The notes under the pieces were generated by a model. It was not told where the DNA came from. It did not search any database and saw nothing but the letters and a program-made list of their open reading frames with translations. The translations under genes were made by a program, and so were the position numbers. Below, piece after piece: positions 1-64,000 of a stretch of DNA of 64,000 bases. Source of the stretch: Candidatus Poribacteria bacterium. Its GTDB lineage: Bacteria; Poribacteria; WGA-4E; WGA-3G. The DNA lies in NCBI GenBank assembly GCA_965215265.1, contig OZ244048.1:1600001-1664000 (forward strand), in the 5' to 3' direction. The first letter of the stretch is position 1; every line of letters begins with the position of its first letter.

Positions 1-811
1 AGATGCGAGAGGACACGCTACAGATCTCTTTACAGATTGGAGTATAGAGTTCCTGAAAGCGCAAGCCCATTCATCACAACCTTTCTTTCTCTATCTCGCC
101 TACAATGCCCCGCACACCCCGATCCAACCGCCTGCTGATTGGGTTGAACGTATCCGCGAACGTGAACCGGATATTTCACCGCAGCGTGCGAAATACATCG
201 CGTTGGTTGAGCACATGGATGCGGGCATTGGACGGGTGCTTGATACACTCGTTGAAACCGAGCAGCTCTCCAACACACTCGTCATCTATACGTCAGACAA
301 CGGAGGCGATATGCGGGTTGGCGCACATAATGGGCCGTTGCGCGGGCAAAAGGGCGATATGTACGAAGGAGGCATCCGGGTACCAGCGTGTGCTATGTGG
401 CCAGGATATATTCCAGAAGGATATATCACAGAGCAGGTTGCAATGCTGATGGATCTCTATCCGACGGTGTGTGAAGTGGCCGGCATTCCGAGCTCGCACG
501 ATATTGAAGGGCGTTCTATCTGGCAGACACTTCAGGGCGAACCACAAGATTTCTCCAAGCGTGTTCTATACTGGCTACGAAGAGAAGGTGGCCAACGTTT
601 CCTTGGGCAGTGTCAACACGCAATTCGACGCGGCGAGATCAAATTGTTACACAACAGCCCGTTCCAACCGCTTGAACTCTACAACCTCGGTAACGATCCA
701 CTGGAAACGACAGACGAAGCGCAGCCACAAGCGGAGCGATTCAGAGAAATGAGCCAACTGTTCCAGATGGAAATGCAGCAGGCGGGCAGCGTGCCGTGGC
801 AACGCGGGTAA
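1..811 (+). CDS. Sulfatase (arylsulfatase A family), 5' part outside window
   Basis: Frame is open from base 2 (DARGHATDLFTDWSIEFL...PFFLYLAYNAPHTP); it contains NTLVIYTSDNGG, LRGQKGDMYEGGIRVP and ELYNLGNDPLET sulfatase motifs. Confidence 0.93.
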   Translation, partial: DARGHATDLFTDWSIEFLKAQAHSSQPFFLYLAYNAPHTPIQPPADWVERIREREPDISPQRAKYIALVEHMDAGIGRVLDTLVETEQLSNTLVIYTSDNGGDMRVGAHNGPLRGQKGDMYEGGIRVPACAMWPGYIPEGYITEQVAMLMDLYPTVCEVAGIPSSHDIEGRSIWQTLQGEPQDFSKRVLYWLRREGGQRFLGQCQHAIRRGEIKLLHNSPFQPLELYNLGNDPLETTDEAQPQAERFREMSQLFQMEMQQAGSVPWQRG

Positions 812-1085
812 CGACTGGCTTAGCTTGCTACTTCTTCCCCTGAATCGCAGATTTTCACTGACTATACAGATTACACTGATTGCTGCCTTATCTAAACACG
901 CGGGCACTCTGGGCACAGAGGACACCAATTTTAGTGTGAAAGAGATAATGGCTCGGGTACTAAAAATCTAAAAAAAGAGTGACTTTTTTCAAACGCTGTG
1001 GTATGCTTATTTGCGAGCCAAGTGGCAAACTCTAAAAAAGCAGCTTGCGGCATGCAGACGAACAACAAGGAATGGGGGTATTAAG

Positions 1086-1211
1086 ATGAAAAAACGCCTA
1101 ACGTTATTCTGTTTTCTAAGTATTACCATGTCAAGTGTTTTACTACCGGTTGCCCCCGTCACCGAAGACCGCTTTTTGCGTTATAGTTTTCCCTCTGCTT
1201 GCGGGGGTTAG
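1086..1211 (+). pseudogene. Short ORF consisting of little more than a signal peptide (possible gene remnant)
   Basis: GGGGG RBS-like sequence then MKKRLTLFCFLSITMSSVLLPVA; the frame ends after 41 codons. Confidence 0.3.
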
Positions 1212-1267
1212 CGGGGTTCGTCTTTTACAGAGGCTATCCGCTGCCACCGAACAACAGACAAAAAACA

Positions 1268-1297
1268 TTGACACTCTCCACTCATTTGTGCTATAAT
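1268..1297 (+). promoter_or_regulatory. Sigma70-type promoter for the Rpn gene
   Basis: TTGACA (1268-1273), 18 bp spacer, TGcTATAAT extended -10 (1292-1297). Confidence 0.75.
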
Positions 1298-1358
1298 GAT
1301 ATAAAACGTTGTCGAAAAAAAGACGACGCAACCAAACACGAGGTATACTCACAACATC

Positions 1359-2297
1359 ATGGCAGAACCCGACATCACCTCTAAATATATGGCACGCGAA
1401 CATCTCAACGCACTCCTAAAGTTGTTCGGCATTCCGAACGCGGTTGTATTGGAGCATGTGGACAGCGTGCAAGCGAGAGTCAAGGAATATCAAGGCGACA
1501 GCAGCGCGAAAGTGAAAATAGATGGTAAAGAGGTGATACTTCATATAGAAATCCAAACCACAGATAGCCGTCAACCGATGTGGGCGCGCGTGGCGAACTA
1601 CTGCGGACACCTGATGCTGGTGCACCAGCTGCCCGTTTACTGTGTGGTGCTCTACCTGCGTCCAAACGCTGGGCGGCGCGACAGTGGCACCTTTGGGTAT
1701 GACGCGACGGATTTCAAATATCTGCTGCAATATAAAGTGGTTCGTCTGGCAGAAGTGGACGGTGCATCGATATTAGCATCGGGTGAGCCGGGTTTGCTGC
1801 CGTATACGCCGTTGATGAAAGCACCTGTGGATATGGACGGTGATGCGTGGTTACGGCGGTGTGTAGAGCAGGCGGAGGTAACATTAGAAAACAATCCGGC
1901 GCGTGCGAATCTAATGACAGCATTCGCAGTATTCGCAGGGCTGCTGCATAGCAAGAGCACGATAGCATCCCTGATTACGGAGGTCATCATGCAAGAGTCA
2001 ACAATCTTACAACCTTACTTCGAAAAAGAACGTGAGGCAGGACGAAAACAAGGTTTAGAACAAGGCATAGAACAAGGTATAGAACAAGGTATCGGACGAG
2101 GTATAGAACAAGGTGAAAAGAAAGGCCTCACCGAGGCGATTTTAGTCTGCCTAGGAAGTCGATTCCAACCGCGTGCCGTCCGTGCCATAAAACCCGCATT
2201 GGATAACATCCAAGATACCCAGCACCTCAAGCAGTTATGCCAAGTCGCTGCAGTCGCCGAAACGCTTGAAGCCTTCATGCAGCAACTTGCTGAATAA
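1359..2297 (+). CDS. Rpn-family (recombination-promoting nuclease / putative transposase) PD-(D/E)XK protein
   Basis: GD...ILHIEIQT nuclease motif, LPVYCVVLYL, LLPYTPL, and C-terminal GxEQG tetrapeptide repeats typical of Rpn proteins. Confidence 0.85.
   Translation: MAEPDITSKYMAREHLNALLKLFGIPNAVVLEHVDSVQARVKEYQGDSSAKVKIDGKEVILHIEIQTTDSRQPMWARVANYCGHLMLVHQLPVYCVVLYLRPNAGRRDSGTFGYDATDFKYLLQYKVVRLAEVDGASILASGEPGLLPYTPLMKAPVDMDGDAWLRRCVEQAEVTLENNPARANLMTAFAVFAGLLHSKSTIASLITEVIMQESTILQPYFEKEREAGRKQGLEQGIEQGIEQGIGRGIEQGEKKGLTEAILVCLGSRFQPRAVRAIKPALDNIQDTQHLKQLCQVAAVAETLEAFMQQLAE
1989..2297 (+). CDS. Putative internally translated small Rpn C-terminal protein (102 aa)
   Basis: GGAGG at 1979-1983 precedes an in-frame ATG at 1989 (MQESTILQ...). 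Confidence 0.6.
   Translation: MQESTILQPYFEKEREAGRKQGLEQGIEQGIEQGIGRGIEQGEKKGLTEAILVCLGSRFQPRAVRAIKPALDNIQDTQHLKQLCQVAAVAETLEAFMQQLAE
2046..2114 (+). repeat. 12-bp coding tandem repeat (GAACAAGGTATA-like) in the Rpn C-terminus
   Basis: Encodes KQGLEQGIEQGIEQGIGRGIEQG. Confidence 0.8.
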
Positions 2298-2303
2298 AGC
2301 CGC

Positions 2304-2355
2304 TTTTCTGAGACGCTCACGCACCGGCTTCCGCAGGCAGGAGTGTCTCAGAGAA
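2304..2355 (+). terminator. Stem-loop downstream of Rpn
   Basis: TTCTGAGACGCTC ... GAGTGTCTCAGAGAA imperfect inverted repeat right after the stop; no clear U-tract. Confidence 0.4.
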
Positions 2356-2409
2356 CTATCTATTAGCAAACAGCGATTTCAGGTACTGTTGGGAACACTA
2401 TTATTACGT

Positions 2410-2499
2410 TTTAGAGTCAATACATCGAACGGCTCCGACGAGATTTACACACGAGCTATCATTACCTAGACGTTGATGGTACGGAGATATACGAAAAAA
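2410..2499 (+). repeat. Family A repeat, half-element
   Basis: ...GGCTCCGACGAGATTTACACACGAGC...GATGGTACGGAGATATACGAAAAAA; near-exact reverse complement of 10802-10890. Confidence 0.95.
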
Positions 2500-2519
2500 T
2501 CCGCCCCCAAAAAAACTGT

Positions 2520-2551
2520 TTGACATTGTCCGTAATTTCGTGTAACATAAT
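2520..2551 (+). promoter_or_regulatory. Possible sigma70 promoter for mod-res
   Basis: TTGACA at 2520-2525, TAACAT at 17 bp spacing. Confidence 0.45.
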
Positions 2552-2600
2552 CTGGTAAGCAATATAAATAATAGCCTGCATGCTTAGAGACAAGGACAAT

Positions 2601-5429
2601 ATGTCAATACATCCATCGAATCCCGAAGCCGAGGCGTTCAAGATACTTTGCGATAAACTCCGTGAGATGTTTCATTTCGCGCATAACGAGCTCGACTTCG
2701 GCATCTTCCGTATCCTAAAAATCAAGCGTGATGAAGTTAACCTATTTATAGACACTAAATTGACGCGTATCGTCGAAGACACGCTGGCGGAGGCTGCACA
2801 GGCACTTTACAATAGCCAACTCGCTGAAGTTACCGAGTATGTTAAGGAAACTGGAGGCGACGCAGAAAAAAACTACCTCTCCGATATTCCCGCCAATCGA
2901 CAACTCCTTATCAACTTTTTCAGGTATAAAGATCGGGAAGACCTTATCGCGCCATTAGAGAATGAGCCCGCGGCTCTCAAAACGAAACTCGCCTTCGGAG
3001 TCTATAACCACGTCCACAACTTTTTTGAACGTTACTACCGAGATGGCGACTTCGGCTATAATGAGCGGAGCACTTCTGTCTATCAAGTGGATTATCCAGA
3101 CGCGGCAGACTACGGGGGCACGGATACCTTATTTCATTGGAAAAGCCGGGATAACTACTACGTCAAAACCGCCTCCGGTTTCAATAGCGTCGCATTTGAA
3201 GTCGACGGAAAACGGATTGAATATCGGTTAGAGGGCCAAGCATATTCCAGCATCGCACAGAACAGTAACCGAGACGATTTCAAACATTACCGCTTCAATA
3301 GAATTGAACCCCCAGAACCAGACGAGCCCGAACCCACATGGCGGGTTATCCTTCACTTAGCTGAAACTTCAACCCAGAAAGTGGACATCTACCGCGAAAT
3401 GAACGCACAGATTTTTGAAGAAACAGCTGAAGATGTGGATGTCTACCTCCACGAACGCCCCAAGCACGGTGAGGCACACGGCAAACCGATTTTTAAAGAA
3501 CTCGCGGATACCTACGACAAAATACAGGGCGGCAAATTGAAAGGGGTTAACGCATTACGGCTCAACCTCGCCAACTACGCTGAAAAATTGGCAAACCGTC
3601 ACGACTTCAAGCAACTCGGCAGAAATAAGACAGAGAGACAAGCAGCTTTACAAACACGCCCAAGAGTCATAAGACTCCACACCTTTGATAAAAATCTGAA
3701 CACCTTTTTCGTCGGCATGGACTCCGACTATTTTATCCATAAGGACTTGGATAAATTCCTGAAAACTGAGCAACGTCGGTATATTCAGAATAGCATCCTC
3801 GGTGATTTAGACACGCTCCTCAACCTCAGCCCTAACAACCCAACGTTTGCTGTCGCCAGAACGTTCAAACAGGTGACAGACGAAGTCATCACGCTGCTCG
3901 TCGCCGTTGAAACCTTCCAAAAGAACCTATTCCTTATGAAGAAAAAGGTAATTAGCACGGATTATCTCATTTCTGTTGGAAAGATCGCCGAGCTGACGAA
4001 GAACGATGATGTCCAACGCCAATATTTTTTCTCGCAGATTCTGGAAAACCCTACACAACTGGCAGACTGGAAAGAAACGTTCGACGTTGACATTACCGAA
4101 CTGTTACCGTTGCTTGAAGGATGGTATCCAACGCTACCGCTCGACACCCAGTATTTCGATGCAGACTTCGTTGACAAACTCCTCGCCCTTTTCGCCGATT
4201 TAGATGCACAGACAGACGGCCTGCTGCTTAACAGCGAGAATTTTCAGGCGTTGGATCTCTTAATGGACAAGTACCGTGGTGCCATAAGATGTATTCACAT
4301 CGACCCGCCCTACAACACGAACACGAGTGGGTTTCTATATAAAAACGATTACCAGCATTCTAGTTGGCTAACACTGATGGAAAATCGGTTGTTCTTGGCT
4401 GAACAGTTGATGGCACGTGATAGCTGTATCCTCTGCCATATTGATGAGAACGAATATGAAAATTTGTTTCATATATTCAACATCCTGTTGAGGCAAAACC
4501 AAGGAACTCTCATCTGGGATAAAAGAAACCCAGTCTTCGGAACAAATACGATAGCGACGCAGCACGAATATATCGTCTGCTATTCTAAGGGAGCTGTAAA
4601 ACTTCATAATCGTTCTCTCAATCGCCCAGCAATTCTTAGGAAAGCCGCTTCATTAATAAGAAAGCACAGTGGTGTCACACAAAAATGCCGCAGAGAATTT
4701 GCGGAGTGGATTAAAAACAGACCTAATTTGAGTGCCGGGGAACGGAACTATTCGGAAATTGATGAGGATGAACAGGTTTACGCGAGTGTCGGTATGGGGG
4801 CACCAGAACTTCGTACCAACCCTAAATTCTTTCAACCCTTAATTCATCCAATCACTAATAAACCATGTGCGATTCCGCAGAATGGATGGAGTAGAACCCC
4901 TGAAACTATGCAGAAGCTATTGGAAAAAAACCTGATTATTTTTGGGAAAGATGAAACAACACAACCGCTACGAAAAATTTATTTGAAGGACCATGTTGCT
5001 AGTGAATTAACATCTGTAATTTCTTTAGGCGAAAAAGGTAAACCTCAAGTAGACTCTTTAGGGTTAAGTTTTCCTTATTGCCATCCTGTTGGGCTGTATG
5101 AGAGGCTTATCTGGGCGGTTACACCGGAGGGAAAGGGCGTAACGCTCGACTTCTTCGCAGGGAGTGGCACTAACGGCCATGCGGTACTTAATCTCAATAA
5201 AGCTGACAACGGCAGCCGCAAATTTATTCTCGTTGAAGAAATGGAAACCTCCTTTGAAAATATCTTGAAAGAACGCATTCGCCGCGTTATGTTCTCTAAA
5301 AACTGGAGAAATGGCAAACCGAAAAGTAAGGAGATCGACGGTACTATCGGCATCGTTAAATATCAACAACTGGAACAGTATGAAGACGTTCTTAACAATA
5401 TCGTTTTTACCCCCCCCCTTGTTTGTTAA
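2601..5429 (+). CDS. mod: Type III restriction-modification methyltransferase (Mod), N-terminal and catalytic part
   Basis: LDFGIFRI N-terminus, SENFQAL, IHIDPPYNT (motif IV), LDFFAGSGTNGHA (motif I) in beta order; AAGGA RBS before ATG 2601 (alternative start 2580). Confidence 0.9.
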   Translation: MSIHPSNPEAEAFKILCDKLREMFHFAHNELDFGIFRILKIKRDEVNLFIDTKLTRIVEDTLAEAAQALYNSQLAEVTEYVKETGGDAEKNYLSDIPANRQLLINFFRYKDREDLIAPLENEPAALKTKLAFGVYNHVHNFFERYYRDGDFGYNERSTSVYQVDYPDAADYGGTDTLFHWKSRDNYYVKTASGFNSVAFEVDGKRIEYRLEGQAYSSIAQNSNRDDFKHYRFNRIEPPEPDEPEPTWRVILHLAETSTQKVDIYREMNAQIFEETAEDVDVYLHERPKHGEAHGKPIFKELADTYDKIQGGKLKGVNALRLNLANYAEKLANRHDFKQLGRNKTERQAALQTRPRVIRLHTFDKNLNTFFVGMDSDYFIHKDLDKFLKTEQRRYIQNSILGDLDTLLNLSPNNPTFAVARTFKQVTDEVITLLVAVETFQKNLFLMKKKVISTDYLISVGKIAELTKNDDVQRQYFFSQILENPTQLADWKETFDVDITELLPLLEGWYPTLPLDTQYFDADFVDKLLALFADLDAQTDGLLLNSENFQALDLLMDKYRGAIRCIHIDPPYNTNTSGFLYKNDYQHSSWLTLMENRLFLAEQLMARDSCILCHIDENEYENLFHIFNILLRQNQGTLIWDKRNPVFGTNTIATQHEYIVCYSKGAVKLHNRSLNRPAILRKAASLIRKHSGVTQKCRREFAEWIKNRPNLSAGERNYSEIDEDEQVYASVGMGAPELRTNPKFFQPLIHPITNKPCAIPQNGWSRTPETMQKLLEKNLIIFGKDETTQPLRKIYLKDHVASELTSVISLGEKGKPQVDSLGLSFPYCHPVGLYERLIWAVTPEGKGVTLDFFAGSGTNGHAVLNLNKADNGSRKFILVEEMETSFENILKERIRRVMFSKNWRNGKPKSKEIDGTIGIVKYQQLEQYEDVLNNIVFTPPLVC
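5410..5418 (+). repeat. C9 homopolymer tract at the mod frameshift
   Basis: ttttaCCCCCCCCCttgtttgttaa; adding one C would join the two mod frames. Confidence 0.85.
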
Positions 5430-5896
5430 GTAATTCTAGAACTGATGAGCCTCCACCTATTTCCATTAAATATCTCTATCGTCCGGAAGAACAACAGATT
5501 CGGTTGATACTGGACCTGCGGCTGCCGTTTTCAAACCGCATCAGATACGGTAAAGAGAGCAAAGAAGGCACTGTCGATGTGTTAGAAACCTATTGCTATC
5601 TCAAGGGGCTCCCTATTCAGAGACGGCTCCGTTTCGATTTGAACGGGCAAATATACCGGGTCGTCCGAAGCGGCACGCGAGCCGTGGTATTCCGTAACGT
5701 GATTGATGGGCTGGACGATACACCACAGTTTTTAGAGATTCTCGCGGATGAACGGCTACAAGGCATCACTCGGTTAGACGTTAACTACGACGCAGATCGG
5801 AACAAGTTGCTAGAAGAATCCGGGCTGCGGGATATCCACTGTATCACAACATCGGATTTTGACACCAGCGCGGTCTGGGATAATGCCGATGAATAG
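5423..5896 (+). CDS. C-terminal domain of Mod in the -1 frame
   Basis: PF...VDVLETYCYLKGL...VVFRN resembles the C-terminal extension of long type III Mod proteins; no obvious RBS of its own; overlaps the mod stop. Confidence 0.7.
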   Translation: MLSNSRTDEPPPISIKYLYRPEEQQIRLILDLRLPFSNRIRYGKESKEGTVDVLETYCYLKGLPIQRRLRFDLNGQIYRVVRSGTRAVVFRNVIDGLDDTPQFLEILADERLQGITRLDVNYDADRNKLLEESGLRDIHCITTSDFDTSAVWDNADE

Positions 5897-5916
5897 ACGA
5901 ATATTTCGGGGAACCC

Positions 5917-8900
5917 ATGGCACTCTACCAAGACTATGAAACGAAAATCCTAACTGAAAACGGCATTGACATCCGCGATGAGGTTATAAAACGAGATATT
6001 GAGCGGTACGACCCAGAACGTGTGTTACAACTGCCCCCAGAACCGTTAGAACGGATCCTGAAATTCTTAGAGGATTACAATTACCTGACCGGAAGTCATT
6101 TTGAACTCCGTTACTATCAGGTGCTGGCATTGCTGTTCACCGAGCAATTCTTTATCGATCGGGAGGATTCGGAGGTTGATGCGGAGGCCCGGCGGATGCT
6201 CGCATACTGGATGGCAACCGGCAGTGGCAAAACCCTCATCATGCACCTTAACATCCTCCAGTATCTACACCATTTCTTTGGAACAGAGAGCACTTGCCTC
6301 CAAATCTACCTGACAACTCCCTTAGCAAATCTGATTAAACAGCATGAACGCGAACTGGTACCGTACATCCGTCAGTTAAACGAAGTTTATAACAGACGCA
6401 TTGAACTGGTTATTGAGACGACGCAAGGACTCTTGCAGAAAGCACCTGACTATTTTGAGTTACCAAATGATGGAAAAACGTGTCGGCTCATTTTAGCAGA
6501 CGAAGCACATATCGGGTTGACCCGCCAAGAATCTGGAAAATTCAGAGACCTCCGCAACCGCCTCAATGTAGGGGACTCCTTTCTATTTGAATACTCCGCC
6601 ACTTTCCACAACGTCGCCAAAGAATTGCGAGACGAATACGATAAGGCGATCATCTATCGATACGACTACGCCCGATTCTACAACGACGGGTACGGGAAAG
6701 ACCATTTTTTCAAACCGATCGCCGCTGATACCGTAGCCACCGAATCCGCAAAGCAGCTCAGGGACAACCTGAATGTATCTTTCTGGGTTATGGAGGAAAA
6801 GTTACAGACCTTCAAAAGGGTACGTGATGCGGAAGAGTACGACCTTGATTTGACGGTACATCGGCCCTTAATGGCGTTTATGGGACATACGGTAGAAAAT
6901 CCGAAGGATGAAGGCGAAGCGGATGAAGTTTCTGACATTCAGAAGGTGTTAGATTACCTCGCTGCGTTGAGCCCAGAGGAGCGTGAAAAATTTAATTCTG
7001 TTTTCCATGGGGATATTATCGGGCCCCTGGTCGTCGCGTGCAATCCGGATAACAACAGCGAGCTGCTGCTCTCTTATGGCGAAGGCGAAAAATGGGGCAT
7101 GATTAACGTCGGCGAAGGTGTCCGTTTTTACAACAGCATCGAAAATCCCCGTATTGAAACCCGCATGGAGACAATAGCGAACCCGAACCTACACTTTGAA
7201 AACCTCGATACAGAGACCAGTCCCATAAATGTTCTTATTGGCAGCCGGAAGTTTGCAGAAGGCTGGAACTCCTATCGGCTCTCTGTCATAGCTCTGATTA
7301 ACTTGGGCAGTGCCAAAGGGAATCTGATTATCCAGATTTTTGGGCGTGGTGTCCGACTCCGTGGGAAGGGCGGCGATGGCAAACGCCGGTATTTGCAACA
7401 GATGCTAAACTACCCGCCCTCTTCTTATAAAGATAAGGAGTCCGACATCCGACGTTTGGAAACCTTGACCGTTTTCAGCTTGCGCCGCAGCTACCTAGAA
7501 CGTTTTCTTAAGGAAGTACACGATGGAGGTATCCCGCTCTATCACACCTTCAAGATTCAGGTGAATCCAACACTTTTCAAAGTCGATACTGATACAGACC
7601 TCCGCTTTGAGGAATATAGGGAGCAATTGCCCATCTTTAAACAGGCTGGCAGCGACACGAGTACAATCAAACGTGTGACGCTCAGCGACGGGGACATCCG
7701 TTATACCTATTTCGATGGTACTACCCAAAAGTGTGATGTTATCAGTAATTGGCGAGAACAGACGCTGGACTACCGGACGGATCGGACGCGCGATGTTCCT
7801 AATGTTTATGAAGACCTGCAGCGCTATAATAAAGTCTACTTTCACTATCTGAACAGAGCCCGGCTTGCTACTGTCATCCGGCGTGAGGCTGAGAGAAACG
7901 GTATACAACTCTATGGCCACGAAAATAGCGAACCGACTATAACAGATATTCTAAAGCTCGTCTCAGATATCCGCTATCGACAGTACGATACGGATGCCAT
8001 CGCTTGGACAGATCGGCTCAATCGCCGTGTAGTCATCGATGTCATCCAGAAACTGCGGAACCGCATCAACACGCATATCAACCGGGCGAACTACGATTAT
8101 CGCCATGTGGAACGTGAGGATTTTATCTATGAATATACTGTGACACGAGAATTCGAGACGCGCGAGGCCTATGAACAGTGCTTGCAGCAGATCGACGGAG
8201 CAACACAAACCGGTAAGAACCCGGAAACCCGCATCCGGAGCCTGTTAGAATTATTGTCGGACCCGAAACATCGACAACATAGACATATTTACAAACCTCT
8301 TCTATTAGACCCACGGGAACAGAACACCCCTGACTTGAAAAACGTCAAAATTTCACCGGACCGCTTAAATGCAGGCGAACGCAAATTTGTTGAAAATCTG
8401 ACAGATTACATCAAGCAAGCCTACCACGACAACGACCGGTATCAGTTTTACCTATTGCGGAACGTACAGAAAATCGGGATATATCTGGAGAGCGACGACG
8501 GCAGCTATTTTCCAGACTTTGTACTGTGGGTAGTAGATACAAAAATAGAGAGAACTCACATTCTTTTCATTGATCCGAAGGGGCAGCGCGGCATCATTGA
8601 TGATGCGACGCTCAATTACAGAGAGCACCCCAAAATCCGACTTGCCCGTAAATCGAAAGATTGCACGCTCAATATGCTCGAAGAACGTTTAAAAGCAGCA
8701 TTCGACGGGACGTTCTGTCTAAGCGCCTTCATCCTCCTCCGCGACAGTTCAAAAATGGGCTACAATAAGCCTTCGCCGTGGATCTACGAGAATATGTTGG
8801 CATATAACATCCTCCGGTTGAATTGGCATGAGAAAACGGAGAGTGGGGCGACTAGTCAACTGTTCAACGGTAAGTCGTATCTGGATTTAATGTTTGAAAA

Positions 8901-8919
8901 AGCGGGAATTGAACCGTGA
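5917..8919 (+). CDS. res: Type III restriction endonuclease / helicase subunit (Res)
   Basis: MATGSGKT, LADEAH, EYSATF, KFAEGW, QIFGRGVRL helicase motifs; C-terminal FPDFVLW...FIDPKG nuclease motif. Confidence 0.92.
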   Translation: MALYQDYETKILTENGIDIRDEVIKRDIERYDPERVLQLPPEPLERILKFLEDYNYLTGSHFELRYYQVLALLFTEQFFIDREDSEVDAEARRMLAYWMATGSGKTLIMHLNILQYLHHFFGTESTCLQIYLTTPLANLIKQHERELVPYIRQLNEVYNRRIELVIETTQGLLQKAPDYFELPNDGKTCRLILADEAHIGLTRQESGKFRDLRNRLNVGDSFLFEYSATFHNVAKELRDEYDKAIIYRYDYARFYNDGYGKDHFFKPIAADTVATESAKQLRDNLNVSFWVMEEKLQTFKRVRDAEEYDLDLTVHRPLMAFMGHTVENPKDEGEADEVSDIQKVLDYLAALSPEEREKFNSVFHGDIIGPLVVACNPDNNSELLLSYGEGEKWGMINVGEGVRFYNSIENPRIETRMETIANPNLHFENLDTETSPINVLIGSRKFAEGWNSYRLSVIALINLGSAKGNLIIQIFGRGVRLRGKGGDGKRRYLQQMLNYPPSSYKDKESDIRRLETLTVFSLRRSYLERFLKEVHDGGIPLYHTFKIQVNPTLFKVDTDTDLRFEEYREQLPIFKQAGSDTSTIKRVTLSDGDIRYTYFDGTTQKCDVISNWREQTLDYRTDRTRDVPNVYEDLQRYNKVYFHYLNRARLATVIRREAERNGIQLYGHENSEPTITDILKLVSDIRYRQYDTDAIAWTDRLNRRVVIDVIQKLRNRINTHINRANYDYRHVEREDFIYEYTVTREFETREAYEQCLQQIDGATQTGKNPETRIRSLLELLSDPKHRQHRHIYKPLLLDPREQNTPDLKNVKISPDRLNAGERKFVENLTDYIKQAYHDNDRYQFYLLRNVQKIGIYLESDDGSYFPDFVLWVVDTKIERTHILFIDPKGQRGIIDDATLNYREHPKIRLARKSKDCTLNMLEERLKAAFDGTFCLSAFILLRDSSKMGYNKPSPWIYENMLAYNILRLNWHEKTESGATSQLFNGKSYLDLMFEKAGIEP

Positions 8920-8939
8920 GGCGAGATGGTTAATCTCAC

Positions 8940-9021
8940 CCCAGTGGGTGGCAGGTGGTGCCCACCCACCCTTTTCCAGTCTCTCCTACAAGGAGAGACA
9001 AAGAATACCTATCCTGCCACT
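8940..9021. repeat. Family B palindrome (with a C motif) between convergent genes
   Basis: CCCAGTGGGTGGCAGG...GTCTCTCC-TACAA-GGAGAGACAAAGAATACCTATCCTGCCAC. Confidence 0.9.
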
Positions 9022-9031
9022 CCGATTAAGC

Positions 9032-10402
9032 TCAAACTAATAAAAGATAGGGATGCTGAATGGCCTCAGAAACCGTCTGAAGGAACTGCGCGGCGGGTGC
9101 CCCATCTACAATCCGGTGGTCGAACGTCAGGCTCAGTGTCAACATACTGCGAATAGCAATCTCATCGTTGTGGACAACCGGCTTTTTGAGAATCCGGCCG
9201 ATGCCGAGGATCGCACATTCCGGTGGATTGATAATAGGCGTGAACGCATCAACCCCAAAGTTACCAAGGTTCGTAATGGTAAAGGTGCCTCCCTGCAGTT
9301 CACCGGGGGTGAGTTGATTGTTTCTCGATTTTTCTACAAAAGTCTTTATCTGCTGAGAGATTTCGGATAGTCGTTGCCGGTCGGCGTTGGGTATGACCGG
9401 CACGAGCAAGCCGTCTTCAACGGCTACAGCAACCCCGATGTTAATTTCCGTTAAAAGTTGAATTCCATCATCAGTGAGCGTTGCGTTGAGTCGTGGATGC
9501 TCACGCAACGCACTTGCAACCACTTTTACCAGCAGCTCGGTATAGGTAAGGGTGATGTCTCCATCTTGTAGTTTGTGGTTAAGAAGGCTGCGTAATTCTA
9601 CGAATTCTGTCGCATCAACTTCGGTATGGAGTGTGACGTTCGCGTTCGTTTGCAGGCTCATCGTCATCCGTTCGGCGATAATTTCACGCATGCCGTGCAT
9701 CGGGATGACTCTCGCAGGTTCGGTTGGCACAGTTGGTTGTGGCAGGACGGGGGGTTCAACTGCAGCATCTTTTGCTCTGAGCACATCATCCCGGACAATT
9801 CTGCCATCAGGTCCTGAACCTATAATTTCACTGAGCTTGAGTCCATGCTCTTTTGCCAATCTGCGTGCCAAAGGTGATGCTTTCAGCCGCGTGGATTCAC
9901 TGAAGAACGGCTCCTGCAACTCTATGTAACGTTGCACATCGCTTTCAAGGATGCGGTTACCGGGTCCGGAGGCAGTGACATCTTCTAACTCAATAGAGAG
10001 TTTTTCTGCGAGTTGACGGGCAGCAGGTGATGCTTTCCTCCTGTCAGCCTGTGTCTTTTGGGACACTTGTGGAGGAAGAGAAGCAGTTTCCGGGGAAGCC
10101 TCAGGGACAGCGGGCGTTTCTATTTGAACAGCCTCCTCCATTTCAATGCGTGCGACAACTTCTCCCGGTGCTGCAATAATGGCTAATACAGCATTGACAG
10201 GCACCTCGCTCCCTTCCGCAGCGACGAGCTGCGCGATAACGCCATCCGCTGGAGATTCTTGCTCATGCACGACTTTATCCGTTTCAATTTCCAGCAACGG
10301 CTGCCCCTCTGTCACGGTGTCGCCTTCACTAACGAGCCATTTCCCGATTTTCCCTTTCGTCATCGTCTGATCCATCTGAAGCATTCGGAGTTCAACAGCC
10401 AT
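9032..10402 (-). CDS. Dihydrolipoamide acetyltransferase (2-oxoacid / acetoin dehydrogenase E2)
   Basis: Lipoyl domain EIETDKV, two PSBD copies (ASPAARQLA, ASPLARRLA), catalytic FDHRIVDGA. Confidence 0.95.
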   Translation of the reverse strand: MAVELRMLQMDQTMTKGKIGKWLVSEGDTVTEGQPLLEIETDKVVHEQESPADGVIAQLVAAEGSEVPVNAVLAIIAAPGEVVARIEMEEAVQIETPAVPEASPETASLPPQVSQKTQADRRKASPAARQLAEKLSIELEDVTASGPGNRILESDVQRYIELQEPFFSESTRLKASPLARRLAKEHGLKLSEIIGSGPDGRIVRDDVLRAKDAAVEPPVLPQPTVPTEPARVIPMHGMREIIAERMTMSLQTNANVTLHTEVDATEFVELRSLLNHKLQDGDITLTYTELLVKVVASALREHPRLNATLTDDGIQLLTEINIGVAVAVEDGLLVPVIPNADRQRLSEISQQIKTFVEKSRNNQLTPGELQGGTFTITNLGNFGVDAFTPIINPPECAILGIGRILKKPVVHNDEIAIRSMLTLSLTFDHRIVDGAPAAQFLQTVSEAIQHPYLLLV

Positions 10403-10441
10403 CTTTGTGATACGGGCTTGCAAGCTTCGCCCTAAATTCTC

Positions 10442-10777
10442 CTATTCTTTTTTTTTATGTTCATATTCTTCAATGCACTCTATCAGCAGCTCGACATTCT
10501 CATCTTTTTCGAGGATAAGCGCCAATTTGTGGTATTGCTCAGCCTTGAAAAATGCCCGTACAAATGGACTAAATGCAATCAGCAATTGGCAGCCCAAAAA
10601 GTTGAGTGGCTTGCCAGTCTCTAAGAAAAGAATGGCAGGCACCGTTAAGTTCCGTTTGACAATCCAGCGCGCCAATTTTTCCAAGAGGTTGCGCTGCTCA
10701 GATTCAGAGATATCTTCAAGGATACGTGGAATTTCCGGAGGTGTATTGAACATCAATATGTTTGCCGTAAATAACAT
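10442..10777 (-). CDS. Hypothetical protein
   Basis: 111-aa ORF (PAILFLETGKPLNFLG) co-oriented with and directly upstream of E2. Confidence 0.7.
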   Translation of the reverse strand: MLFTANILMFNTPPEIPRILEDISESEQRNLLEKLARWIVKRNLTVPAILFLETGKPLNFLGCQLLIAFSPFVRAFFKAEQYHKLALILEKDENVELLIECIEEYEHKKKE

Positions 10778-10801
10778 TGAGATAGCCCGGTAATCGTTCA
10801 G

Positions 10802-10890
10802 TTTTTTGTATCTCTCCGTACCATCAACGTCTATGTAATGATAGCTCGTGTGTAAATCTCGTCGGAGCCGTTCGATGTTTTGACTCTAAA
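10802..10890 (-). repeat. Family A repeat, half-element
   Basis: TTTTTTGTATCTCTCCGTACCATCAACG...GTAAATCTCGTCGGAGCCGTTCGATG. Confidence 0.95.
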
Positions 10891-10959
10891 TATCACCGTC
10901 CTCCCAGCTGCTCAAGAGTCCTCATCAACCCGTGTAAAACCGATCAAGTTAATAGGGTA

Positions 10960-12000
10960 TTAGAGCGACAAATCGCTGAGGTAATCGTTTATCAGCTTGG
11001 GTTGTCCGTCAAGCGTAGTCTCCATAGCAGCGATTACAAGGACGAAGCTCTTAATATTATCCTCAATCCGTGTATCAGAAGGTTCTCCTCCATCAAGCCA
11101 TTTCAGAAATTCATCAAACAGGTGCTGATGTGCATGATAAGGTATGGCGGGTGCCTCGTAGACTTCAGTTTGGCTGCCGGCGCGGTGGAGAGTCATCTGG
11201 TTTCCGCCGGCGATTTCAACTGCCCCTTCTTCAAATTCAGCGCGGTAGTGTTCCTGATTCCAGCAGTTGATGATGCCTGCGGAAGAGCTGTTCCCCTCAT
11301 AAGAGGTATGGACACCGTTATCCATCCGCATAACATAGAAACCGCTGGAGTAGTGTTGAAAGCTGGACCATTCTGGATTCCACCCGAACCCAATGAGCGT
11401 TTCACAATCGCCTCCGGAGAGGAAACGCAACATGTCCAAGTGATGAACGGAACCTTCAAAGAGCAGTCCAAAATCCATATCGTGTCGCCATGCTTTCCCC
11501 CAGGAGAGGTAGCGGCGATAATCGCAGGCGTAACGTCCGACAATATGCTGGAGTCGTCCGAGTCGTCCTTCATCTCGAATGCGAATCAGTTCCTGTTTAT
11601 TATCTGCATAACGATAATTTTGGATGATAGCACAGGGCAGTCCGGTTTTTTGTGCGGTGCGCACCATTGCCTTGGCGGCCTCCAGCGTGTCCGCAATCGG
11701 CTTTTCACAGATAACCGGCATTCCATTTTCCATCGCTGCAATGGCAGCCGGGCTGTGGAATTGCGGTGGCACAGCGATGCCACAGAAGTCTGCTTTTACG
11801 GTTGCACACGCCTCGTTAAAGTCTGTGAACAGTTGTGACTTGCTCAGTCCTAACGCTTCTCCTTGGGTTGACAACACGTCTGTATTCACATCCGCCAACC
11901 CGATAATTCTGATCCGGTCGCTGAAATTCTGCGTAAAATTTGCTATCCAGCCACCCGCCATACCGCTACCACCAATCATCAAACATGTTTTCTTTGCCAT
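10960..12000 (-). CDS. Gfo/Idh/MocA family oxidoreductase
   Basis: GGSGMAG, ICEKPIA, EGSVHHLD motifs; AGGAG RBS before ATG 12000. Confidence 0.92.
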   Translation of the reverse strand: MAKKTCLMIGGSGMAGGWIANFTQNFSDRIRIIGLADVNTDVLSTQGEALGLSKSQLFTDFNEACATVKADFCGIAVPPQFHSPAAIAAMENGMPVICEKPIADTLEAAKAMVRTAQKTGLPCAIIQNYRYADNKQELIRIRDEGRLGRLQHIVGRYACDYRRYLSWGKAWRHDMDFGLLFEGSVHHLDMLRFLSGGDCETLIGFGWNPEWSSFQHYSSGFYVMRMDNGVHTSYEGNSSSAGIINCWNQEHYRAEFEEGAVEIAGGNQMTLHRAGSQTEVYEAPAIPYHAHQHLFDEFLKWLDGGEPSDTRIEDNIKSFVLVIAAMETTLDGQPKLINDYLSDLSL

Positions 12001-12028
12001 AGTTTCTCCTATAAAAAGTATATTCGTA

Positions 12029-12379
12029 TTTTTTGTATATCTCCGTACCATCACCGCGTATGTAATGATCACTCGTGTGTAAATTTCGCCAGTGGCAGGA
12101 TAGGTAATCTTTTCTCATGGACAGAAAAAGAATACCTTTTACCTGCCACCCACTGGGAGCCATTCTAGGTTATGATTCTTCAATCACTTTCGTCAAGCAG
12201 CCAGATGCCACTAATCGATTCTGGATCTATTAGTGCAGCACCACAACGCCTGATGTGATGTTAACCCGTAAACAAAACTCGTCGCCCGCCCACCCAAATC
12301 CTTTGATGTTTAGAATCAATACATAAGAAACCTCTGGTTGGATCAAAAGGTGCCTACAATGGGCTCCTATCCTATAAAA
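12029..12379. repeat. Composite repeat: family A left arm with nested B (12091-12157), C motif and degenerate right arm
   Basis: The A sequence is interrupted at AAATTTCGCC by GTGGCAGGATAGGT...CCTGCCACCCACTGG and resumes GAGCCATTCTAGG; a GGGCTCCTAT end lies at 12361-12379. Confidence 0.85.
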
Positions 12380-12890
12380 TTGAACGTGCATTTCGCATCA
12401 GCTTGCTGCGCAAAATGTAATCGTCTTTTCCGCGTCTAACCCGTTCCAGTTCATCCTCAGTAACATCACGTCGAACTTTCGCCGGAACTCCCATTGCTAC
12501 GGTGCCGGGTGGAATTTCTTGTCCTTCGCGCACAAGCGTTCCAGCTGCAACGACTGCGCGCTCGCCAATCGTAGCACCTGTTAGCAGGATCGCCCCCATG
12601 CCGATAAGGGCTTCGTTGCCGATCTTGCAACTGTGGAGTATAGCACCGTGCCCAATGGTAACATCATCGCCGATAACACACGGAAGCTCCTTATCCATGT
12701 GAACAACAGTTCCATCTTGAATATTAGTACGACATCCAATGCAGATGGGTTCTAAATCACCTCTGAGGACGGTGTTAAACCAGATGCTTGATTGAGAGCC
12801 AATCGTTACCTTCCCAATAATCATCGCCCCTGGGGCGATAAAAACTGAGTGATGAACGTCTGGCGTTTTTCCTTCATATTCTATCAACAT
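12372..12890 (-). CDS. Gamma carbonic anhydrase family hexapeptide-repeat protein
   Basis: IWFNTVLRGD, TNIQDGTVVH, TIGHGAILH. Confidence 0.93.
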   Translation of the reverse strand: MLIEYEGKTPDVHHSVFIAPGAMIIGKVTIGSQSSIWFNTVLRGDLEPICIGCRTNIQDGTVVHMDKELPCVIGDDVTIGHGAILHSCKIGNEALIGMGAILLTGATIGERAVVAAGTLVREGQEIPPGTVAMGVPAKVRRDVTEDELERVRRGKDDYILRSKLMRNARSIL

Positions 12891-12935
12891 ATTTTTGGTC
12901 TTGCATTTTCTTTCATTGTTATTTTGGCGTATCCG

Positions 12936-13024
12936 TTTTTTCGTATATCTCCGTACGATCAACGCTTGTGTAATAATAACTCGTGTGTAAATCTCGTCAG
13001 ACCCGCTCTAGGTATAGTCTTTAA
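12936..13024 (-). repeat. Family A repeat, half-element
   Basis: TTTTTTCGTATATCTCCGTACGATCAACG...GTAAATCTCGTCAGA. Confidence 0.92.
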
Positions 13025-13088
13025 AAATCAAACAGCTTAGGTTTACAAGTTGTGCGTTCAAGCTGTCTACGGAGAGCAAGCGTCGCCT

Positions 13089-14780
13089 CTAAGATTGGGC
13101 GGCCAAGAGTTTCCGTAGATTCCGTATACCTATTTTGTAAAACAGAGCGAGTCCTCCAGCGATGCACACACTCACTACTCCAAGCCAAGCAACTTCTCCA
13201 ATGTGCAAAGTTATCATCGGCCCGCTTATCAGCACCAGATCTGCGAGAATCGTGAGCATGAAAGTTAAAGCACGTAATAGTGGCTGGGATCTAGCACGGA
13301 AATTCAATTCTGCCATCCAGGGCAGCGTGCCAATGGCGGTGTTCAAAGCACAAACCGCCGATAGGCTTAAAACAGGCGTTAATAGGAACGGTAGCCAGGC
13401 ATTTACCGGAATTTGGAGTAGATTCAAAGCAATTAGCGTCCAAAATTCAGTGTAAATGAACGCACAGAGCAACCCTGTCAGGAATTTACTCGTGTACGCC
13501 AATTCAGGTGTAACTGGAGTCACTTTCAACATCCACCAGGTTTTTGCCTCATCGTAAAACCCGCGGCAACTCAACCTGAAAGTGATGAGGATACTGTAAA
13601 TCATTATCTGCACACTAAGCGTGAGGGCATCGTTCACATCTTCAACGCTGCCTCGCGCAAGTAAGACACCGATATGGACTATTAAAAAGAGCGTCAGCAT
13701 AACGATGCCGATTATTCCGCCCCTATGCCTAATGAAAACCGTAAAGTCTTTTAACATCATTGCTCGTACGCGTTGAAGGAAAGTTCCACGCGCGAATGAA
13801 AAAAGCCCGGTAGTACGGGTAACACGTTTCACTGTGCGATGCCACACGCGCTTTGATTGCAAGCACAAGATATTTTCCCAGCCTTTTGGATAAATCTTTA
13901 TCGCTAGGAGCACTGTGAGACAAACAGACATGAAACTGCCGGCAATAAGAAGAGCCCCGTACTGCATCCGTGCACCTGCCGATTCATCTATCCAACTGAA
14001 CATCAGTCGCCCGAGCCATTGATGCGGATACCATGCAGTCCCTAACAGTTCTGCCTCTACGCCTACATTTCTGGTCGAAGCCCACTTCAAAAAGAACTGC
14101 TTTATCTGCAGTAGGTCGAATCCAACTTCGAAGTTGGGCACTAAAAGCATGAATCCCACTAAGAATCCGACGGCTACGCTTACTGCAGTAGCGAGCATCT
14201 TGAGTGTAGAAAGCAGCTGGCCGGATGAAAAGAATCGTGCTATCACCATCATGCAGATCGTCACATAACTCGCAATCAGAAGGAGTAAGCAAAAGCATGC
14301 CGGAACCAGCGTCACGTAAAAATGCCACGGGAGTTCGAATATTTGCCCGAGTGCGACCCACGGAGGTCCCAACAAGCAGAGCAGAGTCAGGAAACGGGTT
14401 CCAGTCATCTGAACGAACTTAACTCCGAAAATCACGACCTGCGGTATCGGTAGGGAACGTAATAGGACACTGTCTGCGGCTTCATAAAGCACATTCAGAG
14501 AAGTCTCCATCAACTCTTTGGCAACGATGACAGATCCAAATAGTATAAACCCGTTAATCACAGTGAACACTAGGGCAGGTGGGGCTTCGTCCATGCGTAA
14601 GGATGCGAAAATTTCGTTTCCTAACACCGATAGCACAAGGATGAAAATCAGGTAACCGATTGCCTTCAGAAAGTATTTACGCTGTGGTTGATGTTTAAGT
14701 TCATTTAGCCATCCTTGCCAACTTGCCTTGAGTAAAATTTTTGTTTGGTCAATTTTTGTATCTCTCCGTACCGTCATCAC
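13089..14780 (-). CDS. ABC exporter permease (multi-pass membrane protein)
   Basis: About 12 or more hydrophobic segments, LRSLPIP and MMLKDF motifs, adjacent to an ABC ATPase; the start codon lies within a family A repeat. Confidence 0.8.
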   Translation of the reverse strand: MMTVRRDTKIDQTKILLKASWQGWLNELKHQPQRKYFLKAIGYLIFILVLSVLGNEIFASLRMDEAPPALVFTVINGFILFGSVIVAKELMETSLNVLYEAADSVLLRSLPIPQVVIFGVKFVQMTGTRFLTLLCLLGPPWVALGQIFELPWHFYVTLVPACFCLLLLIASYVTICMMVIARFFSSGQLLSTLKMLATAVSVAVGFLVGFMLLVPNFEVGFDLLQIKQFFLKWASTRNVGVEAELLGTAWYPHQWLGRLMFSWIDESAGARMQYGALLIAGSFMSVCLTVLLAIKIYPKGWENILCLQSKRVWHRTVKRVTRTTGLFSFARGTFLQRVRAMMLKDFTVFIRHRGGIIGIVMLTLFLIVHIGVLLARGSVEDVNDALTLSVQIMIYSILITFRLSCRGFYDEAKTWWMLKVTPVTPELAYTSKFLTGLLCAFIYTEFWTLIALNLLQIPVNAWLPFLLTPVLSLSAVCALNTAIGTLPWMAELNFRARSQPLLRALTFMLTILADLVLISGPMITLHIGEVAWLGVVSVCIAGGLALFYKIGIRNLRKLLAAQS

Positions 14781-14967
14781 TTATGTCGCGATGTCTTATA
14801 TGTAAATCTCGTTTTTTCGTATCTCTCCGTACCATCAATGTCTATGTAATGATAGCTCGTGTGTAAATCTCGTTTTTTCGTATCTCTCCGTACCATCAAC
14901 GTCTATGTAATGATAGCTCGTGTGTAAATCTCGTCAGAACCGTTTGATGTATTGTATTGACTCTAAA
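14753..14967 (-). repeat. Three tandem family A units (about 59, 61 and 95 bp)
   Basis: Units begin at 14753, 14812 and 14873; the first two break exactly at AAATCTCG|TTTTTT. Confidence 0.95.
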
Positions 14968-14992
14968 CATCACCTTAAGCAGATGCGTCCTT

Positions 14993-15775
14993 TCATGCAT
15001 GACTACCTGGATGCTCTGTCAGATCAAAGAAGATATCCTCAAGTGTAGATATCTGTTCACGAGTGTCTGAGGCATGAATTCTACAAGCCTGTTTCTGCCG
15101 CAGTTCAGTTAAGGTTCCCAGGGCAATGAGTTTTCCTTGACTAATAATTCCGACGCGATTGCAGAGGCGTTCAGCGATGTCGAGAATGTGCGTTGTTAGA
15201 AACACAGTGCATCCTTCTTCACACTGTTCGCGTAGGATTTCACGAACAATGCGTGCACTTCTCGGATCCAGTCCACTTGTCGGTTCATCAAGGAAAAGGA
15301 TACGCGGGTGATGTACCAGGACTGAAATCAAGAGAATCTTCTTCTGCATCCCGTACGAATACCCTTTAATTAAATCATCTGCTGCATCGGTGAGTTCGAA
15401 TTGTTCAAGCAATTGCTCCATCTCATTTTCAGCTTGATGCGGTCCTATCTTATACAGATCGGCAATAAGTCGGACGAATTGCCTGCCCGTTAGGGCTTCA
15501 TAGAGTTGCGGTGTATCGGGCATGAGCCCTACAATTGATTTCGCTTGTAAGCTCTGGGTTTGAATATCATAGCCACCGAGTACTGCGGCACCAGATGTTG
15601 GGCGGAGGAGTCCTGTTAACATATTGATTGTGGTTGTTTTCCCTGCACCATTTGGACCGAGGAATCCGAAGATTTCGCCGGGGTCAACCTGCAGTGTCAA
15701 ACTATCCACAGCACACAATTTACCGAAGTACTTCGTGAGGTTGATTGTTTGAATCATCGGTTTTCCGTTCAGCAT
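14993..15775 (-). CDS. ABC transporter ATP-binding protein
   Basis: GPNGAGKTT, YSYGMQKK, LFLDEPTSGLD. Confidence 0.95.
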   Translation of the reverse strand: MLNGKPMIQTINLTKYFGKLCAVDSLTLQVDPGEIFGFLGPNGAGKTTTINMLTGLLRPTSGAAVLGGYDIQTQSLQAKSIVGLMPDTPQLYEALTGRQFVRLIADLYKIGPHQAENEMEQLLEQFELTDAADDLIKGYSYGMQKKILLISVLVHHPRILFLDEPTSGLDPRSARIVREILREQCEEGCTVFLTTHILDIAERLCNRVGIISQGKLIALGTLTELRQKQACRIHASDTREQISTLEDIFFDLTEHPGSHA

Positions 15776-15786
15776 ACCGCAAAACC

Positions 15787-16524
15787 CTAGTTTCCCAAGA
15801 TATCTTTTTTGAGTTCTGCAAGTGCGTCATCTAGATTTTTCGTATCCTGAGTTTTCGGTTTTTCGGTTTTATGCAAGGCTGTGTCTTGCTCGGGGTTCTG
15901 TTTTTCGGCTTTGCATCGGCAATCCGCGGATCTTGATATTTCATTCATATATTCTGCCGTTTCAGCTCTCGCTTCCAACTTTTCCACTATCTGCTCCATT
16001 TTCTCCAAAACGGTACTTGCGTTCTCTTTGCTGAATCCGGACAACACGTCATAAAATCGCGTCCGTGTATCTGCTTGTTTTTGACGGTAGTCGAGAGATT
16101 CTGCCCGGTCTACCATGCTTTGGAATTCGTGATAAAATTCGCGGAGTGCCATTTTGAGCTGTTCTACTGTCTCTGTATGTGCTGCGATTCGTTGCTGTAG
16201 GCGAGTTGCGCGGTTTTGACATATTCGCTTTTGCCGTAATGCCCTATGTGCTGCCTCAAGTTTTCCCTGTCGGAAAGCTATATCTGTCTTTTCTCGCCAT
16301 TCGCGTTCAGCCACCAGTGCATTTTGATAGTTTCTTTTTAGTTCTTCTTCTTTCGCCATTGCGCTGGCAGCGAGGTCTTTTGCAACGGAAAGCCGCTTTT
16401 TCATATTAACGAGAGTTTCATCCAAAACAGATAAAGACCCGTCCTGTGCTGCCAAAAACTTATCTATGTTTTCTTGCAATCTTTCTGCCACTTTCCGAAG
16501 TCGTTTCATTTTGATATTCTCCAT
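15787..16524 (-). CDS. PspA/IM30 family coiled-coil protein
   Basis: Long coiled coil with W..K...A...G.LEAA..AL..K pattern and C-terminal LDDALAELK. Confidence 0.75.
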   Translation of the reverse strand: MENIKMKRLRKVAERLQENIDKFLAAQDGSLSVLDETLVNMKKRLSVAKDLAASAMAKEEELKRNYQNALVAEREWREKTDIAFRQGKLEAAHRALRQKRICQNRATRLQQRIAAHTETVEQLKMALREFYHEFQSMVDRAESLDYRQKQADTRTRFYDVLSGFSKENASTVLEKMEQIVEKLEARAETAEYMNEISRSADCRCKAEKQNPEQDTALHKTEKPKTQDTKNLDDALAELKKDILGN

Positions 16525-16551
16525 ATTTTTATTTTAGATAATTTTCCGAAT

Positions 16552-16586
16552 AAGAATTCACCCCGCCCTGCGGGGAGAAAGTTCTT
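16552..16586. repeat. Family D short palindrome (divergent copy)
   Basis: AAGAATTCACCCCGC-CCT-GCGGGGAGAAAGTTCTT. Confidence 0.55.
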
Positions 16587-16929
16587 AACGGCGGTTTCAT
16601 TTTGAGGATCCTTGTATTTTTATTATACCGAATTTTCGAATTAGAATCAAGCGGATTTCAAGTTTCTGCAATCGGTTCGGTACACATGCAGCGGTTATGA
16701 CGGAATTATAGCAGTGTACCGATAATTTATTCAAATTTAGGGAGGCTGTGGATATATTTGGGCAAATTTCCCCTTGACTCGATTAAATTTTTCGTGTAGA
16801 ATTTAAAGAGTAGTTCTTCTGTAGTTGCCTGACTTCAAAACCGTTGTATTCGGCAACAACAGAAAATGTTATGTGACGGAAAGATTTACCGCTGTATAGC
16901 GACTTGTGCCTTAGCACCGCGCGGGAAAC

Positions 16930-18732
16930 TTGATGAAAATTCTGAATCTGAATCGAAAGCTCAGAAGTGCGAGGCGCCTCCCTGAGATTCTCAGTGTTTT
17001 CGCGAGACACGGTTTCGGCCATATTATCTCGCAAATTTTGAACCGAGGACGGACAACCCGTTTCAGCCTGACAAGGGGGCTGGCACGGAAAGTAAAGGAA
17101 GACATCGATCCTTACGAACGGAAGTGGTGGGATTTTAGGCGTAGCAAAAAAGCCGCATCGGATGCATCGAGCGGTGCCGGTACTTCGGGGCTATTATCGG
17201 TTCCAGAACGGATGCGACTGGCATTTGAAGAGTTAGGGCCGACCTTTGTTAAATTGGGGCAGATCCTTAGCACACGAGTAGATCTACTCTCTGAAATTGT
17301 TGGTCAGGAAGAGGCGTTGGAGTGGATTACCGAACTCAGGAAGTTGCAACAGCACACTCAGCCTTTCCCGTTTTCAGCCGTACGCAAGACGATTGAACAA
17401 GAATTCCAAAAACCACTTGAGGAGGTGTTTCTGACATTTGAGAAGCAGCCCTTCGCAGCAGCTTCTATCGCTCAAGTTCACTATGCGACGTTGTCTTCAC
17501 AATACGGGCAGGAACCTGTCGTGGTAAAAGTTCAACGGCCTCGTGTGGCTTCGCTCATTCAGACAGATCTCAACCTGTTGATGGAATTAGCTGAAAGGCT
17601 TGAGAGACACAGTCCAGAGAGCCATCTTTTCAAACCAACAGAATTGGTGCGTGAATTCTCACGTTCTCTTCGGAAAGAAATTGATTTTACGATGGAAGCC
17701 GCCAATACGGATACTTTCTACCACACCTTTGCAACATCAAAGCAGGTGAAGATTCCTAAAGTCTATTGGGAATTTACGAATCGCCGTGTTTTGACATTGG
17801 AACGGATTGACGGCATCTCCATCGACGAAATCGAGCAATTAGAGGAGCAGGGATTCGATCGGGCTCAACTTGCTGAAACAGTTGTCGAACTGTTTTATGC
17901 ACAGGTGCTCAATAATGGACTCTTCCACGCTGACCCGCATCCGGGGAACGTCTTTGTCTTAGAAGATGGACGGATTGGATTGGTGGATTTTGGCATGGTC
18001 GGTAGAATAAGTGGTGACATGTCCCGGCATATTTGTACCTGGTTTGGTGCAGTGTTAACTCGTGATGTAGATACTGTTGTTAGATGTTACATCCGGATGG
18101 GCATTCTCGACGATGAAACAGACGTTGCCTCGTTGAAATTAGAGATGAACGATTTTCTGGAACGCTACCTCAACATGCCTGCAGACCGGCACCGCATTGG
18201 CGACATGATTCATGAAGTTTTTCATGCATCTTTACGCCATCAAATTCATGTACCACCAGCGTTTCTCATGTTGAGCAAAACCGTTGCAACCGTTGAATCC
18301 GTTGTCATGAAACTCGCTCCCAATTTCAATATTGTGAAATTCAGTCAACCGTACGTCGCGCAGTTTCTATTCCAAAATTGGAGTAGTGACCGGTGGGCGC
18401 GGCAGTTCTCGGATTCAGTGGAAGATTTCACGGAGTTGGCACGCGATATGCCGCTCCAACTTCATCAAATCCTGCAAAAATTACAGCGCGGGACGCTCAA
18501 ATTTGGTCTGGATCTTCTCAGTTTAGAAGTGGTGCTTAAGGCTTTCGACCGGGGTATCAATCGCATCGCGTTCAGTTTGATTATCGCTTCACTCATTATC
18601 GGTTCATCGTTTATCCTACAAAATGTGACACTTTGGGAGTGGAAATTTTTCCTCGGAATTATGGGTTATGTGACAGCGACGTTCTTTGGATTCGGGTTAG
18701 TAATTTCGATTTTACGTTCGGGACGATTTTAG
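16930..18732 (+). CDS. AarF/UbiB (ABC1) family protein kinase-like protein
   Basis: LGPTFVKLGQ, AAASIAQVH, VVKVQRP, FHADPHPGN, VDFGMVG, C-terminal TM helices. Confidence 0.95.
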   Translation: MMKILNLNRKLRSARRLPEILSVFARHGFGHIISQILNRGRTTRFSLTRGLARKVKEDIDPYERKWWDFRRSKKAASDASSGAGTSGLLSVPERMRLAFEELGPTFVKLGQILSTRVDLLSEIVGQEEALEWITELRKLQQHTQPFPFSAVRKTIEQEFQKPLEEVFLTFEKQPFAAASIAQVHYATLSSQYGQEPVVVKVQRPRVASLIQTDLNLLMELAERLERHSPESHLFKPTELVREFSRSLRKEIDFTMEAANTDTFYHTFATSKQVKIPKVYWEFTNRRVLTLERIDGISIDEIEQLEEQGFDRAQLAETVVELFYAQVLNNGLFHADPHPGNVFVLEDGRIGLVDFGMVGRISGDMSRHICTWFGAVLTRDVDTVVRCYIRMGILDDETDVASLKLEMNDFLERYLNMPADRHRIGDMIHEVFHASLRHQIHVPPAFLMLSKTVATVESVVMKLAPNFNIVKFSQPYVAQFLFQNWSSDRWARQFSDSVEDFTELARDMPLQLHQILQKLQRGTLKFGLDLLSLEVVLKAFDRGINRIAFSLIIASLIIGSSFILQNVTLWEWKFFLGIMGYVTATFFGFGLVISILRSGRF

Positions 18733-18772
18733 GATTTTTTGTATTGGTGTTAGATTGAGAATTGCCTGATTT

Positions 18773-18836
18773 TGGCAGGATAGGTATTCTTTGTCTGTCC
18801 ATGAGACAAGAAACCTTTTCCTGCCAATCTATAGAT
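18773..18836. repeat. Family B palindrome
   Basis: TGGCAGGATAGGTATTCTTTGTCTGTCCATGAGACAAGAAACCTTTTCCTGCCA. Confidence 0.9.
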
Positions 18837-18989
18837 CTGATAGAATTATGCCGTGTTAAATAGTGCAGTCAACCATGTACTGCAATTCACGTCCGTTCGC
18901 GGACTGTAGTTTTTAATGCTACGCCAATCAATACGGAATCGTTTTCTCAATAGATACATCACGCCATTGTTAGGTAAAAACAAAAAAAA

Positions 18990-19126
18990 GTGGCAGGTTC
19001 GGTATTCTTGTCTCTCCTGCAAGGAGAGACAAAGTGGCGAGATAGGTATTCTTTCTCTGTCCATGAGAGAAGATAACCTTTTACTCGCCACCCACTGGGA
19101 TAACCTTTTCCTGCCACCCACTGGGG
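18990..19126. repeat. Family B element nested within another family B element
   Basis: Outer GTGGCAGG...GGAGAGACAA is interrupted by GTGGCGAG...CTCGCCACCCACTGG and resumes GATAACCTTTTCCTGCCACCCACTGGG. Confidence 0.88.
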
Positions 19127-19133
19127 ATCTATT

Positions 19134-19553
19134 ATGGGAGTTTACCTTGGATTAGACCTGGGTGATACACGAATTGGGGTTGCCCTGAGCGACGAACTCG
19201 GTGTGACAGCACATCCGTTATGTACCCTGACTCGGAAAAACCGAAAAGTCGATCTAGTAGCAATTTCAGATCTGGTTTCTATTCATAAGGTTGAACGCGT
19301 TATTATCGGATTACCTATTTCACTTGATGGTTCAATCGGACCCCAGGCACAGAAAGTGCAAAAGTTTGCGCAACGTTTGGGGAAGGTTATCAAAATTCCA
19401 ATTGAACTTTGGGATGAACGGTTCACTACAGCAGAAGCAGAAGCAGTTTTGCAGGAATTAAACAAGAATTCCAAGCAGCAGAAGGATATCATAGACCAGG
19501 TTGCCGCGATGATTATCCTTAACGAATATTTGGAAAATCAGCACGATAGCTAA
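19134..19553 (+). CDS. ruvX: Holliday junction resolvase-like / pre-16S rRNA nuclease RuvX (YqgF)
   Basis: LGLDLGDTRIGVALSD, IIGLP, WDERFTT, IDQVAA. Confidence 0.95.
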   Translation: MGVYLGLDLGDTRIGVALSDELGVTAHPLCTLTRKNRKVDLVAISDLVSIHKVERVIIGLPISLDGSIGPQAQKVQKFAQRLGKVIKIPIELWDERFTTAEAEAVLQELNKNSKQQKDIIDQVAAMIILNEYLENQHDS

Positions 19554-19651
19554 CTACGTAGACAGTGATAAACCGGATAAAGTGTCTAAAATTGAAAGGG
19601 GTGCGTTCTTAACTTCGCAACTTTCTTGATAGCAGAAAGAAGGCATGCACT

Positions 19652-20773
19652 ATGATGCATATTCAATCAGGACATTTAAGAAGAACTTGGCTTCAAATCG
19701 GTAGATGGACGCTTTGTTGCCTTGGAGGGCTCTGCTTTATTGCTATTCTCATTGGTTGGTTCTACCTGGCTCCTATCAATAAAGCGGACTCATCGACAAT
19801 AGAAAAGTTTGTTAACTTCAATGTCGTAACTGGCAGCAATTCGCGGACAATAGCGAAGCAGTTGGCTGCTGAGAAACTCATTCGGAGCGAACTTGCTTTT
19901 CTGGTTGCGCTCCGCTACTGTGGAAACGATCGACACTTAAAAGCAGGTAGTTATCAGCTGCAGCAGAGCATGTCCTTACTGCAAATCCTCAATGAACTTC
20001 AAAAAGGACAGGTCAAGTTAAAGAGTTGGACGGTCCCGGAAGGACTCACTGTCCGAGATATTGCTGGGCTCTGGGAAGCTGCCGGGTTTGGTACGGCGGA
20101 AGCGTTTCTTCGTGCCACGAAATCAGCCGACTTGCTCCGAGGTTCAGGCCCAGATAGGGATTCAAATTATATGTCAGTAGAAGGATACCTGTTCCCCAAC
20201 ACCTACAAGTTCGCTAAAGGCACACCTGTGAAGACAGTTGTCGAAATGATGCTTGCTGAATTCAACCGGCAATGGGATGAAACATTAAGAGAAAAAGCCA
20301 AGGACTTAAACATGACACGCCATGAAGTTGTGACACTCGCTTCGATTATTGAAAAAGAAGCACAATCCGGAGCTGAACGACATCGCATCGCGAGTGTCTT
20401 CCACAACCGTCTCAAGCGGAACTGGCGCCTTCAGGCAGATCCTACGGTAATTTACGCGTTAGAGCACGCGTCCGACTATGCAACAGAAACTTACGATGAC
20501 AGCAAGGAAATTATTCCAATGCACAGCCAGGAAAAACGTCCTCTCACAAAGGCTGACCTCAAAGTGGATTCGCCATACAATACTTACTTGTATAAAGGAT
20601 TACCTCCCGGGCCGATTAGTAACCCAGGCATCGCTTCAATCAGAGCAGCATTGCATCCCGAAAAAACCAACTATCTCTACTTCGTTGCAATTGGGAACGG
20701 CCTCCATCATTTTTCAAAGACACTTTCTGAACATAATAGGATGATCCGAGAAATCAGGCGAAAAGCGCGATAA
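19652..20773 (+). CDS. mltG: Endolytic transglycosylase MltG
   Basis: N-terminal TM, EGYLFPNTY, LASIIEKE, LQADPT, SPYNTY, GLPPGPISNPG, YLYFV. Confidence 0.96.
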   Translation: MMHIQSGHLRRTWLQIGRWTLCCLGGLCFIAILIGWFYLAPINKADSSTIEKFVNFNVVTGSNSRTIAKQLAAEKLIRSELAFLVALRYCGNDRHLKAGSYQLQQSMSLLQILNELQKGQVKLKSWTVPEGLTVRDIAGLWEAAGFGTAEAFLRATKSADLLRGSGPDRDSNYMSVEGYLFPNTYKFAKGTPVKTVVEMMLAEFNRQWDETLREKAKDLNMTRHEVVTLASIIEKEAQSGAERHRIASVFHNRLKRNWRLQADPTVIYALEHASDYATETYDDSKEIIPMHSQEKRPLTKADLKVDSPYNTYLYKGLPPGPISNPGIASIRAALHPEKTNYLYFVAIGNGLHHFSKTLSEHNRMIREIRRKAR

Positions 20774-20813
20774 TTATGTCCCGGCGGGGCAGTCGAAAGG
20801 AAATCACAACAAA

Positions 20814-22139
20814 ATGGAAACGGCTGAGTCACAGCAGACACTTCAGAATCAAACAACATTTTCAGGCAAAGGCTTAATGCTCGGTGCACCTGTTACATTA
20901 ACCTTGAAACCGGCACCTGCAGATGCCGGCATCATATTTAGACGTGTGGATATAGAGGGTGCACCTGAAATCAAGGTGTTTCCGGAAAATTGGGTTGACC
21001 TGCTTCCACGGTGCACCAGTTTACAAAGCAGGAATGCAGCTGGGCAGAACAATCCATCCACTGCGACGGTGAGTAGCGTTGAACACATTCTATCTGCTCT
21101 CGGTGGCCTCGGAGTCGATAACGCAATAGTCGAGCTTGACGCACCTGAGCCGCCCGCACTGGATGGCAGCGCATTGCCTTACGCAGAGCAAATTCAGAAG
21201 GTCGGGGTTATCCGACAAGAAAATACCCACCGACGCTTTATAGAAATATCTGAACCGTTTGTCATATCAGAAGATAATAGACAACTCGTTCTGCTACCGG
21301 CTGATGCCTTCCAAGTCACATTCATTTATGCCCATCCCCAAACCACCCCGCAAGTCGCCACTTTCCAAATAACCCCAGAATCCTATATTCGTGAGATTGC
21401 GCCTGCGAGAAGTTTCTGTTTCGCGAGTGAAATAGATGCCCTTCAAGCACTCGGCATCGGTAAAGGGGCGAGTTATGACAACGTGCTTGTTATAGACGCG
21501 GAGAATGCTACGAGTCAGGCACTTCGATTCGAAGACGAGTACGCCCGCCATAAAATGCTAGACCTGATTGGCGATCTCTACCTTGCAGGCTGTCTCCCGA
21601 AGGCACACGTCATCGCATTGCGCACTGGGCATACATTCCATGCGAAACTTGTTCAGGCGCTTGCAGAAAAAGGTTATCTGCAGCCATCATCTATTCGATC
21701 TCCGGTTGAAGTGAAGGAGATTTACCGCATCCTTCCACACCGGCATCCGATGTGTCTATTGGATAGAGTGCTTGAGTATGAAGATGGGAAGTATGCTATC
21801 GGTATTAAGAACGTGACATATAATGAGCGGGTGTTCGAGGGACATTTTCCTGTCCAACCGGTTATGCCGGGTGTTTTACAAGTTGAGGCCCTCGCCCAAC
21901 TTGGTGCTTGGTTAGTACTTCAGGAAATCGGGAAAGAAGGGCAGTTAGGTTACTTCCGGACTATCAACAAAGCAACATTCCGGCGGGCTGTCATTCCGGG
22001 TGACCAGCTCCGTTTGGAAATTGAGGTGGTACAACGACGGAGCACCTTGGCACGCATTAAAGGAGCGGCGTATGTCGGCGATTCTCTCGCAACCGAAGCT
22101 GAACTGTCAATCGCGCTCGCACCAACTGAACGCGAGTAA
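20814..22139 (+). CDS. lpxC/fabZ: Bifunctional LpxC deacetylase / FabZ dehydratase
   Basis: VEHILSAL and HKMLDLIGDL (LpxC); LPHRHPMCLLD and GHFP...MPGVLQVEALAQ (FabZ). Confidence 0.95.
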   Translation: METAESQQTLQNQTTFSGKGLMLGAPVTLTLKPAPADAGIIFRRVDIEGAPEIKVFPENWVDLLPRCTSLQSRNAAGQNNPSTATVSSVEHILSALGGLGVDNAIVELDAPEPPALDGSALPYAEQIQKVGVIRQENTHRRFIEISEPFVISEDNRQLVLLPADAFQVTFIYAHPQTTPQVATFQITPESYIREIAPARSFCFASEIDALQALGIGKGASYDNVLVIDAENATSQALRFEDEYARHKMLDLIGDLYLAGCLPKAHVIALRTGHTFHAKLVQALAEKGYLQPSSIRSPVEVKEIYRILPHRHPMCLLDRVLEYEDGKYAIGIKNVTYNERVFEGHFPVQPVMPGVLQVEALAQLGAWLVLQEIGKEGQLGYFRTINKATFRRAVIPGDQLRLEIEVVQRRSTLARIKGAAYVGDSLATEAELSIALAPTERE

Positions 22140-22217
22140 CCGGTTTTAATTTCAGGAGTCAGGCATCCAAGCCCCGGCTTCTAACGAAAATTCGTACAAA
22201 CTGAAAGAGGTACATCT

Positions 22218-23042
22218 GTGCTACAGCCAAACATTCACCCGACCGCGATAATCTCTCCAAAAGCCAGATTGGACGAAGACGTTCACGTCGGTCCCTACAG
22301 TCTTGTTGGCGACTATACGTATATCGGGCGAGGAACCCAGATCGGTGCGCACGTTCAGATTGGCGACTGGACAACCATTGGTGAAGAATGTCAGATTTTT
22401 TTTGGCGCGACTCTCGGGAATCCATCGAAAGATCTGAAGTACAGAGGTGGACGCAGTTATCTCAAAATCGGTAACCGGAATACGTTACGCGAATATGTCT
22501 CTATCTCCAGATCTTCCTTTGAGGAAGGTGCCACTGTTATTGGGGATGGCAATCTATTCATGAATTGGGTGAACTTGGCACATGATACCGTTGTTGGTAA
22601 CCGCACGATTATGGCGAACTTTGCTACGCTGGCGGGGCACGTAGAAATTGAAGACGACGTTCGCTTAGGTGCCCATGCAGCGTTACATCAGTACGTGCGC
22701 GTCGGCAAAATGGCGATGGCAGGCGGATTCTCAAAAATTGTTCAGGACATCCCGCCCTTTGCCCTTTCAGCGGGACAACCGGCTCGAGTTCGCGATTTAA
22801 ACCGTCTCGGTATCCGGACCTCACAAATCAATCCCTTGGCGCGTCTCACACCTGAAACCCGTGTCCTCCTCAAAAAAGCGTTCCGCATTCTGTTTCGTTC
22901 GGGGATACCGCTAAAGCATGCTGTTAATCAGGTCAGACAAGAATTAACATCAGACCCGGAAGTTGAATATTTACTCTGTTTTATTGAGACATCCAAACGC
23001 GGCATCGGATTTAGCCATCCGAATCGGCCACTTGTCGGGTGA
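22218..23042 (+). CDS. lpxA: UDP-N-acetylglucosamine acyltransferase
   Basis: IHPTAII, DLKY.G, LREYV, AHD, LAGHVEI, HQYVRVG hexapeptide repeats. Confidence 0.95.
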   Translation: MLQPNIHPTAIISPKARLDEDVHVGPYSLVGDYTYIGRGTQIGAHVQIGDWTTIGEECQIFFGATLGNPSKDLKYRGGRSYLKIGNRNTLREYVSISRSSFEEGATVIGDGNLFMNWVNLAHDTVVGNRTIMANFATLAGHVEIEDDVRLGAHAALHQYVRVGKMAMAGGFSKIVQDIPPFALSAGQPARVRDLNRLGIRTSQINPLARLTPETRVLLKKAFRILFRSGIPLKHAVNQVRQELTSDPEVEYLLCFIETSKRGIGFSHPNRPLVG

Positions 23043-23137
23043 AGCCGGTTTTGCGGTGTTTGCCTTAGCGTAACACTCGGCAAAATTTCTCCGAGGCATC
23101 TTAGCCAGCAGTCCATTCGTAAAAGGAAACCGAAGCT

Positions 23138-23938
23138 GTGGAAAAACTTGGCATCATCGCGGGGGCAGGAGAGCTGCCTGTTCTATTAGCACGTTCGGCC
23201 ATCGCTCATCAACGTGAACCTGTTATCATACAAATTACCGCACCGGATGCGAAACGTTTTGCAGGAATTGCGGATGAAATTTATACTTTAGGCGTTGGAC
23301 AAATTCAAAAGATTATCCGCACATTTCAAAAAGCCGGTGTAAACGAGGTCGTGCTTATCGGCAAAGTTCAAAAGAACATCCTTCTACGCCCTTTTCAAGT
23401 AGATGCCACCATCATTAAACTCTTAGCACAAAATCGAAGAAAGCCATCAGCACTCATCTCTGCAATTCTCGCCCACTTTGAGACATCCGGTATCTCGATC
23501 CTTACACAAGACCGGTTCCTTGGCCATCTCATGCCGCAACCCGGAATTTTAACAGCACGAAAACCGACTCTTCGTCAAGAATCAGACATAAAACTCGGCA
23601 TTACCGTCGCGCAACAGATGGCAAACATGGATATTGGACAGACGGTTGCCGTTAAAAATCAGATCGTCCTCGCGATTGAAGCGATTGAAGGAACAGACGC
23701 AGCAATTCGCAGAGGAGGGAAGTGGGGAGGAAAAGGAATTGTCGTGGCTAAAGCCGCTGCCGAGCATCACGATTTCCGAATTGACATCCCAACAGTCGGC
23801 GTGCAAACGCTACAGACGCTGCATAATGTCAAAGCAAGTGTACTTGCAATAGAGGCTGGAAGGACCTTCGTTATCAATGCGGGAGCCCTCATCGAACAAG
23901 CAGATCGGTGGAAAATATCAATTGTTGCTGTCAAATAA
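23138..23938 (+). CDS. lpxI: UDP-2,3-diacylglucosamine diphosphatase LpxI
   Basis: LGIIAGAGELP, DIGQTV, IEAIEGTD, DIPTVG; follows lpxA. Confidence 0.93.
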   Translation: MEKLGIIAGAGELPVLLARSAIAHQREPVIIQITAPDAKRFAGIADEIYTLGVGQIQKIIRTFQKAGVNEVVLIGKVQKNILLRPFQVDATIIKLLAQNRRKPSALISAILAHFETSGISILTQDRFLGHLMPQPGILTARKPTLRQESDIKLGITVAQQMANMDIGQTVAVKNQIVLAIEAIEGTDAAIRRGGKWGGKGIVVAKAAAEHHDFRIDIPTVGVQTLQTLHNVKASVLAIEAGRTFVINAGALIEQADRWKISIVAVK

Positions 23939-23973
23939 ATGTAAGAACGGATGCTTCGTATTTATAGGAAAGT

Positions 23974-24038
23974 GTGGCAGGATAGGTATTCTTTGTCTGT
24001 CCATGAGACAAGAAACCTTTTACCTGCCGCTCACTGGG
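23974..24038. repeat. Family B palindrome after lpxI
   Basis: GTGGCAGGATAGGTATTCTTTGTC...GACAAGAAACCTTTTACCTGCCGCTCACTGGG. Confidence 0.9.
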
Positions 24039-24637
24039 TTGTTCCAGTCCATACAAAAAATCCGTCCTTATGAGTATTTAGATATGTAGGCTACGCACCT
24101 TCAATTGCGGTAGTTATTTGGCCTGTTGTTGGAAACTGTCCTGTCTCAAGTTTAGAGTAGAGCAGTGTCCCATTTAACGAAACTTCAAAAGCCCCGCCAC
24201 TGCCTGGAATTAACTCTACTGACTTCATCTCCGAACCATACTTCTGTTTCAAGGCATCTGCCAAACTGGCTGCCCGTGGTTGGTAGTTTCAGGCGCTGCA
24301 GTACTCAATTCTCACTTCCATTAGATTTAATCCTCCTCATTTATATAAATGCTGATATGTCAGAGTAATCTTTCGTATTCACTCATAATAGACTGGCTGA
24401 GGTTTCGTTTATCAAAACCCCAGGGGGCACTGTTTCCTATCAAGCGGAAAATATCCCTCCCTTTTTATTAATTTTAGCAGCAAAGTTTGGAAATTGCAAA
24501 TTTTTTCGTCTTTTTGACACCGTTGAATTCTCGCATTCGTTTTGGCACAAATATTGCTTATAATTTAGACATAACGATTTGCCTCTTCCGTAATAATATT
24601 TTGTAGATGTCTCGGTATAGTGTAGCATTAGACTAGA

Positions 24638-24710
24638 CCCAATGGGTGGCAGGTAAAAGGTATTCTTATCTCTCCTGAAAGGAGAGATAAAGAATACCTC
24701 TCCTGCCACT
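24638..24710. repeat. Family B palindrome
   Basis: GTGGCAGGTAAAAGGTATTCTTATCTCTCC-TGAAA-GGAGAGATAAAGAATACCTCTCCTGCCAC. Confidence 0.9.
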
Positions 24711-24811
24711 TCCGGTTATTTCGAACGCGAAATAACCACGTTAGAGATACCGTAAATTAATGCCAATTTGTGGGCATTAGGGCGCAACATTGACATGCAG
24801 GTGTTTAAATT

Positions 24812-25624
24812 ATGAACAAAACCATCCAATTTCTGAACAAATTTGTAATACCGTCTATCTGCATCCATCTGATAGGCGTAACTGTAGTGTCTTTGTCTAT
24901 CGGGGGTTCCGCTAATATTCATCAGGACGCGATTGTTGCTGAGGTTTTCGTCGTCCACAAGGCAAAGCCTATTCTCACAACACCTCGACCAAAACGCATA
25001 ATTCCTGAATCAACGCAGCCAGCCGTGTTTAACCTACAAGTCGCGCGTATACAGACAGCTGCGGAAGTTACGCAGGTCCCACAAAACCAAATACAACTTT
25101 TTGTGGAGAGAACCCCCTTGCCTGCTGAATTTGAGACAACTTCTTCAATAGGTTACGGCAAGTTATTTGCTTCGGATACTAACCGGAGAGAGTTCTCGCC
25201 AGCCTTAATAGGCACCCGCCTAAATTCACACGTGATGTCTGTAACTCCTAAACGGGCACCAAAGTCAGCGTTCACAATACCGACTGTGCCGGGAAGTGTT
25301 CAGGTAGATGAACTACCCCCACCCTCAATGCCTTTAGACGAGCCAACGCAAGATGCACAGTTCCTCCGAAAAGTTGAACCTCTCTATCCTGCATCCGCAC
25401 GATTCTCCCATAAACAAGGTAGTGTTCTGCTCGAAGCAACAATAGGCGTAGATGGAAAAGCGAAAAACATTCAGGTCATTGAAGTGACTAACGTGAGTGG
25501 GTTAGGATGTGAGCAAGCAGCAATTACCGCCTTGAAAGCCTCAGAATTTATACCTGCAATGTCCGGTAAAGTTACCGTGAGCCAACGTATCCGGATTCCT
25601 TACCGTTTTAGTCTTAAAAATTAA
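24812..25624 (+). CDS. TonB family energy transducer
   Basis: N-terminal TM with S..IH, Pro-rich linker, C-terminal PLYP..A...QGSVLL...IGVDG...F.PA. Confidence 0.85.
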   Translation: MNKTIQFLNKFVIPSICIHLIGVTVVSLSIGGSANIHQDAIVAEVFVVHKAKPILTTPRPKRIIPESTQPAVFNLQVARIQTAAEVTQVPQNQIQLFVERTPLPAEFETTSSIGYGKLFASDTNRREFSPALIGTRLNSHVMSVTPKRAPKSAFTIPTVPGSVQVDELPPPSMPLDEPTQDAQFLRKVEPLYPASARFSHKQGSVLLEATIGVDGKAKNIQVIEVTNVSGLGCEQAAITALKASEFIPAMSGKVTVSQRIRIPYRFSLKN

Positions 25625-25746
25625 GCATTTTTCGTTAGGTGCTCACTTCTTTCCTAAAATCTTCTTCCAGCTTGCTAAATTTCCGCTTCGTAAATAAAGT
25701 CTAAAAAGGTTTGCCTACCAAATAGTTTTCGCGTATAATCTTTTCA

Positions 25747-25788
25747 ATTGGGGAAGTTCTCCCTGCAAGCGGGGATGAATCCCCAAAT
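25747..25788. repeat. Family D-like short palindrome
   Basis: TTGGGGAAGTTCTCCCTGC-AA-GCGGGGATGAATCCCCAA. Confidence 0.45.
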
Positions 25789-25813
25789 TTCAGTGAAAAC
25801 TTAGGAGAAACCA

Positions 25814-26566
25814 GTGAAGATTCAACTTACAGACAAAGTGGCTGTGATTACAGGCGGGTCAACTGGCATTGGGGCAGCAACAGCGATTGCCTATGCGAAA
25901 GCCGGCGCGCGCGTTGTGTTTGGTGATATTAATGAAGAAGATGGTAAAAAAACACTGAGTACGATTGTTAAAAACAACGGAATTGCCAAGTTCCAGCGCA
26001 CTGACGTAGCCGTTGAGACAGAAGTCGATGCATTAATCCAAACGGCTGATACCGAATTCGGCGGTATTGACATATTGGTAACATCAGCAGGTATCCTGCG
26101 CGGACCGAGTGTGCGAATTGATAATTTTGAGGAAGCTATCTTTGATTCAGTGATTGATGTCAATCTCAAAGGCACCTTTTTTTCACTCAAATACACTATC
26201 CCCGTGATGGAAAGACGGGGTGGCGGGGTTATCCTCTGCATTGCATCCGGTGCGGGCGTTCGGGGCGGCAGCTCCTCTGTTGCTTACGCGTCAAGTAAAG
26301 GCGGTGTAAATGGACTTGTGATGACGGTGGAGAACCAGGTCGCTTCGCTTAACATCCGGATGCATACTATCTGTCCGGGTGGGCTTGCAACGCCGCTCAA
26401 ACTGGGCCAGATTGCTGAGTCTGCTACGCGAGAAGGGCAAGACGCAGATGCGGCAGTCGTGCGGGCGCGGCAGTCGCTCGGAGACCCAGCAGGTGTCGCC
26501 CGAATTTTGACATTTCTCGCCTCTGACGAAGCCTCTTATACGCGTGGGCAGATTTTTACACGATAG
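25814..26566 (+). CDS. SDR family oxidoreductase
   Basis: TGGSTGIG, YASSKGG; AGGAG RBS. Confidence 0.93.
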   Translation: MKIQLTDKVAVITGGSTGIGAATAIAYAKAGARVVFGDINEEDGKKTLSTIVKNNGIAKFQRTDVAVETEVDALIQTADTEFGGIDILVTSAGILRGPSVRIDNFEEAIFDSVIDVNLKGTFFSLKYTIPVMERRGGGVILCIASGAGVRGGSSSVAYASSKGGVNGLVMTVENQVASLNIRMHTICPGGLATPLKLGQIAESATREGQDADAAVVRARQSLGDPAGVARILTFLASDEASYTRGQIFTR

Positions 26567-26589
26567 GGCGGAAGAAGCACGGGGCGTGC

Positions 26590-26952
26590 TTAAAGTGGAT
26601 TGAGAATCCAATCAAAACTCAGCCACAAACTTTTTGAGTAGCGGTAGAAAAAGATAGGGAAGATAGCAGAAAACGCGCTCCACACCCCGAAATTGAGCAG
26701 AAAAGGAATTGCGGTAAACGTCGTAAGTAACAAGTAACCCGGAAAGGCAATGATTACCGTTGCCCCATAATTGAGGTACATCGCGCCGATAAAATAGCCC
26801 TGCTCTCGTTCAAATTTCATCTGACACTGCGTGCAGTGTGAAAACATTGAGAAATATTTCTTATACAAGGCCCCTTGTTCACATTTTGGGCACTTCAGGC
26901 GGAATCCGCATCGTAGGGCTTTAGTAATGCGGTTGAGATTCCCTGTTTTCAT
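26590..26952 (-). CDS. DUF983-like membrane protein with Zn-ribbon
   Basis: CPKC.QG.L...CTQC followed by two TM helices. Confidence 0.8.
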   Translation of the reverse strand: MKTGNLNRITKALRCGFRLKCPKCEQGALYKKYFSMFSHCTQCQMKFEREQGYFIGAMYLNYGATVIIAFPGYLLLTTFTAIPFLLNFGVWSAFSAIFPIFFYRYSKSLWLSFDWILNPL

Positions 26953-27079
26953 TGCATCTTCACCGTAGCCGGGCGGCTTATGCCTCGCCGGGCGTTTTTT
27001 ACAAATTTAAACATCGTTCTTTTGAACTGTTGATCTTTTCAGTTCCCGGTAGCTGGTGCAATCTCTATGTACAAAGAAC

Positions 27080-27697
27080 TCAATAGGTGTTATTGTCCCA
27101 AAAGACCTTGAAAGTCCGAAGCAATATCTTAAAATCGTTCCAGAACGATAGATTTTCAATGTACTCCAGGTCGACGGGAATCCCTTCTCGGATTGAACCA
27201 CGCCGGTGCGGGCTCAACTGCCAAAGTCCGGTCATCCCAGGCCGGACAAGGTGCCGGCGGTTCTCCCAAGGCTCATAGTGTTCAGCAAGGAACGGCATCT
27301 CAGGCCGTGGACCTACGAGGCTCATCTCCCCCTTTAACACATTAAAGAGCTGCGGTAATTCATCTAAACTCGTTTTGCGAAGCCATTTTCCGACTGAGGT
27401 AATGCGAACATCTTCCGTTGAATCAGGTTTTTCGGAATAGGAAGGCGTATCAATATGAAGGCTCCGAAACTTGTAAATAAGAAAGCGCTGATTGTCTAAG
27501 CCGATGCGTTTATGCGAGAAAAAGACGGGGCCTCGTGATGTTAACTTAATGAGCATCGCAATTAGCAACATCAACGGGGCAAAGAAGAGTATAAGAAAAA
27601 AAGCCGCGAGCCCATCAAAAAGATGTTTACCGTGCTTTGCGTAAAAAGAAGAGAGTCGTTCCACTGCGGTTCCTGGTTTTTCGTGTATGACTTTCAA
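27080..27697 (-). CDS. Priming sugar (phosphoglycosyl) transferase
   Basis: [43 protein letters not shown]. Confidence 0.93.
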
Positions 27698-27780
27698 AGG
27701 TGTTTGTCTTGACTTGAATTAACCGTCTATCAATCCCTCCAACCTGCCACTTTTGGTCCGAGAGACTTTATCCATACCGT

Positions 27781-28893
27781 TTATACAAGAGATTCAAAGA
27801 CATCAAGATATTCTTGTGCAATGCGATCCCAATTAAAGTGGCTCCGTATCCTTTCGGGGGCCTGTTGACGGAATGCCTCAACCTCGTCAGGGTGGTTTTC
27901 TAAATAATCAATTTTCGATTGCAAGTCACTCACATTTTTCTCAAACAGAATGCCGTAACGTCCGCCATCCAACACCTCATCATTGAATGGGGTATTCAGT
28001 GCCAGGATGCAGTTAGAAAACCCTAATGCCTTCAAAATTGAAGGATTGATGCCACCAAACTGATGTCCATGGACATAAGCGAAACAGTGATGGTGAAGTT
28101 CTTTTATATGTTCAGAATCATCTATATGACCAAGGAACTTCACCTTGTCATTAGCAATGCTTTTGAGTTTATCTAAAAATTCCTTTTCAAGGTTATTGCC
28201 TTTGTAATCCGCTCCGCCGGCAATAGCCAACTGTTTCTGACTGTTTGATGCCACGAATGCCTCTAAAATTAGATCTGCGTTATTATCAGGTACAAGTCGA
28301 CTTGCAATCAGATAGTAATTCCGGGACTCAAGTCTATATGTCTCAAGAATTTCAGGGTGTTCTGAGGGTTCAATGTTCGCCCCGTAAGCGATATAGGTAG
28401 TTTCTGCCCCCAACTCCTCTAAATAGAGGCGCTTCATTTCACAAGCGTCCGTAATGACAACAGGAAACGCCGCGGTCGCCATCTTTGCTGCCCATTTAAA
28501 GTAAACCGCCCCTAAGCCTTTCCATTTGGGACGGAGCCACTCCATTCCGTCAACATTAATCACTGCAGCCTTGCCCGCTATCCGGAAAAACCAACCGAAA
28601 GGACCGTTGCCTGCATTCCACGTCAGGATAACATCCGAAGGGGCTACCGAAGCATGCAGCGTTGCCAAAAAACTGTGAGTGAGTGTGCTAAACATCTTGT
28701 GTTCAATACTCGGTAGGTAAACTAAATTGATGCCCTTCCATTCTGGAGGTCTCTCTTTGAACAGTGCCTTTCGGCAATAGACGGTGACTTCATGCCCTGC
28801 CTCTATCCAGCGTGGGGCGAGTTCACTCATGATCGTTTCTAATCCACTGTAGGTAGCGGGAAGCCCGCGAATGCCTAATACTCGAATTTTCAT
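27781..28893 (-). CDS. Glycosyltransferase family 4 (DUF1972-type N-terminus)
   Basis: LGIRGLPATYSGLET, NVDGMEW.R.KW, RLVPDNN. Confidence 0.9.
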   Translation of the reverse strand: MKIRVLGIRGLPATYSGLETIMSELAPRWIEAGHEVTVYCRKALFKERPPEWKGINLVYLPSIEHKMFSTLTHSFLATLHASVAPSDVILTWNAGNGPFGWFFRIAGKAAVINVDGMEWLRPKWKGLGAVYFKWAAKMATAAFPVVITDACEMKRLYLEELGAETTYIAYGANIEPSEHPEILETYRLESRNYYLIASRLVPDNNADLILEAFVASNSQKQLAIAGGADYKGNNLEKEFLDKLKSIANDKVKFLGHIDDSEHIKELHHHCFAYVHGHQFGGINPSILKALGFSNCILALNTPFNDEVLDGGRYGILFEKNVSDLQSKIDYLENHPDEVEAFRQQAPERIRSHFNWDRIAQEYLDVFESLV

Positions 28894-29230
28894 GTTTTTC
28901 GTAGAGTTTCTATCCGTGTGATTTATACCGTAATCCCCATCGCAGTTGCACGCCGACAAACACTGTTTTTAAGGATGGCCATCTCTATTTTCTGCAACGA
29001 CAAACTAACTCGCTCCTACAAAGGCACTATATATTATACCTAATTTTGGCGCAAAAGTCCAATTTCAACCGTGGATTAAACTGACAACACTAAGGGCATC
29101 GCGCATCTTTCATGTTTGCAACTTAACTGCTTTGATGAAGGAAACGCGTTAAATCTTCATTCAAAAAACGTGGCCGGCACTTAATTCAGGTGCTCTCTCT
29201 ACAAATTTGAAAAAAATAAATAAGAAGCGT

Positions 29231-38946: not shown

Positions 38947-39876
38947 CTATTTATACACGTCCCACGGCACCGGTTTCCCAATTAATGCTCCCAATTTGCG
39001 GACATCAGTTTTGTAGTAATTGACTAAGCGTTGCCGAGTCTCTTCTGAAAGGTAGACATCCTCGCTTGACTGCGTGTTTAGCCGGAGATAGACGGGCTCA
39101 ATTGTCTTTCGTATCATCCGCAACGGGTTGTGAATCATCGGTTTATTATGTGTCCACTGCCGCAGTTGAAAACGGAACCACCTATATTTCCGGTGGAGCG
39201 CCGAATTCCGCATCGTTTCTGTGCGATTAGCAACTTTAAAGACGTAATCCTTATAAAATTCCGCATCCATACCTGCAAAGCGACATACGTCTGCCAAAAC
39301 TTTGAAGGGTTGTGTGGCAATATCCTCGTAAAAGAGAATATGGATGCGCGCAGCATTAAATTTCTCAAAGTACTGCTTCAAATAGATAGCATAGCATCCC
39401 TGCTGAAGTGTTTGCAAGTGTTGTTCTTTTACGCTGTTCTCCATCTTGAACAGTTGTTCTACGTACGCATCAAAACTGAGGGTTTGTGCTAATTTCCCGA
39501 TCTGTTTAGCGAACCGGTACCACGAGATTAAGCGTGAAATCGGTTCGCGGAGACTGAAAACGAGTTTAGCGTGCGGAAGAAATGCCGCAATTCTTCCGCA
39601 AGCGCTCGTGCAATATAGATAATCCGGGGTTGATTCAAGCCGAAGTTGGTTCTCATTACCCGACGGAAATAAGAGATTGTATTTTTCAACATCCCCGCTG
39701 TATCGGTACTTTGACGGAAGTGGATAAGTAGCATCAAGAAAGAAGCGGGTTTCCTTGTAAGTTGCGGCACAAATTGCCGGATGATCGGCGAGGTAAGCGA
39801 ACAGTGATGTCGTCGCCGCCTTTGTTGTTCCCCCGATAATGAGATAGGGGTAATTGCCGACACTGGCGTTCTTCAA
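38947..39876 (-). CDS. Sulfotransferase (Sulfotransfer_1 / HS3ST-like)
   Basis: IIGGTTKAATTSL, KETRFF, ESTPDY, LREPISRLIS. Confidence 0.92.
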   Translation of the reverse strand: MKNASVGNYPYLIIGGTTKAATTSLFAYLADHPAICAATYKETRFFLDATYPLPSKYRYSGDVEKYNLLFPSGNENQLRLESTPDYLYCTSACGRIAAFLPHAKLVFSLREPISRLISWYRFAKQIGKLAQTLSFDAYVEQLFKMENSVKEQHLQTLQQGCYAIYLKQYFEKFNAARIHILFYEDIATQPFKVLADVCRFAGMDAEFYKDYVFKVANRTETMRNSALHRKYRWFRFQLRQWTHNKPMIHNPLRMIRKTIEPVYLRLNTQSSEDVYLSEETRQRLVNYYKTDVRKLGALIGKPVPWDVYK

Positions 39877-41189
39877 TCTGGTGCCCCCAATATTCTAACT
39901 CCTGTTTTGCTGAGCAAGTAGGTTAAGTTAGCAACAGCGATGAGTGCAGCTAGCGAAACAGAGAGTGCGATGCCAATAAGTCCCCACGTCGTTGCCAGTA
40001 AGGCCGCTATTCCGAAGTTTAAAACCGCCATCGTTACCATATTTCTAAAGACAAGGCGATAAGCCTTTTGTGCGTAGAGTCCTGCATTCAGAACCGGAAT
40101 CATACATGAAAAAACGATACCGAGCCCCAGCCAAACGAGGAGCGGTGATATCTGCTGCGCGTAGTGCTGAGCAGAAAAAAAAGATTCAACTATTTTCGGC
40201 TGGCCCAGCAGCAGCAAAAGCGCCGGAATCCCAACCCATACAGCAGCGCGCACGTTTCTATGGAGCGTTCGTGCCAGCCTCGATTTATCTGTTGCTACAT
40301 CATGCTGTGCCATCTCCGGCAAACCCGTTGTGGCGATGCTGATACCGATAACTGTTTGTATTGCAGAAAAGATGCGGAAAGCACTGTTGTAGCGTGTAAT
40401 CGCTCCGGTTCCGAGTCTACCTACCAAATACACCTCAACCAACAATCCAGAAATCACCCGCCGAATCGCGAAGCCGAGCGTCGGCAAGGAGATTGTGTTT
40501 TTTAAAGATTGCAATATATCTCTGGGGGACCACGCCAATTGGTAACGGTGCCCCGTTCGATAGATTCCAAAGTACAAAAGCCCGAAATATCCGAGAAACC
40601 CTACTGTATAAGCTATAGCTACCCACCGCGCGAGGGGACCTATATGCCAAAACAGCAAAAATGTTATTGTTGCCAATCCCGCAGGCAGTGCATTTCGCAA
40701 GGCAACGAGTCTGAAACGTTTTTGGCTATTCAAAAAGGCACCAAGTATCGTACTGCCGCAACCGAAGATAATGAGGGGTGCACAAAGCCGTAGAAATATT
40801 ATCATCTCTGACCTCGCTTCTGGCAATCCTCGTAGCAATCCGGATGCTATCCACGGGGCAACCGCTTCAACGAGAAGCATCATTCCAACCCCGATACAGA
40901 GCATGAAGTTAAGCAAGCAGTTCGTCCAACGTTGATATGCAGCACGGCTTAATGTCTTTTCTTGTTCAAGAAACAGCGGAACAAGACTAAATTTAGCACC
41001 TTCTCGGATAACGGTGTCGACTAACAGCGTGACCTTTAAGGCAGTAACCAAGGCATCGGCAGTGCTACTTAGGTTGAACCGGGTCGGAATCAATTTGACA
41101 TGTACGAGAAGTCCGAAACCCATTCCGCCTAGGGTAATTATCATTACCCATGAAGTCGGTAGTTGCAAGAAGCGTTTGTAGAATGCCAT
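39873..41189 (-). CDS. MurJ/MviN-like (MOP superfamily) flippase
   Basis: Multi-TM; ADA, LVP.F, GAFLNSQKRF, ISIAT..LP, LYAQK motifs. Confidence 0.8.
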   Translation of the reverse strand: MAFYKRFLQLPTSWVMIITLGGMGFGLLVHVKLIPTRFNLSSTADALVTALKVTLLVDTVIREGAKFSLVPLFLEQEKTLSRAAYQRWTNCLLNFMLCIGVGMMLLVEAVAPWIASGLLRGLPEARSEMIIFLRLCAPLIIFGCGSTILGAFLNSQKRFRLVALRNALPAGLATITFLLFWHIGPLARWVAIAYTVGFLGYFGLLYFGIYRTGHRYQLAWSPRDILQSLKNTISLPTLGFAIRRVISGLLVEVYLVGRLGTGAITRYNSAFRIFSAIQTVIGISIATTGLPEMAQHDVATDKSRLARTLHRNVRAAVWVGIPALLLLLGQPKIVESFFSAQHYAQQISPLLVWLGLGIVFSCMIPVLNAGLYAQKAYRLVFRNMVTMAVLNFGIAALLATTWGLIGIALSVSLAALIAVANLTYLLSKTGVRILGAPD

Positions 41190-41451
41190 TTTTTGTATAT
41201 TTCAGCCCTGTAACGCTTTTTTGTATATTTCCGTACCGTCAACGCTTATGTCGTGGGTACTCGTGTGTAAATCTCGCTCGTGGTCGGCAGGAAAAGATAA
41301 TCTTTGTCTCTCCTTGCAGGAGAGACAAGAAAACCTTACCTGCCGATCAGAGGCTTCTTATGTATTGAATCTAAACCTCGGAAGGCTCTGGCGAGGTTTG
41401 TAAAGTTTTTATCACAACATAGAGCGTTGATGTGCTACAGTATATGAAAAA
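41190..41451. repeat. Family A truncated terminus plus full element with nested B (41284-41346)
   Basis: Terminus abuts the ATG at 41189; TCGGCAGG...CCTGCCGA is inserted at the CTCG/CAGAG core. Confidence 0.9.
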
Positions 41452-41498
41452 GCGGTTTTAGTAATGTACAGCATGATAGTAGCTTACCGGATAAAAAA

Positions 41499-42494
41499 CT
41501 ACTTCCACCCCTCTGGCAGATTTTTGTGAATCTCAATATCAGTAAACCCAGTGGGAGGACGTGCGCCAATTGATTTCACCCATGTCGCCATTCTGTTCAA
41601 TCCTTCTTCAATAGAGACTTCAGCGTTAATCCCAAAAACCTTGCGAAATTTATCATGCGAACAATACGCGTGTTTCACCTCTTCTCTAGCCCGAAGGTGG
41701 ATTATCGGCACCTCTTTCCCCATCACTTTCATAACCAGTTCCGCTAACTCGTTAACACTCACCGGTTTATCGGAACCGACGTTAAAAATTTGTCCCGATG
41801 CGGCTGGTATGTCTACCGAGTGTGCAATGTGCGGGGCAACATCGGCAATATGCGTGTAAGCCCGGGTCTGCTCACCATCTCCAAATATGCGTAACGGTTC
41901 ATCACGCAGAATGTTATTCATGAAGATGCCGATAACATTTCGATACTTATCACTGATATTTTGTCCTTCGCCATATACGTTATGGGGACGGAAGATTGTG
42001 TAATCAAGGTCAAAGAGTCGTTTAGAGACAGCGAGTTCTTGTTCTACCGCATATTTGGCAATTCCGTAGGGATCCTCTGGCATAGGTATTAGTTCTTCAT
42101 GCATCGGCAATTGGTTTGTCCCATACACTGCAATGGAAGAGCTGAACACAAAATGCTTGACGTTGTAATTTACCGCTGCGTTTATCAGATTGACACTGCC
42201 GATGAGGTTGTTTTGATAGTTAAATCGCTTGATAAAGTGGCTCAGGCCCTCGGCAGCATAAGCTGCAAGGTGATAGATATAACTGAATTCGTACTGTTCA
42301 CAGAGTTGATTAACCAGCGATACATCCAAGATACTGCCATCGACGAACGTCGCCTCGGGGTTCATGTTCTCATGAAAACCACCGCTCAAGTCGTCAAGCA
42401 CGACAACCTGATGATTCAGATCGCGTAGAAGTTCGTCAACGACGTGTGCACCCATAAAGCCTGCACCGCCGGTAACCAATGAGTTTTTTTTCAT
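41499..42494 (-). CDS. NAD-dependent epimerase/dehydratase
   Basis: VTGGAGFMG, HLAA, SSIAVYG, PYGIAK. Confidence 0.95.
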   Translation of the reverse strand: MKKNSLVTGGAGFMGAHVVDELLRDLNHQVVVLDDLSGGFHENMNPEATFVDGSILDVSLVNQLCEQYEFSYIYHLAAYAAEGLSHFIKRFNYQNNLIGSVNLINAAVNYNVKHFVFSSSIAVYGTNQLPMHEELIPMPEDPYGIAKYAVEQELAVSKRLFDLDYTIFRPHNVYGEGQNISDKYRNVIGIFMNNILRDEPLRIFGDGEQTRAYTHIADVAPHIAHSVDIPAASGQIFNVGSDKPVSVNELAELVMKVMGKEVPIIHLRAREEVKHAYCSHDKFRKVFGINAEVSIEEGLNRMATWVKSIGARPPTGFTDIEIHKNLPEGWK

Positions 42495-42551
42495 TTTTCG
42501 TCTCTCTCCGTACCATAAAGGTTTATATTTTGTTAATGCCTGTATAAATCC
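42495..42551 (-). repeat. Family A truncated unit filling the entire intergenic gap
   Basis: Sense strand reads GGTACGGAGAGAGACGAAAA-ATG. Confidence 0.88.
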
Positions 42552-43760
42552 TCACAAAAATTGTTGATAGACGCCCATAATTTTTTGGTAATGAATGTCT
42601 GCATTAAACTCGGTTTCCATTTTCAGACGACCGGCGACTCCCATTTCTATTGCTTCGGTTTTATTTTCGTACATCCACAACAATTTTTCACGCAACGCCT
42701 CTGTTCCACCGGAGGGAACGAGAAAGCCATCAACACCATCCATAATTAACTCAGGAATCCCGCCAATGTCAGCACCGATGACCGGTTTCCCATACGCATA
42801 CGATTCTAAAACCGACATCGGACAATTTTCATACCATTCGGAGGGCAACAGTGTGCATAAACTATTCCGAATCAATTCACGGAGTTCATCACCCTGTTTA
42901 AATCCCAGCAGTTGAATATGAGTGCAGTCGTTCTGTCTTACGATTTTCTGAACTTCGGGCATCGCCTCGCCGTCACCGACAATATAGAGCGGTACCTCCT
43001 TCAATGGGGCCGCTGCTTCTATCAACGTCAAAATTCCTTTACTCCGATGCAACCGACCGAAATAGAGTAGGTAGTCTCCACCTATAAAACTCGGTGTGAT
43101 GTCCCTTACATCAACAAAGTTATGAACGGTCGAGATTTTCGCCTGAGGAATGCCATGTGCAATCATTTTCTTTCGCAAGAAGTGCGACACGGAGATGAAA
43201 TGGTCAAATTTATCAACTGCCCCCAGCATGCGTGAGAAATAAGCTTCTGTAACGCTTAGTGCTGTACGCGCGAATGAATTCCTGTTACACCGCTTCGGAA
43301 GTGCACGCCAAAAGTGTTTGCCGGCACATGCCTCGCAAATCTCATCGTTCGACAGATGACTATAGACAGGACATGTCAATTTATACTCGTGCAATGTCTG
43401 AATCAGTGGAATACCTGCTTTTTTGAGAACCCCCAAAATTGAGGCGGTGATTTTACCATAGTAGATATGAAAATGTGCAATATTCACGTCGGTGTCATCT
43501 AATAGCCGTCGCATCGATTTAACCGCCTCGCCTGAGTATAAAAACCGGATGGGATCGCCCACCCCTGGATGCTCAAAATCAGCCCCGCGTGGAAAATAGC
43601 GAGACCACTCTGTCGGTTCGTTTGCCGGACTAGAGGCTGTAAACGGAACAACGCGGTGCCCATGCTTTTGCAACAAATCTGCCATCGTAAAAAAGTACCG
43701 GTCAGAACCGCCACGGATATGGTAGTTTTGTGAAACATTCAGAATTGTCAGCATAGGCAT
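42552..43760 (-). CDS. Glycosyltransferase family 4
   Basis: GGSDRY, TLHEYKL.CP, GRL...KG, PSEWYENCPMSVLE. Confidence 0.93.
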   Translation of the reverse strand: MPMLTILNVSQNYHIRGGSDRYFFTMADLLQKHGHRVVPFTASSPANEPTEWSRYFPRGADFEHPGVGDPIRFLYSGEAVKSMRRLLDDTDVNIAHFHIYYGKITASILGVLKKAGIPLIQTLHEYKLTCPVYSHLSNDEICEACAGKHFWRALPKRCNRNSFARTALSVTEAYFSRMLGAVDKFDHFISVSHFLRKKMIAHGIPQAKISTVHNFVDVRDITPSFIGGDYLLYFGRLHRSKGILTLIEAAAPLKEVPLYIVGDGEAMPEVQKIVRQNDCTHIQLLGFKQGDELRELIRNSLCTLLPSEWYENCPMSVLESYAYGKPVIGADIGGIPELIMDGVDGFLVPSGGTEALREKLLWMYENKTEAIEMGVAGRLKMETEFNADIHYQKIMGVYQQFL

Positions 43761-43761
43761 A

Positions 43762-43948
43762 TTCGTATATCTCCGTCCCATCAACGCTTTTTCGTCTATT
43801 GGAGCCCTATCAAGGCGTAGGTATTGCTAAATCTTGTGTACATCTCGTCGGAGCCGCTTTATGTTTAGAATCATAGCATAAGAAAGCTCTGACGAGATGT
43901 ACATCGGAGTTAACAAAACATAAACATGATAGGGCACCTGTATACGAA
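43762..43948. repeat. Family A truncated terminus plus full element (43788-43948)
   Basis: TACATCTCGTCGGAG / CTCTGACGAGATGTA inverted core; GGGCACCTGTATACGAA end. Confidence 0.92.
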
Positions 43949-43964
43949 CATTCTCTGTGTTGTA

Positions 43965-44915
43965 TCACTTTCGCGGTCCAGCATCCGCGATGCGTGCATC
44001 AGCAATTGGCTGATAATAGACTTTGCCGACCTGTTTATTAAACACCGCCGGGTCTGCAGCATCCAAAATTACTGCACCTATTTGCTCTTCAGCGACGGAA
44101 CCCCACCAATTATTGGAGGCGTACAAGTCGAATTTGACATTCAGTTTGAGTGAATGAATATTGCCGTTGAGGTTATTGTATTGGATGATGGACTGCACAT
44201 TCTCACAGAAAATTCCGATTTCGTTTCTACCAAAGGTATTTCTCTCAATTTTGGGACGCGTCTGGCGGCCGATGGTGCGAATCCCAATATTATTGTCAAA
44301 AAAATCGTTGTGCACTATCTCCGCATCGCTGCCATCTAAAGCAATCGCTGTTTGATTCAGATGGAATGTGCAATCAGACACAGTAGGGGATGTCGTTTTG
44401 ATATCCAAACCGACTGTTGCATACGCAAGATTAACGCCTCGGAGGAAGCTATCATGTCCATGGGTATGGTCAAACAAGATACCGTGCCAATCGCCGGAGC
44501 GCGGTATGGTGTTATCCGATGTCAGCACAACTTCTTCGTCTCCTGCTGCTTCCACATCACTTCCGACCTTTAGCACACCCCTTACCGTTACGAGGGCATC
44601 ATCTCCAAATTTAACAAGGGTCCCCGGAAGAATTTCAAGAGTTATGCCGGGCGGAATTTCCAACGTTCCGTGCACGATGTAAGTGTTATCCGGGCCCCAA
44701 CTCTCGTCTGATGCAAGTTGCACGTCTCGGTGGACCACGCCCGTGCTCGCTTCCGTAGGCGGAGTAATAGGAGTAGGTTCGTCACATCCGCTCAGAGTTA
44801 GGAAAACACCGAAAATTAATAGCACTCCGTTTATGCCCCGCTCAAAAGAACGCAAGGCATCAGTACTCGCGCTTCGACATAAACATATAATTCGTAAATC
44901 TCGCTGAATCTTCAT
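43965..44915 (-). CDS. Right-handed beta-helix (NosD-like) lipoprotein
   Basis: LSGC lipobox, TLEI.PGT.VKFG, GDWHGI, N..GI repeats, NWWG. Confidence 0.78.
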   Translation of the reverse strand: MKIQRDLRIICLCRSASTDALRSFERGINGVLLIFGVFLTLSGCDEPTPITPPTEASTGVVHRDVQLASDESWGPDNTYIVHGTLEIPPGITLEILPGTLVKFGDDALVTVRGVLKVGSDVEAAGDEEVVLTSDNTIPRSGDWHGILFDHTHGHDSFLRGVNLAYATVGLDIKTTSPTVSDCTFHLNQTAIALDGSDAEIVHNDFFDNNIGIRTIGRQTRPKIERNTFGRNEIGIFCENVQSIIQYNNLNGNIHSLKLNVKFDLYASNNWWGSVAEEQIGAVILDAADPAVFNKQVGKVYYQPIADARIADAGPRK

Positions 44916-44963
44916 TTACCAAGTCTGTTGTGATTGACCCCTATTTTCATCAGATTTTTTGTC

Positions 44964-45236
44964 TTTTCGTATATCTCCGTACCATCAATGCGTTATGTAT
45001 TGTTAATCACTGTGTAGCTCTCGTCGGAGGTTCCTTAGGTAATGAATCAATACATCGTTTGTATTGTTTCAGTATAGTTTACCTTCTGTCTTGAATTTTG
45101 TCAAGTTTTCACGTCTTTTGTATATCTCCGTACCATAAAGGCTTATGTTGTGTTAAATCCGCTGTAGCTCTCGCCAGAGATTACTTAGGTAATGTCTTTT
45201 AAAGTCAAAACATCGAAGGGCTCTGACGAGATTTGT
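44964..45236 (-). repeat. Two family A elements in a divergent intergenic region
   Basis: Termini at 44964 and 45116 (TTTTYGTATATCTCCGTACCAT). Confidence 0.92.
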
Positions 45237-45310
45237 TTTAAATGCAATAATATGTTAAAATAACGATAATGTATTTTTAAAGTAACAAGCTCAGACAGGA
45301 ATTCCAAAAA

Positions 45311-46801
45311 ATGTCTTCGGAATATGGCGAATCTGCAAATTTCACGCTAAAACCGCAATATCCTGGTCCCAATCTTGAGATGCTTGAGGCACAAGCAAGA
45401 GTTTGCACGGGTCCACACCAGACGCGCCCGTTAGGCACAAATCCTTCTGATTTTCCTCAACCGGAACCTCTGCTTGAAACCGTCCTAAAATCGATAGACG
45501 GAAGGTTACCGAGAGAGGACACTGTGTCAGCAGCGCAGATGGGCGCGTTTTTTACCGCTATGACACTCCGAAACTATTTTCCTGAAGCGACACAGTGGAG
45601 TCAAGCCGAACGCGACGCATTTCATCAGTATGGTTCGCTGCTGGAAGCCCAACTCCCGCCAGAAATTCGCTTCCTTATAAAACCTGAAACGGGCTACGTA
45701 CCGAAAAATCAAACAGAAGCAGTTGTTGTCACAGCTCTGGAAAAGATTTTAAGAGGTAAACATTTAAACTATGCGGAAACTCGGCAGATGTGTACTGCCA
45801 TTCTCAGTGACGATGTCAAACCGGCTCTTAAAGCCGCTGCACTTATTGGGCAGCGGATGAATCGCGAGACGTATGAGGAGGTAGGCGGCTACCTTGATGC
45901 GTTTTTCGAGCCTGAAACCGTGAGTCCTATCGCTGTAGATTCGCTCACGCATTTTGGGCAGCCTTACGATGGGGCAACACGTTATTTTCGGCCGACGCTG
46001 TTTGTAGCGGCAGTGCGTGCCGCGCTTGGAGAACCATCAGTACTACACGGTGTTGATGAAATGCCACCTAAAAACGGCGTAACCGAAGAAGCCGTTTTGA
46101 AGGCACTCGGGGCGAATACTGACCTATCAATTGAGCAAACTGCAGCATGCATCGTCGATAAAACAGTCCGCTTTGGGTACATAAGCCAACGTCAATATTC
46201 ACCGCCTGCATACGGTTTACGGGAATTGCGGGTGCATATAAAAAAACGCCCGCCTTGGGCAGCTACAGAAAAGGCACTACAATTCTTTTCTGCCACATCT
46301 AACTATATAGTTATAGGCTACTACCATATCGGTTATGAAAAGCCGCTCCTGCAATTGGCTTGGGATCGTGGATTTCAGGGGGCAGTTGCTGTCAAAGGTG
46401 AGGAAGGCACGAGCCATTATGCCCTACGTCTCGGAAAGCCTTCTACTTCTGGCAGGATGGCGATTAATTACTCGCAAGGGTTCCGACGCGTCAACGGAGA
46501 ACGCGAAGATTTTGCTTTGGATATTAATCCGGCAGACTACAGTTTTGACTATGCCCGAAGCCCACGGCCAGATACTGTCAGTGCAAATGCCTTTGCTGAA
46601 GCAGGGATAGCTGCTCTCTCCGGCCAGCGAGGGCACATCTACGACAGGATTGTCCTCAACACAGCGATGGTAGATTATCTGTTAAGGCTGTGTTCAAATC
46701 CCCACGATGCCATCCAGCGCACCCAAGCGGCAATAGATAACGGGAGTGCTTTAAAACATCTCAAGGCTTATATTGCCGCTAGCTTAGATGTATCCGGTTG
46801 A
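45311..46801 (+). CDS. Anthranilate phosphoribosyltransferase-like (YbiB/TrpD2-type) protein
   Basis: AALIGQRM.RET, GQPYDG..R, LHG...PPK.G, KGEEG, IVLN motifs. Confidence 0.7.
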   Translation: MSSEYGESANFTLKPQYPGPNLEMLEAQARVCTGPHQTRPLGTNPSDFPQPEPLLETVLKSIDGRLPREDTVSAAQMGAFFTAMTLRNYFPEATQWSQAERDAFHQYGSLLEAQLPPEIRFLIKPETGYVPKNQTEAVVVTALEKILRGKHLNYAETRQMCTAILSDDVKPALKAAALIGQRMNRETYEEVGGYLDAFFEPETVSPIAVDSLTHFGQPYDGATRYFRPTLFVAAVRAALGEPSVLHGVDEMPPKNGVTEEAVLKALGANTDLSIEQTAACIVDKTVRFGYISQRQYSPPAYGLRELRVHIKKRPPWAATEKALQFFSATSNYIVIGYYHIGYEKPLLQLAWDRGFQGAVAVKGEEGTSHYALRLGKPSTSGRMAINYSQGFRRVNGEREDFALDINPADYSFDYARSPRPDTVSANAFAEAGIAALSGQRGHIYDRIVLNTAMVDYLLRLCSNPHDAIQRTQAAIDNGSALKHLKAYIAASLDVSG

Positions 46802-47926
46802 GCCGTCCGGACGAATAGGACACGTCCGTTGCCAATGGATGTATTCATTACCTGTAATTGCTGATTCATTTATCTCAACACCCAACCCGGGACGGTCGCG
46901 CAATTCCAGATACCCATTTTTCGGAAGATACGGTTCCTCCACCCACGTGTTCCATTCAGTCTCAGTGGGCAGCAGATATTCTAGGATTTTGAAATTCGGT
47001 GTCGCAGCCGCAAAATGGACGTTCACAGCCGTTGCGAGCGGCCCCATCGGATTGTGTGGTGCAACGCTGACGTAGTGCGCTTCTGCAATCGCGGCGATTT
47101 TTCGCATCTCTAACAAACCGCCACAGACACAGATATCTGGTTGAATGATGTCTGCCCCTTGGACGGACATGAGGTCCAGAAATTCAAACCGTGTATAGAG
47201 TGATTCCCCCGTTGCGAGTGGGACTTGCATCTGTGCTCGCAACCGTCGCCACGCCTGCATATTTTCCGGGCGAAGCGGCTCTTCATAGAAATAAGGATCG
47301 TACGGTGCCAAGGCATTTGCAAGTTGAAGTGCACGTATCGGCTCAAAAATTTTAGCGTGCGGGTCAAACGCGAACTCCCAGTCTTCAGGCGTGTTCTGAC
47401 GGAGCTGTTCAAAGTAGGTTGTGGCAGCAGCACAGACACGTCCCCACCGGTCTGCATCCGGATTGAGTTGATACGGGCTCGTCTTGAAAGCAGTGAACCC
47501 CCACTCTTCGTGAAGTTTCCGTGCCTGATCTGCTGCTTCTATGCCGTCTCTACCACCTATGCCGCGGTAAACCCGGATCCGGTCACGTGCATGTCCACCC
47601 AGAAGCATGTAAACAGGCACACCTGCCGCCTTACCGCTGATGTCCCACAAAGCGTGATCCACGGCAGAGATGACTGCCAGCCCTGCACCACCAGGCGGAA
47701 AACGGAACTGTTGGTGCAGCTTCATCATGATATATTCAATCCGTCGCGGATCTTCGCCTTGAATCATCTCAAAGATATAATCAGCAATTGGCTCTACTGA
47801 GAGATCCGGGCCCGTTGAATATGCTTCCCCCCATCCATACAGCCCTTCATCCGTTTCAATTTTGATGAGCCCGCGCGGACGGTTGCCGAAACGTGCCATA
47901 AAGGTTTTGATAGCGGTAATTTTCAT
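46784..47926 (-). CDS. Mandelate racemase/enolase superfamily dehydratase (DgoD-like)
   Basis: GWGEA, ALWDISGK..GVPVY.LLGG, FDPH, YEEP, TGE, IIQPD, APHN. Confidence 0.9.
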   Translation of the reverse strand: MKITAIKTFMARFGNRPRGLIKIETDEGLYGWGEAYSTGPDLSVEPIADYIFEMIQGEDPRRIEYIMMKLHQQFRFPPGGAGLAVISAVDHALWDISGKAAGVPVYMLLGGHARDRIRVYRGIGGRDGIEAADQARKLHEEWGFTAFKTSPYQLNPDADRWGRVCAAATTYFEQLRQNTPEDWEFAFDPHAKIFEPIRALQLANALAPYDPYFYEEPLRPENMQAWRRLRAQMQVPLATGESLYTRFEFLDLMSVQGADIIQPDICVCGGLLEMRKIAAIAEAHYVSVAPHNPMGPLATAVNVHFAAATPNFKILEYLLPTETEWNTWVEEPYLPKNGYLELRDRPGLGVEINESAITGNEYIHWQRTCPIRPDGSTGYI

Positions 47927-47990
47927 AGTTTTGCTCTCAAGTTTTAGATTCGCTTGCCTGCACAAACTTTTCAAGAAGAAGTCGTCAGGA

Positions 47991-50474
47991 TTATTCTTTA
48001 GGCATATTCTCACGCCCCGGTGTCATTGCCACTTGCCTGAGCGTGCCCGTCCCATTCGGCCATCTGCCGAATGCCGCATTTTTCTCTTGTTTGGTAAATG
48101 TAACCTTATCAAGTACCTGATTGCCCCTCTCGTCTGAATCCACTAACATGACGGTCTCGCCGTTTCGGGAAAGTTTGAAGTTGGCATGTAGCCCGTCTGG
48201 TGCCTTGACATCTTCATCTAACCACACAATCAGATATCCATGGGCAGGGATCTTCGTGTCATCAGGAAACGCCCACTTCTTAAGATTATCCGTTTTGTCG
48301 GTAAGGTACATCCCTGTAAGAAGTACAGCATCATTCGTCAGGTTGTGCAGTTCAAGCCAATCCTCGTGCTGTCCCTGCGGGTCGGTGATACTCTTCGTGT
48401 TATCTGCCATCAGTTCGTTAATGACGACCGGTGTGTCTTTCGCAATAGCTGCCCGGACTTGATAACGCGCTGCACCGAACTCCGCGCGTGCGGGCGAAAA
48501 GGCAGTCGTTCCGTGCGTGTCCACAGCGTTTGCCTCAATGTAATAGTATACGGTTGTACCCGCCGGAAAAGCCGGAATTTCACCTACAAAGCTGCTGCCT
48601 TTTCCACGTGCCATTGTGATATGATTAAAGAGGCCATGCCGGTCGGTACCATAATACAATAGGACTGAATCTACCGCAACAGATTTATCTAGTACCGCTT
48701 CAACCGCCACGGGATGATTAGCGACCGGTGCTTCGGGCTTGGACACCGAAATAATCTTCGGAGTTGGCTTGTTCAACTCTGAATGATTAAGCAAATAGGT
48801 CTGCCTTTGGGTTATAAAACTCTTGAGGCTGGAGGCACCGCCGCCGCCCCTGTTCTCGCTCATTCCACTTCCAAAACTCTCATCGGCAGTACTGGCGACG
48901 AAGTCTTGATAGTTGTAAAGTTTCTTATCATCTTGTTGAACCTCAGCATCAATGAGAGTCTGATACCGCTCGATAACGGGTTCTATAACGTCCCAACTGA
49001 GCCATTCATCAATGACGGTACGGACATGCGCGAGATAGCGGGCGCGCCATTGCGGGTGTGAAAGCAGGCGGTTAATCACCGGGCGTTCTGGATTCCCTGC
49101 ATGTGTAATCGGCGATGCCATACCACCGGTCACATCGCCCCAACTCCAGCCCATGCGGCCACGCCCACCGCCTCTGGCAAACCTGAAACTCTCGTTGTTG
49201 TCGTGCGGTATCAAGTGGAACATACCTTTGACATCTTGATAAAGCGCATAATCCCCACCTTTGTGGATGTACCCATCGTCATCCATAAAAACGTTTGAAA
49301 CGGCAAGCTGCCACAGTGCCCGGTCGATGTTAAATAGCACAGGTAGTTTTGCCTCAAGCTCTGCATTGGAAGTTGACTCATCAAGCAATTTACAGAGTGC
49401 GATAAAGTCTGTCCACACATCTTCGACACCCTTCGTTTTGAGTTGGTAGGCTTCTCGATACGCCTCCGCATCGTCTCCTAAATAAACAAGCGTACCGCGG
49501 CCGGGCCCCACTTTCCAACGGATTCCCGCTTTCGTGTCAAACCACTCCGCTAGAAAATCCTTATTGTATTGCTGAAGGTTAATATAGACACCCCAATTTT
49601 CACCGTTGATAACCAATTTGACAAGGTTAGTTTTCATCGCTGGGATGTAATGCCGTGCAATATGATTGTAAATAACCTCACGTAGGAAAGAGGCATCGAC
49701 ATGCCCATTCAGCAAATTTAAAGTCTTGTAACCGTAAAGGCGTTGCCCATCATTCCCGTAGTCAATAGCGATGTTGAAGGACTTTTTCTCTGATTCTACG
49801 GTAAAGTACGAAGAGGAACCGCGGAAGTGAACGCCTACCTCCGGATAAATCTTACCGTCAACAACTAAATCTGCCGGGACCTCAACATCGGTACGATAAA
49901 AAGCATTCAGTTGTTCATACCAATCTTCATCGTGGAAGCGTAGGTACAGCGTACGGAGTGTATCGGCAGCATAGAGCGACGGCGAACCTGTAGGTGTAGC
50001 AGCCAGACTTGCCTCTACATCGCTTTGAATATCACCCTGTGCATTCGCGGGTGTCATCCGTGAGAATTTTCTATCGTGGCGAGTTTCCAAAACGGCTTTT
50101 CGTTCGTTACCGGTTAGTTTTCCGTCTTTGTCCCTATCAAACCGTTCAACCAATTTCTCTGGAGCCCCCGGGCCGCGTATGCCCCCGCGTCCGCCAAAAC
50201 CGCGCGGCGGTTCACGTCTCACGCTCTCTCTTTCCACCATCAGGTTACGGTACACTGTTTTAATCTCTTCAGAACCGAGTTTATCACCGGTGAAAGCCTC
50301 TAAACCGGTAACCTGAAGCATCAGTTCATGTTCTTCAGAATTCAAGATCCCGTTCCCATCCATATCAAATCGCTTTTCCTCCTCCGAGAGCTTCGCGTCC
50401 TGTTGTGCATTTGCATACATGACCGCACTAACAATTAGAACGAGGCAGGTAATGAGTTTTACGTATTTCATCAA
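47991..50474 (-). CDS. Secreted CotH kinase family protein with EF-hands and lamin-tail domain
   Basis: Signal peptide; DMDGNGILNSEE and DRDKDGKLTGNE; VGVHFRGSSS, KKSFNI, LRE, LIPHDNNESF; VINELMADN...DWLELHN. Confidence 0.88.
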   Translation of the reverse strand: MMKYVKLITCLVLIVSAVMYANAQQDAKLSEEEKRFDMDGNGILNSEEHELMLQVTGLEAFTGDKLGSEEIKTVYRNLMVERESVRREPPRGFGGRGGIRGPGAPEKLVERFDRDKDGKLTGNERKAVLETRHDRKFSRMTPANAQGDIQSDVEASLAATPTGSPSLYAADTLRTLYLRFHDEDWYEQLNAFYRTDVEVPADLVVDGKIYPEVGVHFRGSSSYFTVESEKKSFNIAIDYGNDGQRLYGYKTLNLLNGHVDASFLREVIYNHIARHYIPAMKTNLVKLVINGENWGVYINLQQYNKDFLAEWFDTKAGIRWKVGPGRGTLVYLGDDAEAYREAYQLKTKGVEDVWTDFIALCKLLDESTSNAELEAKLPVLFNIDRALWQLAVSNVFMDDDGYIHKGGDYALYQDVKGMFHLIPHDNNESFRFARGGGRGRMGWSWGDVTGGMASPITHAGNPERPVINRLLSHPQWRARYLAHVRTVIDEWLSWDVIEPVIERYQTLIDAEVQQDDKKLYNYQDFVASTADESFGSGMSENRGGGGASSLKSFITQRQTYLLNHSELNKPTPKIISVSKPEAPVANHPVAVEAVLDKSVAVDSVLLYYGTDRHGLFNHITMARGKGSSFVGEIPAFPAGTTVYYYIEANAVDTHGTTAFSPARAEFGAARYQVRAAIAKDTPVVINELMADNTKSITDPQGQHEDWLELHNLTNDAVLLTGMYLTDKTDNLKKWAFPDDTKIPAHGYLIVWLDEDVKAPDGLHANFKLSRNGETVMLVDSDERGNQVLDKVTFTKQEKNAAFGRWPNGTGTLRQVAMTPGRENMPKE

Positions 50475-50507
50475 ATTCTCCTTTAGTTTCTGTGATGTTT
50501 TTGCAGA

Positions 50508-51167
50508 CTATTCTTTATCCAGCTTAACCTCTGTGACACTCTCAATTTCCGAGAGCTCGTTAAAAAAGGCGATCCACGCTTGCGGACGTGCTAATTTAAC
50601 GCGGAATTTCAGTTCAACCAGACTCGATCTTTTAATTCGTTTTTCAAGCAAGCGCTCCGAAACCAGATGATTCTTGAAAACTTGGAGATACGCCGTTTCC
50701 GACTGCTGGTCGGTCGGCAAACAAAACTCAAGGCTAAATCCATTATCTTCCCCAAAACGTTGATGCCAATAGTGCATGCCAAGGATGATGGCACCGATCA
50801 GGAACGCGGCCAGAATCGCAACCGATGGATTCCCGGCACCCACTGCCATGCCAACCGCCAATGCGTAAAAGACGAAGCCGATATCGCGCGGGTCTTGGAT
50901 AGCAGTCCGGAAACGGATAATCGACAAGGCACCTACCAAGCTAAACGCACGAGCAATGCTATCTCCTATGATGACCATCACCACTGAAATCAGCATACAC
51001 AGGATGATGAGCGTATCTGTAAACGATTTTTGCGAGATTTTCGCGTGTGTCCACTGATAAATGTTAACAATAAAAATGCCTAACGCAAACGCGAGGAGCA
51101 ATCTGAGTGCATCAGCACCAAGCGTTATGAGCGGAGGCAGCGTTAAAAAATTGGATAAAAACTGCAT
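50508..51167 (-). CDS. DUF4956 membrane protein
   Basis: ARAFSLVGALSIIRFRTAIQDPRD. Confidence 0.9.
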   Translation of the reverse strand: MQFLSNFLTLPPLITLGADALRLLLAFALGIFIVNIYQWTHAKISQKSFTDTLIILCMLISVVMVIIGDSIARAFSLVGALSIIRFRTAIQDPRDIGFVFYALAVGMAVGAGNPSVAILAAFLIGAIILGMHYWHQRFGEDNGFSLEFCLPTDQQSETAYLQVFKNHLVSERLLEKRIKRSSLVELKFRVKLARPQAWIAFFNELSEIESVTEVKLDKE

Positions 51168-51351
51168 TCCGGTTCTTTATATGGTGATTCAATCGTGAAC
51201 GCCTGGCCTGAAACTACATGTAGACTTCCTTGGAGTTCTCTGAACTTATACGATGCTATGAATCAAAAATTTATGCTGATTATACCACAATTAGACAAAA
51301 TTGTGGGGAAAATGTTGAAAAATTATGACAGGAACTAAGTCGGAAGTCTAT

Positions 51352-51804
51352 TCATTCAAAAGAGAGTTGTGCCTCCGCGCCATATAGGACTATCCGGTCA
51401 ACCATCCCCAATGACGATGACAACACAATTCGAATCCCATCTGTGAAGAGTGGTGTCTGAATGATATACGGAGACTGACGCACCGGGGTTTTGGTCGCCT
51501 TAACAATGCGCCAATCATTTTCTTCCCGCCGGGCATAAACGGTCATGTTATTCAACGGTTCAATCGGATCGAAATAGATTTCAATCCGGCTGATTGATCG
51601 CTTTTCGGGAAGCAACCATTTCTGAATTGTTCCAATGCCGCTTTCGGACATTTCATAACTTTCTGTCATTCCGTATCTACCCGAACAGTGTTTTGAGCAG
51701 CTATAGAGAGACAACCGCACAGCACAAATGGCAACCAACCCAAGGCGAGATAGGTTCTCATCACGTTTTTTGTATGGTACAGCAGCGGTAAGGTGCTGAG
51801 GCAA
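51352..51804 (-). CDS. Hypothetical protein (start uncertain)
   Basis: 150-aa ORF with a beta-rich C-terminal half; no motif recognised. Confidence 0.4.
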   Translation of the reverse strand: MPQHLTAAVPYKKRDENLSRLGLVAICAVRLSLYSCSKHCSGRYGMTESYEMSESGIGTIQKWLLPEKRSISRIEIYFDPIEPLNNMTVYARREENDWRIVKATKTPVRQSPYIIQTPLFTDGIRIVLSSSLGMVDRIVLYGAEAQLSFE

Positions 51805-52313
51805 GGCAATTTAGGAGTGCGTTTTTCGCGACATTGTGCCTCAACCTCTTTTAAAACTTTGTGTAACATTATGGTACCTCTGCATATTCTGCGTCCGGTA
51901 GGGTCGCGATACTGTAATCAAATAATTCGTCGCTCATTTTCTGATGCTCTTCACGTGCGTAGTGTTCTAATAGCGTCTTAGGACCGTGATTCTTAAAATC
52001 TCCAGGCTCAAAGCGTACCTCTAGACATTAAATTAGAACCGGAATTTCTCATTCCAAAGCAACATACAATATATTAGATTTGCTACACAATTAGACAAGG
52101 AGACTTACGGAAAGGTTCATGATTGGAGATAGCCGAGTGCCTTTACTGTTTCTGCTGAGTCACATCAGGCGAAAACGCGATTACCGAGGCCTAAGATTTT
52201 CCTCTTATGACTCCTTATGAAAACCCGGAATGTGCAGGAAATAGGGCAGCGTTCACCGCTTAAATCGGAAAACTTACTTGAATACCATTCGATTTTGCGG
52301 TATGATAAGGTGC

Positions 52314-53081
52314 ATGAATACCCTATTGCCGGATTATCCTCTCATCAAAAAGGTTATTCGACTGAAAAATAGAAATATTCAGTTAACCATGATAGAAGAA
52401 CCAGACTGGTTCCTGGAGCAACTCAGCCGAGAAGACAGTGAGGGTAGACTCTATTTGCCATATTGGACGTACCTCTGGGAGGCCTCCATCGGGTTGGCAC
52501 AGTACGTAGATACATTGGACAGGCAGATTTCAAAAAAGCAGATTCTGGAAATTGGATGCGGTTTTGGGCTTGCTGGTGTTGTCGCATGCCACGCAGGTGC
52601 AGAAGTCCTTTTCACAGATGCTGAATACGAGGCGTTGCAATTTGCTCGTTACAATGCACAACAGAACGGTGTTGGACACCGTGCCGCTTTCGTCCAAATG
52701 GATTGGAATACGCCATCCTTCCACGCCCAATATATAGAAGCGAACGTGTCGCTGACGCAATCATGCCAAACCGGCAAAAAATTCTCCTATATCCTCGCAT
52801 CTGATGTCATTTATGAAGAAGAACATTGGAATCCTATTTTGCGATTACTTCAGGATTATCTCTCTTCTAACGGCATTGCTCTCTTTTCTGAACCGAATCG
52901 AAATAACGCCCTAGGGTTTTTCGAGGCTATTTGCGATAACGGTTTCACCTATAAAAAAAGTACCTGCCTTGTTGAACTTAACGGAAATAAGACTACAGTT
53001 TGCATCTACACCGTAAAACGTGCGTCTGATTTGGCATACGCCAAACCTATCTTGCCTAAAAAAATAGAAACATCTTGCTGA
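52314..53081 (+). CDS. Class I SAM methyltransferase (Methyltransf_16 / METTL21-like)
   Basis: PYW..LWEAS..LA, LEIGCGFGLAG, MDW, ILASDVIY; AAGG RBS before ATG 52314. Confidence 0.85.
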   Translation: MNTLLPDYPLIKKVIRLKNRNIQLTMIEEPDWFLEQLSREDSEGRLYLPYWTYLWEASIGLAQYVDTLDRQISKKQILEIGCGFGLAGVVACHAGAEVLFTDAEYEALQFARYNAQQNGVGHRAAFVQMDWNTPSFHAQYIEANVSLTQSCQTGKKFSYILASDVIYEEEHWNPILRLLQDYLSSNGIALFSEPNRNNALGFFEAICDNGFTYKKSTCLVELNGNKTTVCIYTVKRASDLAYAKPILPKKIETSC

Positions 53082-53209
53082 AAAAATAGGCAATTTCGTG
53101 CACAACGAAGACAGATGGAACGTTTCATAGAGGATGCCACAGGTTTTTCGTTTCCTTGGGGCCTTGCACCGCTTAGCGTCGCCACTGAAGTACGCTTTTT
53201 CAATAGTTT

Positions 53210-53225
53210 TGGCAAGGTTCTTGCT
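53210..53225 (+). promoter_or_regulatory. Sigma54 (-24/-12) promoter of nasT
   Basis: TGGCAAGGTTCTTGCT with exact GG-N10-GC spacing. Confidence 0.75.
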
Positions 53226-53322
53226 TATCTATAAAGTATCAACGTTTTTTCGGATATAAGTGCTTGGCTCGCGGTTGACAGTTGCGATTCTTCTGATTTA
53301 TAGGTTTAGGAAAGGAAGGAGG

Positions 53323-53943
53323 ATGAAAGCAGTCGCTTCAGCATTGAGAATTTTAATCATTGATAACAACCCGGAGCGAACGAGTCTGTTAACCCAAATA
53401 TTGGATGCAAGTCACTATGAAGTCGTTGCTCCGTTGCATTTAGGTGAAATTTGCCAGCGAATTGAAGATTTGCCAAAACAGTTAAAAGAACGAAATGCCG
53501 ACATTATATTGGTTGGGGCAGATTTGCCTGAACCAGCAACGTTGGATTGCTTGGCGGTCCTCTATGAGAAGTATCCATGCCCGATGGTAATATTTTCGCA
53601 AGATGAGCGCCCCGAAACCATTCAAGCTGCGACGCGCGCTGGCGTTTCGGCATACGCAGTCGGAAAACTCACAACGACACGCGTACGCACCATCATTGAG
53701 GCAGCCGTTGCTCGCTTCCAGGAACGCCAAGCCTTGCAACGCGAATTGGAAGAAACGAAGGTGAGTCTCGCAGAACGCAAGATCATTGAACGTGCGAAAG
53801 AAATTGTCGCGCAACAACGTGGCACGACTGAAGCAGAGGCATATCGCGCTTTGCGAAAAATGGCAATGAACCGGCGGAAACGTCTCGCAGAAATCGCACA
53901 GGAGGTGCTATCGGTTGCAGAGGTATTGATAAATAAACAGTAG
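53323..53943 (+). CDS. nasT: ANTAR-domain antiterminator NasT
   Basis: Pseudo-receiver plus LAERKIIERAK...EAEAYRALRKMAMNRR; AGGAGG RBS before ATG 53323. Confidence 0.9.
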   Translation: MKAVASALRILIIDNNPERTSLLTQILDASHYEVVAPLHLGEICQRIEDLPKQLKERNADIILVGADLPEPATLDCLAVLYEKYPCPMVIFSQDERPETIQAATRAGVSAYAVGKLTTTRVRTIIEAAVARFQERQALQRELEETKVSLAERKIIERAKEIVAQQRGTTEAEAYRALRKMAMNRRKRLAEIAQEVLSVAEVLINKQ

Positions 53944-53971
53944 CTGGAACTTACATTTCAAATCAGCGCGC

Positions 53972-54062
53972 GTTCAACGGTGAACAGCCGCGCCAAAAAA
54001 ATAGATAATTAGAAAAATCCAAACCAAGGCCGGTTTGGATAGAGAGAAGAGACAAAGGTGTC
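53972..54062 (+). promoter_or_regulatory. ANTAR-binding hairpins (three) in the nirA leader
   Basis: gttc-AACGGT-gaac (53972-53985), acc-AAGGCC-ggt (54023-54034), gac-AAAGGT-gtc (54051-54062); hexaloops with A1 and G4. Confidence 0.8.
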
Positions 54063-54112
54063 CGTTTGGCAGTGCATGCATTATGCCTGCTGATGGATGC
54101 CTCTTTTATTTT
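54056..54112 (+). terminator. Intrinsic terminator overlapping the last ANTAR hairpin
   Basis: AGGTGTCCGTTTGGCAG pairs with CTGCTGATGGATGCCT, followed by CTTTTATTTT. Confidence 0.75.
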
Positions 54113-54164
54113 AACGTTGTGAAGTTCGCCAAAGAGTCTACTCACGCCTAAGTCAGTAACGTTT

Positions 54165-54196
54165 AAGAATTGTCCCTGCCAGCAGGGCGAATTCTT
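54165..54196. repeat. Family D palindrome
   Basis: AAGAATTGTCCCTGC-CA-GCAGGGCGAATTCTT; near-identical to 62936-62969. Confidence 0.8.
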
Positions 54197-54275
54197 CGAT
54201 GCGAAAATGGACATCCGAACATTCAGCTTAAATGGCTTGACTCGTTCCATAGGCGAAAGAATTGGAGGTTCAAAG

Positions 54276-55835
54276 ATGAAACAGTTGGATAAGGAAAAAC
54301 GGAGAACGCGTGTAAAACGGAATTTGCCCAAAAAGCCGAAGGCCCCAAAAATCAACGCCGCCGAGACACTCAAGCGTGAAAAAAATGGGCTTGAGGTTAT
54401 TGATGATATACCAAACTACATCCGAAACGGCTGGGAATCAATTCCGCCAACTGAGCGCGACCGGCTCAAATGGGTCGGCGTTTTTTATCGTCGGCAAACG
54501 CCCGGGGCTTTTATGATGCGCCTCCGGATGTCAAGCGGTTTTAGCAACGCAGCGCAATTCCGCGCCATCGCCAATATCAGCCAAAAGTATGGACCTGGAT
54601 TTGCCGATCTGACTACCCGACAACAGATTCAACTTCGCGGCTTTGCAATTGAGAACGTACAAAATATCTGGAACCAACTTGAAGAAGTCGGCTTAGGTTC
54701 TCTGCAAACCGGATTTGACAATATCCGCGGTGTTACGGGCTGCCCCGTCTCAGGTTTGACTCCCAATGAGTTGTTTGATGCATCGCCTGTGGCGAAAAAA
54801 TTCACAGAGCTGTTTGTTGGGAATAATCTTTACACCGATATCCCGCGTAAATTTAACGTCGGTATCACGGGATGTCTGGAAAACTGTACGCATACTGCCT
54901 CACAGGACATCGCACTTACGCCGGCTACAAAGGCCATCCGCGGTGTAGAAATCAACGGTTTTAACGTTGCGGTTGGCGGGAAAATGGGCTCTGGTGGATA
55001 TACCGTCGCGGAAGAGCTCGATGTGTTCCTCCATCCTGATGAGGCTGTAGAATTGTGTTCACACATTACGTTGATTTTCCGGGACCACGGGCCCCGCACT
55101 TCACGAAACAAATCCCGGCTTGCGTTTTTGATTGCAGACTGGGGTGTGGATAAATTCCGTGAAGAGTTGGAACGTCGATACCGGAAACCCCTGCTTCCTG
55201 CAGGCAAAGATGTGCGCACCAATAACAAAACAGACCACACCGGTATCTTTGCACAAAAACAGTCGGACCTCAACTACGTTGGACTCGTTGTCCCTGTCGG
55301 ACGGATTGCTGCCACACAACTTTTTGAAGTAGCACGCGTGGCAGATGAATATGGCAACGGTGAGATACGGCTGACGCAGGGACAAAATCTGATTATTCCG
55401 AACGTGCCGAGTCTCAAAATTGGGGCGCTCACAGCGGAGCCGCTGCTACAGGAACTACGTTATGAACCCTCCGAGGTTATGCGCGGTATGGTGAGCTGCA
55501 CCGGGATGGACTACTGCCACTTCTCACTCATTGAAACCAAAGAGCGGGCGATGGAGGCAATCCGCCATTTAGAAGCCAAACTCGGAAATACGAAACCGCT
55601 CACCATACACTGGTCGGGCTGTCCAAACGGGTGCGGCAATCACGCCGCCGCCGATATTGGACTGCTCGGCAAGCGGACCAAAATCAACGGGGTTGTGACA
55701 GATGCTGTGGATGTTTTTGTGGGCGGAAAAACGGGACCACAGCCGAAAACCGCCACGAAATTATTAGAGAATGTGCCGTGCGATGAACTTCCGCAGGCAC
55801 TTGAAAGGCTAGTCCCTTACCTTTCAAGAAAATAA
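54276..55835 (+). CDS. nirA: Ferredoxin-nitrite reductase
   Basis: LTTRQQIQLR, DNIRGVTGCP, PRKFN, SCTGMDYC...SGCPNGC siroheme/4Fe-4S ligands; GGAGG RBS. Confidence 0.93.
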   Translation: MKQLDKEKRRTRVKRNLPKKPKAPKINAAETLKREKNGLEVIDDIPNYIRNGWESIPPTERDRLKWVGVFYRRQTPGAFMMRLRMSSGFSNAAQFRAIANISQKYGPGFADLTTRQQIQLRGFAIENVQNIWNQLEEVGLGSLQTGFDNIRGVTGCPVSGLTPNELFDASPVAKKFTELFVGNNLYTDIPRKFNVGITGCLENCTHTASQDIALTPATKAIRGVEINGFNVAVGGKMGSGGYTVAEELDVFLHPDEAVELCSHITLIFRDHGPRTSRNKSRLAFLIADWGVDKFREELERRYRKPLLPAGKDVRTNNKTDHTGIFAQKQSDLNYVGLVVPVGRIAATQLFEVARVADEYGNGEIRLTQGQNLIIPNVPSLKIGALTAEPLLQELRYEPSEVMRGMVSCTGMDYCHFSLIETKERAMEAIRHLEAKLGNTKPLTIHWSGCPNGCGNHAAADIGLLGKRTKINGVVTDAVDVFVGGKTGPQPKTATKLLENVPCDELPQALERLVPYLSRK

Positions 55836-55861
55836 AAAAATAACGGATAGAAAGGCAATCG

Positions 55862-55947
55862 ATGATTCATAACCTAGAATAGCTCTGGTGAGATTTACAC
55901 GGTAATAAACATAACATCAGGCGTTATAGGGCTGAAGGATACAAAAA
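55862..55947 (+). repeat. Family A half-element abutting the transporter start codon
   Basis: CTCTGGTGAGATTTACAC...GGGCTGAAGGATACAAAAA-ATG. Confidence 0.85.
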
Positions 55948-57303
55948 ATGGAATTTAAAAATAAAGCAACTCAGATTAACTTATTCAGTTTAAAGACGGT
56001 TCAGATGCGTGCATTTCACATGACATGGTTTGCATTCTTCTTAGCCTTTTTCGGGTGGTTCGGCATCGCGCCGCTGATGGCAATTGTACGCGAAGATCTG
56101 ATGTTAACCAAGGTCCAAATCGGGAACACGATTATCGCTTCTGTCTCCATTACAGTCATCGTGCGTATCTTGATCGGTCCGTTGTGCGACCGTATCGGCG
56201 CTCGAAAGGCGTACACATGGCTCCTCATCCTCGGTTCGCTTCCTGTAATGGGGATTGGGCTTGCCCAAAACTATAAGAGCTTCCTCTTGTTTAGATTGGC
56301 AATCGGTGCCATCGGTGCAGCGTTTGTGATTACGCAGTATCACACCTCTGTAATGTTCGCGCCAAATTGTGTGGGGACAGCGAACGCAACAACCGCCGGA
56401 TGGGGAAACTTAGGGGGTGGGGTAACGCAGATGGTGATGCCACTTATCTTTACCGCACTGGTGACGTTCGGTGTCGATAAATTCCTCGGATGGCGGCTCG
56501 CAATGATTATTCCGGGCATCGCGTTGTTCCTGACAGGATTTGCTTACTATTTCTTTATGCAAGACGCACCGGATGGCAACTACAAGGCGCTGCGCGCACG
56601 AGGGGAACTTGAACCCGCCAAAGGTAGAGGCATGCAATCCTTTATGCTGGCGATTAAGGACTACCGGGTTTGGGCACTCTTTGTGATTTATGCTGCCTGT
56701 TTCGGGGTTGAACTCACGATAAACAATGTTGCCGCCCTCTATTATCACGATAGGTTTCAGTTAGATGTGAAAACCGCCGGGTTAATCGCTGGATTATTCG
56801 GATTGATGAATATCTTCGCCCGCACTATCGGCGGGGCTTTCTCGGATTTTTTTGCGAAAAGGATGGGACTGAGAGGACGGGTGATATTCTTATTCGTTGT
56901 GCTAATCGGGGAAGGTATTACGTTGATGCTATTTTCGCATATGGCGGTTCTGGTGCTTGCGGTTGGCACAATGATTGTGTTCAGTCTATTTGTGCAGATG
57001 TCGGAGGGGGCTACCTACGGGATTGTTCCGTTTATTAACAAGAAAGCATTGGGTGCTGTCGCAGGTATTGTGGGTGCGGGAGGAAACGCTGGTGCTGTCG
57101 CGGCTGGTTTTCTTTTCCGGGCGGAGAACATCACGATGCAGCAAGCCTTGCTTTATCTTGGAGCGATGGTGGCTGTGGCTTCAATCGCGACGGTATTCGT
57201 GCGGTTTTCACCTGCAGTGCAGGCAGCCGAGAAAAAGGCTTATGAAGATGCACTTGCTGAGCGGCAACGTCTGAAGGCAGAAGCAGGTCGGATGGCTGCC
57301 TAA
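55948..57303 (+). CDS. MFS nitrate/nitrite transporter (NRT2/NrtP/NarK family)
   Basis: AFHMTWFAFF, ANATTAGWGNLGGG, Y..CFGVEL, GIVGAGGN nitrate-signature motifs. Confidence 0.95.
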   Translation: MEFKNKATQINLFSLKTVQMRAFHMTWFAFFLAFFGWFGIAPLMAIVREDLMLTKVQIGNTIIASVSITVIVRILIGPLCDRIGARKAYTWLLILGSLPVMGIGLAQNYKSFLLFRLAIGAIGAAFVITQYHTSVMFAPNCVGTANATTAGWGNLGGGVTQMVMPLIFTALVTFGVDKFLGWRLAMIIPGIALFLTGFAYYFFMQDAPDGNYKALRARGELEPAKGRGMQSFMLAIKDYRVWALFVIYAACFGVELTINNVAALYYHDRFQLDVKTAGLIAGLFGLMNIFARTIGGAFSDFFAKRMGLRGRVIFLFVVLIGEGITLMLFSHMAVLVLAVGTMIVFSLFVQMSEGATYGIVPFINKKALGAVAGIVGAGGNAGAVAAGFLFRAENITMQQALLYLGAMVAVASIATVFVRFSPAVQAAEKKAYEDALAERQRLKAEAGRMAA

Positions 57304-57399
57304 TGAATCAAGAAACCTGCTAAAATAAAAGAATAGCATCATTTTATCTGTATCCGGAAGGTGGATACTGTTAATTCCGAAATACGCAAGGTGATATTC

Positions 57400-64000: not shown

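Follow-up and report, generated by a model that had tools for sequence, protein, structure and literature searches.

The 64-kb window, by which we mean the whole stretch of DNA analysed, carries genes encoding a Gfo/Idh/MocA protein, a hexapeptide/gamma-CA-like protein, an ABC-associated membrane protein (here called the permease), Wzi, two sulfotransferases, a 591-aa protein, an epimerase and a GT4 protein, and copies of a short repeat lie at or within these genes (Table 1). The 21-mer ATGGTACGGAGATATACGAAA was found 18 times in the window at ≤3 mismatches (17 copies on the minus strand and one on the plus strand) vs 0 in 100 shuffles, and 328 times at this threshold in the whole genome of this Poribacteria (G000). 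It likely constitutes the 3′ terminus of a mosaic repeat that is specific to the species and occupies intergenic sites. The unit of this repeat measures ~65 nt, is in some places arranged in tandem with a 61-nt period, and frequently makes up the right arm of a fold-back pair. The terminus consists, in this order, of a frame-0 TAA, a TGA overlapping an ATG (consensus TGATG), GGAG and an A/T-rich run. Inverted unit pairs were recognized by eye around several gaps, e.g., 43757–43948 and 33991–34277, and many copies are single or in tandem in sense orientation; in co-directional gaps, 194 copies are sense and 53 antisense (79% sense). DNA contigs of sequencing runs break at the repeats.

Table 1. 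Genes and repeat copies in the window, with repeat-start-only genes and a candidate from elsewhere in the genome.
Feature	Position	Strand	Remarks
Terminus in frame with Gfo/Idh/MocA	12031..12051	-	Native ATG 12000 and upstream AGGAGA kept, as in G001
Terminus (ATC variant) in frame with hexapeptide/gamma-CA-like gene	12939..12959	-
ABC-associated membrane protein (PF16949), 563 aa	13089..14780	-	Sequence and orthologue comparison
Three tandem repeat units (61-nt period)	14752..14942	-	Between ABC ATPase stop (14993) and permease
Repeat cluster in a junction	32614..32933	-	Junction is overlapping stop/start (ATGA) in G001
Sulfotransferase (Sulfotransfer_3 from residue 13), 361 aa	32927..34012	-	Orthologue comparison
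Repeat terminus variant ATGGTACTGAAATATACGAAA	33992..34012	-	Its ATG (34012) is the first codon of the sulfotransferase ORF
Two repeat units read through in frame	35804..36015	-	Start of 591-aa protein
Repeat cluster translated in open frame (…LRRDLH…DGTEIY…)	38354..38643	-	Inside sulfotransferase 37641–38819
Terminus 1 nt before epimerase ATG (42494)	42496..42516	-	Out of frame; example of a terminus abutting a start
Terminus in frame with GT4	43761..43781	-	Junction ATG at 43760
Membrane protein, 715 aa			Repeat-start-only; outside the window
PorV-like outer-membrane protein			Repeat-start-only, repeat-coded signal-peptide n-region; outside the window
Candidate repeat-start-only gene, 135 aa	G000:1915987

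Judged from sequence searches, the repeat is restricted to one sponge-associated Poribacteria species. The motif was counted 316 times in G000 and was absent from all 30 relatives searched, among them the same-genus genome G001, and the exact motif pattern gave 0 matches across 185,579 species genomes; four metagenome contigs with the 21-mer (~30% G+C and otherwise dissimilar to G000) were taken as chance matches. A scan of the whole window at the Rfam gathering threshold returned no match, and a structured RNA was rejected, as a single unit forms a weak 7-pair stem (-2 kcal/mol) without compensatory pairs. A RAYT-driven REP element was rejected as well: PF01797 (Y1 transposase) had 0 matches in G000, while the control matched in 6 of 14 genomes. 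The same applies to a promoter role, for which the scan, covering sigma-70-type sites only, found 25 sites vs 26.8 ± 5.5 in shuffles and none inside the termini.

Compared with the collinear G001, each operon gap of the window is enlarged by repeats in G000. In this comparison, which covered 80 kb plus targeted loci, filled and empty junctions looked by eye like gap replacement, with no convincing target-site duplication. The cluster at 32614–32933 provides the stop of the upstream gene and adjoins the native ATG of the downstream gene. In the gene of the 591-aa protein, the two units lie between ATG 36015 and the conserved hydrophobic N-terminus; this ATG overlaps the upstream stop as ATGA, the same junction in G001 being ATGATG, and the alternative starts are one repeat-borne ATG and one TTG. 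The sulfotransferase at 37641–38819 is 67 codons longer than in G001.

A preliminary description of this DNA had reported the repeat terminus in frame with five genes, and all five N-termini are indeed present in the sequence. The Gfo N-terminus, given as MVRRYTKN, reads V-MVRRYTKN..., and the GT4 fusion, given as MMGRRYTN, is in frame and reads (TTG)MGRRYTN. The hexapeptide/gamma-CA-like gene, given as MIVRRYTKK, is likewise fused in frame and reads (TTG)IVRRYTKK, but ATC stands in place of ATG, and only a TTG 3 bases upstream could serve as a start. These three genes keep the native downstream starts ascribed to them, matching G001 (ATG 12890, MLIEYEGKTPDV, in the hexapeptide/gamma-CA-like gene; ATG 43754, MLTILNVSQNY, in the GT4 gene). 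A sixth copy in the window (30914–30934), located ahead of Wzi, shares the frame but runs into a TAA.

The other two genes, encoding the permease and the sulfotransferase at 32927–34012, differ in that the native ATG of their repeat-free relatives is gone, so that the repeat ATG, as had been proposed, appears to be their working start. The permease N-terminus, previously read as MMTVRRDTK, is (GTG)MTVRRDTK; the core position is ACG, and ATG 14777 comes from the terminus variant GTGATGACGG. The permease-proximal unit bears GTG 14780 and ATG 14777, followed by ACGGTACGGAGAGATACAAAA. No other canonical start precedes the first TM helix or the conserved segment KILLKASWQGW: ATG, GTG and TTG are absent between these two codons and TM1, and the next canonical in-frame codon lies inside TM1. 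In 9 of 9 relatives inspected, the orthologue has M 5–9 residues upstream of a conserved K(I/V/L)LL(K/R)A motif. Homology with G001 starts exactly at the end of the repeat A-run, and the site of the relatives' native ATG is now occupied by this A-run. The permease gene also contains in-frame ATT codons, usable by non-canonical initiation.

The sulfotransferase N-terminus reads MVLKYTKK, exactly as first described; 9 nt ahead of its repeat ATG stands a TAA in the same frame. Its relatives (n=9) begin with MKENKPLFVVG, MQDKILFVVG or M(I/V)F(V/I)VG, two of the nine having a TTG start only; in G000 the repeat A-run stands in place of the native ATG. The claim that neither gene has another start before its first conserved element agrees with the sequence, except for a GTG that occurs in frame at codon 16 of the sulfotransferase. 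This codon is located inside the first beta-strand, and initiation there would shorten the protein to 2–3 residues below the length of the shortest orthologue. The stop of this gene (TGA 32927–32929) lies at the very beginning of the next repeat cluster, and its start lies in another repeat. No SD-like motif precedes either of the two repeat starts within 20 nt. Both junctions were reproduced, with identical start codons, in DNA contigs of four runs from one study, which are possibly non-independent of the assembly.

Genome-wide statistics, based on crude in-house gene calls, show the repeat ATG and the gene downstream sharing a frame in 61 of 199 copies (binomial p=0.45); of 112 open cases, 32 stay open in the frame of the ATG for ≥300 nt (p=0.32). 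The in-frame excess over chance that an adaptive reading called for was therefore not seen; with the frame at chance, start donation would be an occasional by-product and not an enriched property of the repeat. As many as 26 of the 32 long frame-0 ORFs belong neither to the repeat-start-only nor to the ambiguous cases, and most have a canonical start a few codons past the repeat. According to orthologue checks, the repeat ATG is the sole canonical start in four conserved genes, two in the window and two elsewhere (Table 1), all of them intact and with 65–84% identity to the closest orthologue. In the latter two, the next canonical codon is reached only past TM1 or within the core of the signal peptide. 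For a further candidate at G000:4355307, relatives align from residue 36–75 only, and the candidates at G000:1271518 and 4210011 were discarded, as they keep a native ATG in agreement with the orthologues.

We favor, with a probability of about 0.7, start-codon capture filtered by selection rather than a dedicated function. The repeat would have invaded short gaps in packed operons, mostly in sense orientation, and would in some genes have erased the ribosome-binding site and start codon. Among such genes, only copies with the repeat ATG in frame would have left the gene working, and this ATG would now be the start, giving an N-terminus of MVRRYTK-like residues. The peptides predicted from repeat-borne starts are (M)TVRRDTKIDQTK, (M)VLKYTKKQNK, (M)VPRYTKNQQ and (M)MVLKYTNY. 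Translation would presumably initiate at the repeat ATG without a Shine-Dalgarno sequence, which is normal in G000, since an SD core is missing in ~45% of the well-defined genes (n=1,629). The insertion itself may have removed the native ATG; as the coding DNA of G000 and G001 differs by ~20%, the loss could also have happened before or after insertion.

The terminus might instead be a portable cassette that evolved for translation initiation or for gene junctions, comparable to Neisseria REP2, Borrelia IR or MIRU. It would end upstream frames (TAA, TGA) and supply an SD (GGAG) held by an A-rich spacer at a constant distance from the gene ATG. Its own ATG would be used directly as a start or would begin an 8-codon relay ORF with a stop codon overlapping the gene ATG, start donation being part of its function. 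Consistent with this, 58 of 199 sense copies end 0–10 nt before the first in-frame start (an ATG in 56), 28 of them at exactly +2, and the sense bias in co-directional gaps noted above fits as well. B-type termini without GGAG abut starts less frequently (10/136 vs 43/199, Fisher p=0.0004) and often have a native SD kept downstream; moreover, 34 of 230 ATG-intact copies encode the 8-codon ORF, and in 21 of the 230 the frame-0 repeat ORF ends in a TGA that shares bases with the ATG of a ≥80-aa ORF. However, at +2 the GGAG begins at -16 relative to the ATG, a spacing in the tail of what native genes show (23 genes at -16 vs 85–114 at -13 to -10), the repeat's own ATG lacks an SD, its frame is at chance and sigma-70-like sites are not enriched, while the abutment may stem from a preference for A-rich targets or simply from how little space packed operons leave between genes. 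We consider this reading unlikely. It is equally doubtful that the terminus is a selected "operon-junction cassette" which spares genes while the element colonises packed operons and coding sequence. If so, two frames would be ended (TAA, TGA) and the third kept open, GGAG plus A-rich spacer would be set 12 nt from the next ATG, and the MVRRYTKK relay ORF or a replacement start would re-couple translation across the insert. Of 19 intragenic copies with ≥200 nt open on both sides, 18 use one fully open frame, frame 2, but by estimate one open frame in three is expected by chance over ~21 codons.

At the other extreme, the fusions could be artefacts of longest-ORF calling, with all genes starting natively or downstream and no repeat-coded residues made. 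This holds for the Gfo, gamma-CA and GT4 genes and for the two discarded candidates with a native ATG, and GcvH has a TTG at the native start position; the 26 of 32 long frame-0 ORFs described above point the same way. Yet the next canonical codon falls inside TM1 in the permease, inside beta-strand 1 in the sulfotransferase and at similarly late positions in the two genes outside the window, and orthologue homology reaches upstream of all these codons, which makes the artefact reading quite improbable as a general account.

Start-codon capture has precedents among dispersed repeats. Neisseria REP2 and Borrelia IR-A/IR-B lie directly upstream of genes and carry an RBS and ATG fused to chromosomal ORFs, i.e., a borrowed 5′ leader, according to the sections of Delihas 2011 (PMC3184786) devoted to them. 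The Poribacteria repeat resembles them in its position directly upstream of genes (58/199 sense copies ≤10 nt from a start), in its GGAG (a putative RBS) plus ATG and in its 32 in-frame long ORFs; this likeness is a works-like class by description, not a sequence family. In contrast to REP2 (120–150 bp, ~25 copies, a promoter), its unit of ~65 nt exists in hundreds of copies without a promoter-like signal, and, unlike REP2/IR, it is often tandem or in fold-back pairs. MIRU occur in tandem arrays and in sense orientation. Likewise, the Poribacteria units are found in operon gaps, 79% sense, with the 61-nt tandem at 14752–14942 and TGATG/ATGA overlaps with flanking genes. The Poribacteria family has ~330–580 copies against ~40–50 for MIRU, is mosaic with fold-back arms and also occurs inside CDS. 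As characterized in the same paper (PMC3184786), MIRU are 40–100 bp elements of polycistronic operon gaps with small ORFs and ends that overlap adjacent genes. RPE of Rickettsia and BRE of Bordetella are described there as in-frame insertions within coding genes, translated as extra peptide segments (PMC3184786). The 18 intragenic copies in one open frame and the 67 extra codons of the sulfotransferase at 37641–38819 are comparable, although RPE are mainly intragenic and the Poribacteria family mainly intergenic. Mosaic short modules or inverted arms, intergenic location and species specificity are shared with BIME/REP and MITEs (Correia, Nezha); G000 differs from REP/BIME in its lack of a Y1/RAYT transposase and in the weak stem of the unit, where REP/BIME have a stable hairpin rich in G+C.

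Dispersed repeats with an RBS and an ATG of their own, or with translated copies inside genes, are already known from Neisseria, Borrelia, Mycobacterium, Rickettsia and Bordetella (PMC3184786). The Poribacteria repeat opens no new mechanism; start replacement is a well-documented behaviour of repeats. What it offers are clean before/after pairs, in which a repeat-free genome of the same genus can be set against one where a selfish repeat appears to have overwritten start, stop and leader while the genes stayed intact. The practical value lies in the annotation of Poribacteria genomes, where longest-ORF calling can extend N-termini into the repeat: 25 of 3,903 genes gain a VRRYTK-like N-terminus in this way. 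Most of these additions are probably never translated, but at least four probably are.

All five in-frame fusions between genes and the 3′ terminus of the short intergenic repeat that the preliminary description had listed are present in the sequence. Pfam backs the gene names: GFO_IDH_MocA (Gfo), hexapeptide repeats (gamma-CA-like), PF16949 (the permease, whose gene adjoins an ABC ATPase gene), Sulfotransferase_3 (sulfotransferase 32927-34012, with the match beginning at residue 13) and GT4. Three of them, as described there, have native downstream starts and keep the ATG used in G001, a same-genus relative without the repeat: Gfo (MAKKTCLMIGGSG in the genome under study, G000; MKTCLMIGGSG in G001), the gamma-CA-like protein (MLIEYEGKTPDV, the same in G001) and GT4 (MLTILNVSQNY, the same in G001). 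As the native ATG is retained, translation of the upstream extension is not required in these genes. The claim that the permease and the sulfotransferase have no other start before the first conserved element is upheld, as far as sequence comparison can tell, by repeat-free orthologues.

The permease orthologues of nine relatives begin with M and 5–9 residues, followed by a conserved K(I/V/L)LL(K/R)A(S/D/G/A)(W/L)QGW. DNA homology between G000 and G001 starts at ATTGACCAA, directly behind the A-run of the repeat, and both G001 ATG codons are missing from G000, where the sole ATG/GTG/TTG codons before the first transmembrane helix are a GTG and an ATG, both repeat-borne. For sulfotransferase 32927-34012, seven of nine relatives inspected start with ATG (MKENKPLFVVGNSRSGTT in G001, MQDKILFVVG in one, M(I/V)F(V/I)VG in five) and two have TTG as the only start. 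The repeat A-run in G000 occupies the position of the G001 ATGA, an in-frame TAA lies upstream of the repeat ATG, and, beyond that ATG, canonical codons in this frame are limited to a GTG (codon 16, within the first strand). The stop of this gene, too, lies in repeat DNA. Its TGA overlaps the ATG of the next sulfotransferase gene in G001 (ATGA); in G000 a 321-nt repeat cluster divides this junction and provides the stop as TTTTTGA, leaving the length of the upstream protein unchanged and the downstream ATG in place.

The 21-mer ATGGTACGGAGATATACGAAA has 18 copies in the window (17 on the minus and one on the plus strand, ≤3 mismatches) and none in 100 dinucleotide-preserving shuffles of it at the same threshold. 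G000, a single 4.83-Mb contig that contains the window at 1,600,001-1,664,000, holds 46 exact copies and 328 with ≤3 mismatches. Alignment of the latter gave a unit of about 65–70 nt with a sharp 3′ boundary right behind the A-run (position +22/23) and a gradually fading 5′ boundary. A TAA stands 9 nt 5′ of the ATG in the same frame, TGA and ATG overlap as TGATG, and one frame is without stops along the full unit, translating to …LRRDLH…DGTEIYKK. The profile from the aligned units matched 581 times in G000 (E ≤ 0.01), and a related GGAG-less terminus type, GGGCT…TATACRAAA, occurs 271 times. The 10 terminus bases from GGAG on appear to resemble a phage-derived ribosome-binding region common in expression vectors. 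Copies in co-directional gaps are sense in 194 cases vs 53 antisense; another 30 are found in convergent gaps, 18 in divergent ones and 33 within gene bodies. Several gaps contain fold-back pairs, read by eye as inverted unit, spacer and sense unit; the stem of a single unit is weak. An Rfam scan of the window gave no match, promoter-like signals were not enriched, and no Y1 transposase was found in G000. The 5′ part of some units holds an extra hairpin module, GGCAGG … TCTCTCC-loop-GGAGAGA … CCTGCC.

Coordinates of repeat-associated and neighbouring features (window positions unless marked G000)
Feature	Position	Strand	Remark
Three tandem units	14752-14942		61-nt period
Permease start codons	GTG 14780, ATG 14777		repeat-borne
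Sulfotransferase 32927-34012, repeat ATG	34012		
Repeat cluster at ATGA junction	32614-32933	-	
Terminus, example	12031-12051		
Terminus abutting gene ATG, example	42494-42516	-	
Extra hairpin module	41304-41328	-	scores terminator-like
Extra hairpin module	32810-32870	-	
Extra hairpin module	12060-12110	-	
Repeat insertion in sulfotransferase 37641-38819	38354-38643	-	reads …NLRRDLHQNPQNINIDGTEIDKK…DDGTEIYKK…
591-aa protein	34240-36015		ATG at 36015
Repeat-coded codons of 591-aa protein	35804-36015	-	
Site of sequence absent from G000	42498-42554		
TTGACA-17-TAAACT	45076-45104	-	
715-aa membrane protein	G000:1546656		repeat-start-only
PorV-like outer-membrane protein	G000:4241431		repeat-start-only
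GcvH	G000:C1:243385	+	L011:1501
Copies inside very long ORFs	G000:C1:1078036-1094492	-	

A degenerate repeat pattern (≤2 mismatches) found 316 copies in G000 and none in any of 30 relatives, including G001, searched as a single 4.0-Mb contig. Exact repeat matches were absent from representative genomes of 185,579 species, and metagenome matches to the 21-mer were confined to four contigs of about 30% G+C, otherwise unlike G000. G001 is collinear with the window, and all gaps of the 12–45 kb gene cluster are longer in G000 than in G001 (e.g., 321 vs 1, 286 vs 18 and 238 vs 109 nt). G001 carries about 6 kb between its orthologues of the epimerase and GT4 genes for which G000 has no counterpart. 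Among sigma-70-like sites of the region, TTGACA-17-TAAACT is the best; it sits between two repeat copies, in native sequence that is also conserved in G001, and possibly serves as promoter of the cluster.

Our own codon-usage-based gene calls, which are crude, comprise 3,903 genes and 86% of the genome. On these calls, 199 of the 328 copies are directly followed by a gene on the same strand. This gene lies in the frame of the repeat ATG (frame 0) in 61 cases, in frame 1 in 60 and in frame 2, open throughout the unit, in 78 (chi-square p=0.21). Frame 0 is not enriched over chance genome-wide (binomial p=0.45). Frames open for at least 300 nt downstream numbered 32, 22 and 58 of 328 for frames 0, 1 and 2; the frame 2 excess arises partly because 12 copies sit within long ORFs. 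Among the 32 frame-0 ORFs, four have no canonical start but the repeat ATG ahead of their conserved sequence: the permease, sulfotransferase 32927-34012, a 715-aa membrane protein and a PorV-like outer-membrane protein. Two more are candidates for this group. Orthologues of the 715-aa protein start with ATG in four relatives and TTG in G001, 11–20 residues before a conserved (S/P)(P/S)ITG motif that precedes TM1; relatives of the PorV-like protein begin MR(N/R)(I/T)(I/T)Y…, and its G000 signal peptide begins MMVLKYTNY. The remaining 26 mostly have, by our own tally, a canonical start a few codons past the repeat, and among those compared with orthologues two retain the native ATG. In GcvH (glycine-cleavage H protein), TTG stands exactly at the ATG position of relatives (ATG TTT CCA vs TTG TTT CCA in G000), immediately behind the repeat, and the repeat ATG is in frame 7 codons upstream.

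The terminus more often abuts a start. In 58 of 199 copies, the downstream gene has its first in-frame start 0–10 nt past the 21-mer; 56 of these starts are ATG and 28 lie at exactly +2, which places the GGAG of the repeat 16 nt before the ATG. GGAG in 1,630 repeat-free genes peaks at −13 to −10 (85–114 genes each), with 23 at −16, and an SD core precedes 900 of 1,629 genes vs 7.6% in a control window. GGAG-less termini, which often keep a native SD downstream, abut starts less (10/136 vs 43/199 in the matching 4-nt range, Fisher p=0.0004). The abutment fits a terminus tolerated as a replacement leader at a non-preferred spacing; part of it may also stem from an A-rich insertion target. At +2 spacing, an 8-codon ORF begins with the repeat ATG; 34 of the 230 ATG-intact copies have one. 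In 21 ATG-intact copies, the frame-0 ORF closes with a TGA that overlaps the ATG of a further ORF, 80 aa or longer; 13 of the 21 have the 8-codon MVRRYTK(K/N/D).

Repeats also appear to be translated within proteins. Of 19 copies flanked on either side by at least 200 nt of open frame, 18 use the open frame of the unit. In sulfotransferase 37641-38819, the repeat accounts for 67 additional in-frame codons, in a loop that has 27 residues in G001. In a 591-aa protein without Pfam match, two units run in frame from its ATG (ATGATG in G001 at this place) to the conserved hydrophobic N-terminus, about 70 repeat-coded codons, so that any of the starts would give a repeat-coded N-terminus. A TTG within a GGAG-less terminus would yield a normal-looking signal peptide here. 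Elsewhere in G000, several open-frame copies are embedded in ORFs of great length, in which as many as about 1,800 codons upstream of a copy are open.

Titles and abstracts on Poribacteria intergenic repeats contained no earlier account of this family. Comparable events are described elsewhere: Neisseria REP2 and Borrelia IR supply ORFs with a promoter, an RBS and a fused ATG, the ends of MIRUs overlap neighbouring genes of a polycistron (Delihas 2011, PMC3184786), and other repeats lengthen 5′ or 3′ gene ends or sit within genes (Delihas 2011, PMC3184786, citing Ogata 2000; Croucher 2011; Hot 2011). At the sequence level, the observation of repeat-borne N-termini is confirmed. The frame statistics, which are at chance, show start-codon donation by the repeat to be a by-product that arises occasionally and is not enriched; repeat-donated start codons belong to an already known kind of phenomenon.
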